Part shown: piece by piece, positions 1 to 64,000 of the stretch | How the letters are laid out: every line of letters starts with the position of its first letter | How positions within the stretch are numbered: the stretch's first letter is position 1 | Source of the DNA: an uncultured Actinomycetes bacterium | Lineage (GTDB): Bacteria; Actinomycetota; UBA4738; HRBIN12 | Direction: 5' to 3' | NCBI GenBank assembly: GCA_963794065.1 | Contig: CAWCDA010000057.1 | Coordinates: 13,634-77,633, forward strand | DNA length: 64,000 bases | The notes under the pieces: generated by a model | The model's database searches: none | What the model saw: the letters and a program-made list of their open reading frames with translations, nothing else | Told to the model about the DNA's origin: nothing | Made by a program: the position numbers and the translations under genes

Positions 1-394
1 TCGGCAGGTCCATCTGCGACCAGGTCTCCTGGATCGTTCCGTCGTCCGCGTGCCGAGAGATCTGGATCCAGTCGAGGTCGATCGACTTGCCCGTTGGGGG
101 GAGGCTGGCGAACGCGAGCTCTCCGTCGTGCGTGCCGGTCATGCGGACGTGCGAGACGACCTTGTCGCCGTCGCCGAAGATCTCGAGGATCTCCGTGTTC
201 TTGTCGGAGAAGGCCTGGAACGAACCTTCGTTCGCCGCGATCGCGCCCTCCACTCCAGGCGGCAGACTCTCGGAGCCCGCGGTGTGCGGGACGAGGTCGC
301 TCGCCACGCTTGCGCGAACGGTGTCGTAGTCCCGCGCGTTGTAGGCGTGCTCCAAGCGCTCGACGACCTCGATGTTGCGTGCAACGTCACTCAT
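1..394 (-). CDS. SnoaL-like ester cyclase family protein, 3' end cut by window edge
   Basis: Absent from the ORF track because there is no stop inside the window. Reverse-strand ATG at 394 is preceded by GGGAGGG and the frame stays open to position 2. The translation MSDVARNIEVVERLEHAYNARDYDTVRASV...GKSIDLDWIQISRHADDGTIQETWSQMD looks like the SnoaL/ester-cyclase fold. Confidence 0.6.
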   Translation of the reverse strand, partial: MSDVARNIEVVERLEHAYNARDYDTVRASVASDLVPHTAGSESLPPGVEGAIAANEGSFQAFSDKNTEILEIFGDGDKVVSHVRMTGTHDGELAFASLPPTGKSIDLDWIQISRHADDGTIQETWSQMDLP

Positions 395-508
395 GGCACC
401 CTCCCGGGATCCGACGTATCTCGACGCTACGCCCGGTCGCGAGTTGCGGCAAGGTCAGGGTTTCCCGTTAGGAACGGTACGGTTGAGCGGCACGCCGAAG
501 GGGGAGGG

Positions 509-919
509 ATGGTGGCGAACGGATCCGGCGCGAAGGACGACCCGTGGGTGCTGAAGACCCCACCGGGCTCGTCGGAGTATCAGATGTGGCGCGATGAGGA
601 AGCCGACCCGCCCACGCTTGTGTGCCAGGTGGGCAGCACCAAGCTCGGGTATCAGTTGCGCTGCATCGAGGATCTGCACGCGATGTTGAAGCGGCATGGC
701 GACTGGATCGAGCTCGGGGCCGCCGACGAGCAGAAAGACGCAAAGGAAGGTACGGTCGAGGCATGGGGCCGCTCGCCCGAGAATCCTGTGGGCGGCTGGT
801 ACGGCACGAAGAAGGGGTACCGAGGACGGTTCGGGATGTACGTGCCGCCGTTGCTCGAGCTCCTCGGGCTGGCGGAGCTCGAACACAACCCGCGGAACAA
901 CCGCATGCGCGCCCTCTGA
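509..919 (+). CDS. conserved hypothetical protein (136 aa)
   Basis: Internal ATG of ORF 50..919, directly after GGGGAGGG. The upstream part of that ORF is antisense to the SnoaL gene. Sequence is protein-like (MVANGSGAKDDPWVLKTPPGSSEY...EHNPRNNRMRAL) but I recognised no family. Confidence 0.5.
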   Translation: MVANGSGAKDDPWVLKTPPGSSEYQMWRDEEADPPTLVCQVGSTKLGYQLRCIEDLHAMLKRHGDWIELGAADEQKDAKEGTVEAWGRSPENPVGGWYGTKKGYRGRFGMYVPPLLELLGLAELEHNPRNNRMRAL

Positions 920-958
920 TGTCGAGTCCCTGCGTGCGCTGTGTTGGCCCGCTGCCGC

Positions 959-1002
959 TTGACAAGCTAACACTGTTAGCCTAGGTTAGCTAACGATGTT
1001 AG
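959..1002 (+). promoter_or_regulatory. candidate promoter (TTGACA-17 nt-TAGGTT) overlapped by a GCTAAC/GTTAGC operator array
   Basis: TTGACA 959-964 and TAGGTT 982-987. GCTAAC-ACT-GTTAGC at 966-980, perfect palindrome GTTAGCTAAC at 985-994, and an extra GTTAGC at 997-1002. The array lies 23 nt upstream of the SRPBCC-TetR operon. Confidence 0.55.
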
Positions 1003-1024
1003 CCGGGATGGAAGGGGCTGGGGG

Positions 1025-1474
1025 ATGTTCAGGAACGAGATCCGGACGGAGATCGAGATCGATGGCATGGCTCAGGAGGTTTGGGACACGCTTACCGACT
1101 TCGAGTCATACAAAGAGTGGAACACCGGCTTCGTGCAGGCCGAGGGGCGCGCCGAGGTTGGCGAGAAGTTGCACATCACGTTCTCGCAGAAGGCCGGCAA
1201 GACGATGAAGATGCGTCCAACGGTCCTGGTGGCCGATCCCGGCCGGGAGTTGCGATGGCTCGGGCGACTGCTGATGCCGGGCCTGTTCGACGGGGAGCAC
1301 CGCTTCGAGATCCACCAGACCGAGCCCGGGCGCGTGACGTTCATCCAGAGCGAACAATTCCGAGGTGTGTTGGTGCCGTTCGTGCGCTCGATGATCGAGG
1401 GGAACACGTTGTCGATGTTGGAGCGTGTCAATGTCGACCTTGCCGCGCGCGTTCGCTCGCAGGCGACAGCGTGA
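1025..1474 (+). CDS. SRPBCC (START/polyketide cyclase-like) domain protein
   Basis: ORF 1025..1474. The N-terminus MFRNEIRTEIEIDGMAQEVWDTLTDFESYKEWN is typical of SRPBCC. Its stop overlaps the downstream TetR start (GTGA). Confidence 0.8.
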   Translation: MFRNEIRTEIEIDGMAQEVWDTLTDFESYKEWNTGFVQAEGRAEVGEKLHITFSQKAGKTMKMRPTVLVADPGRELRWLGRLLMPGLFDGEHRFEIHQTEPGRVTFIQSEQFRGVLVPFVRSMIEGNTLSMLERVNVDLAARVRSQATA

Positions 1475-2004
1475 GCGTCGCGCCGTCGGCGCGCCGCGAC
1501 GAGATCGTGGCCGCTGCCCGGCAGATCCTCGAGACGGATGGACCCTCGTATCTCACGATGCGCTCCCTCGCCGAGCGACTCGAGATGCGGGCGCCGTCGC
1601 TCTACAAGCACGTCGCCGACAAGGACGAGCTGGAAGCGCTGCTGATCGCCGAGGCGCTCCGAGGCATGGGTGAGACGCTGCATGCGGCAATCGACGAGTT
1701 GCCGTCACGCGGCTCAAGGAAGCGTGCGCTCGCAACGCTCGCGCGGGCCTACCGAACATGGGCGCTCGCGCACCCACACCTGTATCGCCTGGCGACCGAG
1801 GGCGAGCCGCCTCGCGAGTTCCTGCCCGATGGGCTCGAGGCGTGGACGGCGGAGCCGCTTCTTCGTGTGACGGGCGATCAGGATCGCGCGCGTGCCGCAT
1901 GGGCGTTCGCGCACGGGATGACGATCCTGGAGCTGGACGGTCGCTTCCCGCCGATGGCTGACCTTGACGCTGCTTGGGAGGCAGGCACCTCGGCGCTTGC
2001 GTGA
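1471..2004 (+). CDS. TetR/AcrR family transcriptional regulator
   Basis: In-frame GTG at 1471 inside ORF 1081..2004. The HTH region is RRDEIVAAARQILETDGPSYLTMRSLAERLEMRAPSLYKHV. Translationally coupled to the SRPBCC gene. Confidence 0.85.
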   Translation: MSVAPSARRDEIVAAARQILETDGPSYLTMRSLAERLEMRAPSLYKHVADKDELEALLIAEALRGMGETLHAAIDELPSRGSRKRALATLARAYRTWALAHPHLYRLATEGEPPREFLPDGLEAWTAEPLLRVTGDQDRARAAWAFAHGMTILELDGRFPPMADLDAAWEAGTSALA

Positions 2005-2072
2005 AAGGGCGTCGCGACGCGGGGGCGTTTCGCTCGTTGTACGTTTCGCCAGGGAGCCAGGGAGGTGCGGCG

Positions 2073-2999
2073 ATGGAGACTCGGAAGATCGGCTCGGGCA
2101 CGTTCTCGGTCATCGGGCTGGGCGGGTATGAGCTGGGGCAGGATCAGGGTTGGTCGGGTGCGCGTGAAGTCCTCAGCGCCTCGCTCGATTCTGGGATCGA
2201 CTGGCTTGATACATCCGAGGCCTACTTCGACGAATTGAACGAGCTCACGGTCGGCGCGGCGATGCGCGACGTCGGCGCTCCGGTCAAGATCTCCAGCAAG
2301 GTCGCCCCCGATGCAAGCGGCTTCCGACCTGAGCAGGTCCGCACGGCCTGCACCGGCAGCCTGAATCGGCTCGGCGTCGCTCGGCTGGACATGTACCTGC
2401 TGCACTACCCTGACGATACCGGCGTACCGCTGGAAGAGACGTGGACGGCGATGCGGCAACTCGTCCACGACGGCCTGGTCGGCCTGGCGGGTCTGTCGAA
2501 CTTCGACCAAGCCCAGATCGAGCTCTGCCAGACGATCGGTCCCGTGGACGTCATCCAAGAGGGCCTGTCGCCGATCGATCATCTGGAGACGCTCGACCTG
2601 GCGCGATGGTGCAGGACGCAAGAGATCGGCGTCGTGACGTACGAGCCGCTCGGCGGCGGCATGCTGGCCGGCGGGATCGAGCGCCCCGAGGACTTCGGCC
2701 AGGTGCTCGATGACTATGCCGAGTGGGGGTTCTGGAAACGGCTGTTCGCACCCGGCAGGTTCGAGCGGTCGGCGGTCGTCCGCGATGGGATGCAGGTCGT
2801 AGCCGAGCGGATCGGCTGCTCGCTACCACAGCTGGCCATCGCCTGGAACATCCAACAAGAAGGTGTCAGCGCTACCCTCGCCGGCACGAGCAACCCTGCC
2901 CACGTCCGCACGAACGCGGAGGCCGCCGATGTGGTGCTGACGCGCGATCAGATCGACGAGATCGACGCACTGATCCCCCTCGGTCCGACCTTCGACTGA
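2073..2999 (+). CDS. aldo/keto reductase
   Basis: ATG at 2073 after GGGAGG, inside ORF 1974..2999. AKR motifs seen: IDWLDTSEAY, LDMYLLHYPD, LSNF. Confidence 0.9.
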   Translation: METRKIGSGTFSVIGLGGYELGQDQGWSGAREVLSASLDSGIDWLDTSEAYFDELNELTVGAAMRDVGAPVKISSKVAPDASGFRPEQVRTACTGSLNRLGVARLDMYLLHYPDDTGVPLEETWTAMRQLVHDGLVGLAGLSNFDQAQIELCQTIGPVDVIQEGLSPIDHLETLDLARWCRTQEIGVVTYEPLGGGMLAGGIERPEDFGQVLDDYAEWGFWKRLFAPGRFERSAVVRDGMQVVAERIGCSLPQLAIAWNIQQEGVSATLAGTSNPAHVRTNAEAADVVLTRDQIDEIDALIPLGPTFD

Positions 3000-3006
3000 G
3001 GGGTCG

Positions 3007-3852
3007 ATGGTGGATCTTCGGGGGTTCCGGCGCGAGGACGCAGCCTTCATCCGAGCGCTCGTCGCGGAACAGGGGTGGAACGCGGGCGTTTACGATGTGG
3101 AGACGTTCACGGGAGCCGACCCCGATGCATGGATCGTGGCCGAGATCGATGGGCAGCCCGTGGGCATCGTCTTGGCAACCCGCTGGAACGCGTCGCACGG
3201 ATGGATCGGGCTCTATCTCGTGCATCCGGAGTTCCGTGGACGCGGGATCGGGCTCGCGCTCTTCCGCGCGGCGCTTGCGCGGCACGCACCCGGCAGCGTG
3301 GGGCTGGACGGAGACGCCCGGCAGCAAGCGAACTACCGTCGCGCGGGTTTCGTGGACGTCCACGCCAATACGCGGTGGCAGGGCCCGGCTCGTCTGTGGC
3401 GTGCCCGAGCGGAGGCCGCGGGGGTGGTGGACGCGCGCGAGCTCACGATCCAGCCGCTCGTTGATCTGGACGCTCGAGCCGTCGGTGCTCCGAGGCCAGA
3501 GCTCCTCCGAGCGTGGCTGGCGCAACCCGAGGCTCGGCACGTCGCACTCCTTCGAGACGGGCATGTGGCTGGACTGGCCACGGCACGGCCTGCGCGCCAA
3601 GGTTGGAAGGTCGGACCGCTCTACGCTCCCGACGTTTCCGCAGCGGCTGCGTTGCTCGCTGCGGCGATCGAGCAGCTCGATCCCGACGACGTGTGCTGGC
3701 TCGACGCGCCGAACCCGAACGCCGCCGCTGCCGCCCTGATGAAGGACCTGGGCGCCAGCGGTGCGCCGACGTCCGGACGAATGGTTCGCGGCCGAGGTCC
3801 GGTCGGAGACACCTCGATCATGTTCGGCCTTCTGGCGCACGAAGTCGGCTGA
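3007..3852 (+). CDS. GNAT N-acetyltransferase with C-terminal YitH-like extension
   Basis: ORF 3007..3852. Acetyl-CoA motif HPEFRGRGIGLALFRAAL. Confidence 0.8.
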   Translation: MVDLRGFRREDAAFIRALVAEQGWNAGVYDVETFTGADPDAWIVAEIDGQPVGIVLATRWNASHGWIGLYLVHPEFRGRGIGLALFRAALARHAPGSVGLDGDARQQANYRRAGFVDVHANTRWQGPARLWRARAEAAGVVDARELTIQPLVDLDARAVGAPRPELLRAWLAQPEARHVALLRDGHVAGLATARPARQGWKVGPLYAPDVSAAAALLAAAIEQLDPDDVCWLDAPNPNAAAAALMKDLGASGAPTSGRMVRGRGPVGDTSIMFGLLAHEVG

Positions 3853-4543
3853 CCTCGGCGCTCTTGAGGCGTTCGATGCCGTCGAGCATCAGGTCGAGAG
3901 AGAACTCGAACTCGAACTGATCATCGCAACCGGGGCCGACAACAGATGATTCGTCGTGGCTGACCGCGAGGTACAGCTCGTAGATCGACGGGTACGTCGC
4001 CGCCATCGCCTCGATCATCTCGGGCTGCATCGGCGCGTCGGCGTCGGACTGATCGTTGAACAGCTCTTGTGAGAAGCCCATCAGACGGCTGCCCATCGCG
4101 TGCATCACGTGGTGTGTGAGGTCGATCGAGAACCCGCCGGCCGTGAACATGCCGATCATCGAATCCATGTAGGCCATCACGAACGGCGTGGGCTTGGTGC
4201 GCGACTCCATCACGCGCGAGGCCCACGGGTGGCGAAGCAACGCGCGGCGGGCCGAGAGGATCCGGTCGCGGACGGCGGTCTTCCAGTCGGTGTCGGTGCG
4301 GACAGGATCGATCTCGCCGACGACGACGTCGAGCATGCCGTCGAGCATCTCCTCCTTATTGGCGAGGTGCTTGTAGAGCGCCATCGGCACCACGTCGAGC
4401 TCCTGCGCCAGCCGGCGCATGCTGAGCGAATCGACCCCCTCGCGATCGGCGAACGCGACTGCGGTGTCGAGGATCCGCTCCCGACTCAGGGGCACCCGGG
4501 CCTTAGTCTCGAGGTCGCTTTCGGCCTTCATCCGCTCAGCCAT
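3818..4543 (-). CDS. TetR family transcriptional regulator (tetracycline-repressor-like C-terminal domain)
   Basis: C-terminal 241 aa of ORF 3818..5617, starting at MAERMKAES. The HTH region is SRERILDTAVAFADREGVDSLSMRRLAQELDVVPMALYKHL. The remainder of the 599-aa ORF is antisense to the oxidoreductase gene. Confidence 0.85.
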   Translation of the reverse strand: MAERMKAESDLETKARVPLSRERILDTAVAFADREGVDSLSMRRLAQELDVVPMALYKHLANKEEMLDGMLDVVVGEIDPVRTDTDWKTAVRDRILSARRALLRHPWASRVMESRTKPTPFVMAYMDSMIGMFTAGGFSIDLTHHVMHAMGSRLMGFSQELFNDQSDADAPMQPEMIEAMAATYPSIYELYLAVSHDESSVVGPGCDDQFEFEFSLDLMLDGIERLKSAEVSRLRAPEGRT

Positions 4544-4600
4544 TTGACAAGTGTACGCCGTACACAGTAGGTTCCGTCCATCGGTGTACGCCGTACACCG
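4544..4600 (+). promoter_or_regulatory. divergent promoter/operator region: TTGACA-18 nt-TAGGTT with two copies of the palindrome GTGTACG-C-CGTACAC
   Basis: TTGACA 4544-4549 and TAGGTT 4568-4573. The identical 15-mer GTGTACGCCGTACAC occurs at 4551-4565 (inside the spacer) and at 4584-4598 (extended 9-1-9 at 4582-4600). AGGAGG precedes the ATG at 4616. Confidence 0.65.
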
Positions 4601-4615
4601 CGCCAGGAGGGCGAG

Positions 4616-5587
4616 ATGAAGGCGATCGTTCAGGACAAGTTCGGGTCGGCAGACGTGCTCGAGTTCCGCGATGTCGAGGATCCGGTGGTCGGCGAGGACG
4701 ACGTCCTCGTGCAGGTGCGGGCGGCCGGCTGCGGTCCCGACGTGTGGCACATCATGACCGGCAAGCCGTACTTCGCTCGGCTCATGCCCGGGTTCAAGAA
4801 GATGAACGCCGCCGTGCGTGGCAGCGATGTCGCCGGGCGGGTCGAGGCCGTCGGCGCGAACGTGACGGACCTGCGGCCCGGCGACGAGGTGATGGGCGAG
4901 GTCAAGGGCTCCTTCGCCGAGGTCGCGATCGGCGCCACCGAGACCCTCGTGCGCAAGCCGGCCAACATCTCCTTCGAGCAGGCGGCGGCGGTTCCCGTCT
5001 CGGGTTGCACCGCTCTTATGGCCCTCCGCGACGTTGCGGCGGTGCAGCCGGGGCAGACGGTGCTGGTCATCGGTGCGGCCGGCGGCGTGGGCACGCTCGC
5101 CGTGCAGATCGCGAAGGCGTCCGGCGCCAAGGTCACCGGCGTGTGCAGTGGGCCGAAGGCCGACCTGGTGGGTTCGCTCGGCGCTGACGACGTGATCGAT
5201 TACACCAAGGAGGACTTCACGGACGGTTCGCGCCGCTGGGACGTCATCGTCGACGGGGCGGGCCGTCGGCCGCTGCGGCACCTCCGACGCGCGCTCGCGC
5301 CGAAGGGGACGCTGGCGATCGTGGGCGGCGACGGCGGTGGCAACTGGACCGGCGGCTTCTTCCGCCAGATCCTGCGAGCGCCCCTGCTGTCCCTCTTCAC
5401 CGGTCAGCGCATGCGCCCGGTCATCTCGAAGGTGAACCGAGCGGACCTCGAGACGCTCCAGAAGATGATCGAGGACGGGAAGGTGATCCCCGTGGTCGAT
5501 CGAACGTTCGCGTTGCCGGAGACTGCGGACGCGGTGCGGTACCTGGAGGAGGGTCATCCCACCGGGAAGGTTGTCGTCACCGCGTGA
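4616..5587 (+). CDS. NAD(P)H-dependent quinone oxidoreductase / zinc-type alcohol dehydrogenase (MDR) family
   Basis: ORF 4616..5587. Rossmann motif VLVIGAAGGVGTLAVQIAK plus an MDR-like N-terminal catalytic domain. Confidence 0.9.
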   Translation: MKAIVQDKFGSADVLEFRDVEDPVVGEDDVLVQVRAAGCGPDVWHIMTGKPYFARLMPGFKKMNAAVRGSDVAGRVEAVGANVTDLRPGDEVMGEVKGSFAEVAIGATETLVRKPANISFEQAAAVPVSGCTALMALRDVAAVQPGQTVLVIGAAGGVGTLAVQIAKASGAKVTGVCSGPKADLVGSLGADDVIDYTKEDFTDGSRRWDVIVDGAGRRPLRHLRRALAPKGTLAIVGGDGGGNWTGGFFRQILRAPLLSLFTGQRMRPVISKVNRADLETLQKMIEDGKVIPVVDRTFALPETADAVRYLEEGHPTGKVVVTA

Positions 5588-5600
5588 TTGGGCGCCGCGC

Positions 5601-5999
5601 TCAGTGACGTAGCGCATCGATCGATGCGATCGTGACGATGCCGTCGAGCTTGCCAGCCAGTTCGCCGTCCATCGTCACGAACGCGTCTGCCTGAAGCTGC
5701 GTGAGGGCAACGTATTCGGCGTCGTAGGTCGAAGGCCAACCGAGTTGATCGGCGATCGCCCAGGCGCGACGACGGAGCACGGCGTCACCGAGAAGCCTGA
5801 TCTTCATCCCCCAGATGTGTTCGAGCTGGTCGCGGGCGACGTTCGCCTCGATATCTCCGCGCTGAACTGCCTCGTGCATGACGGACAGGGTTTGGGAACG
5901 CAGCAGGGTCGGCGCGAGAAGCTCGTGCTTACTTCGCACCGTGATGCCTTGATCGGCGAGTTGCAGGACGGCGCTGGAGTCGACGACGAATCTGGTCAT
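5601..5999 (-). CDS. PIN-domain ribonuclease (VapC-like toxin)
   Basis: ORF 5601..5999. The N-terminus MTRFVVDSSAVL carries the conserved early Asp, and a later TYDAEYVALT motif is present. Confidence 0.8.
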   Translation of the reverse strand: MTRFVVDSSAVLQLADQGITVRSKHELLAPTLLRSQTLSVMHEAVQRGDIEANVARDQLEHIWGMKIRLLGDAVLRRRAWAIADQLGWPSTYDAEYVALTQLQADAFVTMDGELAGKLDGIVTIASIDALRH

Positions 6000-6136
6000 C
6001 GTGCCCTTGGGGTCGGGGTGTAAAGCAGGCGCAACACTATCAACAGACCTCTTCCGACATCATGGCGGATGAGCGAACGGCCGGCTTCGATACACTCCAG
6101 CCGTTCAAAGACCCTGCTTGAGAGGCTGATATCCGC

Positions 6137-7729
6137 ATGTCACGAGTCATCTTGATCGCGTGGGATGGCGCCGACTGGCGCATCCTTGACCCCCTGCTCG
6201 AGCAGGGCGCTCTGCCCAACCTGAAGGCGCTGATCGATCGGGGGCAGAAGGACGTGCTGCGAAGCACGATCCCGACGCACTCGTGGAGCGCGTGGCCGAG
6301 CTTCCTGACGGGCGTCGACCCGGTGGACCACGGGGTCTACGACATCCTCGAGACGGTGCCGGGCACCCACAAGCAGTACCCGGTCACCTACAAGTCGATC
6401 AAGGCGCGCACGTTCCTGGACGACCTCACGGCCGCGAACAAGAAGATGCTGCTGCTCGACGTGCCGCTCACGTTCCCGGCGCCGCAACCGCTCGCGGGCA
6501 ACCTGCTGGCCGGCGGCGTGCTGCCGAAGAACCGCACGTTCTCCTCGCCGGCCGACCTCCCCGAGACGCTCGCCAAGGCCGGGCTCGAGTGGCCGATCAA
6601 CGGCATGAGCTGGACCACGTATCACAACAAGCCGGACCCCTACCTGGACGAGGCCTACGAGGTCACGGCCAAGCGCATCAAGGTCAGCGAGTGGCTGATG
6701 GACAACACCGAGTGGGATCTGATGGCAAGCGTCTGGGTCAGCATCGACCGAACCCAGCACTGCCTCAGCAACTACGTGGCGCCCGATCATCCTGATTACG
6801 CGGCGAACAAGGACACTCGCATCGGCAACAAGGTGGCCGACATCTTCCGCCAGGCGGACGAGGCGATCGGCTCGTTCGTCAGCCGGGCGCGTCCCGACGA
6901 CATCATCCTGTTCATCTCCGACCACGGGTTCCAGTCGTGCACGCGCACGATCAACATGGACCGGCTGCTGAAGGAGTTCGGGTACCTGGACTTCAGCGCG
7001 TCCAACGCCGTGTTCGGGCCGATGCAGTGGGGTCCGATGCGCAGGGTCGCGCGCAAGGTCTATGACACGCTCGGGCTGCACGGCAAGGTCAGCCTGCCGC
7101 AGTCGGTGAACTGGTCCAAGACCAAGGCGTACACGACGATCCGCTCCACCGGCGAGGGCGTCAGCCTGAACATGGCCGGCCGTGAGATCGACGGCGTCGT
7201 CGACCCGGGTGACTACGAGAAGGTGCGCAATGAGTTGCTCGATCGCCTCGGCACGTTCGTCGACCCCAAGACCGGCAAGAAGCCCGTCAAGGAGATCTAC
7301 AAGCGCGAGGAGATCTTCAAGGGCCGCTACGCCGACAGCGCACCCGACATCCTGATGGTGCCCGCCGAGGGCTACTCGCTGTCGCACGCCAAGGCTGCCT
7401 ACGAGGACGCCGACTGGGTAAGCGGCGACCACCGCATCGAGGGCACGATCGTGGCCGTCGGCCCGAACGTGAAGCCGTTCGAGACGCCGCCGGCGCTGAT
7501 CGACATGGCCCCGACGATCGTCGCGGCACTGGACGCGCCGACGGCGGTCAAGCCGAGCGGCCGCGTGCTGCACGAGATCGTTGGCACTGCCGAGTTGAAG
7601 GCCCGCGAGGCGACTGAGACCTCATCGGCCGGCGCGGCGATCCCGGGCATGGGCAACGAAGCTCAGGTCACCGACACCGAAGCCGACGAGATGGAAGAGC
7701 ACCTCCGCGGCCTCGGCTACATCGAGTAA
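6137..7729 (+). CDS. alkaline-phosphatase-superfamily type I phosphodiesterase / nucleotide pyrophosphatase family protein
   Basis: ORF 6137..7729. Motifs ILIAWDGADWR, PTHSWSAWPSFLTG and FISDHGF fit the AP-superfamily metal and nucleophile sites. Confidence 0.8.
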   Translation: MSRVILIAWDGADWRILDPLLEQGALPNLKALIDRGQKDVLRSTIPTHSWSAWPSFLTGVDPVDHGVYDILETVPGTHKQYPVTYKSIKARTFLDDLTAANKKMLLLDVPLTFPAPQPLAGNLLAGGVLPKNRTFSSPADLPETLAKAGLEWPINGMSWTTYHNKPDPYLDEAYEVTAKRIKVSEWLMDNTEWDLMASVWVSIDRTQHCLSNYVAPDHPDYAANKDTRIGNKVADIFRQADEAIGSFVSRARPDDIILFISDHGFQSCTRTINMDRLLKEFGYLDFSASNAVFGPMQWGPMRRVARKVYDTLGLHGKVSLPQSVNWSKTKAYTTIRSTGEGVSLNMAGREIDGVVDPGDYEKVRNELLDRLGTFVDPKTGKKPVKEIYKREEIFKGRYADSAPDILMVPAEGYSLSHAKAAYEDADWVSGDHRIEGTIVAVGPNVKPFETPPALIDMAPTIVAALDAPTAVKPSGRVLHEIVGTAELKAREATETSSAGAAIPGMGNEAQVTDTEADEMEEHLRGLGYIE

Positions 7730-7933
7730 CAGGAGGCTCGCGCGTGCAGGGCGCGCCGATCCATTGGGAGCGTTCAGAAGCGAGCTGATGCGGCTGCTAG
7801 CCGAGCTTTCCACTGGTGGGTGAGGATCTGCACTTACTAGAAATCCCGGCGGGGGTGTCGAAGCGGGTGGCCGCCGTTCGTCGAGAGGTCGGAGCATGGC
7901 CAGAGGCAACGAAGCGCGGCAAGAGGAGGAGAT

Positions 7934-8299
7934 ATGGCCGAGTACCTCGTTCTGTTCAACGACGAGTGGGTGCCGGACCTCACGGAAGAGGATCTGCGGG
8001 AGGCGTCTCAACGTGTGAGAGCTGTGAGGGCAGAGATGGCGGCGGCCAAGGTCCTCATCTTCACCGGCGGACTCGACGACGCTGCGCCCGTGTTCAGCGT
8101 CGATGTGTCGAGTGGCCCCCCGCTTATCACCGACGGCCCCTTCGCTGAGACCAAGGAGCAGCTCGGCGGCTTCGCCGTCATCGATGTGGCCGACGAGCAG
8201 GCCGCGCGGTTATGGGCGGAAAAGATCGCGGTGGCGTGCGGTTGGCCCCAGGAGGTGCGACGGTTCAGGTACGCGGCTGACCCCTCGGGAGAACAGTAG
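7934..8299 (+). CDS. YCII-related domain protein
   Basis: ORF 7934..8299, with GAGGAGGAG directly upstream. Motifs DGPFAETKEQLGGF and the terminal EVR are YCII-like. Confidence 0.85.
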   Translation: MAEYLVLFNDEWVPDLTEEDLREASQRVRAVRAEMAAAKVLIFTGGLDDAAPVFSVDVSSGPPLITDGPFAETKEQLGGFAVIDVADEQAARLWAEKIAVACGWPQEVRRFRYAADPSGEQ

Positions 8300-8342
8300 C
8301 GTCGGGCGACGCACCTGAACCGTGCTTTGGCACCCGACGTGG

Positions 8343-8975
8343 CTATCCCTCCAGCTCGACAAGCCAGTGGTGGCCTGGGTGGACGCGTTGCAGAGCGTCC
8401 GTCAGCCAACGGCGTTGAAACTGATCCAGCGACGGCAGGACCGCTGCGAAGTCGGCGTTGTCTTTCGCCCGATCGTGTTTCGCCTTGAACAACAACACGA
8501 TTTCGGGAACCATGTAGGGGATCCTGCCCTTGGTGGTCTTAATGACCTCGGAGTAGGGACGGCGGATCGTTCTTTCGCGACGACAGATCCACACGTCGCC
8601 GTCGTGCGGATCTCGGAAGACGTCGAGGTGGTATATCCCCGTCGTCCGATCGCTGACCCAGGTCTGGTGCATCACATCGAAGGCTGCTTGATTGTCCAGT
8701 TGCCACATATGGCCCGAGCCGACGACATCGAAGTCGAACTCCGATAGGGCGCGACGGATCTCGGGGAACCGACGGGTTGGAACGGCGATCTCTGTGTCCT
8801 CGTGGACGCGGGTCGTCACGCCGAGGTGGAGGTCGATCGCCCAGCCGGCTGTGACGCACCACGGGGCGTCGACTCCGCGTAGCCGTTCGGCGACCTCTCG
8901 TGGAGGCCACGGGTGCCAGGGTGTGCTCTGGTCCACCGCGGTTCCACCGAGCGGAAGGTCTTCGTTTTCGCTCAC
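8343..8975 (-). CDS. nucleotidyltransferase-fold protein, ANT(2'')/Lnu-like family
   Basis: ORF 8343..8975. WCVTAGWAIDLHLGVTTRVHEDTEIAV resembles the GGWAID...DxD catalytic core of small antibiotic nucleotidyltransferases. Confidence 0.7.
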   Translation of the reverse strand: MSENEDLPLGGTAVDQSTPWHPWPPREVAERLRGVDAPWCVTAGWAIDLHLGVTTRVHEDTEIAVPTRRFPEIRRALSEFDFDVVGSGHMWQLDNQAAFDVMHQTWVSDRTTGIYHLDVFRDPHDGDVWICRRERTIRRPYSEVIKTTKGRIPYMVPEIVLLFKAKHDRAKDNADFAAVLPSLDQFQRRWLTDALQRVHPGHHWLVELEG

Positions 8976-9042
8976 GCTGCCCCCTGCGGCAGTATGGGCC
9001 GATGTTCGTGTCGTTGATGGGTGACGGTGTCAGGCTGCCCGG

Positions 9043-9609
9043 ATGACCGAAACGCCCACTCTGCATTTGACCGTCGGATTGCCTGGCGTCGGGAAGACCA
9101 CCCTCGCTCGGAAGATCGCGCACGAGGACAAGGCAGTCCGGTTCTCACCCGATGAGTGGATGATTCCCCTCTTCGGAACCACGTGGCGTGCTCCTGAAGT
9201 CGATGGCAAGCGAGACGTCCTCGAAGGTCGCCTGCTGTGGGCCGCGCACGAGGTGCTTGGCGGTGGTGGCTCTGTCGTCGTCGACTTCGGGTGCTGGTCA
9301 GCGGCAGAGCGCTGGGCCGTACGTGCCGTTGCGGAACATGCGGGGGGACGATTCCGCCTGTACTTCGTCGATCTGCCCGAGGCGGAACGACGCACGCGCG
9401 CAACGGCTCGATGGGAACGGGACCCGGGCGCCGACTTCGAGATGACCCCGGTCGACCACGATCGTGCCCGAGCCGTCTTCCAGGTTCCCACGGAAGCGGA
9501 GATCGCTGCCGAGCATCTGCCTGCGCCGCCCGCGGGTCATACGTCGTGGCTGGCGTGGGCTGCCGACCGGTGGCCGAGCCTTCCCGACTTCGCTGACGAG
9601 CAGGAATAG
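9043..9609 (+). CDS. P-loop kinase (AAA_33 / zeta-toxin-like ATP-binding protein)
   Basis: ORF 9043..9609 with Walker A GLPGVGKTT. Confidence 0.75.
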   Translation: MTETPTLHLTVGLPGVGKTTLARKIAHEDKAVRFSPDEWMIPLFGTTWRAPEVDGKRDVLEGRLLWAAHEVLGGGGSVVVDFGCWSAAERWAVRAVAEHAGGRFRLYFVDLPEAERRTRATARWERDPGADFEMTPVDHDRARAVFQVPTEAEIAAEHLPAPPAGHTSWLAWAADRWPSLPDFADEQE

Positions 9610-9618
9610 GCGCGACGA

Positions 9619-10407
9619 TCACGGCTTGGTTCGAGTGGCCGCTGATCTCAGCACGGCGACCTCAGGGAACTCGTTCGGCGAGCCGTAGCCGTGCTCGACC
9701 AGCCAGCGGACGTTGAGCAGGCATCGCAACGACCACCATGCATGGATGAGATCGAGGTCGACGTCGGTGCCGTAGCCGGCGACGACGTCGCCAAGGTGCT
9801 CGGGGTGTCCGAGCGTGAGTGTGGCGAGGTCGAAGTGCGCGTCACCCTGGGATGCCTCGGACCAGTCGACGACGCCCGTGACCTCGTCACCCGCGACGAA
9901 GACATGGTCGACCTGCAGGTCGCCGTGGATGAACGCCGGTGTCCAGGGCCGGAGCGCCGCCTCCGCGAGCCGGCGGTTACGCGTGACCACGTCGGTGGGA
10001 AGGACGTCGTTGGCGACGAGCCACTCGCATTCGTCGGCGAGGTGCGATGCGAGCTCGTCGATGCTTCGACCGGGCCATGGCGGCAGCGGCGCGTCGTGCA
10101 ACGTCCGGACGGCAGCACCTGCCGCGATCCACGCGGCCGACGACGCAGTTGACGGCTCGCCGAGGTGGCCGAGTGCCGTCCCCGGCAGAGCGGCGAGCGC
10201 CAGCACGGGCGGCTTCCGCCACAGGATCTCGGGGGTTGTGAGCGGGACCATCGCCATCGCCGCGACCTCGACGTCGGTGCGGGTCTGATCGCCGTCGATC
10301 TTCAGGAACACGTTGCCGACGCGCAGGGTCGCGCGCTCGTTATGGGCGACGACGACCTCGATCTCTTCCACGTCGGTCATTCTCGCGGCGACGACAACAG
10401 TCGTCAT
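9619..10407 (-). CDS. aminoglycoside phosphotransferase (APH) family kinase
   Basis: ORF 9619..10464. Catalytic loop FIHGDLQVDHVF and VDWSEASQGD are present. The start is uncertain: MTTVV at 10407 or MTDVEE at 10380. Confidence 0.8.
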   Translation of the reverse strand: MTTVVVAARMTDVEEIEVVVAHNERATLRVGNVFLKIDGDQTRTDVEVAAMAMVPLTTPEILWRKPPVLALAALPGTALGHLGEPSTASSAAWIAAGAAVRTLHDAPLPPWPGRSIDELASHLADECEWLVANDVLPTDVVTRNRRLAEAALRPWTPAFIHGDLQVDHVFVAGDEVTGVVDWSEASQGDAHFDLATLTLGHPEHLGDVVAGYGTDVDLDLIHAWWSLRCLLNVRWLVEHGYGSPNEFPEVAVLRSAATRTKP

Positions 10408-10620
10408 CGTGCTCTGGTGCCACAGGCGGTTGCTCCCTGAAGCTTCGCCGTAAGACGATTTCATTGCATGGACGCTGGGCGGGTTTCGCTGCCTACGGAC
10501 CGCCTGTAGGTTTGCTTCGTGGGCAAGGGGGAGCTGTGAAGCGAAGGCTGTGGCTCACGGCGTTCGTCGGGGCCGTGGGCATCGCGGAGATCGCGCTCGC
10601 GATTCAGATCCGGACGTGGC

Positions 10621-10812
10621 ATGGTCGAGGCTCGTGGACAGCAGACCCAGGCCAACAAGGTCTTCATCGCGAGCTGGCTCGAATCAGAGATGTGGATCAA
10701 TCCGTGGTTGCTGCTGGTCGGCGTCACGACAGGGATCCTCGCCGTGGCGATCTTCGTCACGTATCCCCGGTTGGCGGGAACTGCATGGCGCATGGAAAGG
10801 TCGCGTAGATGA
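10621..10812 (+). CDS. possible small membrane protein (63 aa), perhaps the 3' half of a frameshifted two-TM gene
   Basis: ORF 10621..10812 contains the TM helix WLLLVGVTTGILAVAIFVTY. An upstream overlapping frame (GTG about 10536) encodes a second TM helix, LWLTAFVGAVGIAEIALAI. The local sequence is visibly less GC-rich. Confidence 0.3.
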   Translation: MVEARGQQTQANKVFIASWLESEMWINPWLLLVGVTTGILAVAIFVTYPRLAGTAWRMERSRR

Positions 10813-10828
10813 CGGACATCCGATTTCA

Positions 10829-11306
10829 TTGAAGCAGTTCCATGAGATCGGCTGGCGCGTGGTGAGGGATGATGCGTCGACGCGCTTTCACTCGGGATCG
10901 TTCGCTGCCAGCCTGTCCCTGGTGGAAGCGATCGGACGCCTGGCCGACGGAGGAAGCCAACGACCCGATCTCGATCTCCGCTCCGAGTGGGTGACGGTGC
11001 GTCTGAGATGCGACGCGGACGGCCGTTTCGGTGAAGACGACCTGACGTTGGCCGAGCGGATCTCGACGACGGCGCGCGATCTGGGCGCTTCGGTTGACCT
11101 GACCGGTCTTCAGTCAGTGCAGGTCGCTATCGACGCGCTCGTGATCCCCGAGGTCATGCCGTTCTGGCGGGCACTCCTCGGGTACCGACAAGTGGATGAG
11201 GACCTGGAGGACGTGTCGTGAGCGACAAGAACGCCCCCAAGACGTGGCTGTTGGCCGACGCCGAGGGCAACGAGGTCGACGTCGCCAGCTGGCCGGACCG
11301 CGACTG
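10829..11306 (+). pseudogene. pterin-4a-carbinolamine dehydratase-like / glyoxalase (VOC)-like fusion, internally deleted
   Basis: From the TTG at 10829 the frame reads a PCD-like domain (KQFHEIGWRVV...RPDLDLRSEWVTVRL), then the start of a VOC domain (VQVAIDALVIPEVMPFWRALLGY), and stops at 11221. The VOC C-terminus (KTWLLADAEGNEVDVASWPDRD*) follows in another frame up to 11306. About 50 aa of the domain core are missing. Confidence 0.45.
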
Positions 11307-11327
11307 AAGCTCGGTAACGTTGGCCCG

Positions 11328-11828
11328 ATGTCGAGGATATTGGTGACCGGCATGTCGGGGACGGGCAAGTCGTCGGCGCTCGCCGAGCTTGGCCGACGCG
11401 GGTATCGCGTCGTCGACACCGATGATCCGGGCTGGTCGGAGTATCACGAGTCTGACGAGCCCTCCGAGTTGCACCGCGGAGAGTGGCTCTGGGTCGAGGA
11501 CAGGATGATCGAGCTGTTGGACTCCGATGATGGTCGCTCGCTCTTCGTGCAAGGGTGCGTGCGCAATCAACTGAAATTCTACGACCGGTTCGACGCCGTC
11601 GTCCTGCTCAGCGCGCCTGCCGAGGTGATCCTTGACCGCATCGCGCACCGAACGACCAACACCTACGGGAAGAATCCAGGGGAACAAGCGATGATCTTGG
11701 ACGATCTCGCTAACGTCGAGCCGCTCCTCAGGGAAGGCTGTACGCATGAGCTGGATACCAGCCGACCGCTCGCCGAGGTCGTTGCTGACCTCGTCGCGAT
11801 CGCGTCGCACCCGATGACGACGCCCTAG
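11328..11828 (+). CDS. P-loop ATPase/kinase (shikimate-kinase-like AAA family)
   Basis: ATG at 11328 inside ORF 11196..11828. Walker A VTGMSGTGKSS. Confidence 0.75.
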   Translation: MSRILVTGMSGTGKSSALAELGRRGYRVVDTDDPGWSEYHESDEPSELHRGEWLWVEDRMIELLDSDDGRSLFVQGCVRNQLKFYDRFDAVVLLSAPAEVILDRIAHRTTNTYGKNPGEQAMILDDLANVEPLLREGCTHELDTSRPLAEVVADLVAIASHPMTTP

Positions 11829-11900
11829 GTAGAGCGTTGGGACTCTTTCGCTCGCCTGATAGCGATGCTCCTCGCGCCTAGCAGGGAGGAGTCGTAAGTT

Positions 11901-12389
11901 TTGAGGATGACCTCACGGACCCGGGTGATCCGCATCACCATCGGTGTGGTGCTGGTGATGATCGCGCTTGCCGGCCTGTTCGCTTACAACGCGATGTCCG
12001 AAGCGTCGCCGGGTCCCGGATGGCTCAAGGCCGGGTCGGTTGCCGACATCGAGCGCCAAGGAGTCACCAAGGTCGACGACAGCGCCTACGTCGTCTCCTA
12101 CGGCGGTCTTCCCGTGTTTGCGTTTGCTGCCTCGTACGTCGACGGCATCCACGAGGTGGTGTCCTACTGCCCCTCGAGCGGTTGGTTCTACAACGAGCCG
12201 CACGCGACGCAATACAACATCGTTGGCAGGTACATGCTCGGACCGGCTCCGTCGTCGACGCTTCCCCGGGTGGCTGTGTCGGTCCTGGATGGCGAGGTCT
12301 GGGTCGATCCTGGACAGCCGGTTTCGGGTCTGATCCCCGGTGCGACGGAGATCCAACAGCCGGCGGAGGGTCCGTTCTGCCAGTCTTGA
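11901..12389 (+). CDS. membrane-anchored hypothetical protein with a degenerate Rieske-like fold
   Basis: ORF 11901..12389 with N-terminal TM helix IRITIGVVLVMIALAGLFAY. CPSSGWF occupies the place of Rieske box II (CPCHGS-F), followed by GPAPSSTLPRVAVSVLDGEVWVD. The cluster ligands are missing. Confidence 0.5.
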   Translation: MRMTSRTRVIRITIGVVLVMIALAGLFAYNAMSEASPGPGWLKAGSVADIERQGVTKVDDSAYVVSYGGLPVFAFAASYVDGIHEVVSYCPSSGWFYNEPHATQYNIVGRYMLGPAPSSTLPRVAVSVLDGEVWVDPGQPVSGLIPGATEIQQPAEGPFCQS

Positions 12390-12405
12390 CGAGGGAGGTC
12401 TGATC

Positions 12406-12969
12406 GTGCGGAAGCTGATAGCGACAGTGTTCAACTACTCGCTCGACGGACTTCTCGCCGACCCGGACACCGAGTTTTGGAGGTTCTGCTTCAGCCTGCC
12501 CGAGAACAATGAGCCCGACGACCCGGCGCAACTCGACTTTCTCCGGAGCGCGTACGCGCACATCATGGGCCGCACCGCGTACGAGGCAATCTCCAAATCC
12601 ATGACAACGGCCACCGACCACCCGTTCTCCGACATCCTGAACGCTGGGCGCAAGGTCGTGTTCTCCCGGACCCTGAAGACCGCCGATTGGGCCAACACCA
12701 CCATCGCCGCCGGCGACACGACAGAAGAGATCGACAAGCTCAGGCGAGGCGGTGACGGCCACATCGTGGTCTGGGGCGGCGTCGATGTCTGGCGCTCGCT
12801 CATGCGACTCGATCTGATCGACGAGCTCCAGGTAAGCATGTTCCCCTACATCGCCGGCGAGGGGACGCGGCTGTTCGACGGCGTCCCCAAGTCCTACGGG
12901 CTCGACCTCGTTTCGAGCGCCGCCTCCCGCAGCGGGATCGTCGAGCTGCAGTACCGTCGCCTCCGCTGA
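12406..12969 (+). CDS. dihydrofolate reductase family protein (RibD C-terminal domain)
   Basis: GTG at 12406 after GAGGGAGG, inside ORF 12340..12969. Motifs LIATVFNYSLDG, GRTAYE, VWGG and LIDELQVSMFP. Confidence 0.85.
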   Translation: MRKLIATVFNYSLDGLLADPDTEFWRFCFSLPENNEPDDPAQLDFLRSAYAHIMGRTAYEAISKSMTTATDHPFSDILNAGRKVVFSRTLKTADWANTTIAAGDTTEEIDKLRRGGDGHIVVWGGVDVWRSLMRLDLIDELQVSMFPYIAGEGTRLFDGVPKSYGLDLVSSAASRSGIVELQYRRLR

Positions 12970-13034
12970 CCCGCCGCGCTTGTGGGGAAACGAGCTCCGT
13001 TGCGCAAGCGAGATCGGCCGCCGGTCCTAAGTCC

Positions 13035-13120
13035 GTGGCCGTGCACGGCGCCCAAACGATCCAGCAATGCCTGGACGCCGGGCTACTCGACGAGATCCAG
13101 GTCGATCTGGCTGCCGTGAG
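13035..13120 (+). pseudogene. remnant of a third RibD_C/DHFR-family gene
   Basis: The start of ORF 13035..13217 reads VAVHGAQTIQQCLDAGLLDEIQVDLAAV. This matches the ...hGGa.l.q.l..gLvDEl.l...Pv segment of the flanking paralogs, but nothing else of that gene is present. Confidence 0.4.
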
Positions 13121-13143
13121 TACACGGCGATATCCTCCTCGCA

Positions 13144-13755
13144 ATGAAGCTGACCACCACTGCGCAGATCTCCGTCGACGGAGTGATGCAAGGGCCCGGC
13201 GGGCCGGACGAGGATGAACGCGGCGTATTCGAGCGCGGCGGATGGGCCCACTTCGACAACGAAGCCGGGACCGTCATGGACGAGATCTACCAGCGCGCCG
13301 GCGCATTCCTGTTCGGCCGGCGCACCTACGAGATCTTCGCTGGCTCGTGGGGAACGTGGGACGATCCGGGCGACAGCCCGATCTGGACGTCATTGCACAC
13401 GCTGCCCAAGTACGTGGCATCGATCACACCCTTGGACCCGAAGTGGGCGAACACGACCGTCATCTCCAGTGACCTCGAGGCTGCCATCCGCGACCTGAAG
13501 ACCACGGCGGGAGGCGAGCTGCAGGTGCACGGCAGCGGCGCGTTGTTCCGGTGGTTGCTCGACAACGACCTCGTCGATGAGATCAACCTGTTCACGTTCC
13601 CCGTGGTCATCGGCCAGGGCAGGCGGCTGTTCCCCGACACCGGACCGGACGTAGCGCTCGAGCTGGTCGGATCGCAGGTCACCCCTACCGGAATAACGAT
13701 CCAGGTCTACCGGCCCACCGGGCGTCCGGAGTACGCGACGGCCACAGCCGACTGA
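13144..13755 (+). CDS. dihydrofolate reductase family protein (RibD C-terminal domain)
   Basis: ORF 13144..13755. Motifs KLTTTAQISVDG, GRRTYE, QVHGSGAL and LVDEINLFTFP. Confidence 0.85.
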   Translation: MKLTTTAQISVDGVMQGPGGPDEDERGVFERGGWAHFDNEAGTVMDEIYQRAGAFLFGRRTYEIFAGSWGTWDDPGDSPIWTSLHTLPKYVASITPLDPKWANTTVISSDLEAAIRDLKTTAGGELQVHGSGALFRWLLDNDLVDEINLFTFPVVIGQGRRLFPDTGPDVALELVGSQVTPTGITIQVYRPTGRPEYATATAD

Positions 13756-13762
13756 AGCACGG

Positions 13763-14209
13763 TCAATCGGCGGACACTTCCTCGCTTCCGGCTCCTGCTT
13801 CGTCGCGGAGAGCTGCCTCATAGGCGTCGAGCGCCAGCTTGAAGTGACGACGCTTTGCCTCGGGGATGATCTGGAGGAACACGACCACGACCACACCGGT
13901 CCACAACGCCCAACCGAAGGTGTAGAGGAGATCGGCGACCAGTTCATATGGCTCCGTCGTCGCCGACGACTTGAGCAGGAACCCACCGACATACGTCGCC
14001 AGGCCGACCATCAAGCCGAGCCCGAGGATCCAGTAGACGGGTCGCTGCCCGAGTGCGGTCCGCCGCACGTATGGCAGGTTCTGCTCCACCCAGTCCAGTA
14101 CTTCGCGACGTTCCTTCTCCGCGAGATCGCCGAACAGGGCTTGGTCTCGAGCGCGCTCCTCCTCATTGAGCGTGTGTGAGGTTTTTCGTGCTTCCGGTCC
14201 TCTCGACAT
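13763..14209 (-). CDS. hypothetical membrane protein (two to three TM helices)
   Basis: ORF 13763..14254, with MSRGPEARK at 14209 as the probable start. TM segments VYWILGLGLMVGLATYVGGFLL and FGWALWTGVVVVVFLQII. Confidence 0.6.
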   Translation of the reverse strand: MSRGPEARKTSHTLNEEERARDQALFGDLAEKERREVLDWVEQNLPYVRRTALGQRPVYWILGLGLMVGLATYVGGFLLKSSATTEPYELVADLLYTFGWALWTGVVVVVFLQIIPEAKRRHFKLALDAYEAALRDEAGAGSEEVSAD

Positions 14210-14359
14210 GGTCGACCTCCCGATCGCCAGCACCAGGGCGATCGACGCCAGCATCCGATCGCGGCAGCCCGCGTTCTACCCGACAAGGCAGATCTGGCAA
14301 CCCCCAGCCCACCTCATATCCCAGCTGAGCTAGGCTCTTGCTAACGCAGGGGAGGGCGT

Positions 14360-15607
14360 GTGGACACCGATCGGATCCAGTCGTTGCTCGAGCGTCTCGC
14401 CGAGATCGGTGCGACGCCGGAAGACACCAGCGAGGAACGCCTGCGTGCCGGCGCGTTGATCCTCGCGTCGGTCGGCATCGCGGCGATCTCGTTCTTCTGG
14501 ATCGGCATCTACCTTGCGTACGGGTACTACGCCGCAGCGGCGATCCCATTCGTGTATCAAGTCGTCACGCTGGCAGGGCTGCTCCTCCTATCGCGGACCC
14601 GGCGGTTCGGCATCTTTCGGACGACGCAGCTGGCGATGTGGCTGATCCTTCCGGCGTTGCTGCAGGTGGCGCTTGGAGGATTCGTCGCGTCCAGCGGCAT
14701 GATGCTCTGGGCCGCGTTGGTGCCGCTGGCGGCGGTGGCTCTGCTCGGCGTGCGCCGTGCGACGCCTTGGCTGATCGCTTTCGGCGTCGTCTTGACCGCG
14801 CTCGCGGTCGGGAACTCGAGACTCGTCGAGCACGCCGCGGACTTCTCGCCGCCGGTGCAGACTCTGTTCATCGCGTCGAACATCGCCGGGCTGACGCTCG
14901 GCGGGTTCCTACTGCTGGGCTACTTCGTCGAGCAGGGCGAGCGCACACGCGTCCAGCTGGCAGAAGAGCAGGAGCGCTCGGAGCTCCTGTTGCGAAACGT
15001 CCTCCCGACCGCGATCGCGGAGCGTCTCAAGCGTCACCAGGGTGTGCTCGCGGAGCACTTCGACGAGGTCACGGTCCTGTTCGCGGACATCGAGGGCTTC
15101 ACGGAACTCAGCGCTGGAATGCCGCCCGATCGGCTCGTGCATCTGCTCGACCGCATCTTTTCGACGTTCGATCTGCTCGCCGAGATGGAGGGTCTCGAGA
15201 AGATCAAGACGATCGGCGATGCGTACATGGTGGTCGGCGGCGCGCCCGAGCGACGCCCCGATCACGCCGAGGCGATCGCCCGGCTCGCGCTCGCGATGCG
15301 CGATGCGATCGAGCGGATCGCCGTCGGCCCCCTCGAGGGCCTGCGCATCCGCATCGGCATCGACACGGGCCCGGTCGTCGCCGGGGTGATCGGTAAGAAG
15401 AAGTTCATCTACGACGTCTGGGGCGACACCGTGAACACCGCCAGCCGCATGGAGTCCCACGGGTTGGCGAACGAGATCCAGCTGACCGAGCGCGCGGCGC
15501 TCAGGCTCGAGCACGGGTTCGGGATGAAGCCGCGAGGCGTGATCGACGTGAAGGGGAGGGGCCTGACGGAGACCTTCTTCTTGGTCAGGGAGCGCACGGC
15601 GCTCTAA
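14360..15607 (+). CDS. membrane-anchored class III adenylate/guanylate cyclase
   Basis: ORF 14360..15607, GTG start after GGGGAGGG. About six N-terminal TM helices, then the cyclase core VTVLFADIEGFT...IKTIGDAYMVV...GKKKFIYDVWGDTVNTASRMES. Confidence 0.9.
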   Translation: MDTDRIQSLLERLAEIGATPEDTSEERLRAGALILASVGIAAISFFWIGIYLAYGYYAAAAIPFVYQVVTLAGLLLLSRTRRFGIFRTTQLAMWLILPALLQVALGGFVASSGMMLWAALVPLAAVALLGVRRATPWLIAFGVVLTALAVGNSRLVEHAADFSPPVQTLFIASNIAGLTLGGFLLLGYFVEQGERTRVQLAEEQERSELLLRNVLPTAIAERLKRHQGVLAEHFDEVTVLFADIEGFTELSAGMPPDRLVHLLDRIFSTFDLLAEMEGLEKIKTIGDAYMVVGGAPERRPDHAEAIARLALAMRDAIERIAVGPLEGLRIRIGIDTGPVVAGVIGKKKFIYDVWGDTVNTASRMESHGLANEIQLTERAALRLEHGFGMKPRGVIDVKGRGLTETFFLVRERTAL

Positions 15608-15610
15608 CGC

Positions 15611-15928
15611 CTAGCGGCCGCGCTCCACCTGGTGCTTCAGTCGAGCGAGGCGGTCGTCCCAACCCGCGCCCACGTCGACGATCCAGTCCATCGCGTCGGT
15701 CAACGGCCGCGGTGTGAACGTGTAGACGCGCCCGCGCACCGGACCCGAGCCCGCGACCAGTCCGGCGTCCTGCAGCACCACGAGATGCTTGGCCACCGCT
15801 TGTCGCGTGATCGGCAGTTGCCGCGACAACGACGACAGGGTCGTTGGACCCTCCTCGGCGAGCGCGCGGATCACCGCGCGCCTGGTGGGGTCGGCCAGCG
15901 CCTCGAAGACTGGGTCGGGATCGGTCAC
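15611..15928 (-). CDS. ArsR/SmtB family transcriptional regulator
   Basis: GTG at 15928 in the ORF 15611..16225 frame. wHTH region [55 protein letters not shown] overlap with the upstream SRPBCC gene. Confidence 0.85.
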
Positions 15929-16275
15929 GAGGCGGCCGCCGTCGCGGTCAACGACTCGGTGATGCGTACGAGCGTGCCGTCCTCGACCGGCGTGAGCTGG
16001 ATCGTCACGCGGGAGGATTCGCCGAGCTCCATACCGAACCCTGCGCCACGATGCTCTCGCCACCGCCACGTCAGTCTGTGGGAGCGCTCGACCTGTTCGA
16101 CGAGGCCGCGACGCACCGACCCGTCGGCGAACCGGAAGATCACCGACCCGCCGACGACCGGCTCGAGCCACGCATCGGCGCCGAACCACGCCGACAGCGC
16201 CGCGGGGTCGACCATGAACCCCCACACGTCGGCGGGCGGCGCCTCGATCGTCTGCTCGTGCACCTCGATGCCCAT
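15925..16275 (-). CDS. SRPBCC / AHSA1-like protein
   Basis: C-terminal 116 aa of ORF 15925..17508, starting [32 protein letters not shown]. Confidence 0.8.
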
Positions 16276-16286
16276 CCCCGCTCCTC

Positions 16287-16357
16287 TCGGCAACTGAGTG
16301 GTTGCCGACCGATCCAACCTGCGGTACGGTCGCTGGGTCGGCAACCTCAAGGTTGCC
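16287..16357. promoter_or_regulatory. two GGCAAC-N6-GTTGCC inverted repeats, likely ArsR operators
   Basis: TCGGCAAC-TGAGTG-GTTGCCGA at 16287-16308 (perfect 8-6-8) and GGCAACC-TCAA-GGTTGCC at 16340-16357. Both lie in the 114-nt divergent region between the SRPBCC-ArsR operon and clpP. Confidence 0.55.
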
Positions 16358-16389
16358 ATGGTACCCCCGCCGACCGGAAAGGAACGCCG

Positions 16390-16989
16390 ATGCCGAGCCA
16401 GCTGATCCCCACCGTCGTCGAGCAGGCGGAGCGCGGCGAGCGCGCCTTCGACATCTACTCCCGGCTGTTGCGCGAGCGCGTCGTCTTCCTCGGCGCCGAG
16501 ATCACCCCGGAGCTGGCGAACCTGATCGTCGCGCAGCTCCTCTTCCTGGAGGCGGAGAGCCCGGAGGGCGACATCGCCCTGTACATCAACTCGCCGGGGG
16601 GTGATGTGACGGCGCTGTTCGCGATCTACGACACGATGGAGGCGGTGCGCCCCGACGTCGCGACGTGGTGCATCGGGCAGGCCGCGAGCGCGGCTGCTGT
16701 CCTGCTCGCCGCGGGTGCGCCAGGCAAGCGTCACGCTCTCGCGCATGCGCGCGTGCTGTTGCACCAGCCGCACGGCGGGATGCAGGGGCAGTCCGAGGAC
16801 ATCCGGATCCACGCCGAGGAGATGGTGCGACAGCGCCGCATGATGGAGGAGATTCTGGCGCGCCACACCGGCCAGACCGTCGAGCGTATCCACGAGGACC
16901 TCGATCGCGACTTCATCCTCGGTCCCGACGACGCCAAGGCCTACGGCGTGATCGACCACGCAGGCGCGCGGAGCACACCCATCCGCTAG
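16390..16989 (+). CDS. clpP: ATP-dependent Clp protease proteolytic subunit
   Basis: ATG at 16390 inside ORF 15844..16989. Motifs [39 protein letters not shown] (Ser), LLHQP (His) and DLDRDF (Asp). Confidence 0.9.
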
Positions 16990-17588
16990 TCGACTGGAAG
17001 GCCGCGGCGTCGCAGGTAGTCGTGCCAGAGGATCCGCGCGGCGACCGCGCGATACGGCCGCCATCCCTCGGCGCGTTCGGCGAGCTCGAGATCGCTCGGT
17101 TTGTCGGAACCGGTGAGCTCGGCCGCCGCGGTGCGGAGGGCCAGGTCGCCCCGCGGCCAGATGTCGGGTCGCAGGAGACACATCGTCAGGTAGATGTCGG
17201 CGGTCCACCGGCCGATGCCTCGGTGCTGCGTGAGCGCGACGCGCACCTCGTCGTCGGGCAGGGCCGGCAATGTGGCGAGATCGAACCCGTCGTCCAGGGC
17301 GCGAGCCAGGTCGCGCGCATAGCCGGATTTCTGCCGGCTGAACCCGACCGTGCGCATCTGCGCGTCGTCGAGCCCGAGCACGCCTGCGGGGGTCACCTCG
17401 CCGAGCGCAAGTACCAGCCGGTCGAACGCGGCCTGGGCCGAAGCGAGCGACACCTGCTGCTCCAGGATCAGGTGCACGAGGGTCGCGTACGAGGGCTCGC
17501 GTGCCCACAACGGCGGCGCCCCGTGCCGCTCGATCGACGCGCCGAGCTGTGGGTCGGCAGCGGCCAGCTCTCGGGTCGCCCGGAGCAA
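16986..17588 (-). CDS. DNA-3-methyladenine glycosylase II (AlkA-like, HhH-GPD)
   Basis: ORF 16986..17588. Motifs [23 protein letters not shown] and WPRGDLAL. Confidence 0.85.
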
Positions 17589-17610
17589 CGAGCGCCGGGT
17601 AAGCGCGATC

Positions 17611-18066
17611 TCAGTAGGCGTCGTGCCGGGCCTTCAGCATGCCCGGCAGGCACCGTGCCAGGCTGTCCATGAACGAGTCGGTGCCGACCCGCGCGTGCTC
17701 GTACTCCTCGTCGGAGAGGTGCCCGCCCGTCTGGCTGAGCACCATCTCGGTCTTCCCGCCGTGCGCCGTGAACGTGGCCGTGTATCGCTCGTACTCGTCG
17801 CCGGCCGCATCGGAGAGGTCCATCACCAACCGATCGGGTTTCGAGACCTCGCGGTAGATGCCCTGCCACTCGATCCGGTGGCCGTCGGGCACCAGCATCG
17901 TGCCCCTCCAGCGTCCACCCGGCCTGACGTCAAGCTCGACGTCTCGCATCTCGCTCGACTCGGTACCGAACCAGATCGCGAACTGCTCCGGATCGGTCCA
18001 GGCTTCGAAGACCACCTCGGGCGGTGCATCGAACATGCGCTTGATCGTGTACCCGCGTTCGGCCAT
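17611..18066 (-). CDS. SRPBCC / AHSA1-like protein
   Basis: ORF 17611..18066. Motif IKRMFDAPPEVVFEAWTDPEQFAIWFG. Confidence 0.8.
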   Translation of the reverse strand: MAERGYTIKRMFDAPPEVVFEAWTDPEQFAIWFGTESSEMRDVELDVRPGGRWRGTMLVPDGHRIEWQGIYREVSKPDRLVMDLSDAAGDEYERYTATFTAHGGKTEMVLSQTGGHLSDEEYEHARVGTDSFMDSLARCLPGMLKARHDAY

Positions 18067-18125
18067 CGAACGGCTCCCTTCGGCGTGAGAAGGGACGCTA
18101 CCGCGAGGCGGCGGGCTCCGTCCGG

Positions 18126-18698
18126 TTAGGCGTGCCCGTAGCCGCCGCCCGAACTGGACGACGAGTAGCCGCCGGACGATGGCGAGGAGCCGTTCATAGC
18201 GCCTGCCGCCGTGCCCGCCGCGGTCACGGCGTACCAGACGCCGCCGATCCCCTGCCCGTTGGCGTCGCCGGCGGCCGTGTCACCGCTATAGAGGTAGACC
18301 GGATGGCCGGCGTAGGTGACCTGCGTCGTGCCGTCGTCGCGGGTCGTCGTGCCCAGCATCGCCGACTTGATCCCCATCCCGGCGCTCGCATCCCCGCTCG
18401 TGACGAGGGCGGGCCACGTCGCGGCGCAGTCGCCCGAGCAGGTGCTGCTCGTGCCGGTGTCGTTCTTGAAGATGTAGAGCGTGCGCCCGGTCCCATCGAC
18501 GAGCACCGTGCCGAGCTGTCCGACGTCGGCCGTCGCGACGGTCGCCGTCGTTGCGCCGCCGGCCGCCGACGAGGTGGAGGTCGACCCGCCTCCCCCGTAG
18601 GCTCCGGCGCCTGCGCTCGAGCTTCCATTCGAACAGGCTGCCAGGGCCATGGTCGCCGCCAGCGCGGCGCCCAGGACGATCGATCGTGTGCGCGTCAT
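18126..18698 (-). CDS. secreted lipoprotein with tandem YIFKND/YLYSGD repeats (COG4315-like)
   Basis: C-terminal 190 aa of ORF 18126..21518. Signal peptide plus lipobox MTRTRSIVLGAALAATMALAAC, a Gly/Ser-rich linker, CSGDCAATWP, and a Gly/Ser-rich tail. Confidence 0.75.
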   Translation of the reverse strand: MTRTRSIVLGAALAATMALAACSNGSSSAGAGAYGGGGSTSTSSAAGGATTATVATADVGQLGTVLVDGTGRTLYIFKNDTGTSSTCSGDCAATWPALVTSGDASAGMGIKSAMLGTTTRDDGTTQVTYAGHPVYLYSGDTAAGDANGQGIGGVWYAVTAAGTAAGAMNGSSPSSGGYSSSSSGGGYGHA

Positions 18699-18773
18699 CT
18701 CGAACTCCTTCCGTTTCCAAGCAGTACGGGCGGCGATGGATGGCGGTTCGCGGCCACCCCATAGACTCCCACC

Positions 18774-21700
18774 GTGGTGACGTGCCCCAACTGCGGCGCC
18801 GAGAATCCGGCCGAGGCTCGCTTCTGCATGACCTGCGGGGCACCGCTCGCCGCGGCCGCCCCCGAAGAGCGCAGAACCGTGACGATCCTGTTCGTCGATC
18901 TCGTCGGGTTCACGGAGCGCTCGGACACCGCCGACCCCGAGGACGTCCGCCGCACCCTCGTCCCGTTCCACGAGCTGGCGAAGGCTGCGATCGAGCGCTT
19001 CGGCGGCCACCTGGACAAGTTCATCGGCGACGCGGCGATGGGCGTCTTCGGCGCCCCGGTCACGCACGAGGATGACCCCGAGCGTGCGGTGCGTGCGGCC
19101 CTCGAGCTCGTGGCCGCCTCCGAAGGCGGGCACCCGATCCGTGTGGCGGTGAACACCGGCGAGGCCGTCGTCTCGATGGGCACGGGCCCGCAGGTCGGCG
19201 AGGCGGTCGCCGGCGATGTCGTGAACACGGCGAGTCGTATGCAGTCGGCCGCGCCTCCCGGGGGCATCGTGATCGGCGAGCTCACCTGGATCGCCGTCCG
19301 TGACCATTTCGAGACGAAGGAACGCGAGCCATTCACGGCGAAAGGCAAGGCGGATCCGATCCAGCTGTGGGACGTGGTCGGTGAACGCGCCGTCGCCTCG
19401 ACAGCCCCGACGACGTCCTTGATCGGCCGCGAGCGCGAGCTGGCGCTGCTGACAGACGTCGTGGCCCGCGCCCGCGAGGAGCGCTGCGCGCAGCTGGTCA
19501 CGATCGTGGCCGAACCCGGCATCGGGAAGAGCCGACTCGTACTCGAGCTTCAGCGGACGCTGGGTGACGAGGTCGGCTGGCTCCAGAGCGCGTGTGCCCC
19601 GTACGGCGACACGAACGCCTTCGCGTCGATGACGGAGGTCGTTCGCGAGCTGGCCGGCGTGCATCTCGGCGACGCCCCCGACGTGGTCGACGACGCGCTG
19701 GCCGCCCTCGTGGCGCGTGCCGAGTCGGCCGAGTCCGAACGGGCGTGGCTTCGCACGCGGTTGTCGGTGCTGGCGGATGTGAGCGGTGGCGAGGGAGAGG
19801 TGCCCGTAGCCGAGGTGGCCTCGGCGGCGGCGCGCGTGCTGGGGGCCGCCGCCGCGGACCGACCCCTCGTGCTGACGATCGAGGACCTCCACTGGTCTGA
19901 ACAGGCGCTGCGCGACGTCCTGTCGGCCATCGTCGACGACGCCGGCGCGCCGCTGGTCGTCCTGTGCTCGGCGCGGCCGGAGCTCTTCGATGCCGATGCC
20001 GCCTGGGGCGGCGGCCGTGCCAACAGCACGACGATCCGGCTCGCGCCGCTCAGTGACGAGGAGACCGCTACCCTCGTGGAGACCCTGCTGACAACCGCGA
20101 TCAAGAGCGAAACCGAACGCGCACGTGTGCTTCGCAACATCGGGGGCAATCCGTTGTTCGCGGTCGAGTACGTGCGGATGCTCTCCGACACGCTCCAGGT
20201 GGTCGTCGAGGCCGACATGCCGGTGTCGGTGCAGGCGGTGATCGGCGCACGCTTGGACTCGGTCGTCCCGCCCATCCGCGCAGTGCTGCAGGACGCTTCG
20301 GTGATCGGGGCGCGGTTCTGGCCCGACGCACTCGCGACGGTGGGAGACGGCCATGACGTGCGCGCGGCACTCGCAGAGCTTGCTCGCCGGGGCTTGGTCG
20401 TCCGCTCGAACGCCTCCTGGTTCCCCGAGCAGGCCGAGTACGGGTTCAGCCACGCGCTCGTCCGTGAGGTTGCCTACGCGCGGCTGCCGCGCATGGTCCG
20501 GGCGCGGAAACATGCGTCCGTCGGAGCATGGCTCGAGGCGGCCGTCGGCGAGCGTGGGGAGGAGTTCGCGGACGCGTTGGCGCACCATTTCGAGCAGGCG
20601 GTCCTGCTGGCCGACGCCTCGGGCGAGCGTCGCGAGGCCCACGCGTGGCGATCGCGCGCCGCGACCTGGCTGTCGACCGCCGGCGAGGTGGCGCTCCGCC
20701 TCGATCCGGCCGGCTCGTTCGCGCGGAACGAGCGGGTGCTGGCGATCACGACCGAGGAGGATCCCCAGTACGCCCAGGCGCTCGCCTTCTCGGCGCTGGC
20801 CGGCAGACGGTCGGCGTTGCTCGGTCGCGACGATGTGCTTCGGCGACAGCAACAGGTGGTGGCGATCTACGTTGCCAACGGCGACCGGGTCGCGGAGGCG
20901 CGAGGACGGGCCTCGCTCGGGGGACAGTACATGGCGATGGCGCGCCGCGAGGACGCTCGCCGAGAGTTCGCCACGGCGGCCGAGCTGCTCGCCGGCGAAC
21001 CGGAGGCCGCGTCGGAGCTGGCTCTCGTTCGAGCATGGATGGCCGAGGACGAGATGTTCTCGGGCAACGCCGGTCCCGCCGCGGACTACGCGGATCAAGC
21101 CCTGGCGACCGGGGCCGCGAACGAGCCGGTCGCGATCATGGCCCTGCACATCCGGGGGGACTCGAGGATCGCGCTGGGCGACCCCGGCGGCATCGACGAC
21201 CTCCACGAAGCGCTCGATCGCGCGCAATCGCTCGGGTCGGTGTCGGAGATCATCACGTCCTACAGCTACATCGCCGATCGCGAGTGGCAGGTCGAGGGCC
21301 CGGCGGTCGCGCTGCAGCGGCTCGACGAGGGCAGCGCCTTGGCCGACCGTCGGGGCGCGTTCAGCCAGGGTTCGTGGAGCAAGGTGGCCGCGCTCGAGCT
21401 GCTGGTCGAGCTCGGCCGGTGGGACGAGGTGCTCACCCGGGCGCTGCCGTTGACCGACGACGAGCGCATGGACGAGTCGTTGGTGGTGGCCGTCGACATC
21501 TGGACCACGCTGGTCCATGTGCGACGCGGGCAGGCGGCGGGCGATATCGACGCGCTCCTCGCCCGAGCGCGCGATGTAGAGGAGATCCAGGTCTTGGCGC
21601 CCGCGCTGGCCCTCGCCGCGGAGGCGGCCTTCGCTGCCGGCGACCCTGCGAGGGCCGCGGTGCTCGCGGCGGAGTTCGAAACGGTGACCCGTGGCAAGGC

Positions 21701-22028
21701 ATCGATGTATCGCTCGGAGTCGGCGGCGACCGTCACGCGGATCGCGCTCGCCGCGGGCGCGCCAGAGGTCGCCGACGACCTAGTGGAGCGTTCGGAGCCC
21801 GTCACGATGCGCGACGAGCTGTTCGTCGAGACGGCCGCCGCGCTCGTGCGCGAGGCGCGGGGAGCGCTCGAGCCAGCGGTCTGGGCGGACCTCGAACGAC
21901 GCTGGCACAACTACGGCAACATCTTCGAGGAGGCGCACGCTGCGGCCGCGATCGGGCGCGCGGCGGGCGACGCCGCCGCGACGGCGCGAGGCGGTGCGCT
22001 GTTCACCGCGCTCGGGGTGCCCGGGTAG
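18774..22028 (+). CDS. zinc-ribbon + class III nucleotidyl cyclase + STAND/AAA ATPase + TPR-like signalling protein (1084 aa)
   Basis: ORF 18774..22028. Zinc ribbon CPNCGAENPAEARFCMTCG, cyclase core TILFVDLVGFT...FIGDAAMGVFG...NTASRM, Walker A AEPGIGKSRL, and a long helical-repeat C-terminus. Confidence 0.85.
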   Translation: MVTCPNCGAENPAEARFCMTCGAPLAAAAPEERRTVTILFVDLVGFTERSDTADPEDVRRTLVPFHELAKAAIERFGGHLDKFIGDAAMGVFGAPVTHEDDPERAVRAALELVAASEGGHPIRVAVNTGEAVVSMGTGPQVGEAVAGDVVNTASRMQSAAPPGGIVIGELTWIAVRDHFETKEREPFTAKGKADPIQLWDVVGERAVASTAPTTSLIGRERELALLTDVVARAREERCAQLVTIVAEPGIGKSRLVLELQRTLGDEVGWLQSACAPYGDTNAFASMTEVVRELAGVHLGDAPDVVDDALAALVARAESAESERAWLRTRLSVLADVSGGEGEVPVAEVASAAARVLGAAAADRPLVLTIEDLHWSEQALRDVLSAIVDDAGAPLVVLCSARPELFDADAAWGGGRANSTTIRLAPLSDEETATLVETLLTTAIKSETERARVLRNIGGNPLFAVEYVRMLSDTLQVVVEADMPVSVQAVIGARLDSVVPPIRAVLQDASVIGARFWPDALATVGDGHDVRAALAELARRGLVVRSNASWFPEQAEYGFSHALVREVAYARLPRMVRARKHASVGAWLEAAVGERGEEFADALAHHFEQAVLLADASGERREAHAWRSRAATWLSTAGEVALRLDPAGSFARNERVLAITTEEDPQYAQALAFSALAGRRSALLGRDDVLRRQQQVVAIYVANGDRVAEARGRASLGGQYMAMARREDARREFATAAELLAGEPEAASELALVRAWMAEDEMFSGNAGPAADYADQALATGAANEPVAIMALHIRGDSRIALGDPGGIDDLHEALDRAQSLGSVSEIITSYSYIADREWQVEGPAVALQRLDEGSALADRRGAFSQGSWSKVAALELLVELGRWDEVLTRALPLTDDERMDESLVVAVDIWTTLVHVRRGQAAGDIDALLARARDVEEIQVLAPALALAAEAAFAAGDPARAAVLAAEFETVTRGKASMYRSESAATVTRIALAAGAPEVADDLVERSEPVTMRDELFVETAAALVREARGALEPAVWADLERRWHNYGNIFEEAHAAAAIGRAAGDAAATARGGALFTALGVPG

Positions 22029-22049
22029 CGCCTGGGATACTTCAGCCCC

Positions 22050-23651
22050 GTGGATCCCGAAGAAGAGGCACAGCTCGAGGTCGCGGCGCCCTCCGGTGTC
22101 TTCGCCGGCAGTCAGGGCAAGGACTTCAAGACGCTGGCGGCGGGCACGGCCCAGAACATCGTCGGCCTGGTCGTGTTCGTGGTCGGCACCTTCGGCGCGA
22201 ACATCCTGATCTCGCGGACGTTCGGCGTGAACGGTCCGATCGCGCTGGGCATCGTCACGCTCGGCACCCAGTTCGCGTTCATCGCGGCCGCGGGCACCCG
22301 TTTCGGGATGGACATGGCCTCGGTCCGCTACGTCGCGATCGAGGTTGGGGCCGGTCATCCCGGTCGGGTTCGGCCGGTCGTCACGCGCGCCGCGATCATC
22401 GCCGGCTCGGCCTCCGTGGTGATCGGCGCGTTGACGTTCGCGCTTGCCGGGCCGATCGGACGGGCGCTGGGGGCCGACACAGCAGAACAGTCGATCGCGG
22501 CGATCCGCGCCGGCGCACTGGCGATCCCGTTCGTCGCGCTGACCTACACGTGGCTCGGCGGCAGCCGCGGTCTCAAGGTGATGCGCCACACGCTCTATGT
22601 GCAGTGGGTGGCGCAACCGCTGTTGTGGATCGTGCTGATGCTCGTGCTGTGGCGGGTCCTCGACAAGACGGAGGCCATTGCGGTGTGGGCCTACGCTGGG
22701 TCTTGGATCATCGCCGCGCTCGGGGCCTGGTACTTCTGGGGAACGATCAGCCGGGGGTTCACGCGCGAAGAGCCCGCCCCGGGACTCACCGGCAAGATCG
22801 TTCGCTACGGTGCGCCGCGCGCGACGGCCGCGCTGTTGTCACAGGGGTTGTTCTGGATCGACTTCTTCGTGGCATCGGCGTTCGTGTCGTCAGGCTACGT
22901 CACCTCGAGCGAGATCGGCGTGTATTCGGCGTGCGTGCGGGCCGCACTGATCATGGTGCTGTTCCTGACCGCGGTGTCGTACGTGTTCGCGCCGTTCGTG
23001 GCCGACCTGCACGAGCGCGGCGAGACGGCACGACTCGACACCCTGTTCAAGACGATCACCCGTTGGACGATCGCCGGCACGATCCCGGTGTTGCTGCTGA
23101 TGCTCGTGGTGCCGGCCGCGATCCTCGCGATGTTCGGCAAGGGAGATTTCGCAAGCGGCGCCGATGCGTTGCGGATCCTCGTGATCGGGCAGGCGATCAA
23201 CGTGAGCGTTGGCGCCGCGGGGTTCGTGTTGATCATGGCCGGACGGACCGGCTGGGACCTCGTCGTCTACATCGTGTCGGCGATCCTGGACCTCGTGCTG
23301 TCGATCATCCTGGTGCCGAAGTTCGGCATCAACGGCGCGGCCGCCGCGCAGGCGATCACGATCGCGTGCTCGAACTGGTTGCGCCTTGTGCTCGTGCGCC
23401 GGTTCGTCGGGATCTTCCCGTGGGATCGGAGCTACGCGCGCCTGGCCGTGCCGGCGGGCGCATGTGCGCTCGCGATGGTGGCGGTCGCGGCGGCGACGAG
23501 CTCGGCGGCGTGGTATGTGCAGCTCGTGCTTGTCGGCGGGATCGGGATCGCGGTGTACGTGCCGGTGCTGCTTGCGGTCGGGCTGACCGAGGGGGAGAAG
23601 GTCGCGATGCGCAGCGGCTTGGCGAAGGTGCGAGGCGGCGGCCGGGCGTAA
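22050..23651 (+). CDS. MOP-superfamily polysaccharide/oligosaccharide flippase (Wzx/MurJ-like)
   Basis: ORF 22050..23651, a polytopic membrane protein with roughly 12-14 TM helices. It starts 21 nt after the cyclase-STAND gene. Confidence 0.75.
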   Translation: MDPEEEAQLEVAAPSGVFAGSQGKDFKTLAAGTAQNIVGLVVFVVGTFGANILISRTFGVNGPIALGIVTLGTQFAFIAAAGTRFGMDMASVRYVAIEVGAGHPGRVRPVVTRAAIIAGSASVVIGALTFALAGPIGRALGADTAEQSIAAIRAGALAIPFVALTYTWLGGSRGLKVMRHTLYVQWVAQPLLWIVLMLVLWRVLDKTEAIAVWAYAGSWIIAALGAWYFWGTISRGFTREEPAPGLTGKIVRYGAPRATAALLSQGLFWIDFFVASAFVSSGYVTSSEIGVYSACVRAALIMVLFLTAVSYVFAPFVADLHERGETARLDTLFKTITRWTIAGTIPVLLLMLVVPAAILAMFGKGDFASGADALRILVIGQAINVSVGAAGFVLIMAGRTGWDLVVYIVSAILDLVLSIILVPKFGINGAAAAQAITIACSNWLRLVLVRRFVGIFPWDRSYARLAVPAGACALAMVAVAAATSSAAWYVQLVLVGGIGIAVYVPVLLAVGLTEGEKVAMRSGLAKVRGGGRA

Positions 23652-23719
23652 AGCCCGGATCGCGTTCGACTCGCACCCGAAGTGCCTCAAAAGGGCAAGA
23701 GGGGAAGGGTCCGAGGGCC

Positions 23720-24154
23720 TTACTGCTGGCGGGTGACACCGGGAGATTCGGGCACCAGGAACAGCCTGGGCGTGCGCTGCAGGGTCGCCTCGCGCTCGGC
23801 CAGCAGCTGCTCCACCAACGTTTGGAGCTCGGCGACACGCCAGGACAGCAGGCTCTTGCGAGCTGCGTCCCCGGCGTCGCGCTCAGCGAGGGCCGCCCAG
23901 CGCGCGTCGAGCTCCGCGGCCATCCGGCGCTCGAGCCGGCGTCCGCGGGCGCATGCGACCGCGATCGCCATGGCGAGCGCTGCGGAGGCCGACACCACGC
24001 ACAGCACAACGATCGTGACGGACACCGCCGCGGGGGCCGCCAGCACGTTTCCGAACAACACGAGCTCTTGTCCCTGTGTTCGAGCGCTCTCCACCACCAG
24101 CTCGAACGAGATGGCACACCAGAGGGCCGCGAGCACGACGGGGAAGACGAGCAT
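23720..24154 (-). CDS. hypothetical membrane protein (2 TM helices plus coiled-coil tail)
   Basis: ORF 23720..24154 has high third-position GC. TM segments VVLAALWCAISFELVV and VSVTIVVLCVVSASAALAMAIAV, then a helical Arg/Glu/Ala-rich tail. Confidence 0.55.
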   Translation of the reverse strand: MLVFPVVLAALWCAISFELVVESARTQGQELVLFGNVLAAPAAVSVTIVVLCVVSASAALAMAIAVACARGRRLERRMAAELDARWAALAERDAGDAARKSLLSWRVAELQTLVEQLLAEREATLQRTPRLFLVPESPGVTRQQ

Positions 24155-24204
24155 CGGACGGAGATGGTCCGTCCGCTAGGCCGAACGGTCAACCGCCGGA
24201 CTCC

Positions 24205-24687
24205 CTACCGCATCTGCGGCAGCAACCGCCGCAACTCGGCGACCGCGGCCTCGGTGTCGGCCACCCGCACGATCGGATCGCGATCGAGATCGTCGCGGCC
24301 GAGCTCCCACGTGCCGATGCCGATCACCGGCGTGCCCATCTTGAGCGCGAGCGCGATCTCCGACAACGTGCCGAACTCCCCGCCGACCGCGATCACGACG
24401 TCGGCGCTTCGCGCGACGATCGCGTTGCGCGCCTCGCCGAACCCGGTCGCGATCGCGACCGTCAGGTGCCGCGACGCCACATCGCGCTCGTCGCCCGGCA
24501 GGATGCCGATCGATACGCCGCCGCCCGCCTCCGCGCCGCGCGCCGCCGCGTTCATCACGCCGCCGAGGCCGCCGCACACGAGGATGCACCCTGCGTCGGC
24601 CAGCGCGCGCCCGAGATCCTCCGCGGTCGCGAGCTCCCATTCGGTTGCGTTGGACGCACCGATCACGGCGACGTAGGGCGTGGCCAT
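24205..24687 (-). CDS. TIGR00725/LOG (SLOG)-family Rossmann protein
   Basis: MATPYVAVIGAS start at 24687 inside ORF 24205..24732. Motifs GGLGGVMNAAARGA and VIAVGGEFGTLSEIA. Confidence 0.8.
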   Translation of the reverse strand: MATPYVAVIGASNATEWELATAEDLGRALADAGCILVCGGLGGVMNAAARGAEAGGGVSIGILPGDERDVASRHLTVAIATGFGEARNAIVARSADVVIAVGGEFGTLSEIALALKMGTPVIGIGTWELGRDDLDRDPIVRVADTEAAVAELRRLLPQMR

Positions 24688-24715
24688 GTCGCCGAGTATC
24701 GCAGGCGGTTCTCGG

Positions 24716-25417
24716 TCAGCGGTGGACCGCAACCAGCTGCAGGGACTCCTCGCCGCCGACGACGTCGCGCTCCTGCACGATCCCGAGGTGGGGGGCGTAC
24801 AGCTTCAACGAGACGACGTTGGGCTCGAGCCTCGTCCATTCGTAGGAGCGAACGATGTCGTGCAGGCGACCGACGGGTGTGCGCAGCCGTCCGTGACGCC
24901 CGACGATCCACGCTTGATCCTCGGCGTGCCCGGCCAGGAACTCCTGCCGGTAGGCATCGGTCGGCTTCGGGTTGGCGGGCATGATGATCCCTGCGACCCC
25001 TCCGTTGACACCGGCGCGCCAGGATCCCTCGCGGCTCGTGACGTGGCCCTGTCGGTCGTACAGGGCCGTGTCCTCACCGAAGTACCACGTTGTGCCGCCA
25101 TTGTCGTTGGCGTACCAGTCCGTCGTCTTCTCCTGGAGATGGGCGTTGGCGAAGAGCACGTCGCGTATCACCGTCGTAGTCACGCCTTGGATCACCTCAG
25201 TGTGGGCCGTGACACGGAGATGCTCGACGAGCCGATCCGGTCCCTCCGTGCCGCGGTACACGAACGCGGTGCCCGCTTTCAAGGGGAAGTACGGATTCGC
25301 GACCGGCGCGTTGAAGTCGGCCGGGTTCACCGCCGCCACCGCCGTCTCGCCGCCGGGTGCCCATGCGAGCAGACCGGTGAGTAGGATCGCCGCCAGCGCA
25401 AGCACTCGTGTGCGCAT
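24716..25417 (-). CDS. secreted hypothetical protein
   Basis: MRTRVLALAAILLTGLLAWA signal peptide starting at 25417, preceded by AAGGGAGGAAG. C-terminal 233 aa of ORF 24716..25507. Confidence 0.65.
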   Translation of the reverse strand: MRTRVLALAAILLTGLLAWAPGGETAVAAVNPADFNAPVANPYFPLKAGTAFVYRGTEGPDRLVEHLRVTAHTEVIQGVTTTVIRDVLFANAHLQEKTTDWYANDNGGTTWYFGEDTALYDRQGHVTSREGSWRAGVNGGVAGIIMPANPKPTDAYRQEFLAGHAEDQAWIVGRHGRLRTPVGRLHDIVRSYEWTRLEPNVVSLKLYAPHLGIVQERDVVGGEESLQLVAVHR

Positions 25418-25542
25418 CGCTTCCTCCCTTTCGTCGGGTTCCTTGGGAGCTTCCCCCGTTCGCGCTGAACCCATGCTGAAGACGAGGGAGCGGCGTTCAG
25501 CGGGCATTCAGCCGTCCGCGGCAAGATGTGCGGGACAACGAC

Positions 25543-26221
25543 ATGCGTGTGCTGGTGATCGAGGACGAGATCGTGATGGCCGAGGGTCTCCGCCGGGGGC
25601 TCGAGGCCGAGGGCTTCGCGACCGACGTCGCCCACACGGGTCCGGACGGACTGTGGATGGCGCAGGAGCATCCCTACGACGCCATCGTGCTCGACCTGCT
25701 GCTCCCCGGCATGAACGGCTATCGCGTGTGCGCCGAGCTGCGCGAGGCCGAGATCTGGACGCCGATCCTGATGCTCACCGCCAAGGACGGGGAGTTCGAC
25801 GAGGCCGAGGCGCTCGACACCGGGGCCGACGACTTCGTGACGAAGCCGTTCTCGTTCGTCGCGCTCGTCGCCCGCTTGCGAGCGCTGATACGACGCGGGG
25901 CTCTCGCGCGCCCGGCCGTCCTCGCCGCGGGCGACCTCCGTCTGGATCCAGGCGGAGCGGCGCGCCTGGCGGGGCGATGTGGAGCTCGCCTTCACCGGTC
26001 GCGAGCTGGCGCTGCTCGAATACCTTCTGCGGCGTGCCGGCGAGGTGTGCTCCAAGACCGAGATCATCGAGCACGTTTGGGACGCTGCGTTCGAGGGCGA
26101 CGTGAACATCGTCGAGGTCTACGTTGGCCACTTGCGCGCGAAGCTCGATCGCCCCTTCGACCGGCAAGCGATCGAGACGATGCGCGGAGCGGGCTACCGA
26201 CTGGCGGCCGACGGTGGATGA
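25543..26221 (+). pseudogene. OmpR-family response regulator with a single-nucleotide frameshift
   Basis: The receiver domain (MRVLVIEDE...DFVTKPFSF...AAGDLRLDP) is in the frame of ORF 25528. The winged helix (AERRAWRGDVELAFTGRELALLEYL...GAGYRL) is in the frame of ORF 25979. One extra G at about 25951 separates them. Confidence 0.7.
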
Positions 26222-27353
26222 CGGGCTGCGCCGCCTGCGGATCCGCACGACCGTCGCGGCGACGACGATCGTCGGGATCGCAGCTGATCCTCGCGGCGGT
26301 CGGGCTGGTCACGTTCGTGGGCAGGTCGTTGACAGGCCAGGTGCACGATGCGGCCGCGGCGCGTGCACAGGAGGTGGCGGCGCGGGTCGCCGACGGTCGG
26401 CCGCTTCCGTGACCGGCGATCCGAACGAGGAGTCCGTGCAGGTGCTCGGCGCAGGCGAGCCGGCGGGGCCGACGACCGTGGAGGGGATCTTCCTCACGGT
26501 GACGCGCCAGACGACCACCCCGAGCGGGGAGCAGCGAACCGTCATCGTCGACCGCAGCCTGGACGACGTCGCCGATGCACGATCGGCCGTCTCGCACGCG
26601 CTCTGGATCGGTGTGCCCGCGGTGCTCCTCGTCGCGGCGCTCGTGACCTGGTGGATCGCCGGCGTCACCCTCGCGCCCGTGCGGGCGGCGAGCGATCGGC
26701 AGCGTCGGTTCGTCGCCGACGCGGCGCACGAGCTTCGTTCGCCGATCGCTTCGATCCGTCAGCACGCGGAGGTGGCCGGCGCGCATCCGGCTTCGACCGA
26801 CGTGCGCGAGCTCGCGACGACAGTGACCGAGGAGAGCGTCCGGCTGCAGGCGATCGTGGACGACCTGCTCCTGCTCGCGCGGTTCGACGAGGGCGCCCTG
26901 CGGCTGGCGCACTCGGAGGTGGATCTCGACGACGTGGTGCTTGCGGAGGCTGTTCGCCTTCGGGGCGCTTCGGCGCTGGTCATCGACACTCGCTCGGTGG
27001 CGGCGGCACGGGTCGCCGGGGACGACCGCTATCTCGCTCGGCTCGTGCGCAACCTCGGTGACAACGCCGTGGCCCATGCGCGCGGCCGGATCGACCTCGC
27101 GCTTGCGGCGAGTGACGGACACGCCCTGCTCACCGTCGACGACGATGGCCCGGGCATCCCCGAGCCCGAGCAGGCCCGGGTCTTCGAGCGGTTCGTCCGC
27201 GTGGACGAGGCCAGGGATCGTTCGAGCGGCGGCACGGGCCTGGGCCTGCCGATCGCGCGGGAGATCGCGCGCGCACATGGCGGCGACATCGTCCTGTCGA
27301 CGAGCCCACTCGGCGGGCTCCGGGCGGAGGTCCGTCTACCGACGACCAGTTAG
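26214..27353 (+). pseudogene. sensor histidine kinase, TM1 region out of frame (compensated double frameshift)
   Basis: GTG at 26214 reads VDDGLRRLRIRTTVAATTIVGIA. The TM1/sensor segment QLILAAVGLVTFVGRSLTGQVHDAAAARAQEV...GRPLP is in the +1 frame from about 26281 to 26409. The original frame then resumes (VTGDPNEE...) through an intact HisKA (FVADAAHELRSP) and HATPase_c domain. Confidence 0.6.
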
Positions 27354-28183
27354 AACGTCGGGTAGCGCAGAGGCAGGCCGGCGACGCCGGGATCGACGGT
27401 GACGAGATTCCACCCGCCGAGGCTGGTGACCAACAGCCGGTCCGAACGTGGCCCGACGAACACGGGATTCGCGGGCTGGTTGAGGACCACGCCGTCAGCG
27501 TCCTCGGCCCAGATCTCGGGCGTGCCGCCGGGCGCGATCCGGTAGATCCGGTCGGGGCGGTAGCAGCCGACGAACATCGTGCCGTCGGCGGCAAGCGCGA
27601 TGCCGTCGGGTTGCGACCCGGTCAGGTCGGCCACCACGGTGCCCGGGCCCGCCGCGCCGTTCTCCTCGATGGGGACCCGCACCACGCGTCGGGCCCGCGA
27701 CTCCACCACCAGCAACGCGTCGCCCTCGGCGGTGAGGCAGCAACCGTTGGGGAACGCCGGGATCGCGTCTGTCCACACGCTGGTCTCGCCGCCCGGCGCG
27801 ACACGGAACAGCAGGCCGTCGTCCGCCCCCCACTCGCCCGAGTCCGTGACGTACAACACGCCCACGTCGTCGAACGCGGCGAAGTTCGGCACGCGCAGCG
27901 GACGCTCCGATGTGCCGTTCGAGTAGGTGGTGGCGTCGCCACCGGCCACCCGCACGATCTCGCCACGGCCCATGTCGCACGCGTAGACGGCGCCGGCGCC
28001 ATCGAGCGCCACGCCGAACACGAACCCACCGGTGTCGCCGACCTGATCCGTCGACCCGTCGAGATCGATCGCGTAGATCTGCCCGGCCTCACCGCCCGCG
28101 TAGATACGGCCGTCGGGTCCCCACGCGGCCCCTTCCGGATGGTCGAGCCCGGTCGCGAGGATCGTGAATCCATCCAACTCCAC
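27350..28183 (-). CDS. SMP-30/gluconolactonase/LRE family beta-propeller protein
   Basis: GTG at 28183 after AGGAGG, inside ORF 27350..28405. Motifs HPEGAAWGPDGRIY and PNGCCLTAEGDALLVVES. Confidence 0.85.
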   Translation of the reverse strand: MELDGFTILATGLDHPEGAAWGPDGRIYAGGEAGQIYAIDLDGSTDQVGDTGGFVFGVALDGAGAVYACDMGRGEIVRVAGGDATTYSNGTSERPLRVPNFAAFDDVGVLYVTDSGEWGADDGLLFRVAPGGETSVWTDAIPAFPNGCCLTAEGDALLVVESRARRVVRVPIEENGAAGPGTVVADLTGSQPDGIALAADGTMFVGCYRPDRIYRIAPGGTPEIWAEDADGVVLNQPANPVFVGPRSDRLLVTSLGGWNLVTVDPGVAGLPLRYPTF

Positions 28184-28184
28184 C

Positions 28185-28760
28185 TCAGACCTCCTGTTCG
28201 ATCGATCGCACCAACGTGAGCACCGGACCCGTCCGGATCCTGGGTCCACTCGCGCGAACCGTCCACACGATCGGCCCTCGTTGCCACACCGCGAGATAGA
28301 TCGGCGTCTCCTCGTGACAGCAGCCGCTGACCGCGTGCCGCAGCACCAGCACGTCACCCGAGGCTCCGAGCGGCTGGGCACCCCCGAGGAGCTCGTCGGA
28401 CGCATTGGTCTGCAGCCACTCCTGGAACGAGCTCGCCCCGTCGGCCGTCGAGAACACCCACCCGCGGATCACGACCCGGGCGAACGTACCCCGCGCCCCC
28501 GTGTACGTGCGATCGCGGACCGCGACGAGGCCCGCGTCGGACAGGGCTTGCGTCATGTCGTCGGGGTGCGTCGCGTCGAGGGCAGCGTCAACGGCGTCCA
28601 AGGTCGCGTCTCGATGACGCAGGCCGGGCAACCGGGCGCTCGGCATCGTCATGGCGAGGAGCGAGGGACTCGGCGACGGCACCGTGGTGGATGTTGCGTC
28701 GCTCCCGCAGGAGACGACCGCCAAGACGAGCACCAAGGGAAGGAACCTCGCGATCCGCAT
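28185..28760 (-). CDS. hypothetical lipoprotein
   Basis: MRIARFLPLVLVLAVVSCGS starts at 28760. C-terminal 191 aa of ORF 28185..29216. Its stop lies 1 nt before the SMP-30 start. Confidence 0.6.
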   Translation of the reverse strand: MRIARFLPLVLVLAVVSCGSDATSTTVPSPSPSLLAMTMPSARLPGLRHRDATLDAVDAALDATHPDDMTQALSDAGLVAVRDRTYTGARGTFARVVIRGWVFSTADGASSFQEWLQTNASDELLGGAQPLGASGDVLVLRHAVSGCCHEETPIYLAVWQRGPIVWTVRASGPRIRTGPVLTLVRSIEQEV

Positions 28761-28847
28761 CTTCAGGACCTGTGTTGCCCTCGGTCGAACATGGGCGCAT
28801 GATACGGCGAACCCGAGGGGCGCCTCCCTCGGACAAGGGGAGGAAAC

Positions 28848-30026
28848 ATGCCGCAGGAACCGCTTGATCTCGACCGCTTGTTCCGTCAGCGCATGCCGCG
28901 CCGTGACCTCATCCGCTACACCGGGATGGGCCTCGGGGTGAGCGCCATCCTTGCCGCCTGCAAGCAGGCGTCGACATCCGCAGGCGCCATCCCGTCCGGA
29001 TCGCCGCGCCCGGCGATGGACGCCGAGCCCGGTGGCCTCCAGGTATTCGACTGGTCCGGCTACGGCAACGGCGACTACTACCCCAAGGAAGAGAAGCAGT
29101 ACCTGTGGCAGGACTACCAGAAGGCGACGAACGACACGCCGAAATTCATCCTGTTCGAGAACGACGACTCGGGATTCGCGAAGGTGGCGCAGGGCACGAC
29201 CTACGACATCGTCCACCCGTGCGCGTATCGGTTCCAGGACTACGTGAACCTCCCCGGCGTGATGCAGCCGTGGGACACGTCGCTGCTCCAGAACTGGAGC
29301 CAGTTGAACCCGCAGCTCGAGAAGCAGGGCAACATCAATGGCCAGCAGTACTTCATCGTTGAGGACTGGGGCTTCATCGCGCCGCTGTACCGCGCGGACA
29401 AGGTCCAGCCGCAGGAGGAGTCGTTCTCGTTGCTGTTCGACGATCGCTACCCGGGCAAGATTTCCTGGATCGACACGCTCGAGATGCTCGTGATCGCCGC
29501 CTACGTCAACGGTGTGTCGAACCCCTGGGACATGACTGACGATGAGCTCAGCCAGATGAAGGACTACTTGATCTCAAAGAAGCCACTCGTCAAGTTCTTC
29601 TGGAACCAGTCCTACGAATTGTTCCAGGCGTTCAAGCGCGAAGAGGTCTGGATCGGCTACGCGTGGCCGGACGCCTACGCCTACTCGAAAGGCGCCGGTC
29701 TCGATGTCGAGTACATGAATCCGAAGGAAGGCCGCATCACGTGGTCGTGCGGGCTCGGGCTGTTCGGCGACACGCAGAACTACAACCACGCACATGCGTA
29801 CGTCGATTCGTGGTCGAGCTCGAAGGCGGCCCAGTTCCTGGTCGGCTACTACTACTACGGCCACGCGAACGCGAACATCGATCTCGAGGCGATCTCGGCC
29901 GACATCGTCAAGGCGCTCAGTCTGGACGACCTGTCGATCCTCGAGCCCCCAAACTCGAACGTGGAGTCGTACATCCCGCGCCGGCAGGTCTACGCCGACA
30001 CGTGGGACGAAGTCAAAGCGTCCTGA
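28848..30026 (+). CDS. ABC transporter substrate-binding lipoprotein, PotD/PotF (polyamine) family, Tat signal
   Basis: ORF 28848..30026, with a twin-arginine RRDLIRYTGMGLGVSAILAAC signal/lipobox. Confidence 0.8.
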   Translation: MPQEPLDLDRLFRQRMPRRDLIRYTGMGLGVSAILAACKQASTSAGAIPSGSPRPAMDAEPGGLQVFDWSGYGNGDYYPKEEKQYLWQDYQKATNDTPKFILFENDDSGFAKVAQGTTYDIVHPCAYRFQDYVNLPGVMQPWDTSLLQNWSQLNPQLEKQGNINGQQYFIVEDWGFIAPLYRADKVQPQEESFSLLFDDRYPGKISWIDTLEMLVIAAYVNGVSNPWDMTDDELSQMKDYLISKKPLVKFFWNQSYELFQAFKREEVWIGYAWPDAYAYSKGAGLDVEYMNPKEGRITWSCGLGLFGDTQNYNHAHAYVDSWSSSKAAQFLVGYYYYGHANANIDLEAISADIVKALSLDDLSILEPPNSNVESYIPRRQVYADTWDEVKAS

Positions 30027-30029
30027 TCC

Positions 30030-30914
30030 GTGGCGCAGGGTGAGCCGGGCAGCGGGCGCTCCACCGCAGGCCTGCTGTCTGGCCCCCTGCTGTGGTTGTT
30101 CCTGTTCTTCATCCTGCCGGTCGGCTTGATCACCGCGTACAGCGTCGGAGGGATGCATCTGCTGCCGACGGACACAGGCGGCGTCACGCTCTACTCCTGG
30201 AAGAAGTTCCTGACCGGCGGTTCCATCTACCTCTCGCTGTTCTGGAAGTCGGTGCGGATATCGCTGACCGTCTCGATCGTCGTCGTGTTGCTGGCATATC
30301 CGGTCGGCTACTTCCTTGCCTTGTGCGTGCGCAAACGGAAGTACGTGCTGCTGCTCGTCATCATCGCGCCGTTCCTGACGAGCTATCTGCTGCGGGTGCT
30401 TGCGTGGAAGGTGATCCTGGGGGATCGCGGGGTGATCAACTCAGCCCTGTATCAGCTGCACCTGCGCGCGCCGGATCATCCGGTGGAGTGGCTGATCTAC
30501 AGCCAGTTCGCCGTGATGTTGGTGCTGGCGTACGTGTGGATCCCGTTCGTGGCGCTGCCGATCTTCGTCTCGCTGAACAACCTCGACCCGTCCTTCCTCG
30601 AGGCTGCGGGCGATCTGGGTGCCAGCCGGTGGAGAACGTTCCTCCGGGTGACGTTGCCGCTCAGCATGCCGGGTCTGATCGCTGCGTTCGTGTTCGTGTT
30701 CGTGCCGACGATCGGGGAGTTCGTGACGCCGCAGATCGTTGGTGGCTCTGCGGACGGGTCCAACTTTCTGTTCGGCAACGCGATCAACGCCCGGTTTACG
30801 CAGGCGCTCGATTGGCAGAGCGGATCGGTGATGGCGTTGTTCCTGTTGATCGTGGTGGCGATCCTGATGACGATCTTCGGGCGGCGCATCCAGATGCGGC
30901 AGATGGAAACCTGA
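30030..30914 (+). CDS. ABC transporter permease (PotB-like)
   Basis: ORF 30030..30914 with the EAA-loop motif LEAAGDLGASRWRTFLRVTLP. Confidence 0.9.
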   Translation: MAQGEPGSGRSTAGLLSGPLLWLFLFFILPVGLITAYSVGGMHLLPTDTGGVTLYSWKKFLTGGSIYLSLFWKSVRISLTVSIVVVLLAYPVGYFLALCVRKRKYVLLLVIIAPFLTSYLLRVLAWKVILGDRGVINSALYQLHLRAPDHPVEWLIYSQFAVMLVLAYVWIPFVALPIFVSLNNLDPSFLEAAGDLGASRWRTFLRVTLPLSMPGLIAAFVFVFVPTIGEFVTPQIVGGSADGSNFLFGNAINARFTQALDWQSGSVMALFLLIVVAILMTIFGRRIQMRQMET

Positions 30915-30915
30915 G

Positions 30916-31755
30916 ATGGACCTCGCGAGCTCACGAGGAGCGCTGTGGCTGCTGCGGGTCTTCTTCGTGCTGCTTGTCTTGTTCCTGTACGTGCCCCTCG
31001 TCGTGCTCGTGGTCTTTTCGTTCAACAAGGGCGACGTGACGTTCCCGCTGCAAGGGTTCACGACATCGTGGTACACGCGGGCGGCGGAGAATCCCTCATT
31101 GGTCGTGGCGCTGCAGCACAGCCTGATCGTTGCGACGGTGACCAGCGTGATCGCGGTTGCGCTCGGCGTGCTCGCGTCCTACGCGCTGGTACGGCGCGTA
31201 TTCCGTGGCAAGGGCGCGTTCTCGGCGCTGGTGTTCTCGCCGCTGGTGATCCCGTATCTCGTGTTCGGCATCGCGCTTCTGGTGCTGTTTAAGATGATCG
31301 ACAAGGTGTTGATCGCGGTCGCCGGGACGTACATCGACGTCGGCATGCACGCGGTCATCATCGGACACGTCGTCGTGGCGCTGCCGTATACGATCCTGAC
31401 GATCCTGCCGTTGCTGGAGCGGCTGAGCACGTCGTTGGAGGAGGCCGCGCACGACCTCGGCGCAAGCCCGTGGAAGACGTTCTGGCGCGTGACGTTCCCC
31501 TTGTTGATGCCGGCGTTGGTATCGGCGTTCCTGATCGCGTTCACGTTGTCGTTCGACGAGTACGCGATCGCATCGTTCCTTGCCGGGTCGCAGGTGACAT
31601 GGCCGGTGTTCCTGTTCCTGTCGCTGCGCGTGCCGAGCCAGTTGCCGGAGCTCCTCGCGGTGTCGTCGATGATCCTTGTTATCTCCGTCGGGCTCGTGGT
31701 CGGCGCGGAGTTCGGCCGGCGCCGGTCCGAAGGCCGCGTCGGGATCGAGCTCTAG
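30916..31755 (+). CDS. ABC transporter permease (PotC-like)
   Basis: ORF 30916..31755 with the EAA loop LEEAAHDLGASPWKTFWRVTFP. Confidence 0.9.
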   Translation: MDLASSRGALWLLRVFFVLLVLFLYVPLVVLVVFSFNKGDVTFPLQGFTTSWYTRAAENPSLVVALQHSLIVATVTSVIAVALGVLASYALVRRVFRGKGAFSALVFSPLVIPYLVFGIALLVLFKMIDKVLIAVAGTYIDVGMHAVIIGHVVVALPYTILTILPLLERLSTSLEEAAHDLGASPWKTFWRVTFPLLMPALVSAFLIAFTLSFDEYAIASFLAGSQVTWPVFLFLSLRVPSQLPELLAVSSMILVISVGLVVGAEFGRRRSEGRVGIEL

Positions 31756-31782
31756 CCGACGACATCGAGCGCGACTCGTGTC

Positions 31783-34044
31783 TCAGACGATCTCGGCGAG
31801 CAGCGCGGCGGCGGCTGCCTTGTCCAGCGGTTCGTTGCCGTTGCCGCACTTCGGTGACACGACGCAGGACGGGCAGCCATCGCGGCACGGGCAGTCCCGC
31901 AGGCGCCCGAGCGTCGCGTGCAGCCATCGCTCCGCCGCCCGGTAGCCGCGCTCGGTGATCCCCGCGCCGCCCGGGTAGCCGTCGTAGACGAAGATCGTCG
32001 TGAGCCCCGTGTCGGCGTGCACCGGTGTGGAGACGCCGCCGATGTCCCATCGGTCGCAGGTAGCCACCAGGGGCAGCAGCCCGATCGCGCAGTGCTCGGC
32101 GCCGTGGATGCCGCCGCCGAGCTCGCGTGTGGACACCCTCGCCGCGTCGATCAACCGTCCGGGCAGCGTCCACCAGACGGCCCGGGTGCGCAGCGTCACC
32201 GGCGGCAGCGGCACGGTCTGCTCGCCGACGATCTCGTTCGTCGATACCAGCTTGCGGACGAACCCGACGACCTGGTTCGTCACCTCGACATCGCCGAAGA
32301 ACAGTTCCGCGCCGCCGAGCGAACGATGGTCAATCTGATTGACGATCGCGATGTCGGTGACGTCGCGCGCCTGGGTGTAGAAGTCGGGGTCGGCGGATGC
32401 GACGAGCGCCACGCGGGCCACCAGATCGAGGCCCTCGACCAGGTACTGCTCGCCCTGGTGGAGGTAGACGGCGCCGGGGTGCAGCGTCGCGAACGCGCGG
32501 TGCTCGTCGCTCGTGCCGAGCAGCTCGCCTGTGTCGACCAGGACGATCCGGTAGACGTTGCCACCGCCGGCGCGGATGTCGACGTCGCGGTGCGGCGGCG
32601 TCGAGCCGATGTCGTGCCATCGATCCGTGCGGCGCTTGAGCAGGCCATCATCCGCCCCCGCCGCCAGCGCCCCGAGGGCGCCCGGCCCGAAGAACGTCTC
32701 GGCCTCATCGTCGGTCAGGGGATGCTCACGGGCGGCGCAGCGCAGATGCGGATCGCGGACGTAGGGGTTCGACGGATCGATCACGGCCGCCTCCGCCGGC
32801 AGGTCGAAGAGTTCGTCGGGGTGCTGCGTCAGGTACTGGTCGAGCGGGTCGTCCTGCGCGACCAACACGGCGAGCGATTCGTCGGCTCGACGACCGGCCC
32901 TTCCTGCCTGCTGCCACATCGACGCGCGCGTCCCGGGGTAGCCCGTGAGCACGGCCGCGTCCAGCGACCCGATGTCGATGCCGAGTTCGAGCGCGTTCGT
33001 CGCGGCGACGGCGACCAGCTCGCCGTCGGCCAGCTGCCGCTCGATCGCCCGCCGGTCCTCCGCGAGGTAGCCGGCCCGATAGGCGCGGATCTTCGAGCGC
33101 GCCTGAGTGTCGCGCACGCCGCGGCGTGTGAAGTCGGCCAAGAGCTCCGCGGCTCGCCGCGAACGCGTGAACCCGATCGTCCGCGCGCCGTCGTCGACCA
33201 GCTCCGTCATGAGCGTCGACGCCTCGGTCAGGGCGCTGCGTCGCGCGCCGGTCTCGTCGTCGATGATCGGGGGGTTCCACAGCGCGAACAGCTTCCGGCC
33301 ACGCGGCGCGTCGTCGGACGCGATCACCTCGACGTCGAGCCCGGTGAGTCCGCTCGCGAGCTCGCCGGGATTGCCGACCGTCGCGCTCGCCAGGCACCAG
33401 CGCGGGTCACCGTGGTGCAACGCGATCAGCCGCCGCAGTCTGCGTAGCACCATCGCGACCTGGGAGCCGAACACCCCCCGTAGCACGTGCGCCTCGTCGA
33501 TCACGACGATCGACAGCCGGAACAGGAAGTCGGCCCATCGCACGTGATCGGCCAGGAGCGACAGGTGCAGCATGTCGGGGTTCGTCAGCACGAGGTTCGC
33601 GTTCTTGCGGATCAGCGGACGCTCGCCCTGCGGGGTGTCGCCGTCGTAGACGGCGGCGCGGACCTGGGGCAGCTTGAGCGCACGCATCGCGCGCAGCTGG
33701 TCTCGCGCGAGCGCCTTCGTCGGGAACAGGAACAGCGCCGTGGCCTTCGGCGTGGTGAGCGCGGCCTCGGCGGCGGCCATCTGATAGATGAGCGACTTCC
33801 CGCTGGCGGTGCCGGTGGCGAGCACCACGTTGCGGCCGCCCCGGACCGCCTCGAGCCCGGAGGCCTGGTGCGGATACAGACCGGTGATGCCGAGCAGCCC
33901 GAGCCGCGAGACCAGCACGTCGGGGAGATCGTCGGGGAACGGTTGCAGCCGTGGCGCTTTGGCGGGCAGATCGCGCACGTGCACGAGGCAGTCCGCCGCG
34001 GCGGGGTCGGCGGTCAGCCGATCGAGGAACGCCTGCGCCTGCAC
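31783..34044 (-). CDS. DEAD/DEAH-box helicase with C-terminal DUF1998 zinc domain (MrfA/YprA-like)
   Basis: ORF 31783..34044. Motif I ATGTASGKS, motif II VIDEAH, and the C-terminal CPCRDGCPSCVVSPKCGNGNEPLDK. Confidence 0.9.
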   Translation of the reverse strand: MQAQAFLDRLTADPAAADCLVHVRDLPAKAPRLQPFPDDLPDVLVSRLGLLGITGLYPHQASGLEAVRGGRNVVLATGTASGKSLIYQMAAAEAALTTPKATALFLFPTKALARDQLRAMRALKLPQVRAAVYDGDTPQGERPLIRKNANLVLTNPDMLHLSLLADHVRWADFLFRLSIVVIDEAHVLRGVFGSQVAMVLRRLRRLIALHHGDPRWCLASATVGNPGELASGLTGLDVEVIASDDAPRGRKLFALWNPPIIDDETGARRSALTEASTLMTELVDDGARTIGFTRSRRAAELLADFTRRGVRDTQARSKIRAYRAGYLAEDRRAIERQLADGELVAVAATNALELGIDIGSLDAAVLTGYPGTRASMWQQAGRAGRRADESLAVLVAQDDPLDQYLTQHPDELFDLPAEAAVIDPSNPYVRDPHLRCAAREHPLTDDEAETFFGPGALGALAAGADDGLLKRRTDRWHDIGSTPPHRDVDIRAGGGNVYRIVLVDTGELLGTSDEHRAFATLHPGAVYLHQGEQYLVEGLDLVARVALVASADPDFYTQARDVTDIAIVNQIDHRSLGGAELFFGDVEVTNQVVGFVRKLVSTNEIVGEQTVPLPPVTLRTRAVWWTLPGRLIDAARVSTRELGGGIHGAEHCAIGLLPLVATCDRWDIGGVSTPVHADTGLTTIFVYDGYPGGAGITERGYRAAERWLHATLGRLRDCPCRDGCPSCVVSPKCGNGNEPLDKAAAAALLAEIV

Positions 34045-34053
34045 CCCTCCAGG

Positions 34054-35397
34054 CTACGGGGCGGCGATGGCGTCGTCGGGCTGGCCCATCTCGGCGTACG
34101 GCGTCCGGAACCCGTCGCGCAACAGCGACCGGAACTCGGCCCAGTGCGTGAGGAGCAGCCACGTGCCCGCGCCCAGGTACACGGTGGCGGTGAGCACGAG
34201 CACCTCCTCATGCAGGTGCTCGCCCGCGAACGCCGACCCGAGGAACTGTGCCCAGAACAACCCGAAGATCCACCACGCCTCACGCACCGACATCCGCAGG
34301 TTCGTGATGATCGCGACGGCGAACAGCGACTGCGCGGCTGTTAACAACAGCTCGAGGCGCTGGGAGCCAGCGATCGGCAGTCCGTGCAGGCTCCGTGACG
34401 AGATCGCGAAGACGAGCGGCAGCGACCCGACGAGCAGTGTCCACTGGTTCACCTTCGAGCTCACGAGCGCGCCGAGCGCCGCGCTCGTCTGGAGCCGCCA
34501 CGCGAACAGCCCGGCGATGATGAACTCGGGCGCCTCGCTTGCGAGGGGGGCCAGCCACTGCACCAGGAAGAACTCCGAGATGCCGTAGTCGCGCCCGGCG
34601 GACACCAGGGCGTGCGCGAAGGGCTCGGCGCACAGCAAGATCACGAACGCCGCCCACGCGAACAGCAGCCCCACGGTCGCCCGCCGACCGCGCGTCGAGA
34701 ACCCGCCGATCCACCGCGCGGGGCCGACCAGGTGAGGCTCCTCGGCCGGCGCTTTGGCAAGCCGCCGCATATACAGGCCGAAGAGGGTGATCAAGACGAT
34801 CCCGTCGAACAGGGTGATCGAGTGCTTGAGCGGCAGCGTCAACGAGTACAGCGTCGCGGCGGCCAGGAACGCGACCTCGACCGCGTGGGCTCGCCCCAGC
34901 CTGATGCCCGTGAAGCGGGGCTCGGCGGGCTCGACCCGGCGCCGCCGGCGGGATCGGTACCAGGCGATGAATACGACGCTGCTCCATCCGAGACCGATCA
35001 ACAGACGGTTGGCGCCGGTCATGTTCGCCAGCGCCAGCGAGCATGGGGAGGCGAGGTCGGCCTCGGGGCTCGGGCATGCTTCGCCGTAGAGCCGCACCGA
35101 TTGGCCACCCTGCCAGGTGAACACGAAGTCGACCGCGTATTCGGGCAGGACCGCGATCAGCGCGAGCAGCGCGAGCGCCAATCCAGCCGCGATGTCGAGC
35201 TGCGCCACCTCCGCGGCCCAGGACAGGATGAATGCGGCGCCGACGATCGCGAGACCGAACAGCACCGCCTCGAGCCCGTGTGAGAGGTGCGGCCCCGACC
35301 AGCGGATCCACAGGGCGGGGACCGCTGCCAGCAGGGCGAGGCCGAAGACGAGTCGAACGCTTCGGAGCGCGGGGGCGGCCTGCGGGGGGGTCGTCAT
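34054..35397 (-). CDS. Ca2+/cation antiporter (CaCA) family membrane protein
   Basis: MTTPPQAAP starts at 35397 inside ORF 34054..35679. It is polytopic, with alpha-repeat-like LPEYAVDF and ASEAPEFIIAG. Confidence 0.75.
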   Translation of the reverse strand: MTTPPQAAPALRSVRLVFGLALLAAVPALWIRWSGPHLSHGLEAVLFGLAIVGAAFILSWAAEVAQLDIAAGLALALLALIAVLPEYAVDFVFTWQGGQSVRLYGEACPSPEADLASPCSLALANMTGANRLLIGLGWSSVVFIAWYRSRRRRRVEPAEPRFTGIRLGRAHAVEVAFLAAATLYSLTLPLKHSITLFDGIVLITLFGLYMRRLAKAPAEEPHLVGPARWIGGFSTRGRRATVGLLFAWAAFVILLCAEPFAHALVSAGRDYGISEFFLVQWLAPLASEAPEFIIAGLFAWRLQTSAALGALVSSKVNQWTLLVGSLPLVFAISSRSLHGLPIAGSQRLELLLTAAQSLFAVAIITNLRMSVREAWWIFGLFWAQFLGSAFAGEHLHEEVLVLTATVYLGAGTWLLLTHWAEFRSLLRDGFRTPYAEMGQPDDAIAAP

Positions 35398-35428
35398 CGC
35401 TTGTGGCGACCCTAACAGCCCTGGGAGC

Positions 35429-36478
35429 ATGCACACCCATATGGATTGGGCGCTGCTGGTCGTGTCGTTGCTCGTGATCCTGGCGGGCTCGGAGTTGTTC
35501 ACGAACGGCGTCGAATGGGTGGGCGAGGGTTTCGGACTGTCCGAGGGCGCGGTCGGGTCGGTGCTCGCTGCCGTCGGAACCGCGCTGCCCGAGACGATCC
35601 TGCCGATCATCGCGATCGCGTCGGGCCACGCCGCGGGCGAGGAGATCGGGGTCGGCGCGATCATCGGCGCGCCGTTCATGTTGACGACGCTCGCGATGGT
35701 GGTGATCGCGGTGGCGATCTTGATCTTCGCCCGCGGTGGGCGTCGACCGCGGACCCTCGAGATCGATCCGGGCGTGATCCACCAGGATCTCGGCTACTTC
35801 CTCGTGATGTACTCGCTCGCCGTCGTCGCAGGCCTGCTGCACGTCAAAGCGATCGACTACGCGCTGGCGATCGTGCTGGTGGTGGGGTACGGCTACTACG
35901 TCCGCCGACATTTCCAGAGCCCCGGCGAGGACGAGCTCGAGGGGGAGGTGGCCGATGAGATCCACCCGCTGCACGTGTGGGTCTGGATGCGTACTGTGGT
36001 CCGCCGCCTGCCCGAGTGGTCCGCCGATCGATCCACGGCGGCCCCTTTCGTGCAGGTGGCGATCGCACTCGGTCTGATCGTGCTGGGCGCGGAGATCTTC
36101 GTGGGGGCCGTGAGCACCCTGGGTGAGGCCGCCGGCATCCCGCCGCTCGCGTTCTCCCTGCTGGTGGCGCCGCTCGCGACCGAGCTTCCCGAGAAGTTCA
36201 ACAGCGTGCTGTGGGTCCGGCGGCGTAAGGACACGCTGGCCATGGGCAACATGACCGGCGCGATGGTGTTCCAGTCCTCGTTTCCGGTGACGATCGGGCT
36301 GCTGTTCACGCCCTGGGTGCTGACGGGCGACGCGCTGGTCGCCGCGCTCGTTGCGTTGGCGGCGGGCTCGGTGCTGTACCTCACGCTGCGGTTCCGCGGC
36401 CGGCTGTCGGCGCCGCTTCTGCTGGTGCAGGGCGTGTTCTATCTCGGCTACGTCGGGTACGTGCTCACGCGCCTCTAG
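35429..36478 (+). CDS. sodium:calcium antiporter (CaCA) family membrane protein
   Basis: ATG at 35429 (or 35441) inside ORF 35117..36478, with alpha repeats [10 protein letters not shown] and [10 protein letters not shown]. Confidence 0.85.
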
Positions 36479-37455
36479 GTCACCTTCGAGCAGTCGCGCT
36501 CGGGTAACACCAGCGGGTCAGCGGGCTGCTGCGTGAAGTCGAAGGCTCCGATCAGGTCGTTCGCGCTCGCGTCGCGCTCGGTCAGCGACGGCAGGCCGTA
36601 GAGCTCCTCCATGAATCGGAGCACGCTCGTGAAGTCCGAGGTGCCGTGGAAGACGGTGCCGCGCTGCGCGTAGGGGCTGATCACGATCAGCGGCACCCTG
36701 GGGCCGTCGACGTAGACGTCGAGGTGCGGCGGCGGCACGTGATCGTAGAAGCCGCCGAAGTCGTCCCAGGTCAGGAAGATCGCGGTGTGTGTCCACTCGG
36801 GGCTCTGCATGATCGCGTTGACGGTCCGGACCGTCCAGTTCTCGCCGTCGCACAGCGCTCCGTAGCCCGGGTGGTCGGACTCGGGGGTTGGCGGCATCAG
36901 CCACGTCACCTGCGGCATGTTCCCGGACTGCAGATCGGGCACGAACGTCGAGGTGTCGACGACATCGCGCCACATCGGCCCGTAGCGGATGTGCGGAATC
37001 GTGCCCATCACGTCGAAGTACGGCGTGTCGGACAGGTAGTACTTCCACGAGATGCCGGCGTGCTCCAGCAGGTCGGGCATCGTCTGGATATCGCGGCAGG
37101 GCCACCGCTCGATCACCCAGTCGCGGACGAGCTGCCCGGTGCGCGCCTGCTCCTCGAGTTGATACACGGTGCGCTCGTCGGCTGGGCTCAGGACCGGAAC
37201 GAGAACAGACGCTCGCTACGATCGTCGCAGTAGCCGCCGATCACGCCGTCGTCCCCGGCCTGTCCCTCGAGGGGGCGCTGGTTCTCGATGTAGCGGTGCG
37301 ACGATGCGGCGACGAGCCAGAAGTGTTCGACGAACGTCGGCCCGTAGGATGCGGAGAAGAACCGGTCACCCAGCGTGAACCGCCGCGCGTACGCCCAGCG
37401 GGTGCATGCGGCCGCGAGGGCAGCGACGATCAGGATCGCGGCGAGGGAGCGCGGC
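36475..37455 (-). pseudogene. phosphoesterase (phospholipase C / acid phosphatase family), frameshifted and lacking its N-terminal catalytic segment
   Basis: ORF 36475..37167 carries the C-terminal half ([28 protein letters not shown]). The frame of ORF 37188..37601 carries a lipoprotein-like LAAILIVAALAAAC fused directly to the mid-domain FTLGDRFFSASYGP. No start codon follows the LCP gene stop, the expected N-terminal NRSFD-type motif is absent, and the frame breaks near 37190-37215. Confidence 0.6.
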
Positions 37456-38394
37456 CTAGGTCGGGTCGGGCTGCGCCGCAGCGGGGATGTCCTTCTGCAG
37501 GATGTACCCGTCCTGGGCCATGTCCTGCCAGAGCGCCGAGTTCTGGTCCGAGAGGTAGACGACACTCTGTGAGCCTTGCATCGCGCTGCTCCCCATCGCA
37601 ACCAGGTTCGTCACCTTGGTCGCGGGCAGATCCTGCGACAGCCCCGCGAGCTTGATCAGCTCGTCGATCGGCACGGTGGTCTCGGTGTTGCGCAGCCCGG
37701 CGCCGAGCCACGTGTACATGCGGCTCGCATCCTTCGAGTACTCCACCCGGAACTGCGACAGCGCGCTCAACAGAACCACGCCCTGGTTGAGGGAGCGATC
37801 GAAGTCGCCCAGCGGCAGCGAGTGACGGGTGCGGGAGTATCCGAGCACCTGCGAGCCGTCCATCGTCTGGGGACCCGCGCTGAACGTCTGCTCGTAGCCG
37901 ACGACCGTGTAGGGAACGTCGATGTGGAGTCCGCCGATCTGATTGACCGCCTGGGTGACCTCGTTGAACCCGCTCAGCACGTAGTAGTCGAACGTGATGC
38001 CCGTCAGCTGCTCGACGGTGGCGACCGTGGCCTCGGGCCCGCCCACCGGCATCGCGGCGTTGATCTTGTTCGTGCCGCCGGTCGTCAACGGCACCCACGA
38101 GTCGCGCGGGATGCCGTAGATCGTGGCGCGGTGCTCAGCCGGGTTGATGCCGAGGATGTGGATCGAGTCCGACCGCCCGCGGTTCATGGGGGTGCCGGGC
38201 CTGGAGTCGGAGCCGAGGATCAGAACGAAGATCGGATCGGTGCCGTCCAGCGTCGGCGTGTAGTCGGCGTGCGCGCGCTCGATCTTAAACAGCGTCTGCG
38301 CCGCAGCGGTTCCGGACTGGCCGACGGTGGCGGCGACGGTGCCGGCGATCCAGGCGGACAGGCCGAGCACGATCGCGAGGATCTTCTTGGTCAT
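37456..38394 (-). CDS. LytR-CpsA-Psr (LCP) family cell-envelope phosphotransferase
   Basis: ORF 37456..38394. Motifs FVLILGSDSR, RSDSIHILGINP and IPRDSWV. Confidence 0.9.
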   Translation of the reverse strand: MTKKILAIVLGLSAWIAGTVAATVGQSGTAAAQTLFKIERAHADYTPTLDGTDPIFVLILGSDSRPGTPMNRGRSDSIHILGINPAEHRATIYGIPRDSWVPLTTGGTNKINAAMPVGGPEATVATVEQLTGITFDYYVLSGFNEVTQAVNQIGGLHIDVPYTVVGYEQTFSAGPQTMDGSQVLGYSRTRHSLPLGDFDRSLNQGVVLLSALSQFRVEYSKDASRMYTWLGAGLRNTETTVPIDELIKLAGLSQDLPATKVTNLVAMGSSAMQGSQSVVYLSDQNSALWQDMAQDGYILQKDIPAAAQPDPT

Positions 38395-39146
38395 GCGGAC
38401 TCCGAGGGGGACGTGGACGGGGAGTTTGAGGTCGAGGGGGCTTCGCCGGGCTCCATCTCGCGGTTCAGGCTGAACGACTCGATCTTCCAGTCGTTGCCGT
38501 CCTGCACGAGGAACAGCGTGCCGGTCACCGTGATGTCGGTGAACGTGCCGTCATCGTTGGCGGCGATGGCGTGGAACCAGGGCTGGGCCATCGCACGGAT
38601 CACGCCGGCATTGGCGTCGGTGAGCGCGGTGACCTTCAGCTTGCTCTTGCTCGGCTGCACCGTCGAGAACACCGCGTCGGCGTCGGTGCCGAGCGTCAGC
38701 GTGTCGACGTTGGCCTCCAATTGGGACTGCGCGTCCTTCGTGAAGAGATCTTCGATCGCGCCGGTGTCGCCCCACCCGGACGGATCGATGTAGCCGTTCT
38801 GGAACAGCTGGGTCACCACGTCGCGGATGTGCGGTGTGACCTGCTTGGAGGCGGCCGATTGTTTCTTCTTGTCGACGTTGATCGCGGTGGCCTCGAACGC
38901 GGACGTGGTCGACGTGAACGCGAAGGTCGGCACGGGCGGATCGTTGTTGGGAAGGATGCCGCTGATCGGCGAGCCCTTGCCGCCGAGCAGGAAGACCAAT
39001 GCGACACCGAGAACGACCAGGATGCCGATGCCGACGATGACGCGGCGGCGAGCCACCGTCGAGCGATCCGCGCTCTTCTGGGCTCGCTGAGGCGTGGCCG
39101 GTGCGGTGTCCCGCAGGGGGGTTTTTTCGTTCGCCAAAGCGCCCAC
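38391..39146 (-). CDS. single-pass membrane protein, unknown function
   Basis: ORF 38391..39239, with the probable GVG start at GTG 39146 (uncertain). TM helix VIVGIGILVVLGVALVFLLG. ATGA overlap with the LCP gene. Confidence 0.5.
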   Translation of the reverse strand: MGALANEKTPLRDTAPATPQRAQKSADRSTVARRRVIVGIGILVVLGVALVFLLGGKGSPISGILPNNDPPVPTFAFTSTTSAFEATAINVDKKKQSAASKQVTPHIRDVVTQLFQNGYIDPSGWGDTGAIEDLFTKDAQSQLEANVDTLTLGTDADAVFSTVQPSKSKLKVTALTDANAGVIRAMAQPWFHAIAANDDGTFTDITVTGTLFLVQDGNDWKIESFSLNREMEPGEAPSTSNSPSTSPSESA

Positions 39147-39291
39147 GAGGTTAGCAGCGGTTCCCCGCCAAACTCGGTAGCGGTCGTGACGAACTCGTGA
39201 CGACCCGTTTCGACAACGCGCCGACGCCCCGGCTAGCATTCATCGCGCGACGAAGGCGTGCCGGGAAGACTGGTCGGCGGGAGGAGCAGAC

Positions 39292-40647
39292 GTGCCGTCC
39301 GTCCCATCCGAGGACCTCCGCCCGCCGTGGTCGCGCTCCGACCGGGCGGTGCCCCGCGTCATCGTCCGTCCGCTGCAGGAATTCCTGCGCTCCTCGACCG
39401 CGAGCGCCCTCCCCATGCTGGTGGCGGTCGTGGTCGCGCTCGTGTGGGTCAACTCGCCCTGGTGGCGGAGCTACGAACAGCTGTGGGTCACGCCGGTGGT
39501 GTTGCGTCTCGGGCGGTGGACGATCGCCGAGGACCTGCGGTTCTGGGTCGACGAGGGCCTGATGACGCTGTTCTTCCTGCTGGCGGGGCTCGAGATCAAG
39601 CGCGAACTGTCGACCGGCGATCTGCGGGACCGCCGGCTGTTGGTCGGTCCGGGCCTCGGCGCGATCGGGGGCATGCTCCTGCCCGCGCTCGTGTTCCTCG
39701 CGGTGACGCACGGGACGGCCGCGCGCGACGGCTGGGGGATGGCGATGCCGACCGACCTGGCGTTCGCGCTGGCGATCCTCGTCCTCGCGTCGCGGGCGTT
39801 GCCACCGGGCGTTCGCCCCTTCGTGCTGACGCTCGCGATCGTCGATGACCTGCTGACGGTGGCGGTGGTCGGACTCTTCTACGCCGGGGATCTGTCTGCG
39901 GGCTGGCTCTTGCTGGCCGTGGTGATCCTCGGCGTGATGGTCGCGCTCGAACGGGCGCACGTGCAGCACCTGCTGCCCTACGCGGCGCTCGGCGTGGCGA
40001 CGTGGTTCTGCGCCTACCAGGGCGGCGTGCACCCGGCGTTGGTCGGCGCGGTGGTCGGCCTGTTGGCGCCGGCCTACCCGTTCAACCGGCCGGCTTTGGT
40101 CAGTGACGCCGCGCGACGCATCGCCGATGCCACGCCCGATGAGCCCGCCTCGCCCGACGCCGATGCCGGCAGCTGGCTGGAGCTCGCCCGCCTGTCGAAC
40201 GAGGCCGTCTCGCCGTTGGCGCGCGCCGAGCACGCGTTGCTGCCGTGGGTGAACCTGTTCGCGCTGCCCTTGTTCGCCCTAGCGAACGCCGGCGTGCGCC
40301 TGTCGGGCGGCTGGTGGTCGGGGCGCACCGAGCAGCTGTTGATCGTCGGGCTGCTTGCCGCGCGCCTCTTCGGCAAGGCGCTCGGCATCGCGGGCGCCGG
40401 ACTGCTGGCCCGCCGATGGCGCCTCGCCCGACTCCCCGACGGCATGGGCTTGGGCATGCTCGTGGCCGTGGGCGTCGCCGCGGGCGCGCCGTTCACCGTG
40501 AGCCTGTTCGTCGCCGAGGGCGCGTATCCGCAGGGCTCGACGCTGCTCGCGGCAGCGCGGGTCGGTGTGCTGCTGTCCTTGGCCGTCTGCGGGCTGGTCG
40601 CCGCCGTGCTGTTCCGCGCTCACTCCTCGGACGAGGAGCCCCGATAG
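39292..40647 (+). CDS. nhaA: Na+/H+ antiporter NhaA
   Basis: ORF 39292..40647, GTG after GGGAGGAG. Motifs WVDEGLMTLFFLLAGLEIKRE, GWGMAMPTDLAFALAIL and LAIVDDL. Confidence 0.9.
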   Translation: MPSVPSEDLRPPWSRSDRAVPRVIVRPLQEFLRSSTASALPMLVAVVVALVWVNSPWWRSYEQLWVTPVVLRLGRWTIAEDLRFWVDEGLMTLFFLLAGLEIKRELSTGDLRDRRLLVGPGLGAIGGMLLPALVFLAVTHGTAARDGWGMAMPTDLAFALAILVLASRALPPGVRPFVLTLAIVDDLLTVAVVGLFYAGDLSAGWLLLAVVILGVMVALERAHVQHLLPYAALGVATWFCAYQGGVHPALVGAVVGLLAPAYPFNRPALVSDAARRIADATPDEPASPDADAGSWLELARLSNEAVSPLARAEHALLPWVNLFALPLFALANAGVRLSGGWWSGRTEQLLIVGLLAARLFGKALGIAGAGLLARRWRLARLPDGMGLGMLVAVGVAAGAPFTVSLFVAEGAYPQGSTLLAAARVGVLLSLAVCGLVAAVLFRAHSSDEEPR

Positions 40648-40964
40648 GTGAGGATGTGAACCGGCTCGGTCGTCACGAGGCCGTCGGTCACCATCTCCTC
40701 GAGGATCGGAAGGAACCGCGCGACGCGTTCATGCACGTCGACGAGCTCGATCACGACGGGAAGATCGCTCGACAGCTCGAGCAGCCGGGTGGTGTGCATC
40801 CTCGAGGAGGCGCCGTAGCCCTCGATCCCTCGCGTGACGGTGGCCCCGGCGAGGCCCTCGGTGCGCGCTCTCAGCACGATCGCCTCGAACAACGGCTTGC
40901 CGTGCCAGGTGTCGTTCTCGCCGATAAACACGCGGACGAGCAAACCCTCGCCTTCGATCTTCAT
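40620..40964 (-). CDS. DUF190 (PII-like) protein commonly paired with CrcB
   Basis: MKIEGEGLLVRVFIGENDTWHGKPLFEAIV starts at 40964, the C-terminal 114 aa of ORF 40620..41282. 4-nt overlap with crcB. Confidence 0.8.
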   Translation of the reverse strand: MKIEGEGLLVRVFIGENDTWHGKPLFEAIVLRARTEGLAGATVTRGIEGYGASSRMHTTRLLELSSDLPVVIELVDVHERVARFLPILEEMVTDGLVTTEPVHILTYRGSSSEE

Positions 40965-41335
40965 ACGACCGCCCGTCCGAGCGTGATCCCGAGCCAGACG
41001 GCGCCGAGCCCGAGCACGAGGCTGAGCCCGATGTTGGCGAAGGCGGAACCGGTCGCCCCCTCCTCGAACATCCGCATCGTTTCCAGCGAGAACGTGGAGA
41101 AGGTGGTGTAGGCCCCCATCAGCCCCGTCGTGAGCGCCAGACGCATCGTGGGCGAGCCGGCGGCACGCTCGATCAGCAGGGCGAACAGGAGCCCGAGCAC
41201 GAAGGAGCCGCTGACGTTCACGACGAGCGTGCCCCACGCGAACGAGGGGAACCGTTGGCCGAACCACGAGCCGACCCCCCATCGGGCGAGGGCGCCGATC
41301 GCGCCGGCGATCGCGATCGCGAGAGCGGTCCGCAT
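40961..41335 (-). CDS. crcB: fluoride ion channel CrcB/FluC
   Basis: ORF 40961..41335. Motifs GAIGALARW, GTLVVNVSGSF and GAYTTFSTFSLE. Confidence 0.9.
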   Translation of the reverse strand: MRTALAIAIAGAIGALARWGVGSWFGQRFPSFAWGTLVVNVSGSFVLGLLFALLIERAAGSPTMRLALTTGLMGAYTTFSTFSLETMRMFEEGATGSAFANIGLSLVLGLGAVWLGITLGRAVV

Positions 41336-41485
41336 CGAGGCATCGTACTGCCCACCGAACGCCCAGAGCGGGTGCCGCCCGGACCCTCTCGGCCCAGGTC
41401 AGGGCACCCGAGGTCCGGTATCCTTCACCGGTCCCCGAGCCGGGGACGTTCCCGTGCGTGCGACGTTTTCCACATAGGAGGTTCG

Positions 41486-43750
41486 ATGGTCGGCTGGCTT
41501 GCCCAGGAGGGGGGACCGATCCAGGCGGTCTTCGGTTCGTTCGAAGACACCGCGCTGTGGGTGATTTTCGGCATCTCCCTCGTCGCGCTGCTGTTCGCGT
41601 GGTACCTCGTGCGCGATGTCCTGCGCGCTCCCGAGGGCACCGACAAGATGAAGGAGATCGCCAAGGCGATCCAGGAGGGCGCGAGCGCCTACCTCTCTCG
41701 CCAGTTCCGCACGGTGGCCGTGTTCCTCATCGTGCTGGCCGTCGTCATCTTCTTCGTGCTGCCGGTCCCCGCGTTCGCCACTCACTCCGAGGCGTCGATC
41801 CGGTTCGGGCGCTCGATCGCCTTCATCCTGGGCGCCTTCTTCTCGGCGGCCACGGGGTATATCGGCATGTGGCTCGCAGTCCGGGCCAACGTCCGCACGG
41901 CCAACGCCGCGCGTGAGTCCGGCCTCAAGCAGGCGATGCGGATCGCGTTCCGCTCCGGCGGCGTGGCCGGCATGTTCACGGTCGGGCTCGGTCTGCTCGG
42001 CGCCGTGGCGATCCTGATCATCTACAAGGCCGACGCCGCCAGCGTGCTGGTTGGCTTCGGGTTCGGCGGCGCCCTGCTCGCGATGTTCATGCGGGTCGGC
42101 GGCGGCATCTTCACGAAGGCGGCCGACGTGGGCGCCGACCTCGTCGGCAAGGTGGAGCAGGGGATCCCCGAGGACGACCCGCGCAACGCCGCGACGATCG
42201 CCGACAACGTGGGCGACAACGTCGGGGACTGCGCCGGCATGGCGGCGGACCTGTTCGAGTCCTCCGAGGTGACGCTGATCGCGTCGCTGATCCTGGGCGC
42301 CGCCGCGTACGCGGGCTCGCCGCAGGGCGCGATCATCGGCGTCATGTTCCCGCTGTTCGTCCGGGCGATCGGCGTTGTGACCTCGATCATCGGGATCCTC
42401 GCCGTGACGCCGCGCTCGGAGAACGAGCACGGCATGAAGGCGATCAACCGCGGCTTCTTCGCCTCGGCGATCGTCTCCTCGATCGCGGTGCTGGTGCTGT
42501 CGGCGCAGTACATGGACAGCTACAAGCCGGCGATCGCCGTGATCATCGGTCTCGTGCTGGCCTCGGTGATCCAGGTGCTCACGCAGTACTTCACGGACAC
42601 GAAGTACCGCCCGGTGCAAGAGATCGCCGAGGCGACCGTCACCGGTCCGGCCACGACGATCCTGTCCGGCTTCTCGATCGGCCTCGAGTCGACCGTCTGG
42701 TCGGCCTTGATCGTGGGCGCCGCGATGATCAGCTCTTACTTCCTGGGCGGCAACGACCCGCGCCTGGCGCTGTACTTCATCTCGCTGACCGGCATGGGCA
42801 TGCTCACGACGGTCGGCGTGATCGTCTCGATGGACACCTTCGGCCCGATCTCGGACAACGCGCAGGGCATCGCGGAGATGTCGGGCGAGTTCGAGGGGCG
42901 GCCCGCGGAGATCCTGACCGGTCTCGACGCGATCGGGAACTCCACGAAGGCCATCACGAAGGGCATCGCGATCGCGACCGCCGTGATCGCCGCGACCTCG
43001 CTCTTCGGCTCCTTCGAGGAGGCGCTGCGAGCCGCCGGATTCGACTTCCAAGGCATCCGCGTCGACCGGCCGAACGTGCTCGTTGGCCTGCTGCTCGGCG
43101 GCTGCGTCGCGTTCCTGTTCAGCTCGCTGGCGATCCGCGCGGTCGGGCGCGCCGCCGCGCAGGTCGTGGTCGAGGTGCGCAAACAGTTCCGCGACCACCC
43201 GGGGATCATGGACTACACCGAGAAGCCCGACTACGGCGCCGTGGTCGACATCTGCACGAGGACCTCGTTGCGGGAGCTCACCACGCCGGGCCTGCTGGCG
43301 GTGCTCGCGCCGCTGATCGCCGCCTTCTTCTTGGAGGCCGAGGCGCTCGGGGCGTTCCTCGCGGGCGCGATCCTGACGGGCCAGTTGCTGGCGGTCATGC
43401 TGTCGAACTCCGGCGGCGCGTGGGACAACGCGAAGAAGTTCATCGAGGACGGGCACTTCGGCGGCAAGGGCTCCGAGAGCCACAAGGCCGCGGTGATCGG
43501 CGACACCGTCGGCGACCCGTTCAAGGACACGGCCGGCCCGGCGCTGAACCCGCTGATCAAGGTGATGAACCTGGTGGCGCTGCTGATCGCGCCGGTGGTC
43601 GTGGCGCACGCCGACGACATCGCGCTGCGCGCGGCGATCGTCGTGGTCGCGGCCGCGGTCCTGGGCGTGATGATCTGGGTGTCCAAGAACCGCACCTCGG
43701 GCCTCGAGGACGACTTCGCGGCCGCCAAGGCCGGCGCCACGGCTCCGTAG
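41486..43750 (+). CDS. hppA: membrane-bound H+-translocating pyrophosphatase, K+-independent type
   Basis: ATG at 41486 after AGGAGG, inside ORF 41255..43750. Motifs DNVGDNVGDCAGMAADLFES and GDTVGDPFKDT. GNSTKAITKG has Lys at the position that marks K+-independent enzymes. Confidence 0.95.
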   Translation: MVGWLAQEGGPIQAVFGSFEDTALWVIFGISLVALLFAWYLVRDVLRAPEGTDKMKEIAKAIQEGASAYLSRQFRTVAVFLIVLAVVIFFVLPVPAFATHSEASIRFGRSIAFILGAFFSAATGYIGMWLAVRANVRTANAARESGLKQAMRIAFRSGGVAGMFTVGLGLLGAVAILIIYKADAASVLVGFGFGGALLAMFMRVGGGIFTKAADVGADLVGKVEQGIPEDDPRNAATIADNVGDNVGDCAGMAADLFESSEVTLIASLILGAAAYAGSPQGAIIGVMFPLFVRAIGVVTSIIGILAVTPRSENEHGMKAINRGFFASAIVSSIAVLVLSAQYMDSYKPAIAVIIGLVLASVIQVLTQYFTDTKYRPVQEIAEATVTGPATTILSGFSIGLESTVWSALIVGAAMISSYFLGGNDPRLALYFISLTGMGMLTTVGVIVSMDTFGPISDNAQGIAEMSGEFEGRPAEILTGLDAIGNSTKAITKGIAIATAVIAATSLFGSFEEALRAAGFDFQGIRVDRPNVLVGLLLGGCVAFLFSSLAIRAVGRAAAQVVVEVRKQFRDHPGIMDYTEKPDYGAVVDICTRTSLRELTTPGLLAVLAPLIAAFFLEAEALGAFLAGAILTGQLLAVMLSNSGGAWDNAKKFIEDGHFGGKGSESHKAAVIGDTVGDPFKDTAGPALNPLIKVMNLVALLIAPVVVAHADDIALRAAIVVVAAAVLGVMIWVSKNRTSGLEDDFAAAKAGATAP

Positions 43751-43757
43751 CCTGCCG

Positions 43758-44117
43758 ATGGGCGCGCTTCGTCGCTGGCTCGTGCGATTGACCGAGACCG
43801 ACGAGACGCGGCTGGACGCCGAGATCCGCGAGTGGGCCGAGGCGATCCCCGGCACGGTGCGCATCGGCGTCGCCCCCCTGCGCGAGCGGGTGAAGATCGC
43901 CGGGGTGATCCGCCGAATGACCGTCTTCCCGATGGCGGACAACGAGTCGTTGGAGTCCGTCGTGTCCGACGGCACCGGTGAAGTCGTGGTCCGCTTCATG
44001 GGGCGCCGCGCGATCAGCGGGCTCACGCTGGGCTCCCGGGTCGTCGTCGAAGGCGTGCTGGGCGAGCACCACGGCCACGTCCAGATGATCAACCCCCGGC
44101 TCGAGCTGACCGCCTAG
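43758..44117 (+). CDS. OB-fold domain protein (actinobacterial Trk-neighbourhood family)
   Basis: ORF 43758..44117, starting 7 nt after hppA. Segments VKIAGVIRRMTV...GTGEVVVRF...VVVEGVL. Confidence 0.65.
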   Translation: MGALRRWLVRLTETDETRLDAEIREWAEAIPGTVRIGVAPLRERVKIAGVIRRMTVFPMADNESLESVVSDGTGEVVVRFMGRRAISGLTLGSRVVVEGVLGEHHGHVQMINPRLELTA

Positions 44118-44145
44118 ATCGGGCGCGTCGGCGTAGGCTCGGACC

Positions 44146-45333
44146 GTGGGAGCGAACGGTGCAGCAGCGCCGGAGCGGGGGGTCGAGTCGGTCGAGGCCC
44201 TGATCGGGCACGACGTCGTCACGGAACCGACGGCGCCGCCCGCGTGGACGCGGGCCGAGGCCACCGCCGCCAAGCGCGCGTCGCTGCGGGCCTACCTCGG
44301 GGCGGCGCCCGGCGTCGGCAAGACCTACGCGATGCTGTCCGAGGGCCGGCGTCGCGCCGATCGCGGGACGCGCGTCGTCGTCGGCTGCGTCGAGACGTAC
44401 GGCCGTCCGCGCACGGTCGACATGCTGCAGGGGCTCGAGCAGGTCCCGCCTCGCGCCGTGTCGTACCGGGACGTCGTGTTCGACGAGCTCGACGTGGACG
44501 CGGTCCGCGCCCGCGAGCCAGAGGTTGCACTGATCGACGAGCTCGCCCACACGAACGTGCCGGGAGCGGGGCGCGCCAAGCGATGGGAGGACGTGGTCGA
44601 TCTCCTCGCCGCTGGCATCGAGGTGATCACGACCGTCAACATCCAGCACCTGGCGAGCCTCAACGACGTGGTCGCGGATGTCACCGGCGTGCGACAGCGC
44701 GAGACGGTCCCCGATTGGATGATCGAGCTTGCAGATCAGATCGAGCTCGTCGACATGTCCCCGTACGCGCTGCGGCGCCGGATGCTGCACGGCAACGTCT
44801 ATCCCGACCCTGCGAAGGCTGAGATCGCCTTGCAGCGGTACTTCACCACCGACAACCTCACCGCCCTGCGCGAGTTGGCGCTTATGCGGGTCGCGAACCA
44901 GGTCGATGAGACCTTGCTCTCCCGCTGGGCAACGGGCCGCGCCCTCGAGACGCGGGAGCGCGTGCTGGTCTGTGTCTCGAACCGCGGCTTCGCGGACGAT
45001 CTCGTGCGGCGCGGCGCGCGGATCGCACAGCGCGCACGGGGGGATCTCCTGGTGGTGCACGTGCGCGAGCGCACGGACGCCGACACGTCGGCGTGGCTGC
45101 TCGAGCTGGCCCAGCTCGTCGCCGACGTCGGTGGCGAGTTCCATGTGATCGACGACGACGATGCGGTCAGCGGCGTCCTGCATTTCGCCTATGCGCAGTT
45201 CGTCACGCAGCTCGTGGTGGGGGAGTCGTTGCGGTCGCGCGTCCGGGAGCTGCTGCGCGGCTCGTTCGTGAACGAGTTGATCCGCACGGCCGAGGCGATC
45301 GACATCCACGTCATCGCGCGACGCGAGCGCTGA
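44146..45333 (+). CDS. kdpD: free-standing KdpD N-terminal sensor domain + Usp domain protein (no membrane or kinase part)
   Basis: ORF 44146..45333. Walker-A-like GAAPGVGKTYAML, then VVGCVETYGR, IDELAHTN, TTVNIQHLASLNDVV and LTALRELALMRVA follow the N-terminal 380 aa of E. coli KdpD closely. The protein ends after the Usp-like block. Confidence 0.85.
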   Translation: MGANGAAAPERGVESVEALIGHDVVTEPTAPPAWTRAEATAAKRASLRAYLGAAPGVGKTYAMLSEGRRRADRGTRVVVGCVETYGRPRTVDMLQGLEQVPPRAVSYRDVVFDELDVDAVRAREPEVALIDELAHTNVPGAGRAKRWEDVVDLLAAGIEVITTVNIQHLASLNDVVADVTGVRQRETVPDWMIELADQIELVDMSPYALRRRMLHGNVYPDPAKAEIALQRYFTTDNLTALRELALMRVANQVDETLLSRWATGRALETRERVLVCVSNRGFADDLVRRGARIAQRARGDLLVVHVRERTDADTSAWLLELAQLVADVGGEFHVIDDDDAVSGVLHFAYAQFVTQLVVGESLRSRVRELLRGSFVNELIRTAEAIDIHVIARRER

Positions 45334-45643
45334 TCCCGCGCGTTCGAAGCGATCGCTCGATCCGCCGGGCCTCCCGACGGCCGCACGCCAAGAGCACGCG
45401 GTCCCGCGCCGCCACGCTCTCGACGCCGTCGGCCGCCGTGCTCGCCAGGATCGCGTCGAAGACGATCGCACGCTCGCGCGCCAACGCGAGGGCTTCGTCG
45501 ACGACGAGCTGCTGGGTCTCGGTCAGCGGCCAGCCGAGCGCGATCACCACCAGGGCGATCGAGCCGTCCACGTCGTCGGGGAACAGCTGCGTCGGTTCCC
45601 GTACCGTTCGTCCGAGAACGAGCACCGTGCGTTGCAGTGCCAT
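45311..45643 (-). CDS. hypothetical 110-aa protein translationally coupled to kdpC
   Basis: ATG at 45643 lies 2 nt after the kdpC stop (TGACCATG). Third-position GC is high throughout. Sequence MALQRTVLVLGRTVREPTQLFPDDVDGSIALVVIALGW.... It appears in the track only as the tail of ORF 45311..46057. Confidence 0.55.
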   Translation of the reverse strand: MALQRTVLVLGRTVREPTQLFPDDVDGSIALVVIALGWPLTETQQLVVDEALALARERAIVFDAILASTAADGVESVAARDRVLLACGRREARRIERSLRTRGISARVAR

Positions 45644-45645
45644 GG

Positions 45646-46233
45646 TCACGTTCGTGGCGCCACCTCCTCCAACGCGACGTTCAGTTCGAGGACATTGACC
45701 CGTGGCTCGCCGAAGACACCGAGGGTCGGCTCCTGCGTGTGCTGGTCGATCAACGTCTCGACCTCCTCGATCGGGAGGCCCCGGTTCGCCGCGATCCGGG
45801 GCGCCTGGAACCGGGCGGCCTCCACCGAGATGTGCGGGTCGAGCCCGCTCGCCGAGGTGGTGAGGAGGTCGGCCGGGATCGTGGCGGCCGTGAGGTCGGG
45901 CACGTACGGCGATTCGAGGGCGACGATGGCCGCGGCGCGCTGCTCGATGTCGTCGGCGAGTTGCCTGGACCGCGGCCCCAGGTTCGACCCGCCGGAGGTG
46001 GACGCGTCGTCCTCGACGGCAGACGGCCGCCCGTAGAACCAGGACGGACCGTCCCACTGTTGGCCGATCAGCGAGCTGCCGACGGGCTGCCCGTCGACGT
46101 CGACGAGTGATCCGTCCGCTCGATCGGAGAACGCCGCCTGTGCGACGGCGGTCATCACCAGCGGGTATGCCAGGCCGGTCAGCGCGGCCAGCAGCAGGGT
46201 GGCGACGACGGCGCGAACGATCGTCCGGATCAC
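45646..46233 (-). CDS. kdpC: K+-transporting ATPase subunit C
   Basis: ORF 45646..46233. Motifs [24 protein letters not shown] and ASGLDPHIS. Confidence 0.9.
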
Positions 46234-48290
46234 GGGAAGTGCACCGCCCCGAGGATCATGTCGATCAGCTTGATCCCGACGAAGGGCACGATGAGCCCGC
46301 CGAGACCGTAGATCAGCAGGTTGCGGCGCAACAGGCCCTCGGCGCCCAGCGGGCGATAGCGAACGCCCCGCAGCGCGAGCGGCACCAGCAGCACGATGAT
46401 CAACGCGTTGAAGATGACCGCCGAGAGGATCGCCGATTCCGGCGAGGTGAGGTGCATCACGTTGAGCTGATCCAGCGCGGGGTACGTCGCGACGAACATC
46501 GCCGGGATGATCGCGAAGTACTTCGCCACGTCGTTCGCGATCGAGAAGGTCGTGAGCGCGCCGCGGGTGATCAGGAGCTGCTTGCCGATCTCGACGATGT
46601 CCATCAGCTTGGTGGGGTTCGAGTCGAGGTCGACCATGTTGCCGGCCTCCTTCGCAGCGGTGGTGCCGGTGTTCATCGCAACCCCGACATCGGCCTGCGC
46701 CAACGCAGGAGCGTCGTTCGTGCCGTCGCCCGTCATCGCGACGAGCACCCCGCCCTCCTGCTCCTTCTTGATCAGCGCCATCTTCGTTTCCGGCGTCGCC
46801 TCCGCAAGGAAGTCGTCGACGCCGGACTCCTGGGCGATCGCGGCCGCGGTCAGCGGGTTGTCGCCGGTGATCATGATCGTGCGGATGCCCATCGTCCGCA
46901 GCTGCCCGAACCGCTCGGCAAGTCCGTCCTTGACGATGTCCTTGAGCTCGACGACCCCCATGGCCACGCGATCCCTGGCCACCGCCAGCGGCGTGCCGCC
47001 GGCTGTGGCGATCCGCTCCACCGCGTCGGACAACTCGGCGGGCAGCTCGGATCCGGACCAGGCGGCGACCGCATCCACGGCGCCCTTGCGGATCTCGACG
47101 CCCTCCAGATCGACGCCGCTCATCCTCGTCTGCGCGGTGAACGGCACGAAGCGCGCGTGCGTTTCCAACAACTCGTGTTCACGTAGGTTGAACCGCTCCT
47201 TCGCGAGCACGACGATCGAGCGCCCCTCCGGTGTTTCGTCGGCGAGCGATGCCATCTGCGCGACCTCGGCCAGCTCGCGCTCCTCGACGCCCGGAGCGGG
47301 GATGAACGCGACGGCGTGACGGTTGCCGAGCGTGATCGTGCCGGTCTTGTCGAGCAGCAGCGTGGAGACGTCGCCCGCGGCCTCGACGGCGCGCCCGCTC
47401 ATCGCCAACACGTTGCGCTGGACGAGCCGGTCCATCCCCGCGATCCCGATCGCCGACAGCAATCCGCCGATCGTGGTGGGGATCAAACAGACGAACAGCG
47501 CGATCAGCACCGCGTCGCTGACCCGGCCACCCGCGTAGATCGCGAACGGCTGCAGCGCCACCACCACGATCAAGAAGATGATCGTGAACTTCGTCAGCAG
47601 CAGCGACAGCGCGATCTCGTTCGGGGTCTTCTGGCGCTCGGCGCCCTCGACGAGGCGGATCATCCGATCGATGAAGCCCTCGCCCGGTTCGACGGCGATC
47701 CGGATCTTGACCCAATCCGACAGGACCTTCGTGCCCCCGGTCACGGCGGAGCGGTCGCCGCCAGATTCGCGGATCACCGGGGCCGACTCGCCGGTGATCG
47801 CCGACTCGTCCACCGATGCGATGCCCTCGACGACCTCCCCGTCACCGGGGATCAGCTCCCCGGCCGACACCATGACGACGTCATCGCGCCGGAGGTCCGA
47901 GGCGGAGACGAGCTCCTCACCGACGCCGTCGGTGAGCCGGCGCGCGACGAGGTCCGCCCGCGTCTTGCGCAACGACTCGGCCTGCGCCTTGCCTCGGCCC
48001 TCGGCCATCGCCTCGGCGAAGTTCGCGAACAGGACCGTGAACCACAGTCCGAGGGCGATCGCGGTGTCGAACGCGATCGGTCCTCCCTTCGTCGCGTCGA
48101 CGACCAGACGGATCGTGACGACGGCCGACACGACTTCCACGACGAAGATCACGGGGTTCCGGACGAGGGTGCGCGGGTCGAGCTTGCGAACGCTGTCCAC
48201 GATCGCGGTCTGCACGATCGCGTGGTCGAACAGCGGCCGGGCGCGAACGGTCGGTGTGCTCTCCACCTGCGGGGGCGCCGCGATCGCCAT
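46230..48290 (-). CDS. kdpB: K+-transporting P-type ATPase subunit B
   Basis: MAIAAPPQ starts at 48290 inside ORF 46230..49805. Motifs [20 protein letters not shown] and ITGDN. The start shares one nucleotide with the kdpA stop (TGATG). Confidence 0.95.
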
Positions 48291-49957
48291 CAGGTCAGCC
48301 CTCCCTGCAGGTGCTCGACGATCGGACCGAGCGCCAGCGCCGGTAGGAACGTCAACGCGCCGATGATCACGATGACGCCGGTCAGCAGCCCGGCGAACAG
48401 TCCGGTGTCGGTGCGCAGCGTGCCCGCCGTGAACGGCACGGTCCGTTCGCGCCCGACGCTCGCGCCGAGGGCGAGGGCCGCCAGGAGCGGGACGAAGCGG
48501 GCCACGAGCATCGCGATCCCGCCGGTGATCGTGTAGAAGGGCGAGCTCGCGGTCAGCCCGGCGAACGCTGAGCCGTTGTTGTTCCCCATCGACAGGTAGC
48601 CGTACAGGATCTCGCTGAACCCCTGGGGCCCCGTGTTGAGCCGACCCGCGAGCCCGGCCGGCAGCACCACCGCCAACGCCGCGAAGGCGAGCACCACCAA
48701 GAACGGCACCAGGATCGCGATCACGACGATCTTCACCTGCCGGGCCGCGATCTTCTTCCCGAGGTATTCGGGGGTGCGGCCCACCATGAGACCACCGATG
48801 AAAACGGCGATGACGACGTAGAAGAGCATCCCGTAGAGGCCGCTGCCGACCCCGCCGAACACGACCTCGCCGATCCCCATGTTGAACATCGGCGCGAGCC
48901 CTCCGAGCGCCTGATAGGAGTCGTGCATCGAGTTCACTGAGCCGTTGGACGCGGCCGTGGTCGCGACCGCCCACAGGGCCGATGCGTCCGTGCCGATGCG
49001 GACCTCCTTGCCCTCGAGGTTCGGGGCGGCGGCCGAGATGCCGGCCGCCTGCATCGCGGGGGTGGCGACCCGCTCGCCCGGCACGGTGATCGCGAGCCCG
49101 GCGATCAGCAGGATCCACATGGCGGCGAACAACACCCAGCCCTGGCGGACGTTGCCGACCCACTTGCCGAACGTGTATGTGAGTCCCGACGCGATCCACA
49201 GGATCGCGAACAGCTCCAGGATGTTCGACAGCGGCGTCGGGTTCTCGAACGGATGCGCCGAGTTCGCGCTGAAGAATCCCCCGCCGTTCGTGCCGAGCTG
49301 CTTGATCGCCAGCTGGCTGGCGACGGGGCCGCGCGCGATCAGCTGGGAGAACCCTTGCAGCCCCGTGACCTGCTGTGACTCGGCGAGCGTCTGCACCACG
49401 CCCTGGCTCATCAGCACGATCGCGAACAGCACCGAGAGCGGTAACAGGAGGTAGAGAACCCCCCGGATCAGATCGCGCCAGAAGTTGCCGACATGGTCCG
49501 TCCCGGTGCGGGTGAACCCGCGGATCAGCGCGACCAGCACGGCGACCCCGACAGCGGCGGACACGAAGTTCTGGAACGTGAGCGCCACCATCTGCGTGAA
49601 GTAGCTCATGGTCGTCTCGCCGCCGTAGGCCTGCCAATTGGTGTTGGTCATGAAGCTGGCGGCCGTGTTGAAGGCGAGATACGGGTTCACGCCCGGGAGT
49701 TGCTCCGGGTTGAGGGGCAGGTGCAGCTGGGTCCGCAGGATCACGAACACGAAGGCCATGCTGACCGCGCTGAACCACAGCAGCGAGCCCGCATACCGGC
49801 CCCACGACTGTTCCGCGTTCGGGTTCACGCCGAGCACCCGATAGCAGAGCCCTTCGAGTCTGCCGACCCGTTCGCGCGAGTAGATCCGGTACATGTACGC
49901 GCCCAGCGGCGGCGTCAGCAGGATCAGCACCAGGAGGAAGACGGCGATCGTCGCCAT
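48290..49957 (-). CDS. kdpA: K+-transporting ATPase subunit A
   Basis: [14 protein letters not shown] starts at 49957 inside ORF 48290..50080. Motifs [17 protein letters not shown] and NNGSAFAG. Confidence 0.95.
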
Positions 49958-50046
49958 CAGAACCGCTCCGGGTGGATCAAGACGTAGACGAGATACACGA
50001 GCAGGGCGGCGCTGACACCCAGCTCGAGGACATCCGCGATGCTCAT
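49957..50046 (-). CDS. kdpF: K+-transporting ATPase subunit F (29 aa)
   Basis: Below the ORF-track length cutoff. Hand translation gives [29 protein letters not shown]. Its stop overlaps the kdpA ATG (TGATG). Single TM helix, and the HPERF end resembles known KdpF termini. Confidence 0.75.
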
Positions 50047-50126
50047 ATCCGGTCGAACCAGCGGACGAGCGCGAACGCAAGCGCGAAGAAGCCGACCGTG
50101 ATGGCGATGACCCAGACGTCCCACAT
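50043..50126 (-). CDS. 27-aa hydrophobic micropeptide upstream of kdpF
   Basis: Hand translation gives [33 protein letters not shown] sits 8 nt upstream of the ATG at 50126. Its stop overlaps the kdpF ATG (ATGA). Confidence 0.5.
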   Translation of the reverse strand: MWDVWVIAITVGFFALAFALVRWFDRI

Positions 50127-50173
50127 GGTTCTCACCTCCTGGGACGACCGTAGCCTTCGGACATTGGGCGAAC

Positions 50174-50213
50174 GTGAGGAACCCCGACCCTCGACCTACG
50201 GGTTCCGTAAAGA
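50174..50213 (+). promoter_or_regulatory. candidate response-regulator half-sites in the kdp / HK1 divergent region
   Basis: CGTGAGGA at 50173-50180 and CGTAAAGA at 50206-50213, spaced 33 bp (3 x 11). They flank a GGAACCC-N15-GGGTTCC inverted repeat (50178-50206). Confidence 0.3.
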
Positions 50214-50272
50214 GTGGGCGCGCGGCGTCCCTGCGGTGCAGACGCGAGAACCGGCTTGGCTATCCTTCGACC

Positions 50273-51757
50273 ATGGGCTCCGCCACCACGTTCGAGCTGC
50301 TTCGGTCGCCCGCCGGTATCCGGCGACGGTCGATCGGGTACCTCATCGCGGTCCTCGGGCCGGTGCTGGTCGTCGCGATCATGTTGCCGTGGCGAGATCG
50401 GATCGAGCCGCTGACGATCGGCTTCGCGTTCCTCGTGGTGGTGGTCGTCGCCGCGGCGGTCGGACGGCTCGGCCCCGGCGTCCTCGCCTCGCTCGTCTCA
50501 TTTCTGGCGTTCAACTTCTTCTTCCTGCCGCCCTACGACACGTTCGTGATCGCGCGCGCGGAGCATGTCGTCGCGTTGTTCGTGTTCCTCGGGCTGTCGA
50601 TCCTGATCTCGTTGCTGTACGCGCGGGCGGTCGAGCGCGCGGACGCCGCCGAGGCTAAGGAGCGCGAGTTGCGGACCCTGCAGGAGCTCAGCCGCGACCT
50701 CGTCGTGCGCGGACCGGGAGAGGATGCCTACCGGGAGCTGTTGGCCGACGTGGTCGCGCGTTTCGCGTTCGACGCGGGAGCCTTGTTCGTCACGGATGCA
50801 ACCGCCGGGCTCCAGGAACGGGTCGTCGTGGGGGCGCCGATGGGCGCGATCTCGCCCTCGTGGAACCCCGCCGACCCCGGGCGGGCCCCGGAGCGCCTGC
50901 CGCTGTCGGTCGGGGCGCGCACCCTCGGGTTGATCGTGCTGACCGGCCAGCGTCCTGCACTGGACGGCTCGGAGGTGCGGGTCCTCCGGGCGGTGTGCGA
51001 TCAACTCGCGCTCGTGTTGGAGCGAGATCGGCTGCTGCGGAAGGCCACCGATACGGAGATCCTCAAACAGACGGAGACGGCTCGACGCAACGTGCTGGCG
51101 GCGGTCTCGCACGACCTCCGCAGCCCCCTGGCCGCGATCAAGGCCTCGGTGACGGATCTCCTCGATCCCGAGGTGGTCCGCTCTGACGCGGATCGAGGCG
51201 CGGTCTTGCTCGCGGTGGACCACGAAACGGATCGGCTCGATGCGCTCGTCGCGAACCTCCTGGACATGTCGCGCATCGAGGCGGGCGTGCTCCAGGCCCG
51301 CCCGGAGACGGTCGATCTCGCCGACGCGGTGACCGGGGAGGTGGACGCCGCGTCCGTTCGATGGCCGGCGGTGCGGATCGAGCCGTCGTTCTCGGCAGGC
51401 GACACCACGGCGCGGGCCGATCCGGTGCTCCTGTTGCGCGTGCTTTCCAACTTGCTTGATAACGCCGCCCGGGCGGCGGAGCGTGGCGGCGACGGGCCCG
51501 TGGCGGTCGAGGTCGCGCCGCAGGGCGACCGGGTGGCGGTCCGCGTCGTCGATCACGGCGCCGGCCTCGACGCCGCCGCTCGCAGACAGTTGTTCCTGCC
51601 GTTCGCCCGCCTCGATGAGCGCGAAACGACGCGCGGGCCCGGGCTCGGCCTCGCGATCGCGAAGGGGTTCCTCGATCTGATGGACGGACAGCTGTGGCTG
51701 GAGGACACGCCCGGGGGCGGCGCGACGTTCGTCTTCTCGTTGCCGGTGGCGACATGA
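50273..51757 (+). CDS. KdpD-type sensor histidine kinase lacking the N-terminal KdpD/Usp domains (DUF4118 + linker + HisKA + HATPase_c), paralog 1
   Basis: ATG at 50273 inside ORF 50174..51757. Four TM helices including FLAFNFFFLPPYDTF, an H-box AAVSHDLRSPLAAI, and the G-boxes. Confidence 0.85.
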   Translation: MGSATTFELLRSPAGIRRRSIGYLIAVLGPVLVVAIMLPWRDRIEPLTIGFAFLVVVVVAAAVGRLGPGVLASLVSFLAFNFFFLPPYDTFVIARAEHVVALFVFLGLSILISLLYARAVERADAAEAKERELRTLQELSRDLVVRGPGEDAYRELLADVVARFAFDAGALFVTDATAGLQERVVVGAPMGAISPSWNPADPGRAPERLPLSVGARTLGLIVLTGQRPALDGSEVRVLRAVCDQLALVLERDRLLRKATDTEILKQTETARRNVLAAVSHDLRSPLAAIKASVTDLLDPEVVRSDADRGAVLLAVDHETDRLDALVANLLDMSRIEAGVLQARPETVDLADAVTGEVDAASVRWPAVRIEPSFSAGDTTARADPVLLLRVLSNLLDNAARAAERGGDGPVAVEVAPQGDRVAVRVVDHGAGLDAAARRQLFLPFARLDERETTRGPGLGLAIAKGFLDLMDGQLWLEDTPGGGATFVFSLPVAT

Positions 51758-52446
51758 CGAGGATCCTCGTGGTCGACGACGAGCCGCAGATCCGCCTGGC
51801 GGTCGAACGGTCGTTGCTGGCCCGTGGCTACGATGTGCAGGTGGCCGGCGATGGCGCCGAGGCCCTCGATCTGGCGGCCGCGCGGCTGCCCGATCTCGTC
51901 ATCCTCGACCTCAACATGCCTGTGATGGATGGTCTCGAGTGCTGTCGACGGCTCCGGACGTGGACGGCTGTGCCCATCCTCGTGCTGTCGGTGCGCGAAG
52001 ACGAGCCGGACAAGATCGCGGCGCTCGATCTCGGCGCGGACGACTACCTGACCAAGCCCTTCGGCACCGGCGAGCTGCTGGCGCGCGTTCGCGCGCTGCT
52101 GCGTCGGGGCGAGGGCGCCGGGGCTCGTCCCTCGTTGTACCAACTCGACGGTGTCACGATCGATGTCGCGGCGCACCGCGTGACACGCCGCGACGAGGAC
52201 GTGCATCTCACGCGGACAGAGTGGGGATTGTTGGAGGCCTTCACCGCCCAGTCGGGGAAGCTGCTGACGCACCGATGGCTGCTCGAACAAGTGTGGGGCG
52301 ACACGTACGGCGAGGACGTCGAGGTGCTCCGCGTGTTCGTGAGCCAGCTCCGGCACAAGGTTGAGCCCGATCCGCGACGTCCCCGCGCGATCGTCACGGA
52401 GCCCGGCATCGGATACCGCTGGAACCTCCGCCCCGTCGACGGCTGA
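51754..52446 (+). CDS. kdpE: KdpE-like OmpR-family response regulator, paralog 1
   Basis: ATG at 51754 overlaps the kinase stop (ATGA). Motifs ILVVDDEPQIR, DDYLTKPF and EPGIGYRW. Confidence 0.9.
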   Translation: MTRILVVDDEPQIRLAVERSLLARGYDVQVAGDGAEALDLAAARLPDLVILDLNMPVMDGLECCRRLRTWTAVPILVLSVREDEPDKIAALDLGADDYLTKPFGTGELLARVRALLRRGEGAGARPSLYQLDGVTIDVAAHRVTRRDEDVHLTRTEWGLLEAFTAQSGKLLTHRWLLEQVWGDTYGEDVEVLRVFVSQLRHKVEPDPRRPRAIVTEPGIGYRWNLRPVDG

Positions 52447-52455
52447 GCCGCTCGC

Positions 52456-54877
52456 TCAGACCGCGGCCGGCGCCGCGGGCGTGCGCACGCCGCCCTGCAC
52501 GTAGTACGGGATGTCCGCGACGTCGACGTGCGCGTAGCGCCCCAGCGCCCGCTGGATCTTCCGGCTGGTGCGATCGTGCAGCAGCCGCTGGCGGATCTTC
52601 GGGTAGTCGCGGCGCGGCATCACCGCGGTGACCTCGCTCGTGTCCGAGGCCATCGCAACCACGTAGCGCTCGAGCGCCCGCGGGATGTCGCGGTCCCAGC
52701 ATTCGATCACGTCAAGCGGCACCGGCGCCTGGAGCTCCATCCAGCGCCGCGCGAGTCGCGCCGCGCGATCGGGGTCCGCCGCGGCGTGCACCGCCCGGAT
52801 CGAGGTGGCGCCCAGCTCGAGCCCGTAGGAGAGGGCCTCCAGGGTCGCGCGGTCCAGCTTGTCCACGAGGACAACGACCTCGTGGGTGCCGCGCGTCGTG
52901 AGCCGCACCACCGGTCGGCCCTCCTCGTCTCGCTGGAGAGGGTGGACCCCTTCGGGGTGATCGCGCACGAGGGTGACCCGGACATGCGCGTAGGGGAGCA
53001 GCGCGCGGTGCAGCTTCGCCCCCGCTCGCCGATCCGAGAAGCTCTCCGCCGCCGTCCGCGAGTGCGGCACAGGCAGCAGCACGATGACCTCGCGATCCGC
53101 TCGCTCGTAGGCGGCGAGGAACCCCGCCAGTCTCGCCGCCTCGTCTCCGCCTCCGCGGACGATGCGTAGGGGGATCTCCCCGAGGCCGGCGAGCGCCCAC
53201 GCCTGCGAGAGCGCGCGCGCTCGGTCGGCGTCCTCCTCCAGGTGAACCGCGATCGTGCGCTCGCATCGGATCGTGCGGGCGTACTGCAGGGCGTGCACGG
53301 TTTTGGGATCGAGATCGTCCACCAGCAGGATCGCGATCGGCGCGCGCCCGCTGGGCGGCGAGAAGGCGGCCAGATCGCGCTCCAACTCGACGGTCTCGTG
53401 TTGGTACTGCTTGTTCATCCGTACCAGGAGCCACACGAGCAACGGCACCAGGATCAGGATCGCCCAGGCGCCCTCGGCGAACTTCGTTCGGGCGATGATG
53501 ACCAACACGATCGCCGTCGCCACGGCGCCGGCGCCGTTGATCAACAGGCCCACCCGCCAGCCCTCCTCGCGGAGCCGGATGTGGCGCTTGGCCATCCCCG
53601 CCTGGGACAGCGAGAAGGACGTGAACACCCCGATCGCGTAGAACGGGATCAACTTCGTGACGTCGGCGTGGAACGCGATCACGAGCGCGATCGCCGCCGC
53701 CGACAGCGCGATGATCCCGTTCGAGAACACCAGCCGGTGCCCCCGCGTGGTGAACTGGCGCGGCAGGAAGTCGTCGCCCGCGTGGAAGTTGGCCAGGCGA
53801 GGGAAGTCGGCGTAGGCGGTGTTGGCTGCCAGCACGAGGATCAGCATCGTGGCGATCTGCAGCAGCGCGAATGCCGCGTGGCCGATCGGTCCCGATCCGT
53901 ACACCGCGCGGCCGATGTCCGCGACGACCGTCGATGTGCCCGTGAAGTCCGGCCGGATCTGCAGCTTGGCCGCCAGATAGGAGATCCCGAGGAACATCGT
54001 CGACAGCAGGAGGCCGAGCACGACGAGGGTTTGGCGTGCGTGCTTCCACTCGACGGGCTTGAAGGCGGGCACGCCGTTGGAGATCGCCTCGACCCCGGTC
54101 ATCGCGGTGCTGCCGGACGCGAGGGCGTGCAGCGCGATGAACATCGGCACCCCGGCGAGGAAGCCGAGACCTGCGCCGGTGGCCGTCACCGCCTGTTGCG
54201 GCGCCACGAGCGAGCCGGTGAGCACGCGGAGGCCACCGACGACGAGCAGAGACATGATGCAGGCGATGAACACATAGGTCGGCGCCGAGAAGATCTTGCC
54301 GGACTCGCGCACGCCGCGAAGGTTCCCGAAGGCGATCAGACAGATGAAGGCCACCGCCATCTCGACGCGGAACGGTGCTGGTCGAGGGCACCAGGGCGAT
54401 CACCGCGGCCACGCCGGCGGAGACCGAGACCGCGACGGTCAAGACATAGTCGGTCAGCAGCGCAACGCCCGCCACCTGCGCCGGGATAAGCCCGAAGTTG
54501 TCCTTCGTGACGATGTAGGCCCCGCCGGCGGAGGGATAGGCCTTGATCGTCTGGCGATAGCTGAACACCAGGATCGCCAGCACGCCGACGATCGCGGCCG
54601 ACAGCGGCACGATCAGGGTGAATGCGACGGCGCCGACGCCCGCGATGAACAGCGTCTTGAGCATCTCCTCGGTCGCGTAGGCAACCGAGGACAACGCGTC
54701 GGAGCTGAAGATCGCCAAGGCCGCGACCTTGCCGAGGCGTTCGTGCGCCAGGTTGGCGGTGGGGAGCGCCCGGCCGAGCGCGGCTCGCTTTGCCGCGTAC
54801 CCGAGCCCCCGCGGGAGAGGACCGCGGCCGTTGGGAGCCGCGACGTCGCTCGAGGGAGTATCGACATCGGTACGCAT
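52456..54877 (-). pseudogene. KimA-like APC-superfamily K+ importer with tandem C-terminal cytoplasmic domains, frameshifted
   Basis: The N-terminal 165 aa (MRTDVD...SSDALSSVAYATEEML...YRQTIKAYPSAGGAYIVTKDNFG...AGVAAVIALVP) are in the frame of ORF 52712..54937. The rest (FRVEMAVAFICLIAFGNLRG...TGVEAISNGVPAFK...) is in the frame of ORF 52456..54360. The frame switches by 1 nt at about 54375-54390. Confidence 0.7.
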
Positions 54878-54901
54878 CACACGCGACGCTAGGGCCGGTA
54901 G

Positions 54902-54919
54902 ATAAGGGAACCGTAAGGA
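54902..54919 (+). promoter_or_regulatory. candidate response-regulator half-sites (ATAAGGG / GTAAGGA, 11-bp spacing)
   Basis: Located in the 52-nt divergent region between the KimA-like gene and HK2. The second copy overlaps the AAGGAG Shine-Dalgarno of HK2, so the assignment is ambiguous. Confidence 0.25.
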
Positions 54920-54929
54920 GACGGCTATC

Positions 54930-56345
54930 GTGACCACCGTGGACCATGCCGCCGTGCCGACGACCGAGCGACTAGGTGTCGCCGTACCCGGGTGGCGGGT
55001 GCCGGCGGCCTACGTGATCGCTACGGTCGGGGCCGGTGCGCTGGCGGCCGTCATGCTGCCGATCCGCGACGATCTGACGCACACGATCGAGGCGTTCTTG
55101 TTCTTGGTGCCCGTCGTGGCCGCCTCGTGGCTGGGCGGTGTGTGGCCCGGCGTGGTGGCCGCGATCGTTTCCTCTGCCTTGTTCAACGTCGGCTTCCTGC
55201 CACCGTACGGAACATTCGATCTCGAGCGGCCCGAGTACCTCGGCGCATTCCTGGGATTCCTCGCGCTGTCGCTCGTGATCTCGTGGCTCGTCGGTGTGGC
55301 GCGGGAGCGAGCGAGCGCGGCCGAGGATCGGGAAGCCGAGGTCCGCCTGCTGTTCGACCTCAGTCACGTGCTGGTGTCCGAGCGCGCGGAAGGGCTGACG
55401 CCCGCGCTCGCGCGCGCCGCGGAGCGGCTCGGGTTCGTCATGGCGACGGTGCGGGACCCGGACGACGTTGAACGTGGCGGGCTCGACATCCCTTTGCGGG
55501 TTGGCGAGGCCTCGTTCGGATCACTCGTCTTCGTGGGTACGCGGCCCCCGCTAACGACCGCCGAGACGCGGGTCGTGCGCACCTTCGCCGACGAGGTGGC
55601 CCTTGTCGTGGCGGGCGATCGCCTGACGGCCGAGCTCCGAGAGGCGGAGCTGTATCGCGCCACGGAGGACATGCGCCGCTCCCTGCTTGCCGCCGCCTCG
55701 CACGAGCTGAAGAGCCCGGTGGCGGCCATCACGGCGTCGGTCACGGACGTGCTCGGCCGCGATCACCTCGATCTCGACGTCGTGCGTGAGGTCCTGGAAG
55801 ACGTCCGGGCGTCCACGAGCCGCCTCGAGCAGCTGATCACGAACCTGCTGGATATGTCGCGGATCGAATCGGGCACACTGGTCGCCCGGCGCGAAACGGT
55901 GTACCTCGACGATCTCATCGGGCCCGCCGTCGACGGTGTCCGGGGGCGATGGCCCGGCGTCGATATCAGCGTCGACATCGCCGAGGATGCCGACCGCGTC
56001 CGAGGCGATGCGTTGTTCGTCGAGCGCATCGTCACCAACCTGGTCGAGAACGCGGCTCGAGCGGTCCGCGGTGCCGCGGATAGAAGGATCGAGCTTCGCG
56101 GCTCGCGTGAGGGGGATACGGTCGTGCTCCTCGTGGTCGATCATGGTCCCGGGCTCAACTTCGGCGACCACACGCTGCTGTTCACGCCGTTCTACCGCCT
56201 GCAGGAGGGGTCCCCACGGCTGGGCGCCGGGCTCGGGCTGGCGATCTGCAAGGGCTTCACGCTCGCGATGGACGGAGAGATCTGGGCCACGGACACGCCG
56301 GGGGGCGGCGCGACGTTCGGCGTGCGGATCCCGGCCGCCTCATGA
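54930..56345 (+). CDS. KdpD-type sensor histidine kinase lacking the KdpD/Usp domains, paralog 2
   Basis: ORF 54930..56345. DUF4118-like TM block (ALFNVGFLPPYGTF) and H-box AAASHELKSPVAAI. Confidence 0.85.
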   Translation: MTTVDHAAVPTTERLGVAVPGWRVPAAYVIATVGAGALAAVMLPIRDDLTHTIEAFLFLVPVVAASWLGGVWPGVVAAIVSSALFNVGFLPPYGTFDLERPEYLGAFLGFLALSLVISWLVGVARERASAAEDREAEVRLLFDLSHVLVSERAEGLTPALARAAERLGFVMATVRDPDDVERGGLDIPLRVGEASFGSLVFVGTRPPLTTAETRVVRTFADEVALVVAGDRLTAELREAELYRATEDMRRSLLAAASHELKSPVAAITASVTDVLGRDHLDLDVVREVLEDVRASTSRLEQLITNLLDMSRIESGTLVARRETVYLDDLIGPAVDGVRGRWPGVDISVDIAEDADRVRGDALFVERIVTNLVENAARAVRGAADRRIELRGSREGDTVVLLVVDHGPGLNFGDHTLLFTPFYRLQEGSPRLGAGLGLAICKGFTLAMDGEIWATDTPGGGATFGVRIPAAS

Positions 56346-57034
56346 GCGGCCCGGTGGTGCTGGTCGTCGACGACGAGCCACAGATCCTGCGTGCGGTCGA
56401 GCGCACACTTTCGGCTCGGGGTTTCGTTGTGCACACGGCAAGCGACGGGCGGTCGGCCGTCGGCGCCGTGGCCGATGACCCGCCGGATCTCGTGGTGCTC
56501 GATCTGAACCTGCCGCACCTCGACGGGCTGACGGCGTGCCGGGAGATCCGCCGCTCGAGCCGCGTGCCGATCCTCGTGCTGTCCGTGCGCGACGCGGAGG
56601 AGGACAAGGTCGCGGCGTTGGACCTGGGGGCAGACGACTATCTGACGAAGCCGTTCGGAGCGGCGGAGCTGCTGGCACGCGTCCGCGCGCTGCTGCGCCG
56701 GGCCGCCCCCGGGCCGACGGGAACGCGGTTCGTGGCCGGCGACCTCACCGTCGACGTCTCCGCGCGCGCCGTGACGCGCGGCGGCCTCGACGTGCATCTG
56801 ACGCCGACCGAGTGGCGGTTGCTGGAAGCGCTCGCCGGGGCGCCGGGGGTGCTCCGGACCCACGACTGGCTGCTCGGTCACGTCTGGAGCGAGGGCGGGG
56901 CCCCCGACGTGGAGGCGCTCCGGGTGTTCGTGAGCCAGCTCCGCGCCAAGCTCGAGGCGGATCCGAGACGCCCGCAGGTGATCGCGACCGAGCCCGGCGT
57001 CGGGTACCGCTGGCAGCTCGAGCCGCCCGGCTAG
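56342..57034 (+). CDS. KdpE-like OmpR-family response regulator, paralog 2
   Basis: ORF 56342..57034, with ATGA overlap onto HK2. Motifs VLVVDDEPQILR, DDYLTKPF and EPGVGYRW. Confidence 0.9.
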   Translation: MSGPVVLVVDDEPQILRAVERTLSARGFVVHTASDGRSAVGAVADDPPDLVVLDLNLPHLDGLTACREIRRSSRVPILVLSVRDAEEDKVAALDLGADDYLTKPFGAAELLARVRALLRRAAPGPTGTRFVAGDLTVDVSARAVTRGGLDVHLTPTEWRLLEALAGAPGVLRTHDWLLGHVWSEGGAPDVEALRVFVSQLRAKLEADPRRPQVIATEPGVGYRWQLEPPG

Positions 57035-57035
57035 G

Positions 57036-57701
57036 TCAGTCTCCGACGATCGTTGCGCGCAACGCGTGCTCCGCGCCGGCGCCCGCCAGCGCGACGAGCT
57101 CGTCGCCGGCGCCGAACACTGTCTCCGGCTGCGGGATGACCACGTGGCCGTCCCGCAGGATCGCGACGATCGCGGAGTCTTTCGGCATCCGCAGTTCGTA
57201 GAGCGGCCGACCGGCTGCGGGGGAGTCGGCCTCGAGCTTCATCTCGACGATCGAGATGCGCCCGCCCTCCAGCCGGAGCAGCTGGACCAGGTCGCCGGAC
57301 GTGACAGCCTCCTCCACCATCGAGGTCAGCATGTGCGGGGGAGACACGGCGGTGTCGACGCCCCATTGGTCGGTGAACAGCCACTCGTTCTTCGGGTGGT
57401 TGACGCGTGCGAGCACGCGCGGGACCGCGAACTCTTGCTTGGCGAGCAGCGCCGTCACCAGGTTGTCTTCGTCGTCGCCCGTCGCGGCGACGACCACGTC
57501 GGTGTGCACGAGGTCGGCGTCGTCGAGCACCCAGGGCTCGCAGGCGTCGCCGAGCATGACGCTCACCTCCGGGATCTCCTGACGGAGGTCGTCGACGGTG
57601 GCGCGGTCCTGCTCGATCAGCGTGACCTCGTGGCCGCGGACGACGAGATCGGCCGCAACGTGCCGTCCGATCGCGCCCCCGCCGGTGACCAAGACCTTCA
57701 T
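57036..57701 (-). CDS. trkA: TrkA/RCK K+ transport regulatory subunit (RCK_N + RCK_C)
   Basis: MKVLVTGGGAIGRHVA starts at 57701 inside ORF 57036..58004. The start shares a nucleotide with the upstream trkA stop. Confidence 0.9.
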   Translation of the reverse strand: MKVLVTGGGAIGRHVAADLVVRGHEVTLIEQDRATVDDLRQEIPEVSVMLGDACEPWVLDDADLVHTDVVVAATGDDEDNLVTALLAKQEFAVPRVLARVNHPKNEWLFTDQWGVDTAVSPPHMLTSMVEEAVTSGDLVQLLRLEGGRISIVEMKLEADSPAAGRPLYELRMPKDSAIVAILRDGHVVIPQPETVFGAGDELVALAGAGAEHALRATIVGD

Positions 57702-58363
57702 CAGTGGTGCTCCCCCGCCGCCTCGAGCGAGGCGTCCAACTCGTCCATATAGTCCTTGCCCATCATCACGATCAGGAAGTCTCCCTCCTGCATCGTGGAG
57801 TCGGCGGCGGGCACGAAGCCCTTGCCGCCGCGAGAGATGCCGGCGACCAAGATGTGTCCGTCGACGTTGAGCGAGGAGACCGGCTTGCCCACCAGATGGC
57901 TCGGAACGGGGACGCGCACGCGTAAGAGCTCCCCTCCGCCCAGGCTCTCGCGCACCTCCTTGCCGGTGTGCAGCAACATCAGCTGCACCTGCTTGACCCC
58001 CCACGTCGTCGTTGCGACGGTCGGGATGTTCAGCCGCTCATAGATCTCCGCGCGGCGAGGATCGAAGATGCGCGCGATCACCTTGGGCACGTGATAGTGC
58101 TCGAGCGCGACCCGTGCCGACACGATGTTGGAGTTGTCTCCACTCGAGACCGCGATGAAGGCGTCGGCGTCGCGGATGCCCGCCTCCTCCAACACATCGC
58201 GATCGAAGCCCAGGCCGACGATCCGTCGCGCGTGCTCTCCGGGGGGATAGCGGTCGAACGCGTCCTCGCGCTTGTCGATCACGGTGACGTCGTGGCCGGC
58301 CTCGCCGAGCGCGTGTGACAACTCGGACCCGACACGACCGCATCCCATGATCAAGACCCGCAT
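57701..58363 (-). CDS. trkA: TrkA/RCK K+ transport regulatory subunit (RCK_N + RCK_C)
   Basis: ORF 57701..58363 with MRVLIMGCGRVGSELS (GxGxxG). Confidence 0.9.
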   Translation of the reverse strand: MRVLIMGCGRVGSELSHALGEAGHDVTVIDKREDAFDRYPPGEHARRIVGLGFDRDVLEEAGIRDADAFIAVSSGDNSNIVSARVALEHYHVPKVIARIFDPRRAEIYERLNIPTVATTTWGVKQVQLMLLHTGKEVRESLGGGELLRVRVPVPSHLVGKPVSSLNVDGHILVAGISRGGKGFVPAADSTMQEGDFLIVMMGKDYMDELDASLEAAGEHH

Positions 58364-58433
58364 CGGCGCACAGGGTACAAGTCCGGTCCCGAGGTGACAG
58401 GGAGCGTGGCCCGGGAACGGACCCCAGATATGC

Positions 58434-58472
58434 CTGAGGGCCGACAGCTGGAGGGAGCTGCCGGCCCCTCAG
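58434..58472. other. strong imperfect hairpin (15 bp stem, GGAGGG loop) in the long trkA / HK3 intergenic region
   Basis: CTGAGGGCCGACAGCT-GGAGGG-AGCTGCCGGCCCCTCAG pairs as 7+3+5 bp with one bulge and one mismatch. No U-tract on either strand. Confidence 0.5.
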
Positions 58473-58590
58473 ACGGGCTCGGAGGAAAGTGGTGTGTGGT
58501 GCTCCTTCCCGCTTGCCCGCCGTCGGGGGTGACATCCCTTCGCCGGTCGTGCGAGAACCTCTTTCCATGTGCAAGCGTCGTCCTCTCGGC

Positions 58591-58640
58591 GTGAGGGCGG
58601 CGTGAAGGATGCCGGGCGCCGCGTGAAGAACTCGTGAAGG
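58591..58640 (+). repeat. four direct CGTGA(A/G)G(G/A) heptamer repeats at 11/21/11-bp spacing, candidate KdpE-like regulator boxes
   Basis: GTGAGGG 58591-97, GTGAAGG 58602-08, GTGAAGA 58623-29 and GTGAAGG 58634-40. They lie 41-90 nt upstream of the HK3 start. Confidence 0.45.
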
Positions 58641-58680
58641 CCCTTTCGGCGTTGGATCGGCCTCGGCGCGGCGGTAGCGT

Positions 58681-60129
58681 GTGCGCGTGGCCACCGAGCG
58701 CAGGGATTCCCGCATCGAACGGATCTCGTGGCGGGCGGTCCTCATCGGGCTGGTGGCCGTCGCATGTGCTGCCCTGCTTGCGCTCTTGACCAGAGAGCTG
58801 GGGCCAGGCTCGTCGACGGCGATCTTCATGCTGGCCGTCACGATGGCCGCGGTTAGCGGCGGGATCTGGGCCGGGGTGGTCGCCGCTTTGCTCGCCTCGA
58901 TGATCTCTCCGGTGATCGAGCATCCCGACCTCGGGCTGCAGTTCGAACAGCTGCGCGACGTCATCGCCGCGGTCGTGTTCCTCGCGATCGCGGCGGTGGT
59001 CGGCCTGGTCGTGGGCAACGCCGCCGTCGAGCGACGGCGTGCGACCGAGCGCGAGCGGGAGGCCAGGCTCTTGGCCTTCCTCTCGACCAAACTGTTGTCG
59101 GGGGATGTGCCGGACCGGGTGCTCGACGAGTTCGTCGACGTCCTGCTCGTGCCCTTCGGGCTCGCCTCGTGCACCGTCCAGGTCACGCTCGACGGTCAGC
59201 CGATGTCCGCGACGGCGACCCGCGAGGGTCTCGAGCCCGGTGGACCGACCGAGCTCGTGCCGGTCGTGGTCGCGTCGATCCCGCTTGGCACGCTTTCGGC
59301 CGAACGGCCCGTGCGCGGTCGTCCGTTCACGAAGCGCGAACGTGAGCTGCTCGAGGCCGCGACCCGTCAAGCCGCCGTCGCGTTGGACCGGGCCCGGTTG
59401 GACGCCCGCGCGCGGCTCGCGCAGCTCGACGCCGAGACGAACCAGCTGCGCGCGGCGATGTTCTCCTCGGTCACCCACGACCTGCGCACGCCGCTCGCGT
59501 CGATCAAGGCCGGCGTGACGAGCCTGCTCGATCAGTCGACGACGCTTGGGGTGGAGCGGGAGCGGGATCTGCTGCTCACGATCCTGGAGGAGACCGACCG
59601 GTTGAACCGCCTGGTAGGCAACATCCTGGATCTCGCGCGGATCCGAGCGGGCGCGCTCATCCCTCGGCAGGTGCCGACCTCGGTGGACGAGGTCGCCGAA
59701 GTGGTGGTGGCGCGGATGCGCGCTCGCCTCGGCTCGGTCCGGCTTGAGCTCGCGATCGCACCCGACCTCCCCGAGATCGCTGCCGACCCGGTGCAGCTGG
59801 ACCAGGTGCTGACGAACCTGCTGGAGAACGCCGCCCGACACTCCCCGAGCGGTGGCATCGTGCGCGTCCACGTCGGCCTTGCGGAGCACGGCGTCCGGGT
59901 CCGCGTCAGCGACGAGGGCCCCGGGATCCCTCCGGAGCAACGGGAGAAGGTCTTCGAAGCCTTCTATCGTGGCCGCGAAGAGCCGGAGCGTCCGGGGAGC
60001 GGCCTCGGGCTCGCGATCGCTCGCGCGATCGTGACGGCGCACGGTGGACGCATCTGGGTCGAGGAGACGACGGGCGGCGGCGCCGCGGTGGTGTTCGATC
60101 TGCCGATCGAGGAGGAGGTGGAGGCGTGA
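58681..60129 (+). CDS. KdpD-type sensor histidine kinase lacking the KdpD/Usp domains, paralog 3
   Basis: ORF 58681..60129 (alternative GTG at 58687). Four TM helices and H-box SSVTHDLRTPLASI. Confidence 0.85.
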   Translation: MRVATERRDSRIERISWRAVLIGLVAVACAALLALLTRELGPGSSTAIFMLAVTMAAVSGGIWAGVVAALLASMISPVIEHPDLGLQFEQLRDVIAAVVFLAIAAVVGLVVGNAAVERRRATEREREARLLAFLSTKLLSGDVPDRVLDEFVDVLLVPFGLASCTVQVTLDGQPMSATATREGLEPGGPTELVPVVVASIPLGTLSAERPVRGRPFTKRERELLEAATRQAAVALDRARLDARARLAQLDAETNQLRAAMFSSVTHDLRTPLASIKAGVTSLLDQSTTLGVERERDLLLTILEETDRLNRLVGNILDLARIRAGALIPRQVPTSVDEVAEVVVARMRARLGSVRLELAIAPDLPEIAADPVQLDQVLTNLLENAARHSPSGGIVRVHVGLAEHGVRVRVSDEGPGIPPEQREKVFEAFYRGREEPERPGSGLGLAIARAIVTAHGGRIWVEETTGGGAAVVFDLPIEEEVEA

Positions 60130-60809
60130 AGGTGCTGGTTGTCGACGACGAACCGCAGATCCGTCGCGCCCTGCGCACGACCCTCGAGGCCCACGGGTAC
60201 GTCGTGGAAACGGTCGGCACCGGGGACGAAGGAGTCGTCGCGGCCGCGGGGCAGCCTCCCGAACTGATCCTGCTGGACCTCGGCCTGCCGGACATGGACG
60301 GGACCGAGGTGATCCGGCGGGTCCGGGCCTTCTCCGAGGTGCCGATCATCGTGCTGTCCGTGCGGGAGAGCCAGACGGACAAGGTCGCCGCGCTCGACGC
60401 GGGCGCCGACGATTACGTCACGAAGCCGTTCGGCATGGAGGAGCTGCTGGCACGGTCCCGGGCGGCGCTCCGCCGCCGAGGCACCGAGGAGCCAACGGTC
60501 CCGGTGCTCGCCTTCGGTGATCTGCAGGTGGATCTCGCTCGCCGCCTGGTGACGAGCGAGGAGGAGCAGGTACGTCTGACGCCGACCGAATATGGCCTCC
60601 TCGAGGCGTTCGTGACCAATCCGGGGAAGCTGCTTACCCACCAGTGGCTCCTGCGGCGTGTTTGGGGACAGGGGTACGGCACCGAGACCACGTACCTGCG
60701 CACCTACGTCCGGGCGCTCCGCAAGAAACTCGGCGACGACGCATCGGCTCCCGCGCTGATCGTGACCGAGCCGGGGGTCGGGTATCGATGGATCGCGGAG
60801 CCGAGCTGA
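60126..60809 (+). CDS. KdpE-like OmpR-family response regulator, paralog 3
   Basis: ORF 60126..60809, with GTGA overlap onto HK3. Motifs VLVVDDEPQIRR, DDYVTKPF and EPGVGYRW. Confidence 0.9.
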   Translation: MKVLVVDDEPQIRRALRTTLEAHGYVVETVGTGDEGVVAAAGQPPELILLDLGLPDMDGTEVIRRVRAFSEVPIIVLSVRESQTDKVAALDAGADDYVTKPFGMEELLARSRAALRRRGTEEPTVPVLAFGDLQVDLARRLVTSEEEQVRLTPTEYGLLEAFVTNPGKLLTHQWLLRRVWGQGYGTETTYLRTYVRALRKKLGDDASAPALIVTEPGVGYRWIAEPS

Positions 60810-60843
60810 CGCTCTCGGCCGTCGTCACAGGCCGTAGCATCTG

Positions 60844-63186
60844 GTGCCGATGAGCAGCGCATCGAAGGGATCGACGGGCTCGGTCGCCAAGCGGGTCCTG
60901 GTGGGTCGGGCGTTCAACAGCGCGAACCTCGAGCACACGCTGTTGCCGAAGGTGCTCGCCCTGCCCGTCTTCGCCTCCGACGCCCTGTCCTCGGTCGCAT
61001 ACGCCTCGGGCGAGATCTTGCTCGCACTGACGCTGGCCACCACCACGCCGACGAAGTACGTGATGCCGATCTCCTTCGCGATCGCCGCCCTGATGGCGAT
61101 CGTGGTGAGCTCCTACCGCCAGACCGTTCGCGCCTATCCCGGTGGCGGTGGCGCCTACATCGTCAGCAAGGAGAACCTGGGCGTGTTCGCCGGCCTGGTC
61201 GCCGCCGCCGCCCTGCTCTTCGACTACATGATGACGGTCGTCGTGTCGATCGTGGCGGGGGTGTTCGCGATCGGGTCCGCGTTCCCGTGGGCGAACGAGC
61301 ACAAGGTCCTCCTCTCGCTGACCTTCGTCGGTCTGATCACCTTGGCGAACCTTCGCGGCACGAAGGAATCGGGGACGCTCTTCGCGATCCCGACCTACGG
61401 CTTCGTGGTGTCGATCCTCGTGTTGATCAGCGTCGGCGTCGTCAAGTGCCTCAACGGGTGCCCGACCGTGGTGCCGTCGCCCCACCAGGTCGAGACGGCG
61501 ACGGCGGTGGCGGGGATCACGATCTTCGCCCTGCTCAAGGCGTTCTCGCAGGGCGCCACGGCCCTGACGGGGGTCGAGGCCATCTCCAACGGCGTCCCGG
61601 CTTTCAAGCGCCCGCAGGCGAGGAACGCCGCGGCGACCCTGGCGATCATGGGCACGATCGCCGTGACGATGTTCCTGGGCATCTCGTATCTGGTGACCCA
61701 CGTGCACGGCGTGGTCGCCAGCGAGGAGCAGTCCGCGGTCGCGCAGGTGGCCAACGCGGTCTTCGGCGGCAGTTCGCTCGGTTTCTACATCGTGCAGACG
61801 TTCACCGCCCTGATCCTCATCCTCGCGGCGAACACGGCCTACCAGGACTTTCCGCGGCTCGCCTCGATCCTCGGCCGCGATCGCTACATGCCGAGCCAGT
61901 TCGTGAACCGCGGCGATCGCCTCGTCTTCTCCAACGGCGTCATCGTGCTGGGCCTGTTGTCGGCGCTGATGATCTACGTCTTCGACGCGAGCCTCGACAG
62001 GCTGATCCATTTCTACGTGGTGGGAGTGTTCACCTCGTTCACCTTGTCGCAGAGCGGGATGGTCCGCCACTGGATCCTGGAGGGGCGCAAGGGCGAGAAC
62101 GCGATGAAAGGCTGGCGACGCTCGATCGTGATCAACATCATCGGCGCGGTCACGACGTTCGTCGTGCTGATCGTCGTGATCGCGTCGAAGTTCAAGGACG
62201 GGGCGTGGCTCTCGATCCTGATCATGGCGCTTCTCGTGCCGGTGTTTTATGCGATCCACCGTCACTACATGTGGGTGCGATCGGTCGTCCATCGCGGGGT
62301 CGAGCGTGTCGGCGTCGTCGGGACCAATCACATCGTGCTGCTCGTGCGCGAGATCGACCCGTCGGTCGCCGAGGCGCTGGGCTATGTCCGGTCTCTACGG
62401 CCGGAGTCGCTGCACGCGATCACCCCCGGCGAGACCGTCGATCCTGATCTCGCACGGCGATGGAGCGACTTCGCCGGCCGCCAGACGCCCGCGCTGACCC
62501 CGATCGGCGCCGGCAGCCTCACCGCCGGTGTGCGCCGGTTCGTGGCCTCCCTCGACCTGACGCCCCACGACGTCGTCACCGTGGTGGTGCCCGAGATGGT
62601 CGGCGACCATCTGACGAGTCACGTCGTGCACACGAAGGACCTCGTGCGTCTCAAGGCGGCGATGCTCGGCATCCCGCACGTCGTCGTCACCGATGTCCCC
62701 GTCGTGAGCACGCACGAGGGGCCGCGCGGCGTGGACGCCAAGCCGCTGATCCCGCATCGCACCGTCGCCCTCGTGTTCGTGTCGGGGGTGAACGACCTCA
62801 CGATCCGCGCGGTGAACTACGCGAAGTCGCTCGATGCCAGCGTCACCCGCGCGATCTACTTCGACCTGGACCCGGAGCAGGCGCACCGTCTCGAAACCGC
62901 GTGGTTCGACGCTGCCCTCGAGATTCCGCTCGACATCGTGGAGGCGCCGTTCCGCGACCTCACCGGGCCGATGCTGGAGGAGGTGCGGCGCTACTCGTCC
63001 GACCCGGGCACGGTCGTCGACGTGATCGTGCCCGAGGTGATCGTGTCGCATTGGTGGCAGCTGCCCTTGCACAACCAGAACGCCTTGTTCATCAAGCGCC
63101 TGTTCCTGTTCGAGGATCGTGTCGTCCTGACCAGCGTGCCCATGCTCGTCAAGGGGACCCCCAAGCGCGAGACCGAGACGGTCTGA
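60844..63186 (+). CDS. KimA-like APC-superfamily K+ importer with tandemly duplicated C-terminal cytoplasmic domain (780 aa)
   Basis: ORF 60844..63186. Blocks ASDALSSVAYASGEIL, YRQTVRAYPGGGGAYIVSKENLG, LLKAFSQGATALTGVEAISNGVPAFKRPQARNAA, LAANTAYQDFPRL, GDRLVFSNGV and YVVGVFTSFTLSQSGM track my recollection of B. subtilis KimA (YdaO) closely. Confidence 0.8.
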   Translation: MPMSSASKGSTGSVAKRVLVGRAFNSANLEHTLLPKVLALPVFASDALSSVAYASGEILLALTLATTTPTKYVMPISFAIAALMAIVVSSYRQTVRAYPGGGGAYIVSKENLGVFAGLVAAAALLFDYMMTVVVSIVAGVFAIGSAFPWANEHKVLLSLTFVGLITLANLRGTKESGTLFAIPTYGFVVSILVLISVGVVKCLNGCPTVVPSPHQVETATAVAGITIFALLKAFSQGATALTGVEAISNGVPAFKRPQARNAAATLAIMGTIAVTMFLGISYLVTHVHGVVASEEQSAVAQVANAVFGGSSLGFYIVQTFTALILILAANTAYQDFPRLASILGRDRYMPSQFVNRGDRLVFSNGVIVLGLLSALMIYVFDASLDRLIHFYVVGVFTSFTLSQSGMVRHWILEGRKGENAMKGWRRSIVINIIGAVTTFVVLIVVIASKFKDGAWLSILIMALLVPVFYAIHRHYMWVRSVVHRGVERVGVVGTNHIVLLVREIDPSVAEALGYVRSLRPESLHAITPGETVDPDLARRWSDFAGRQTPALTPIGAGSLTAGVRRFVASLDLTPHDVVTVVVPEMVGDHLTSHVVHTKDLVRLKAAMLGIPHVVVTDVPVVSTHEGPRGVDAKPLIPHRTVALVFVSGVNDLTIRAVNYAKSLDASVTRAIYFDLDPEQAHRLETAWFDAALEIPLDIVEAPFRDLTGPMLEEVRRYSSDPGTVVDVIVPEVIVSHWWQLPLHNQNALFIKRLFLFEDRVVLTSVPMLVKGTPKRETETV

Positions 63187-63205
63187 GCGCGCTAGCATCG
63201 AAGCC

Positions 63206-63685
63206 ATGAACATCCGCCCCGCGACCAAGGACGACCTCGTCTTCCTCCGCAAGATGCTCTACGAGGCGGCACGCTGGAACCCGGATTGGCCACGGGAGCC
63301 GATGGAGGAGGTCCTCGCCGAGCCCATGCTGTTGCGGTACTACCAGGGCTGGGGCCGGGCCGGCGACGGCGGCGTGCTCGCCGAGATCGAGGGGGACCCT
63401 GTGGGCGCGGCGTGGTACCGGCTCTTCACGGACGGTGCACCCGGCTACGGCTTCGTCGACGAGAAGACTCCCGAGCTGTCGATCGCCGTCGTGCCCCTCC
63501 ACCGCCGCAAAGGCATCGGCGAAGCGGTCCTTCGCTCGTGCATGGTCCAGGCACGGGAGGAGGGCTTCCAGGCACTGTCGCTGTCGGTGGCCGCGCACAA
63601 CCGCTCGCGGATGATGTACCAGCGAGCCGGGTTCGAGCGCGTGGCGGAATCCGGGGATCACTGGACGATGGTCGCCAACCTCTAG
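63206..63685 (+). CDS. GNAT family N-acetyltransferase
   Basis: ORF 63206..63685 with motif VPLHRRKGIGEAVL. Confidence 0.85.
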   Translation: MNIRPATKDDLVFLRKMLYEAARWNPDWPREPMEEVLAEPMLLRYYQGWGRAGDGGVLAEIEGDPVGAAWYRLFTDGAPGYGFVDEKTPELSIAVVPLHRRKGIGEAVLRSCMVQAREEGFQALSLSVAAHNRSRMMYQRAGFERVAESGDHWTMVANL

Positions 63686-63698
63686 CGAGGCCTGCGGA

Positions 63699-64000
63699 TC
63701 AGTCGACGATGTCCATCGCGAGCGCTCGGCGGCGCTTGCGGACCCACCAGATCACGCCGATCACGAGGGCGATGCCCACCGCGATCGAGACCGGAACGAA
63801 GTACTGCTCCAGGGTCTGCCATTGGGAGCCGAGGGCTCTGCCGGCGAAGGCGAGGCCCACGCACCACGGGATCACCCCGAACAGGGTGAAGAGGGTGAAG
63901 CGCCGGAGGTCCATCCGGGCGACGCCGGCGGGCAGGCTGACGAACGCGCGGATCAGCGGGACGAGCCGGCCGAGGAATACGACGGCCTCTCCCCGGCGTT
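63699..64000 (-). CDS. DedA/SNARE-associated family membrane protein, 5' end outside the window
   Basis: The frame of ORF 63699..63914 stays open to the window end. The upstream part reads RRGEAVVFLGRLVPLIRAFVSLPAGVARM, the DedA signature region. Confidence 0.8.
   Translation of the reverse strand, partial: RRGEAVVFLGRLVPLIRAFVSLPAGVARMDLRRFTLFTLFGVIPWCVGLAFAGRALGSQWQTLEQYFVPVSIAVGIALVIGVIWWVRKRRRALAMDIVD

Follow-up and report, generated by a model that had tools for sequence, protein, structure and literature searches.

[quoted passage not shown] A split KdpD has already been described, in which a KdpD/Usp serine-kinase chain near kdp (ASK chain) is separate from a TM/GAF/DHpCA histidine-kinase chain (HK chain) containing domains known for K+ sensing in E. 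coli; it is found in Alicyclobacillus acidocaldarius, Deinococcus and Anabaena and is common in Acidobacteriota and Chloroflexota, and Actinomycetota are not named in the text of that paper (PMC11018627). In actinomycetes, tandem RCK genes lie beside a KimA-like permease gene in Nonomuraea, Streptomyces sp. BHT-5-2 and S. venezuelae (Vnz_27460/27465). The Nonomuraea trkA-trkA genes face KimA without a two-component system, while the cultured Streptomyces sp. BHT-5-2 carries kdpA to kdpC, an 855-aa KdpD, KdpE, trkA-trkA and KimA within 16 kb. The M. tuberculosis genes ceoB/ceoC with Rv2690c are presumably a further trkA-trkA plus KimA-like unit.

The window analysed here, a stretch of 64,000 nucleotides, contains an island that we read as the K+-uptake gene cluster of an uncultured soil actinomycete lineage, made up of a Kdp pump, two KimA-type symporters, a TrkA pair and three Kdp-type kinase/regulator pairs. 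To this reading as a whole, including the mechanism proposed below, we give a probability of about 0.55. Profile searches confirmed the gene families named in an earlier note on this DNA, and all named genes were found at the positions given there or a few bases away, and in the orientations claimed; the gene at the very start of the interval, at 44146, had gone unmentioned. A survey of gene neighbourhoods revealed an identical gene order in loci L001, L002 and L021, so that the layout is present in four independent assemblies of related uncultured Actinomycetota and is therefore neither chance nor an assembly artefact. The K+ supercluster as such is ordinary for actinomycetes, because the cultured Streptomyces has it with a single full-length KdpDE. 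The earlier note had presented the system as undescribed, and this holds for the association of additional Kdp-type pairs with KimA genes. The cultured examples carry either a single full-length KdpDE or no two-component system next to these genes, whereas the clade studied here has a kinase/regulator pair between trkA and KimA, with further pairs added.

The island is preceded on the + strand by genes for an H+-translocating pyrophosphatase (41486-43750; Pfam H_PPase, 1.9e-254), which we treat as syntenic context, and for a small OB-fold protein (43758-44117; Pfam tRNA_anti-codon OB fold, 1.3e-05, under the curated cut-off). The pyrophosphatase gene adjoins trkA or KimA-like genes in L022, L024, L025, L026, L029 and L031, and a 119-aa gene occupies the position of the OB-fold gene in L022 and L024, in the latter with trkA-trkA coming directly after it. 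Genes for NhaA (Na+/H+ antiporter) and a Ca2+/cation exchanger, like that for the H+-pyrophosphatase, are neighbours of the island.

The pump operon lies on the - strand and comprises kdpF (49957-50046, 29 aa; Pfam Potass_KdpF, 8e-09), kdpA (48290-49957; Pfam KdpA, 1.3e-227), kdpB, encoding the P-type ATPase subunit (46230-48290; Pfam E1-E2_ATPase and Hydrolase), and kdpC (45646-46233; Pfam KdpC, 1e-68). An ORF for a 27-aa hydrophobic peptide, read from the sequence, stands at its head (50043-50126); its stop overlaps the kdpF start (ATGA), a Pfam search with it returned no match, and a 40-aa gene is called at its position in L021. The gene at 44146-45333 (+ strand) encodes a stand-alone KdpD N-terminal domain with Usp (Pfam KdpD, 6.5e-85), matching NCBIfam KdpD_non_kinase with 359 bits, under the cut-off of 550. 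Its translation shows a GAAPGVGKT motif (G-X5-GKT) and a DE Walker B motif, and that of KdpB contains ITGESAPV, the TGES motif with the regulatory serine kept; Walker A and B motifs and the TGES of KdpB are likewise retained in the described split systems (PMC11018627). Sequence comparison thus identifies the product of the 44146-45333 gene as the ASK chain in a split KdpD; it is probably a serine kinase acting on KdpB. The kinases had been called truncated; since the N-terminal KdpD/Usp half is present as a separate gene, KdpD here is split, with HK1 as the HK chain. In contrast to the described split systems (PMC11018627), the serine-kinase gene is convergent with kdpC, without read-through from the pump operon, and the kinase chain has two more paralogs tied to other transporters.

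The three pairs are all encoded on the + strand. HK1 (50273-51757) carries four transmembrane helices/DUF4118, a weak GAF region, HisKA and HATPase_c (Pfam) and matches positions 397-883 of NCBIfam KdpD (E = 2e-47); it is followed by RR1 (51754-52446). HK2 (54930-56345; a GTG at 54939 is a possible alternative start, judging from a conserved -10-like hexamer) and HK3 (58681-60129) also carry DUF4118, HisKA and HATPase_c, and are followed by RR2 (56342-57034) and RR3 (60126-60809). As claimed, each kinase begins directly at a membrane block of four hydrophobic helices, without the N-terminal KdpD/Usp domains that E. coli KdpD has in the same polypeptide, all three regulators open with (I/V)LVVDDEPQI, and kinase and regulator genes overlap by 4 nt (ATGA, ATGA and GTGA in pairs 1 to 3). 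All regulators consist of Response_reg and Trans_reg_C. The best NCBIfam match was KdpD for each kinase and KdpE for RR1 (229 bits, cut-off 325) and RR3 (241 bits), with all kinase and regulator scores far under the equivalog cut-offs; RR2 departs from the KdpD/KdpE identity proposed earlier in that KdpE and MtrA tie as its best match. The best PDB match of RR3 was E. coli KdpE (4e-63, against 7e-45 for MtrA). The KdpE contact residues R193, R200 and T215 are invariant in RR1, RR2 and RR3, RR1 and RR2 (61% identical) have nearly identical recognition helices, and the residues after the phospho-accepting histidine are almost alike in the three kinases.

The phylogenetic tree showed that HK1 and HK2, which are 44% identical, form one clade (bootstrap 100/100) next to the group with most full-length KdpD, while HK3 fell outside that group in a separate clade of short kinases, no member of which bears the N-terminal part. 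HK1 and HK2 are thus sister paralogs, and the three pairs do not represent one triplication, as had been supposed, because the HK3 clade is distinct. In the alignment the GAF-like region of HK2 is shorter by about 25 residues, and in the profile search HK3 matches KdpD mainly across the kinase core. Pair 1 stands beside kdpFABC as in E. coli; the other two stand beside KimA-like and trkA genes instead.

In the majority of the related loci examined, across deep divergence, KimA-like and trkA genes accompany the HK3-type pair, and seven of nine metagenome loci with a strong HK3-like kinase have a KimA-like gene alongside. The layouts are graded. The simplest, in L024, is just trkA-trkA facing HK3-RR3-KimA, where the regulator stop overlaps the KimA start, and L022 shows a similar layout plus kdp and a KdpD N-terminal gene nearby. 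KimA is divergent from the pair in L025 and L026, and in L029, L031 and L032 Kim1-trkA1-trkA2 faces HK3-RR3-Kim2. L020 and the P0132 contig hold two pairs each, and in both the kinase at position 2 belongs to the HK3 type; the slot beside KimA-like 1 has therefore been filled independently across lineages. The HK3-clade member of L027 has no K+ gene nearby and different repeats.

In this assembly a 1-nt insertion near 54379 shifts the reading frame of KimA-like 1 (52456-54880, - strand); deletion of one base restores an 807-aa protein, and the gene is intact in the three relatives compared. KimA-like 2 (60844-63186, + strand; ATG 60850 is a possible alternative start) is 34% identical to it and matches B. 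subtilis KimA (PDB 6s3k) with E = 1.3e-123, the homology covering the whole transmembrane and C-terminal domain. E233 and Y377, named in the literature as K+-site or coupling residues, are conserved in the alignment. Positions aligned with D36, Y43, D117, T121 and T230, which we take to be further such residues, are conserved as well. Homology thus supports the earlier assignment of both permeases as true KimA homologs rather than generic amino-acid permeases. Compared with B. subtilis KimA, the proteins are long (780-810 aa) with a duplicated cytosolic domain (internal repeat in KimA-like 2, E = 5e-8), and a two-component system and TrkA genes adjoin their genes; an Rfam search found no c-di-AMP (ydaO) riboswitch upstream of them. 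A TAGCAT hexamer lies just upstream of KimA-like 2, as in Streptomyces and Nonomuraea.

The RCK genes trkA1 (57701-58363) and trkA2 (57036-57701), both on the - strand, encode TrkA_N and TrkA_C domains, and a conserved TAnnCT hexamer stands 8 nt before the trkA1 ATG. Gene tables and homology screens revealed no TrkH/KtrB gene between 30 and 64 kb of the window or in related loci; the trkA pair is therefore not a separate uptake route, and the proposed RCK-gated route with its own kinase pair falls away. Throughout actinomycetes the tandem trkA genes accompany KimA-like genes, and the TrkA pair probably serves the KimA-like transporters in an accessory role. Upstream of trkA1, a conserved element at 58425-58568 resembles a structured RNA of the - strand with C-rich exposed motifs (folding z = -3.46, 0 of 200 shuffles, against -0.28 on the + strand; 41 consensus pairs, seven with compensatory changes among six genomes); the Rfam search returned no match for it.

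KdpE-type half-site repeats (CGTRARG in 11-bp register) occur upstream of all three kinase operons, and 7 of the 15 CGTRARG heptamers in 19.6 kb lie within about 515 nt upstream of these operons, on one strand only. On the - strand the motif becomes CYTYACG, to be compared with TTTACA in E. coli, and direct repetition, 11-bp period and TTYAC core are common to both systems. Two boxes, CGTGAGG (50173) and CGTAAAG (50206), lie between the kdp operon and HK1 (50173-50212), and the window, L001, L002 and L021 all keep both boxes and the distance of about 33 nt between them; the corresponding region of L032 has a 7-4-7 pair and a third box. Between KimA-like 1 and HK2, the pair GATAAGG-GAAC-CGTAAGG (54901-54918) lies between back-to-back -10-like hexamers that may serve the two genes; it is kept in the window, L001 and L021, with the CGTAAGG box alone in L002. 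The HK3 operon is preceded by a four-box array (58590-58639; CGTGAGG-4-CGTGAAG-14-CGTGAAG-4-CGTGAAG, spacing 11/21/11), whose two pairs are the only ones in the window matching at least 13 of 14 positions; the array is preserved in 12 loci, although its spacers vary. In L029, L031 and L032 box pairs are found immediately upstream of both the Kim1-trkA unit and HK3, while the cultured examples examined (Nonomuraea and Streptomyces sp. BHT-5-2) showed no CGTRARG pairs. The 7-4-7 pairs sit 6-9 nt from TANNNT hexamers, themselves 5-8 nt before start codons. The PhoB pho-box consists of two 7-bp direct repeats, 4 bp apart, a few bases upstream of the -10 and replacing the -35 element; the boxes here resemble it in their 7-4-7 repeats and in lying near a -10, with promoter positions predicted from sequence only, and differ from it in half-site sequence and regulator subfamily.

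From the observed gene identities, synteny, phylogeny and repeat arrays we propose the following history and mechanism. The ancestral core would have been trkA-trkA beside a KimA-type K+/H+ symporter gene, as in cultured actinomycetes, with kdpABC and one full-length kdpDE alongside in Streptomyces. In this lineage KdpD would then have split into the KdpD/Usp chain, which probably shuts off the pump by phosphorylating the TGES serine of KdpB, and the membrane histidine kinase HK1. HK3/RR3, from an older and separate family of short kinases, would have come to lie between trkA-trkA, from which it diverges, and KimA-like 2, which it immediately precedes, and a duplicate of HK1/RR1 would have become HK2/RR2 beside KimA-like 1. 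Each kinase, judged by homology, would use its KdpD-type membrane and cytoplasmic core to sense how much K+ is available and would phosphorylate its own regulator, a dimer of which would bind the CGTRARG repeats, spaced by 11 bp, between the divergent genes and activate its own operon and the adjacent transporter genes: RR1 kdpFABC, RR2 KimA-like 1, and RR3 HK3-RR3-KimA-like 2, possibly also the leftward transcript toward trkA. These dedicated circuits are suggested by the boxes upstream of each operon, the retained contact residues and the conserved linkage of the HK3 pair. Several observations run against them: the boxes, when read as TTYAC like those of E. coli, are directed at the - strand genes and are inverted relative to the kinase operons, some 225 nt separate the four-box array from the trkA1 start, GAF matches in the kinases fall under Pfam thresholds, and the KimA-like 1 frameshift in this assembly and the L027 pair have to be set beside them. 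KimA-like 2 keeps its ancestral TAGCAT -10-like element downstream of RR3, so that the HK3 promoter is not necessarily needed.

Boxes and contact residues are nearly the same in the three pairs, which makes cross-regulation plausible and disfavours strictly dedicated wiring. Carried further, the island could be one integrated regulon, in which the kinases sense different inputs (external K+, internal K+ or ionic strength, turgor, pH) and converge by cross-phosphorylation or shared operators, all K+ genes of the island answering the summed signals. We consider this unlikely but worth serious attention: a single consensus describes the boxes at all three operons, the G and the A variants found at the HK1 and HK2 promoters both recur in HK3-clade loci, the regulators' contact residues and the RR1 and RR2 recognition helices agree as described, and in Caulobacter a non-cognate kinase is reported to phosphorylate KdpE as well. 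The likeness of the residues after the phosphohistidine points the same way, but the DHp domain is conserved family-wide and the similarity says little on insulation. Moreover, the two genes of each pair are translationally coupled in an operon next to one particular transporter, and in most of the related loci examined HK3-type pairs remain associated with KimA-like and trkA genes even without kdp and its pair.

That HK2/RR2 and HK3/RR3 are not K+ sensors, and respond to another cue (Na+, pH, osmolarity) or use KimA-like and TrkA proteins as flux co-sensors, as other kinases use cognate transporters, appears improbable. The position of HK3 in the tree and its match confined mainly to the kinase core, the shortened GAF-like region of HK2, the surrounding NhaA, cation exchanger and pyrophosphatase genes and the tight linkage to KimA-like and trkA genes would fit it; all three kinases nevertheless retain the four-helix DUF4118 block and are built overall like the K+-sensing half of KdpD, a half represented in the HK chains of split systems by domains that sense K+ in E. 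coli (PMC11018627). Still harder to sustain is the view that adjacency is inherited synteny without a regulatory link, the pairs controlling genes elsewhere and the repeats being autoregulatory promoter elements only. It could draw on the conserved -10-like element of KimA-like 2 itself, on cultured actinomycetes that run trkA-trkA and KimA without an adjacent extra pair, and on L027, but the stop/start overlap in L024, the repeated, independent recruitment of KdpD-type pairs beside KimA genes and the box pairs directly upstream of the Kim1-trkA unit in L029, L031 and L032 as well as of HK3 argue against it.

Under the preferred reading, in which the K+ signal, regulator binding and target genes are predicted, the three pairs suggest that Kdp-type signalling in this lineage may control more than the Kdp pump.

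Translations and profile searches confirmed that all the genes listed in the earlier note for the K+-uptake island of the window (44146-63186; window G+C ~69%) are present. The three + strand operons, HK1/RR1 (50273-52446), HK2/RR2 (54930-57034) and HK3/RR3 (58681-60809), each encode a histidine kinase that begins at a DUF4118 four-helix block and continues with HisKA and HATPase_c, followed by an OmpR-family regulator (Pfam matches above cut-off), and four hydrophobic segments were identified in each kinase. The 4-nt kinase/regulator overlaps were also found, namely ATGA in pairs 1 and 2 and GTGA in pair 3. The top-scoring NCBIfam family was KdpD (PRK10490) for HK1, HK2 and HK3 alike, with 162, 171 and 190 bits, all short of the equivalog cut-off of 1123 bits. 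PF02702 and Usp are absent from the three kinases, PF02702 being found only in a separate gene at 44146-45333, and matches to GAF, GAF_2 and GAF_3 (17-21 bits) were all under the Pfam cut-offs; HK2 lacks ~25 residues of the GAF-like region, which follows the membrane block and precedes the DHp domain. Comparison of specificity residues revealed conservation of the helix following the phospho-histidine throughout the short-kinase family and only 5 high-entropy columns in the DHp region.

The gene at 44146-45333, which lay inside the interval of the earlier note and was not discussed there, codes for a protein with the N-terminal domain of KdpD (Pfam, 6.5e-85) and a Usp domain. Its product contains a Walker A (G-X5-GKT) and a Walker B (DE) motif, with Y instead of W39 at the adenine-binding position. 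Since this half is encoded separately, KdpD is split and not truncated as had been proposed. Split KdpD has already been described (PMC11018627), and the arrangement reported for it recurs here: the KdpD/Usp gene lies near kdp, and the HK1 kinase chain with its KdpE-like regulator RR1 is divergent from the kdp operon. Translation and profile searches placed kdpC, kdpB, kdpA and kdpF at 45646-50046 (- strand), and the TGES motif is visible in translated KdpB. Inactivation of KdpB by the serine-kinase activity of KdpD has been demonstrated for the E. coli and Deinococcus proteins (PMC11018627), and by analogy the KdpD/Usp protein would be a serine kinase acting likewise. The kdp operon is headed by an ORF for a 27-aa hydrophobic peptide (50043-50126, - strand) with its own Shine-Dalgarno and a stop codon overlapping the kdpF start; the peptide matched no Pfam family, and in the related locus L021 a 40-aa gene was called at the same position.

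RR1, RR2 and RR3 all consist of a receiver domain and a winged-helix output, and R193, R200 and T215, the KdpE DNA contacts, are invariant in the three. KdpE was the best NCBIfam family for RR1 (229 bits) and RR3 (241 bits), both below the equivalog cut-off of 325, while RR2 scored 192 bits for KdpE versus 195 for MtrA; an exact-sequence look-up of RR2 gave no match.

When 1.84 billion representative proteins were searched with a profile built from the three kinases, the best 150 matches were mostly short kinases, and only 24 of the 150 showed KdpD N-terminal homology. The neighbour-joining tree of 135 sequences showed that HK1, HK2 and three short representatives form one clade (100/100 bootstraps), which adjoins the group containing 11 of the 14 representatives of full-length KdpD, and that HK3 always fell in a split without any protein carrying the N-terminal KdpD domain. 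HK2 thus joined HK1 beside the group with most full-length KdpD, and HK3 lay outside that group. Identities of the regulators (RR1-RR2 61%, RR1-RR3 52%) agree with the kinase tree. The pair at position 2 of locus L020 is of HK3 type (45% identity to HK3, 28-30% to HK1 and HK2), and the position-2 kinase of the P0132 contig is also an HK3-clade member. The tree, the regulator identities and these two position-2 kinases argue for one duplication (HK1/HK2) plus an older paralog (HK3) in place of the triplicated module of the earlier note. Different lineages therefore filled the slot beside KimA-like 1 independently.

The closest genomes, all MAGs of uncultured Actinomycetes, include L001 and L002, in which HK2 is 95% and 87% identical, respectively, and the gene order is the same. 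A genome-collection scan with HK2 retrieved these two close relatives only, the other matches being generic kinases without K+ genes nearby. HK3 has over 120 homologs with an identity of at least 61%, nearly all of ~480 aa; those with an organism name all derive from uncultured Actinomycetota genomes, and cluster look-ups for cultured members returned metagenome entries only. Among metagenome loci with a strong HK3-like kinase, seven of nine carry a KimA-like gene beside it, and L027, a member of the HK3 clade, lacks such a gene beside the pair.

The neighbourhoods of the related loci form a graded series. In L024, the pyrophosphatase gene and the OB gene are followed by trkA-trkA, which face HK3-RR3-KimA, the regulator stop overlapping the KimA start, and L022 has this layout with kdp and a KdpD/Usp gene nearby. 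L020 and the P0132 contig have trkA-trkA flanked by two pairs; in L025 and L026 the pair and KimA are divergent; L029, L031 and L032 carry a co-directional Kim1-trkA1-trkA2 unit facing HK3-RR3-Kim2, and L021, L001, L002 and the window show the full three-pair form. Since the OB gene of L024 directly precedes trkA-trkA, the stretch 44146-57034 of the window looks like an accreted block. In L031 (8217-12864) two tandem Kim2-like genes follow RR3 and a Kim1-like gene lies on the opposite side, so that three KimA-type genes surround a single pair. The island is also a divergence mosaic: compared with L001, trkA, HK3, RR3 and Kim2 (KimA-like 2) are 97-99% identical and kdpA, kdpC and HK1 73-79%, and compared with L002 the trend is reversed (kdpA 94%, Kim2 78%). 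Such a pattern suggests that lineages have recombined within the island.

KimA-like 2 (60844-63186, + strand) matched B. subtilis KimA (6s3k) with E = 1.3e-123 over residues 16-478 and 627-764, covering membrane and cytosolic domains, and the permeases are KimA homologs, as had been supposed, and not amino-acid transporters. In the alignment, KimA-like 1 (52456-54880, - strand) and KimA-like 2 both retain the residues that correspond to KimA D36, Y43, D117, T121, T230, E233 and Y377, and on this comparison the two are KUP-related APC K+/H+ symporter homologs. These are K+-site and coupling residues of KimA, of which E233 and Y377 are named in the literature. The cytosolic C-terminal domain, which occurs once in B. 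subtilis KimA, is doubled in tandem in KimA-like 2 (residues ~480-625 and ~627-778; 28% identity, E = 5e-8), and the KimA-like relatives are 750-890 aa long.

KimA-like 1 contains one inserted base near 54379 that shifts the frame relative to L001, L002 and L021, and removal of one base restores an intact protein of 807 aa. The gene may be a real pseudogene; an assembly or sequencing error is plausible and the likelier cause, because related assemblies have frameshifts at other sites, as L002 does in its own KimA-like 1 and HK1 genes. KimA-type symporters of Firmicutes are controlled by c-di-AMP via a riboswitch and direct binding. Riboswitch control of the B. subtilis type was dropped for the island, as an Rfam search of the whole window gave no family at the gathering score and a scan at permissive settings, limited to the trkA/HK3 spacer (58300-58720), gave chance-level matches only.

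The two trkA genes (57036-58363, - strand) each encode TrkA_N and TrkA_C. TrkH/KtrB was missing both from the proteins examined between 30 and 64 kb of the window and from the gene tables with Pfam annotation for the related loci. The RCK pair may instead be part of the KimA-like transporter. The island belongs to a larger syntenic block of genes for cation handling (35117-44117), in the same order in L024, comprising a Na/Ca-type exchanger (35117-36478), NhaA (39292-40647), an H+-pyrophosphatase (41486-43750) and, at its end, a small OB-fold gene; the pyrophosphatase motif GNSTKAITKG suggests the K+-independent type.

Comparable clusters occur in cultured references. A 16-kb stretch of Streptomyces sp. 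BHT-5-2 contains kdpA to kdpC, genes for an 855-aa full-length KdpD and KdpE, trkA-trkA and a KimA-like gene; in Nonomuraea gerenzanensis trkA-trkA face a KimA-like gene, and no two-component system is encoded within 9 kb, and a KimA-like gene on a Streptomyces plasmid (H1) has neither a two-component system nor trkA adjacent. In S. venezuelae the KimA-like Vnz_27465 adjoins the RCK protein Vnz_27460; Streptomyces KimA-like genes and this one RCK neighbour are listed in the literature, neither having been studied. A K+ supercluster as such is therefore ordinary for actinomycetes, and what is special in the window is the extra kinase/regulator pairs. Our literature search found no paper on a KimA-tied two-component system or on multiple KdpDE-like pairs in one K+ island, and nothing relevant on the function of Rv2690c or on SCO5873-5876.

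Candidate operators were identified as boxes of the heptamer CGTRARG (CYTYACG on the - strand), with 15 occurrences in 43.7-63.3 kb, seven of which, all on the + strand, fall in the ~515 nt that precede the three kinase operons. Upstream of HK3 an array of four boxes (58590-58639, + strand; spacing 11/21/11) provides the sole two near-perfect box pairs in the 64-kb window, and this array is kept in 12 loci, down to ~43% kinase identity, with varying spacers. The KimA-like 1/HK2 spacer (~50 nt) contains one 7-4-7 box pair flanked by the hexamers TAGCGT (9 nt) and TATCGT (7 nt), 5-7 nt before the start codons, a geometry resembling the pho box. The kdp/HK1 spacer has two boxes at a distance of ~33 nt, and four genomes share them. 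The repeats that KdpE of E. coli binds through R193, R200 and T215 are TTTATA/TTTACA, with an 11-bp period that recurs in the boxes of the window. In L027 (9850-10015), GTGTCA direct repeats of 11-bp period lie upstream of the HK3-clade pair, which has no K+ genes nearby, suggesting that operator specificity has shifted within the clade.

TANNNT hexamers were found 3-9 nt ahead of the start codons of HK1 (TATCCT, 50261-50266), KimA-like 1 (TAGCGT, 54886-54891), HK2 (TATCGT, 54926-54931), HK3 (TAGCGT, 58668-58673) and KimA-like 2 (TAGCAT, 60834-60839), the last retaining the TAGCAT element found before KimA genes in Streptomyces and Nonomuraea. We infer promoter positions and leaderless starts from these hexamers, whose closeness to the start codons suggests that most island genes yield leaderless or near-leaderless transcripts.

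Between trkA1 and the four-box array lies a conserved element resembling a structured RNA (58425-58568, - strand). Its fold has -67.9 kcal/mol and z = -3.46 on the - strand (z = -0.28 on the + strand), and the consensus of six genomes contains 41 pairs, seven with compensatory changes. Its C-rich motifs GUCACCCCC, UUUCCUCCGA and the loop CCCUCC are exposed, and in five genomes a GAnnCT hexamer lies to the left of box 1 at a distance of exactly 10 nt. The element has no Rfam match and is confined to loci in which trkA faces HK3, with one copy in each. Indels among the relatives that disrupt every reading frame ruled out a small protein encoded in the trkA/HK3 spacer, and the hairpin at 58433-58472 was ruled out as an intrinsic terminator by the absence of a U-tract after it on both strands.

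A more far-reaching reading, with a probability of about 0.35, is that short KdpD-C-type kinases and KdpE-type regulators make up a previously unrecognised Actinomycetota family specific to KimA/KUP-type symporters and the TrkA (RCK) proteins that partner them; that its members, or duplicates of the kdp-linked pair, have been recruited repeatedly and independently beside KimA; that RR3-type regulators also drive the leftward structured RNA with C-rich loops (58425-58568), adding post-transcriptional control; and that Kdp-type signalling would then extend beyond the Kdp pump to the full set of K+ uptake systems. On the best-supported reading, HK1/RR1 would be the transcriptional half for kdpFABC, with predicted KdpE-type binding to the boxes; HK2/RR2, its copy, would serve KimA-like 1; HK3/RR3 would regulate itself and drive KimA-like 2, and in relatives also the Kim1-trkA unit, and the TrkA proteins would be accessories of the KimA-like transporters. 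K+ is assumed as the signal for the kinases, by homology. Cross-regulation among the three pairs is a serious rival to such dedicated wiring, because the boxes and the contact residues are almost identical for all three. The evidence for this reading of the island is comparative and comes from uncultured organisms.

With its three closely related kinase/regulator pairs, the locus offers a useful case for insulation versus cross-wiring of duplicated signalling pairs. KimA-like genes of actinomycetes may be regulated by Kdp-type two-component systems through defined operator arrays. Since cultured Streptomyces carry a simpler, one-pair version of the island, possible KdpDE control of trkA and the KimA-like gene there is testable in a model organism.

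Follow-up and report, generated by a model that had tools for sequence, protein, structure and literature searches.

A stand-alone KdpD/Usp protein as a probable serine kinase of KdpB in a split and rearranged Kdp system of uncultured Actinomycetota

The N-terminal domain of KdpD is an atypical serine kinase (ASK), which inactivates the KdpFABC pump by phosphorylating Ser162 of KdpB (Silberberg et al. 2024, Nat Commun, PMC11018627). Residues 1–230 of E. coli KdpD alone phosphorylate KdpB S162, and this phosphorylation requires the Walker A motif, the Walker B residues D109/E110, and W39/R190 of E. coli KdpD (PMC11018627). Short KdpD/Usp proteins act autonomously and predominate in species without KdpE, and the short KdpD/Usp protein of Deinococcus geothermalis also phosphorylates KdpB (PMC11018627). 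A split architecture, in which a KdpD/Usp chain is separate from a TM/GAF/DHpCA chain, was catalogued in 140 of 5495 species including 10 Actinomycetota, with split forms described for Deinococcus, Alicyclobacillus, Acidobacteriota and Chloroflexota; the same survey also lists DUF4118 kinases lacking the KdpD N-domain on their own, in its 'TM, GAF, DHpCA' column (PMC11018627). The original prediction for the locus described here knew split forms from cyanobacteria, with a single partner, a view that these further groups have made outdated. Worked examples of the split class with a divergent kinase/regulator operon are Deinococcus radiodurans, where a kdpBAC-kdpD-N operon is found with a divergent SK-RR operon (PMC5716572), Anabaena L-31 and Alicyclobacillus acidocaldarius. 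In these systems, KdpD-N is encoded behind kdpC in the same orientation, and transcription from the pump promoter continues into it.

In the 64-kb stretch of DNA analysed here (the window), which originates from an uncultured organism, the plus strand of positions 44146..45333 encodes a stand-alone soluble protein of 395 aa, here named kdpD-N, which was recognised by matches to Pfam, NCBIfam and PDB entry 2r8r, and has a GC3 of 0.90. Profile searches delimited a KdpD domain (PF02702, aa 44–253, E 6.5e-85; 44275..44904) and a Usp domain (PF00582, aa 271–383, E 2e-6; 44956..45294), and the Pfam scan detected no further domain. The first of these is supported by aligning kdpD-N with E. coli KdpD and 116 stand-alone homologues, while the Usp domain resembles the E. 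coli type with its RxxxR motif, as judged from Pfam and the motif positions. PF02702 followed by Usp, without TM, GAF or DHp/CA in the chain, is the architecture by which short or split KdpD proteins are defined. Over residues 1–400 of E. coli KdpD there were 145 identities in 368 aligned positions (39% identity, covering residues 1–385), and the C-terminal end of kdpD-N coincides with the Usp/TM1 boundary in this alignment; E. coli KdpD, a full-length tandem serine/histidine kinase, goes on there with four TM helices followed by GAF and DHp/CA, whereas kdpD-N stops. No membrane segment was apparent, as the maximum Kyte-Doolittle score over 19 residues was 1.38, versus 2.3–3.0 in the three kinases encoded nearby. 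Domain content, alignment and hydropathy thus agree with the proposal made from the DNA letters, that KdpD is split and its KdpD/Usp part stands alone as a soluble protein.

The comparison with curated families gave the same picture. The NCBIfam model for full-length KdpD (NF007793/PRK10490) matched at 287 bits, over positions 15–375 of 895 only and below its cut-off of 1123 bits, and kdpD-N does not have the one-chain KdpD-Usp-TM-GAF-HisKA-HATPase architecture. The model for a 'KdpD-like non-kinase potassium sensor' (NF038185, KdpD_non_kinase) matched over positions 12–371 of 373 (E 3e-107), but its 358.9 bits fall short of the 550 bits set as curated cut-off, which makes kdpD-N a relative of its training set rather than a member. 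In a sequence search of the PDB, the KdpD N-domain entry 2r8r was the sole match (E 4.9e-64), with no match at E below 0.01 for the Usp part. Compared with E. coli KdpD there is an additional N-terminal extension of 43 aa (44146..44274), which in the alignment of the family is clade-specific and carries the motif G-x-ESVEAL-x-G-[HR]; the ESVEAL-type motif is near-invariant in 124 family members and is not found in E. coli KdpD. The best 120 homologues of kdpD-N (66–100% identity) are all without TM and kinase domains, and about 115 of these are 320–430 aa in length. The N-domain of full-length actinobacterial KdpD of the Streptomyces type is 48–56% identical to kdpD-N, and the Streptomyces-type cluster kdpFABC-kdpD-kdpE-OB-trkA-trkA-APC has the same neighbours as the window (an OB-fold gene, two trkA genes and an APC-type permease), but Streptomyces KdpD is one chain of approximately 850 aa, which in the lineage of the window has been split and rearranged.

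The residues required for serine kinase activity are conserved in kdpD-N. Walker A (G52-x5-G58-K59-T60), Walker B (D131-E132) and R212, the equivalent of E. coli R190, are invariant in the 116 stand-alone homologues, and the position of E. coli W39, the aromatic partner in the adenine-coordinating aromatic/arginine pair, is occupied by Y61 and is Y or F throughout these homologues, on sequence grounds a conservative change. All serine kinase catalytic residues of E. coli KdpD, as well as its RxxxR-like Usp region, are represented. The putative target is equally well preserved, as KdpB (46230..48290, minus strand; Pfam) is 64% identical to its E. coli counterpart and contains the motif ITGES, with E169/S170 corresponding to E. 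coli E161/S162 and 22 residues around TGES being identical. By architecture, kdpD-N can be likened to the short KdpD of D. geothermalis (Q1J2K3), which likewise consists of KdpD and Usp without TM or kinase domains, and for which KdpB phosphorylation and its stimulation by c-di-AMP have been shown. We therefore consider it probable, at roughly 65%, that kdpD-N is a soluble atypical serine kinase of KdpB within a split Kdp system, its activity on KdpB being predicted from the conserved residues. Its Walker A/B site would move the phosphate of ATP to S170 in the TGES loop of KdpB, and this phosphorylation would, at sufficient K+, shut down pumps that have already been inserted into the membrane, with transcription of kdpFABC left to a membrane kinase (HK1) and a KdpE-like regulator (RR1) encoded divergently from kdpF. 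The nucleotide-sensing role originally assigned to the protein overlooked this published serine kinase function of the KdpD N-domain (PMC11018627).

The surrounding genes probably place the system in the published class of a KdpD/Usp chain combined with a TM/GAF/DHpCA chain. On the minus strand, kdpF (50043..50126, 27 aa, recognised by its translation and called at the same position in the relatives L001 and L083) is followed by kdpA (48290..49957; Pfam KdpA, E 1.7e-227), kdpB and kdpC (45646..46233; Pfam KdpC, E 1e-68), and HK1 (50273..51757) and RR1 (51754..52446) are on the plus strand. HK1 has the TM(DUF4118)/GAF-like/HisKA/HATPase organisation of the C-terminal half of KdpD according to Pfam, and matches the NCBIfam KdpD model over positions 397–883 in one stretch. 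RR1 is an OmpR-family response regulator by Pfam, with KdpE as best NCBIfam match at 228.5 bits, which is below the cut-off of 325 bits. As in the described split systems, the KdpD/Usp chain is soluble and apart from the membrane TM/GAF/HisKA/HATPase kinase, a separate kinase and a KdpE-type regulator lie beside the kdp operon and divergent from kdp(F)ABC, and Walker A/B as well as the KdpB TGES motif are kept. The longest possible ORF of HK1 starts at 50174, but the start shared with a 90%-identical relative is the methionine at 50273, giving 494 aa; the 20–35 residues that all three kinases were thought to have ahead of TM1 hold for HK1 with this shared start (approximately 20), but not with the longest start, which leaves 55 before DUF4118.

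The layout of the locus differs from that of the split class in several respects. The placement of the N-domain kinase gene downstream of kdpC, which is typical although not strictly defining, is absent, as kdpD-N is inverted on the opposite strand, convergent with the pump operon and located behind genes for a H+-pyrophosphatase and an OB-fold protein; moreover, an additional gene lies between kdpC and kdpD-N, and two further KdpD-C/KdpE-like pairs are found nearby. Since described split systems are read through from the pump promoter, expression logic may differ here. The OB-fold gene (43758..44117, plus strand, 119 aa, weak Pfam match to PF01336) begins 8 nt behind the H+-pyrophosphatase gene and lies 28 nt upstream of kdpD-N, with which it is probably co-transcribed. 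Its position is kept in five relatives (L001, L003, L004, L085 and L086), and in Streptomyces it sits after kdpE. A promoter and terminator scan of 43400–46400 found none, and the operon structure is thus drawn from gene spacing only; no tRNAs were found in the window. A look-up of the exact kdpD-N sequence matched no recorded contig, and comparisons were made with relatives; a scan of a genome collection gave 594 matches, of which the best 80 were listed. The order of kdpD-N facing X110-kdpCBAF, with HK1-RR1 beyond, is kept in nine related loci (among these L001–L004 and L085–L087, with L003 in CAVZKD01, L086 in GCA_037024575.1 and L087 in GCA_936415855.1).

The additional gene, X110 (45311..45643, minus strand), encodes an orphan alpha/beta protein of 110 aa and closes the kdpFABC operon, as supported by its conservation, natural fusions and an AlphaFold2 model (pLDDT 90.6). 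It starts 2 nt after the kdpC stop codon, and its last 7 codons and stop overlap the end of kdpD-N in antisense over 23 nt, so that the X110 tail ISARVAR* lies opposite the kinase C-terminus VIARRER*. Convergence with kdpFABC and the overlap of 23 nt had both been seen in the original prediction, but the overlapped reading frame is X110, and not the mechanical ORF of 248 aa at 45311–46057, which crosses kdpC in a different frame. X110 had no Pfam or NCBIfam match. A search of the PDB with Foldseek did not yield a family assignment, the similarities to HUP/PP-loop/Usp-like structures being weak (best E 6e-3, TM no higher than 0.58).

Six proteins (P0105, P0107, P0116, P0120, P0186 and P0187) combine X110, a linker and KdpD(-Usp) in one chain, and the genes for two of these, P0116 and P0120, lie immediately behind kdpC in the same orientation, so that sister lineages with the fused gene do have their kinase gene downstream of kdpC. 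The 43-aa extension of kdpD-N is the counterpart of the last part of the linker in these fusion proteins. An apparent KdpC-X110 fusion in L085, in a gene call of 307 aa, was rejected; its frame changes within the 3′ end of kdpC, and on the same contig H+-PPase and APC_A are also broken across several frames, making an indel error the most likely origin. Because X110 is fused to the N-terminus of the same kinase in sister lineages, the convergent layout is best explained as an inversion scar: the single gene encoding X110-linker-KdpD-Usp directly after kdpC would have had its linker-KdpD-Usp segment inverted, leaving X110 as last gene of the pump operon with the kinase gene facing it, behind the H+-pyrophosphatase and OB-fold genes. 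Neighbour-joining (NJ) trees of the kinase halves and of the N-domains do not tell which state of X110, fused or separate, is ancestral.

A conserved orphan domain that is fused to the N-terminus of this kinase in sister lineages appears to be new, and the covalent fusion suggests that X110 may dock on the kinase. We tentatively propose, as a possibility that we would not favour at present, that KdpD is split into three modules here, with X110 as a previously undescribed alpha/beta domain of 105–110 aa that docks on the kinase and couples pump abundance to kinase activity. X110 would be expressed from the pump operon along with KdpFABC, and the kinase from a convergent, separately controlled transcript; docking could involve the conserved ESVEAL extension, with X110 acting as adaptor or anti-kinase, and convergent transcription over the 23-nt overlap could add antisense control.

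An alternative to serine phosphorylation of KdpB as main function is that kdpD-N serves HK1 alone, as an input domain acting in trans, which would bind the membrane-anchored kinase non-covalently and tune the kinase/phosphatase balance towards RR1, thereby reconstituting a two-chain KdpD, with any action on KdpB being secondary. The E. coli N-domain modulates the histidine kinase/phosphatase half and complements the C-terminal domain in trans (Heermann 2000, cited as ref. 31 in PMC11018627), and ATP bound to the Walker A site of this N-domain controls the phosphatase activity of KdpD (refs 31 and 32 in PMC11018627). Furthermore, HK1 orthologues adjoin kdpFABC in all related loci examined, and co-occur with kdpD-N at every one of these. 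A role on HK1 could thus coexist with, or dominate, the serine kinase role, and the two are not mutually exclusive. Against this being the principal function, short KdpD/Usp proteins act on KdpB without the kinase half and predominate where KdpE is absent, and both the kinase-specific Walker B glutamate and the E-S target in KdpB are strictly conserved, which leaves us rather doubtful of an input role for HK1 alone.

A further question is how such a kinase would be switched, as kdpD-N itself is without the K+-sensing TM/GAF domains. It could be a c-di-AMP-gated kinase like the D. geothermalis protein, in which c-di-AMP present at high K+ binds Usp and turns the kinase on. In addition to the stimulation of the short D. 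geothermalis KdpD by c-di-AMP, a diadenylate cyclase is present in most species with a short KdpD and in 73% of the Actinomycetota surveyed (PMC11018627). However, the experimentally derived S. aureus consensus, (A/G/C)242-x-S244-x-S246-x2-N249 ... (Y/F)271, agrees with the Usp domain of kdpD-N (C276, S278, R280, A283, H305) at only 2/5 positions, and the family majority likewise has 2/5, so that the S. aureus-type motif is not conserved here. The actinobacterial KdpD of M. tuberculosis, with 1/5 positions in its Usp domain, binds c-di-AMP at approximately 0.7% relative affinity, and the Usp region of kdpD-N resembles the RxxxR-x8 type of E. coli. No DisA_N match was present among the genes scanned in the window, which is 64 kb of the genome, and an Rfam scan of the whole window gave no matches, hence no ydaO/c-di-AMP riboswitch ahead of kdpF. 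Gating by c-di-AMP, which had been suggested as a lead for this protein, is accordingly unlikely.

The remaining two kinases are encoded on the plus strand as pairs with their regulators, HK2/RR2 (54930..57034, with HK2 at 54930–56345) and HK3/RR3 (58681..60809, with HK3 at 58681–60129), which were assigned as KdpD-C/KdpE-like paralogous pairs from Pfam, NCBIfam, identity and tree, HK3/RR3 being the older. Pfam shows no KdpD or Usp domain in any of the three DUF4118-HisKA-HATPase kinases, as had been noted before, and the best NCBIfam match of each is the C-terminal half of full-length KdpD. Together with the presence of just one KdpD-N gene in the 64-kb window, this would fit the idea of the original prediction that the KdpD/Usp module is a shared nucleotide-sensing hub docking on HK1, HK2 and HK3. 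Such a hub is very improbable given the distribution of these genes, as kdpD-N and HK1 are constant at loci with one, two or three such kinases, while the count of other DUF4118 kinases near kdp differs among the nine related loci: outside the window HK2/RR2 was found only in L085, the 90%-identical closest relative, and HK3/RR3 only in L002 and L003, where it is kept beside APC-type permease and trkA genes. HK2 and HK3 show 42% and 33% identity with HK1, and RR2 shows 61% with RR1; with 31–42% identity among them and positions in separate clades of the NJ trees, in which deep branching order is unreliable, the three kinases are by sequence old paralogues. In addition, no sequence feature ties kdpD-N to HK2 or HK3, and the published survey has DUF4118 kinases without KdpD N-domain as an entry of their own (PMC11018627). 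HK2 and HK3 would thus not be partners that lost their own sensor, but paralogous pairs of neighbouring K+ uptake genes (the trkA pair and the APC-type permeases), with HK1 as putative regulator of kdpFABC.

The assembly artefact that the original prediction had raised as a caveat, or decay of a broken kdpD, is effectively refuted, since, despite the source organism being uncultured and another window gene (APC_A) carrying a frameshift, the same protein length and stop position recur in >100 related protein clusters of independent samples, the arrangement is shared by nine syntenic loci, GC3 and the invariant catalytic residues do not fit with decay, and the kinase half lies 5 kb away, beyond an intact kdpFABC operon.

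By itself, the split KdpD adds little, being one more case of an already catalogued architecture, now from a group of uncultured soil Actinomycetota that is abundant. It does supply >100 natural stand-alone KdpD/Usp sequences with invariant serine kinase residues, and this invariance supports pump inactivation, rather than input to a histidine kinase, as the conserved job of the KdpD N-domain. More useful leads are X110, an unannotated domain that is linked to the kinase by natural fusions and is a candidate regulator of KdpB phosphorylation, and a kinase lineage without recognisable c-di-AMP site or K+ sensor; the system could help to show how such lineages control their stand-alone kinases.

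The window has a GC content of ~69%, which crowds mechanical ORF lists, and real reading frames were selected by third-position GC (GC3). The kdpD-N gene (44146–45333, + strand, GC3 0.90) encodes a 395 aa protein with a KdpD domain (PF02702, aa 44–253, E = 6.5e-85) and a Usp domain (aa 271–383, E = 2e-6), and no further domain was detected using Pfam. KdpD-N covers positions 15–375 of the 895-position NCBIfam model of full-length KdpD, spans NF038185, the model for a 'KdpD-like non-kinase potassium sensor', from end to end (358.9 bits, below the cut-off of 550), and matches the crystallised KdpD N-domain 2r8r (E = 4.9e-64). Alignment with E. coli KdpD, taken from MG1655, showed 145 identities in 368 aligned residues, with KdpD-N terminating precisely where the E. 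coli protein goes on into its linker and TM1. These matches, combined with the lack of a hydrophobic segment, bear out the original prediction of an N-domain and Usp module ending before any TM segment. The 43 aa N-terminal extension (44146–44274) carries the motif G-x-ESVEAL-x-G-[HR], which is near-invariant across 124 clade members, both short and fused to the X110 domain described below, and is missing from E. coli KdpD; this extension could be a candidate docking element.

The kdpD-N gene is preceded on the same strand by genes encoding NhaA, an H+-pyrophosphatase and a 119 aa OB-fold protein, with a gap of 8 nt between the last two and of 28 nt between the OB-fold gene and kdpD-N. The OB-fold gene (43758–44117, + strand, weak PF01336 match) accompanies K+ regulatory genes, being located 5′ of kdpD-N in the window clade and between kdpE and trkA-trkA-APC in many Streptomyces (e.g. 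13352–13696 of locus L013). Downstream, and on the opposite strand, are kdpF (50043–50126), kdpA (48290–49957), kdpB (46230–48290), kdpC (45646–46233) and X110 (45311–45643), a 110 aa ORF starting 2 nt past the kdpC stop codon, of which the last 23 nt overlap the 3′ end of kdpD-N. A mechanical ORF of 248 aa (45311–46057) is the X110 frame extended through kdpC, and was rejected, with no Pfam match. The kdpF stop and kdpA start are separated by ~85 nt (49958–50042); these genes abut in the related loci L001, L083 and L086. Divergent from kdpF are the genes for the HK1 kinase (DUF4118, weak GAF, HisKA and HATPase domains) and its KdpE-like regulator RR1, followed by a frameshifted APC-type permease, HK2/RR2, two trkA genes, HK3/RR3 and a second APC-type permease. 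The frameshifted permease, APC_A (52456–54877, − strand, between RR1 and HK2), is in two reading frames with a break near 54397–54401, its pieces corresponding to residues 12–143 and then 148–255 of the paralogue APC_B, and is either a pseudogene or affected by a sequencing indel.

All of these genes are part of a dense cation-homeostasis island (34054–63186), with two Na/Ca-exchanger-family genes, NhaA, H+-pyrophosphatase, kdpFABC, two trkA genes, three KdpDE-like two-component pairs, and two APC-type permeases of 650–780 aa, which have long C-terminal extensions without family match. Elsewhere in the window are two class III adenylate/guanylate cyclase genes (14360–15607 and 18774–22028, + strand), the second encoding a protein of 1084 aa that combines a zinc ribbon with cyclase and AAA_16 ATPase domains, and an additional histidine kinase (26124–27353, + strand; HisKA and HATPase) with ~190 N-terminal residues lacking a family match.

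An assembly artefact as the source of the split can be dismissed, as KdpD/Usp-only homologues come from many samples and the synteny is recurrent. The best 120 homologues of KdpD-N (66–100% identity) originate from numerous soil metagenomes and from MAGs of Actinomycetota; each contains KdpD/Usp domains only, and ~115 are 320–430 aa in length. Nine related loci were read (L001–L004, L085–L087, and the fused forms L083 and L084), of which seven share the order kdpD-N> <X110-kdpCBAF HK1-RR1>, mostly with the H+-pyrophosphatase and OB-fold genes 5′ of kdpD-N. The comparison of fused and split forms in relatives, suggested alongside the original prediction, showed among species representatives that the short form is present in the closest genomes (66–69% identity) and some Acidimicrobiales, and the usual ~850 aa chain in Streptomyces, Kitasatospora, Nocardioides, mycobacteria and others (48–56% identity).

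Such a split has been catalogued previously: a survey of 5495 species recorded 140 cases of 'KdpD, Usp + TM, GAF, DHpCA on two chains', with this class in 10 of 1511 Actinomycetota, and KdpD/Usp only in seven more, including Acidimicrobium ferrooxidans and Conexibacter woesei (PMC11018627). Alicyclobacillus and Anabaena are cited as having the same split (PMC11018627), and in D. radiodurans kdpBAC-kdpD-N is accompanied by a divergent operon for a sensor kinase and a regulator (PMC5716572). Work on E. coli identified the N-domain of KdpD as an atypical serine kinase whose phosphorylation of KdpB S162 inhibits the pump when K+ is high (Silberberg et al. 2024, PMC11018627); residues 1–230 suffice, and activity depends on Walker A (G-x5-GKT), on D109/E110 of Walker B and on W39/R190, assisted by KdpB E161 (PMC11018627). 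The short KdpD/Usp protein of D. geothermalis also phosphorylates KdpB, stimulated by c-di-AMP (PMC11018627). The window architecture therefore belongs to a type already known, for which a mechanism has been published, and its kdpD-N is a further member of the split-KdpD class.

G52-x5-G58-K59-T60, D131-E132 and R212 do not vary among KdpD-N and 116 homologues of the stand-alone type, and the position of E. coli W39 is occupied by Y or F. The window KdpB is 64% identical to that of E. coli, with 22 identical residues surrounding TGES, and E169/S170 at the positions of E161/S162. At the sequence level, both proteins carry the features required by the published mechanism, from which we infer kinase activity; KdpD-N most probably acts as a stand-alone serine kinase that inactivates KdpB, and HK1/RR1 most probably the transcriptional arm of this Kdp system. 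The suggestion that its Usp domain may bind c-di-AMP fared less well, as the structure-derived consensus (A/G/C)xSxSx2N...(Y/F) (PMC8214093; earlier motif in PMC4686210) is satisfied at only two of five positions, in KdpD-N and its family alike, and the M. tuberculosis KdpD Usp, with one of five, has a relative affinity for c-di-AMP of ~0.7%. No diadenylate cyclase was present among the scanned genes of the 64-kb window, and no riboswitch was found in it.

The top NCBIfam match of HK1, HK2 and HK3 is the C-terminal half of full-length KdpD, and NCBIfam detected the KdpD N-domain in none of them. A trans interaction of KdpD-N with HK1 is possible, since trans-complementation of the C-terminal half by the N-domain has been described for E. 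coli KdpD (reference 31 in PMC11018627). The original interpretation was only partly supported: the stand-alone module is real and no kinase retains the N-domain, but the proposed nucleotide-sensing hub shared by three kinases found no support, as identities, tree, distribution and context all lack a link from KdpD-N to HK2 or HK3. The kinases are 42% (HK1/HK2), 33% (HK1/HK3) and 31% (HK2/HK3) identical, and their regulators 52–61%. In a rough NJ tree, HK1 clusters with kdp-adjacent kinases of L001–L003 with HK2 as sister, HK3 clusters with L002 and L003 kinases adjoining APC/trkA genes, and fused actinobacterial KdpDs, compared by their C-terminal halves, fall in a separate clade. HK2/RR2 (54930–57034), inserted between APC_A and the trkA genes, was found outside the window in a single relative, L085 (90% identical; 20837–21190), and one to three such kinases are present in loci sharing the same KdpD-N protein. 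The Streptomyces neighbourhood is kdpFABC-kdpD(full)-kdpE-OB-trkA-trkA-APC, and the window therefore contains, in rearranged form, a K+ gene cluster that is conserved in actinobacteria.

X110 has no family in Pfam or NCBIfam, and is conserved in L001 (47% identity) and recognisable in L002–L004, L086 and L087; a word-indexed search gave 31 clusters, and a profile search 87 representative clusters, nearly all of 105–115 aa. Its AlphaFold2 model is a confident three-layer alpha/beta structure (pLDDT 90.6) with only weak resemblances in the PDB, to PP-loop/HUP and Usp folds. Six proteins (P0186, P0187, P0116, P0105, P0107 and P0120) have an N-terminal X110 (hhalign probability 96.7%), a low-complexity linker closing with G-x-ESVEAL-x-G, the motif that opens KdpD-N, and then KdpD and Usp with 66–67% identity to KdpD-N. 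The P0116 and P0120 genes are directly 3′ of kdpC on the same strand, and sister lineages have fused genes at 7177–8880 (L083) and 94–1731 (L084). Under an inversion model, turning round the linker-KdpD-Usp segment of a fused gene would give exactly the tail-to-tail layout of the window, in which the X110 tail ISARVAR* is antisense to the KdpD-N end VIARRER*; in five loci measured, the 3′ ends overlap by 20–23 nt or are 3–9 nt apart. A gene call of 307 aa in L085 (11169–12092) resembling a KdpC-X110 fusion was rejected as a frame switch within the kdpC 3′ end, likely an assembly indel, since the H+-pyrophosphatase and APC_A are also broken over several frames on that contig. By a Rosetta-stone argument, the X110-KdpD/Usp fusions suggest that X110 works with the KdpD/Usp kinase. 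Compared with described split-KdpD cases, the kinase gene of the window is in inverted orientation and not coupled to the pump promoter, KdpD-N lacks a recognisable c-di-AMP site, and X110 is an additional module; these departures are modest variations, of which X110 alone seems worth pursuing.

Follow-up and report, generated by a model that had tools for sequence, protein, structure and literature searches.

[quoted passage not shown] Bacillus KimA is switched off by the messenger c-di-AMP, the pocket of which includes H579-N580-Q581-S582; Arg337 is required for high-affinity binding (PMC10284832). The single cytoplasmic domain of KimA, acting via c-di-AMP, provides the only described post-translational control. 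According to the KimA authors, this domain shares its fold with the tail of the archaeal cotransporter MaCCC (PMC6994465). Two single-domain KimA-like proteins, so far unstudied, are present in Streptomyces venezuelae (PMC10117811). A doubled KimA domain was not described in the literature searched, from which most subscription journals were missing.

We analyzed a kimA-like gene located in a 64,000-nt stretch of genomic DNA of an uncultured Actinomycetes bacterium, hereafter the window (Table 1). An alternative ATG start was found two codons downstream of the GTG, and the GC3 value of the gene was 0.93. In a phmmer search against PDB sequences, the best match of the 780-aa protein was B. subtilis KimA (6S3K), with a whole-protein E-value of 1.3e-123 (417 bits); the domain alignment connected residues 16–478 with KimA residues 6–457 (380 bits). 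No PDB family other than KimA was matched at E ≤ 1. In the alignment, KimA residues D36, Y43, D117, Y118, T121, S125, T230, E233, and Y377 corresponded to D46, Y53, D127, Y128, T131, S135, T242, E245, and Y391, all of them identical. Seven of these nine residues were invariant among 62 aligned homologues and the other two were nearly so; the proton-coupling glutamate (E245) was present in 62/62 homologues, and the tunnel aspartate (D127) in 61/62. The residues of the K+ site and gate (D46, Y53, T131, T242, and Y391) together with S135 showed no variation among the 36 doubled proteins analyzed. These data support the assignment of the product to the KimA subfamily (KUP family, APC superfamily) as a K+/H+ symporter with predicted K+ uptake, and the KimA-like character that the original prediction had ascribed to the membrane part is borne out by them. 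No NCBIfam model matched either this protein or its paralogue, and the tail domain was covered by neither Pfam nor NCBIfam models.

Table 1. Features of the kimA-like locus (positions in the window)
Feature	Position	Strand	Basis and remarks
Paralogous doubled kimA	52456–54877	−	34% identity; one extra base near 54379 breaks the gene into two reading frames
Two TrkA (RCK) genes	57036–58363	−	Pfam TrkA_N/TrkA_C, NCBIfam TrkA; syntenic; divergent from the histidine kinase–response regulator–kimA cassette
KdpD-C-terminal-like histidine kinase	58681–60129	+	Pfam DUF4118-GAF-HisKA-HATPase
KdpE-like response regulator	60126–60809	+	Pfam Response_reg-Trans_reg_C
kimA-like gene	60844–63186	+	780 aa; GTG start; ORF list and translation
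12-TM LeuT-fold transport domain, residues 16–478	60889–62277	+	Alignment to KimA 6–457; Pfam AA_permease_2, E = 5.5e-29
Module 1, extra faster-evolving KimA-type cytoplasmic domain, residues 495–623	62326–62712	+	hhalign; profile A3; AF2/Foldseek; dN/dS 0.38
Inter-module linker, residues 624–638	62713–62757	+	Tail model, between E152–162 and E178–184
Module 2, canonical KimA cytoplasmic domain, residues 639–768	62758–63147	+	phmmer; single-domain homologue alignment; dN/dS 0.18
H743-N744-Q745-N746, equivalent of KimA H579-N580-Q581-S582	63070–63081	+	Alignment-based mapping
GNAT acetyltransferase gene	63206–63685	+	Pfam Acetyltransf_1; starts 19 nt downstream of kimA

Two homologous alpha/beta modules were found C-terminal to TM12 (residues 495–623 and 639–768). 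Their comparison gave a BLASTP E-value of 2e-8 with 28% identity, a Smith–Waterman score of 93 (2000 shuffles: mean 30, sd 5, maximum 62; z = 12), and a profile–profile hhalign probability of 97.4% (E = 1.5e-11, 128 columns). A shallow module-1 profile (A1), built from 26 close relatives, had no PDB sequence match, so a more diverse profile (A3) was required; the latter matched KimA residues 467–606 with an E-value of 8.4e-10. Regarding module 2, KimA residues 461–600 were aligned by phmmer to residues 627–764. The AF2 monomer model of the tail had a pLDDT of 90 and a pTM of 0.89; each module consisted of five strands and four helical elements in identical order, the last element being split in two by DSSP. 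Module 1 extended in this model from strand 1 (residue 495, nt 62326) to strand 5 (residue 623, nt 62712), and the linker, which was poorly conserved, was mostly coil with one 2-residue bridge. Module 1 folded alone had a pLDDT of 86, and its top Foldseek matches were the KimA structures 8B70, 6S3K, and 8B71 (TMq up to 0.72). The fold of the modules is PPAT/USP-like, of the nucleotide-binding class.

Thus, the KimA-type cytoplasmic domain is present twice in tandem in this protein. The limits expected by the original prediction (about 62326–62700 and 62755–63150) agree almost exactly with those of the AF2 model (62326–62712 and 62758–63147), and the two C-terminal segments, which it had taken for homologues, are related both to each other and to the KimA domain. 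The same doubling, also expected, was found in the paralogue (module 1 at 52960–53343 and module 2 at 52504–52884; BLASTP between them 9.5e-8, z = 15), the gene being frameshifted in this assembly. The extra base responsible was absent from five related genomes, where the paralogue gene is intact and encodes 793–802 aa.

The single domain found in every other KimA protein is orthologous to module 2. Single-domain proteins matched only about residues 150–290 of the tail query and scored higher with the module-2 HMM than with the module-1 HMM; MAFFT placed both these proteins and KimA onto module 2. The dN/dS values were 0.19 for the TM domain, 0.38 for module 1, and 0.18 for module 2, and mean identity was 61% in module 1 versus 83% in module 2. 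At the protein level, module 1 changes at two to three times the rate of module 2, yet under purifying selection. It contains nearly invariant W, Y, P-E, L-K, and T-D-V-P blocks, and both of the ancient paralogues and no fewer than 12 families retain it. The duplication is old, and outside Actinomycetota the doubled form is practically absent. A single origin of all module-1 copies was not rejected. The module tree grouped modules 1 and 2 of the paralogue family together, a grouping that carries a long-branch warning and received no support from the AU test (p = 0.38 for one clade of all module-1 copies); two independent duplications are conceivable as well. In the TM-domain tree, ten single-domain proteins (Streptomyces/Mycobacterium-type) were nested in the doubled clade; this nesting is borderline, with an AU p-value of 0.052 for one doubled clade.

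Of 301 Actinomycetota genomes sampled, 72 carried the doubled form, which was nearly absent from 201 Chloroflexota genomes. The long form is common in uncultured Actinomycetota and occurs mostly in lineages that are probably free of c-di-AMP. It was enriched where diadenylate cyclase is absent (14 of the 72 doubled-form genomes have the cyclase), with an odds ratio of 26 and, counted by family, 9/12 versus 5/23, values that ignore shared ancestry. Among Nitriliruptoria-type matches, including the 768-aa protein of the cultured Euzebya tangerina, module 1 was followed by module 2 in 120/120 cases. An assembly artefact or chimera was ruled out, because the doubled architecture recurs in hundreds of independent assemblies. 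The tail matched more than 1300 protein clusters; a search of the tail profile against 1.84 billion representatives yielded 6126, 3906, and 926 clusters at E ≤ 1e-3, 1e-10, and 1e-30, respectively, numbers that describe family size only and pool doubled and single forms, because many matches are gene fragments and single domains score about 200 bits too. One match of 960 aa shows four partial module matches.

Upstream of kimA, the kinase and regulator genes end at a distance of 34 nt; their best NCBIfam matches were KdpD and KdpE, both under the family cut-offs. The order kinase–regulator–kimA–GNAT is conserved in related loci, the GNAT gene being syntenic in nearly all of them with 72–95% identity. 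Genes for kdpA, kdpC, a KdpD-N sensor, and trkA are also situated near kimA. A promoter and terminator scan of the 58–64 kb region gave results at chance level, with the sole 'terminator' lying inside a coding sequence.

Regarding the c-di-AMP pocket, module 2 keeps H-N-Q, while S582 and R337 of KimA are replaced in the aligned window protein by N and S, respectively. The histidine was kept in 36/36 module-2 copies, the asparagine in 26/36, and the glutamine in 30/36. The motif is lost in module 1: it reads HTKD here, and the commonest residues per position in 36 module-1 copies are R-R-R-D. Replacement of Arg337 by Ser was found solely in the close relatives of the window protein; other doubled proteins, some of them from cyclase-free genomes, retain the arginine. 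The DAC cyclase domain (PF02457) was detected in 0/41 genomes of the window's order, compared with 212/301 in the phylum, and the c-di-AMP riboswitch (RF00379) was likewise detected in 0/41; the window genome itself is 77.5% complete. An Rfam scan of the window gave no matches, so no ydaO riboswitch is present upstream of kimA. Since the lineage has no recognizable cyclase or c-di-AMP riboswitch, the premise of c-di-AMP control probably does not apply in it, despite the pocket motif of module 2. Altered regulation, which the original prediction expected of a doubled domain, would be in keeping with this absence, and the comparative data add to it. The strong conservation of H-N-Q even in cyclase-free lineages could reflect another ligand, a structural role, or a source of c-di-AMP that escaped detection.

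Several other explanations of the protein were considered. Database labels point to an amino-acid or polyamine APC permease: the source annotations read 'amino acid transporter' and 'APC family permease', and Pfam AA_permease_2 matched with 102 bits. This identity is very improbable. The 102 bits compare with 417 bits for KimA, the sole PDB match at E ≤ 1; amino-acid carrier structures, to which the original prediction allowed that the protein might be closer, were absent at this threshold. Moreover, every K+/H+ residue is kept, and the surrounding genes are those of K+ homeostasis. Module 1 could alternatively be a functionless duplicate decaying towards loss. Its faster evolution compared with module 2 and its missing pocket motif speak for this, and the nested single-domain proteins of 660–712 aa are a possible precedent for such a loss. 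Purifying selection, the nearly invariant positions, and retention across families and in both paralogues argue against decay, and the precedent itself depends on the borderline nesting; we regard this explanation as unlikely.

It is conceivable, though doubtful, that the doubled tail is a receptor for a cyclic dinucleotide or another nucleotide. Module 2 would then bind c-di-AMP as in Bacillus KimA, or ATP, ADP, AMP, or another messenger where c-di-AMP is absent, with module 1 as a passive spacer lengthening the tether. The conservation of the pocket residues in module 2 and the nucleotide-binding class of the fold are consistent with this, as are the 14 doubled-form genomes with a DAC cyclase (families f15, f31, and f50; f31 includes Euzebya). 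The absence of both cyclase and riboswitch from the window's order and the serine in place of Arg337 in the window's clade speak against it, and a passive spacer is unlikely to keep a confidently predicted fold (pLDDT 86–90) and a dN/dS of 0.38 phylum-wide.

Overall, the best explanation, which we consider quite probable, is a KimA-type K+/H+ symporter with a two-module tail, c-di-AMP-independent gating, and KdpD/KdpE-like control of expression. Judging from one AF2 monomer model, modules 1 and 2 may form a single compact body with two lobes, similar to the SLC12 C-terminal domain. In Bacillus KimA, each domain finds its partner surface on the domain of the other protomer; module 1 would offer such a surface in the same chain. 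As neither cyclase nor riboswitch was detected in the lineage, we propose that transporter activity would not be gated by c-di-AMP here; module 2 might instead sense a different ligand or state and gate the transporter accordingly. Control of kimA expression would lie with the KdpD/KdpE-like two-component system encoded just before it in this island of K+-homeostasis genes. More tentatively, the duplication may have made the intermolecular pair of KimA domains an intramolecular pseudo-dimer. Neither domain-swapped dimerisation nor c-di-AMP would then be needed for regulation, and perhaps not for assembly either. On losing c-di-AMP, a lineage could still restrain K+ uptake post-translationally by reading another ligand or state, and the two-lobed plan of SLC12 would have been recreated independently in the KUP family.

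For a large clade with a doubled KimA domain, comprising hundreds of protein clusters, the existing annotation goes no further than 'APC family permease' or 'amino acid transporter'; recognizing the clade would improve annotation, since no Pfam or NCBIfam model exists for the tail domain. Concentrated in cyclase-free lineages and tied to a KdpD/KdpE-like sensor, this clade allows a natural experiment: how cells restrain K+ uptake when c-di-AMP is missing. It also bears on the origin of two-lobed regulatory tails such as that of SLC12, and the cultured carrier Euzebya tangerina opens the question to bench work.

Single-domain KimA-like proteins (607–712 aa) of Streptomyces- and Mycobacterium-type Actinomycetota and of Chloroflexota have the same transport domain and the orthologue of module 2. 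In contrast to the window protein, they are devoid of module 1, and diadenylate cyclase was present in 58/72 of their genomes.

The SLC12 cotransporters (KCC1–4, NKCC1, NCC, and archaeal MaCCC, PDB 3G40) are likewise APC-superfamily carriers with a large cytoplasmic tail, which Warmuth et al. are said to have described in 2009 as two related alpha/beta lobes. In the Foldseek search with the tail model, KCC2, NKCC1, NCC, KCC1, and KCC3 came next after KimA, with moderate TMq values of 0.38–0.47 and rmsd of 7–17 Å over 324–400 columns; a single module of the tail model would be too short for such a span. The modelled tail appears to resemble the two-lobed SLC12 C-terminal domain, a likeness that would not by itself establish the same lobe arrangement. 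Searching PDB sequences revealed no SLC12 chain at E ≤ 1, and the protein is not a member of SLC12. The substrate sites are those for K+/H+ here and for a cation plus Cl− in SLC12; regulation by phosphorylation is a feature of the latter proteins.

With B. subtilis KimA, the window protein shares the 12-TM LeuT fold, the K+ site, the equivalents of E233 and D117/Y118, the C-terminal alpha/beta domain with its five-stranded parallel sheet, and, in module 2, H-N-Q. KimA is a homodimer formed via swapped cytoplasmic domains; the tail of the window protein was modelled as a monomer. The window protein differs from KimA in having two tandem cytoplasmic domains instead of one and, in its clade, serine at the position of Arg337. 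Its gene belongs to a lineage without diadenylate cyclase and, unlike that of Bacillus, is not preceded by a ydaO/c-di-AMP riboswitch but sits behind a KdpD/KdpE-like two-component system.

The window with the kimA-like gene (G+C content ~69%) is part of an uncultured actinomycete's 3.1-Mb metagenome-assembled genome (completeness 77.5%). A generic AA_permease_2 domain (residues 52–448) was the only Pfam domain seen in the gene's 780-aa product, and the NCBIfam scan gave no match. The sole match with E ≤ 1 among all PDB sequences was KimA of Bacillus subtilis (6S3K/8B70/8B71, E = 1.3e-123), which agrees with the KimA-like membrane part of the original prediction. KimA residues 6–457 aligned to residues 16–478 of the query and the KimA cytoplasmic domain (461–600) to residues 627–764; ~145 residues between these stretches had no counterpart in KimA. 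The K+ site and gates of KimA (D36, Y43, T121, (S125), T230, Y377), its proton coupler (E233), and its tunnel residues (D117/Y118) (PMC6994465, PMC10284832) corresponded to D46, Y53, T131, S135, T242, Y391, E245, and D127/Y128, respectively. Across 62 aligned homologues (36 doubled, i.e., with two cytoplasmic modules, and 26 single-domain), seven of the transport residues were invariant, and D117 and Y377 were each changed in one sequence. Judged by its sequence, the gene product belongs to the K+/H+ symporters of the KimA type. Since the KimA K+/H+ residues were all kept, the label "amino acid transporter" given by the source databases is almost certainly wrong.

The duplication of the tail following TM12 is real: four independent lines of evidence concur on the predicted two homologous modules (module 1, residues 495–623; module 2, residues 639–768). 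The modules matched each other in BLASTP (E = 2e-8) and in Smith–Waterman alignment (z = 12 against 2000 shuffles); their profiles, built from 103 homologues, were aligned by hhalign over 128 columns (probability 97.4%, E = 1.5e-11). The AF2 model of the tail (residues 462–780, 93-sequence alignment; pLDDT 90, pTM 0.89) showed one arrangement twice, in which five strands and four helical elements alternate and DSSP divides the last helical element in two; the same order is reported for the KimA domain (PMC6994465). Module 1 folded alone (pLDDT 86) had KimA as its three best PDB structure matches (TMq 0.72, 0.59, and 0.70), followed by USP and PPAT folds. A shallow module-1 profile found nothing among PDB sequences; a diverse 67-sequence profile matched KimA 467–606 across its entire length (E = 8.4e-10).

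Module 2 can be regarded as the canonical KimA domain because single-domain homologues (607–712 aa) matched only this half of the tail, scored far higher with the module-2 HMM than with the module-1 HMM, and were placed by MAFFT, together with KimA, on module 2, module 1 being an insertion following TM12. The c-di-AMP pocket of KimA (H579-N580-Q581) corresponded to H743-N744-Q745 in module 2. The pocket positions of module 1 read HTKD in the query, and R-R-R-D were the commonest residues among 36 module-1 copies. Among close relatives, the mean protein identity of the TM domain, module 1, and module 2 was 82%, 61%, and 83%, and dN/dS was 0.19, 0.38, and 0.18, respectively. Module 1 is relaxed yet still under selection, and its interpretation as a decaying remnant was therefore rejected.

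The region 39292–60809 is a K+/cation homeostasis island. The cassette trkA(−)/HK-RR-kimA-GNAT(+) was found again in nearly all of 49 related actinobacterial loci. From this synteny, K+ availability would act through the adjacent two-component system on the transcription of kimA. Two doubled kimA copies (identity with the query ~50% and ~68%) stood in tandem behind a single HK-RR in loci L016, L020, L025–L028, L034, L036, and L039–L042. The GNAT gene, for which no specific NCBIfam family matched, was syntenic in nearly all related loci with 72–95% identity, above the conservation of kimA; a functional link with the transporter is possible.

Features of the K+/cation homeostasis region and the kimA locus
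Feature	Position	Strand	Remark
NhaA	39292–40647		
H+-PPase (H+-pyrophosphatase)	41255–43750		
Stand-alone KdpD-N + Usp "non-kinase sensor"	44146–45333		
kdpC and kdpA	45646–50080	−	
KdpD-C-like kinase + KdpE-like regulator pair	50174–52446		
Paralogous doubled kimA	52456–54877	−	34% identical to query, equally doubled
KdpD-C-like kinase + KdpE-like regulator pair	54930–57034		
Two trkA genes	57036–58363	−	
KdpD-C-like kinase + KdpE-like regulator pair	58681–60809	+	directly upstream of query kimA
KdpD-C-terminal-like kinase	58681–60129	+	kinase of the preceding pair, upstream of its KdpE-like regulator
KdpE-like response regulator	60126–60809	+	regulator of the same pair, 34 nt upstream of kimA
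kimA-like gene (query)	60844–63186	+	ORF, 780 aa
Module 1	62326–62712	+	residues 495–623
Module 2	62758–63147	+	residues 639–768
GNAT acetyltransferase gene	63206–63685	+	19 nt downstream of kimA

The paralogue also carried two homologous modules, as had been proposed. It was split into two reading frames by one extra base near 54379 (− strand, stretch 54300–54480); this base was missing from 5/5 related genomes, where the gene was intact (793–802 aa). The gene may be a true pseudogene here, or the extra base may be an indel from long-read assembly. Another relative, G006, had a break at a different place in the same gene, which suggests assembly indels.

The entire tail was matched by >1300 protein clusters (90% identity), and 6126 clusters with this domain type were found when 1.84 billion representatives were searched with a profile. 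One of the representatives, P0297 (960 aa), had four partial module-HMM matches after the TM domain; it may contain more than two modules, or its modules may carry large inserts. Among 301 evenly drawn Actinomycetota genomes, the domain occurred in 144 and the doubled form in 72, among them 22/23 from the order to which the window belongs. Doubled proteins were also found in Nitriliruptoria, including the cultured Euzebya tangerina (768 aa), module 1 preceding module 2 in 120/120 matches. In Chloroflexota, the domain was present in 110/201 genomes, almost all matching module 2 only.

In the TM-domain tree, the doubled proteins clustered (3 changes vs. ~21 in shuffles), with ten single-domain proteins from large-genome families forming a clade nested among them; the AU test of a single doubled clade was borderline (p = 0.052). 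In the module tree, 30 of the 36 module-1 copies fell in one group and module 2 joined the single domains; one clade of all module-1 copies was not rejected (AU test, p = 0.38). The data agree with a single old duplication, perhaps followed by losses; two duplications may also have occurred. The nested single forms may have lost module 1 secondarily (AU p = 0.052). They are 660–712 aa long, come from large cyclase-bearing genomes (L089–L095, L099, L103–L105; families f24, f38, f41, f47, f14, and f51), and have a TM12-to-domain linker ~30 residues longer than other single forms.

The diadenylate-cyclase domain PF02457 was found in none of 41 genomes sampled from the order, the window's own genome among them (26/41 of high quality); it was present in 212/301 (70%) genomes of the phylum sample and in control genomes. 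The c-di-AMP riboswitch RF00379 was likewise absent from 41/41 genomes of the order (B. subtilis and C. glutamicum, taken as controls, were positive), and the Rfam scan of the 64-kb window gave no family matches. c-di-AMP signalling seems to be missing from this order, in contrast to 70% of the sampled Actinomycetota. In the phylum sample (n = 301), the cyclase was absent from 58 and present in 14 genomes with the doubled form, vs. 31 and 198 other genomes, respectively. The odds ratio of 26 (genome counts) and the family-level split (9/12 vs. 5/23, p = 0.004) are uncorrected for shared ancestry, so doubling and cyclase absence represent an association with no demonstrated cause. The H-N-Q motif was retained in module 2 of cyclase-free lineages, suggesting a different ligand or a structural function.

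In the papers searched on KimA with domain, duplication, Actinobacteria, and CCC, the doubled tail was undescribed; a Streptomyces review gives solely unstudied single-domain KimA-like proteins (PMC10117811). Evidence from both sequence and fold firmly establishes the doubled tail. In Foldseek, the tail model matched KimA first (one module, 149 columns), followed by KCC2, NKCC1, NCC, KCC1, and KCC3 over 324–400 columns with moderate TMq values (0.38–0.47), stated to exceed the 0.39 of a single aligned module; the isolated NKCC1 tail (6NPJ) gave TMq 0.46 and TMt 0.40. A fold shared by the KimA domain and an archaeal CCC tail was noted by the KimA authors (PMC6994465). The likeness to SLC12 tails is a moderate structural match to the predicted two-module tail; the 780-aa protein had no sequence similarity to SLC12 in the PDB sequence search (E ≤ 1). 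In our reading, the modelled tail may be one that "works like, is not a member" of SLC12.
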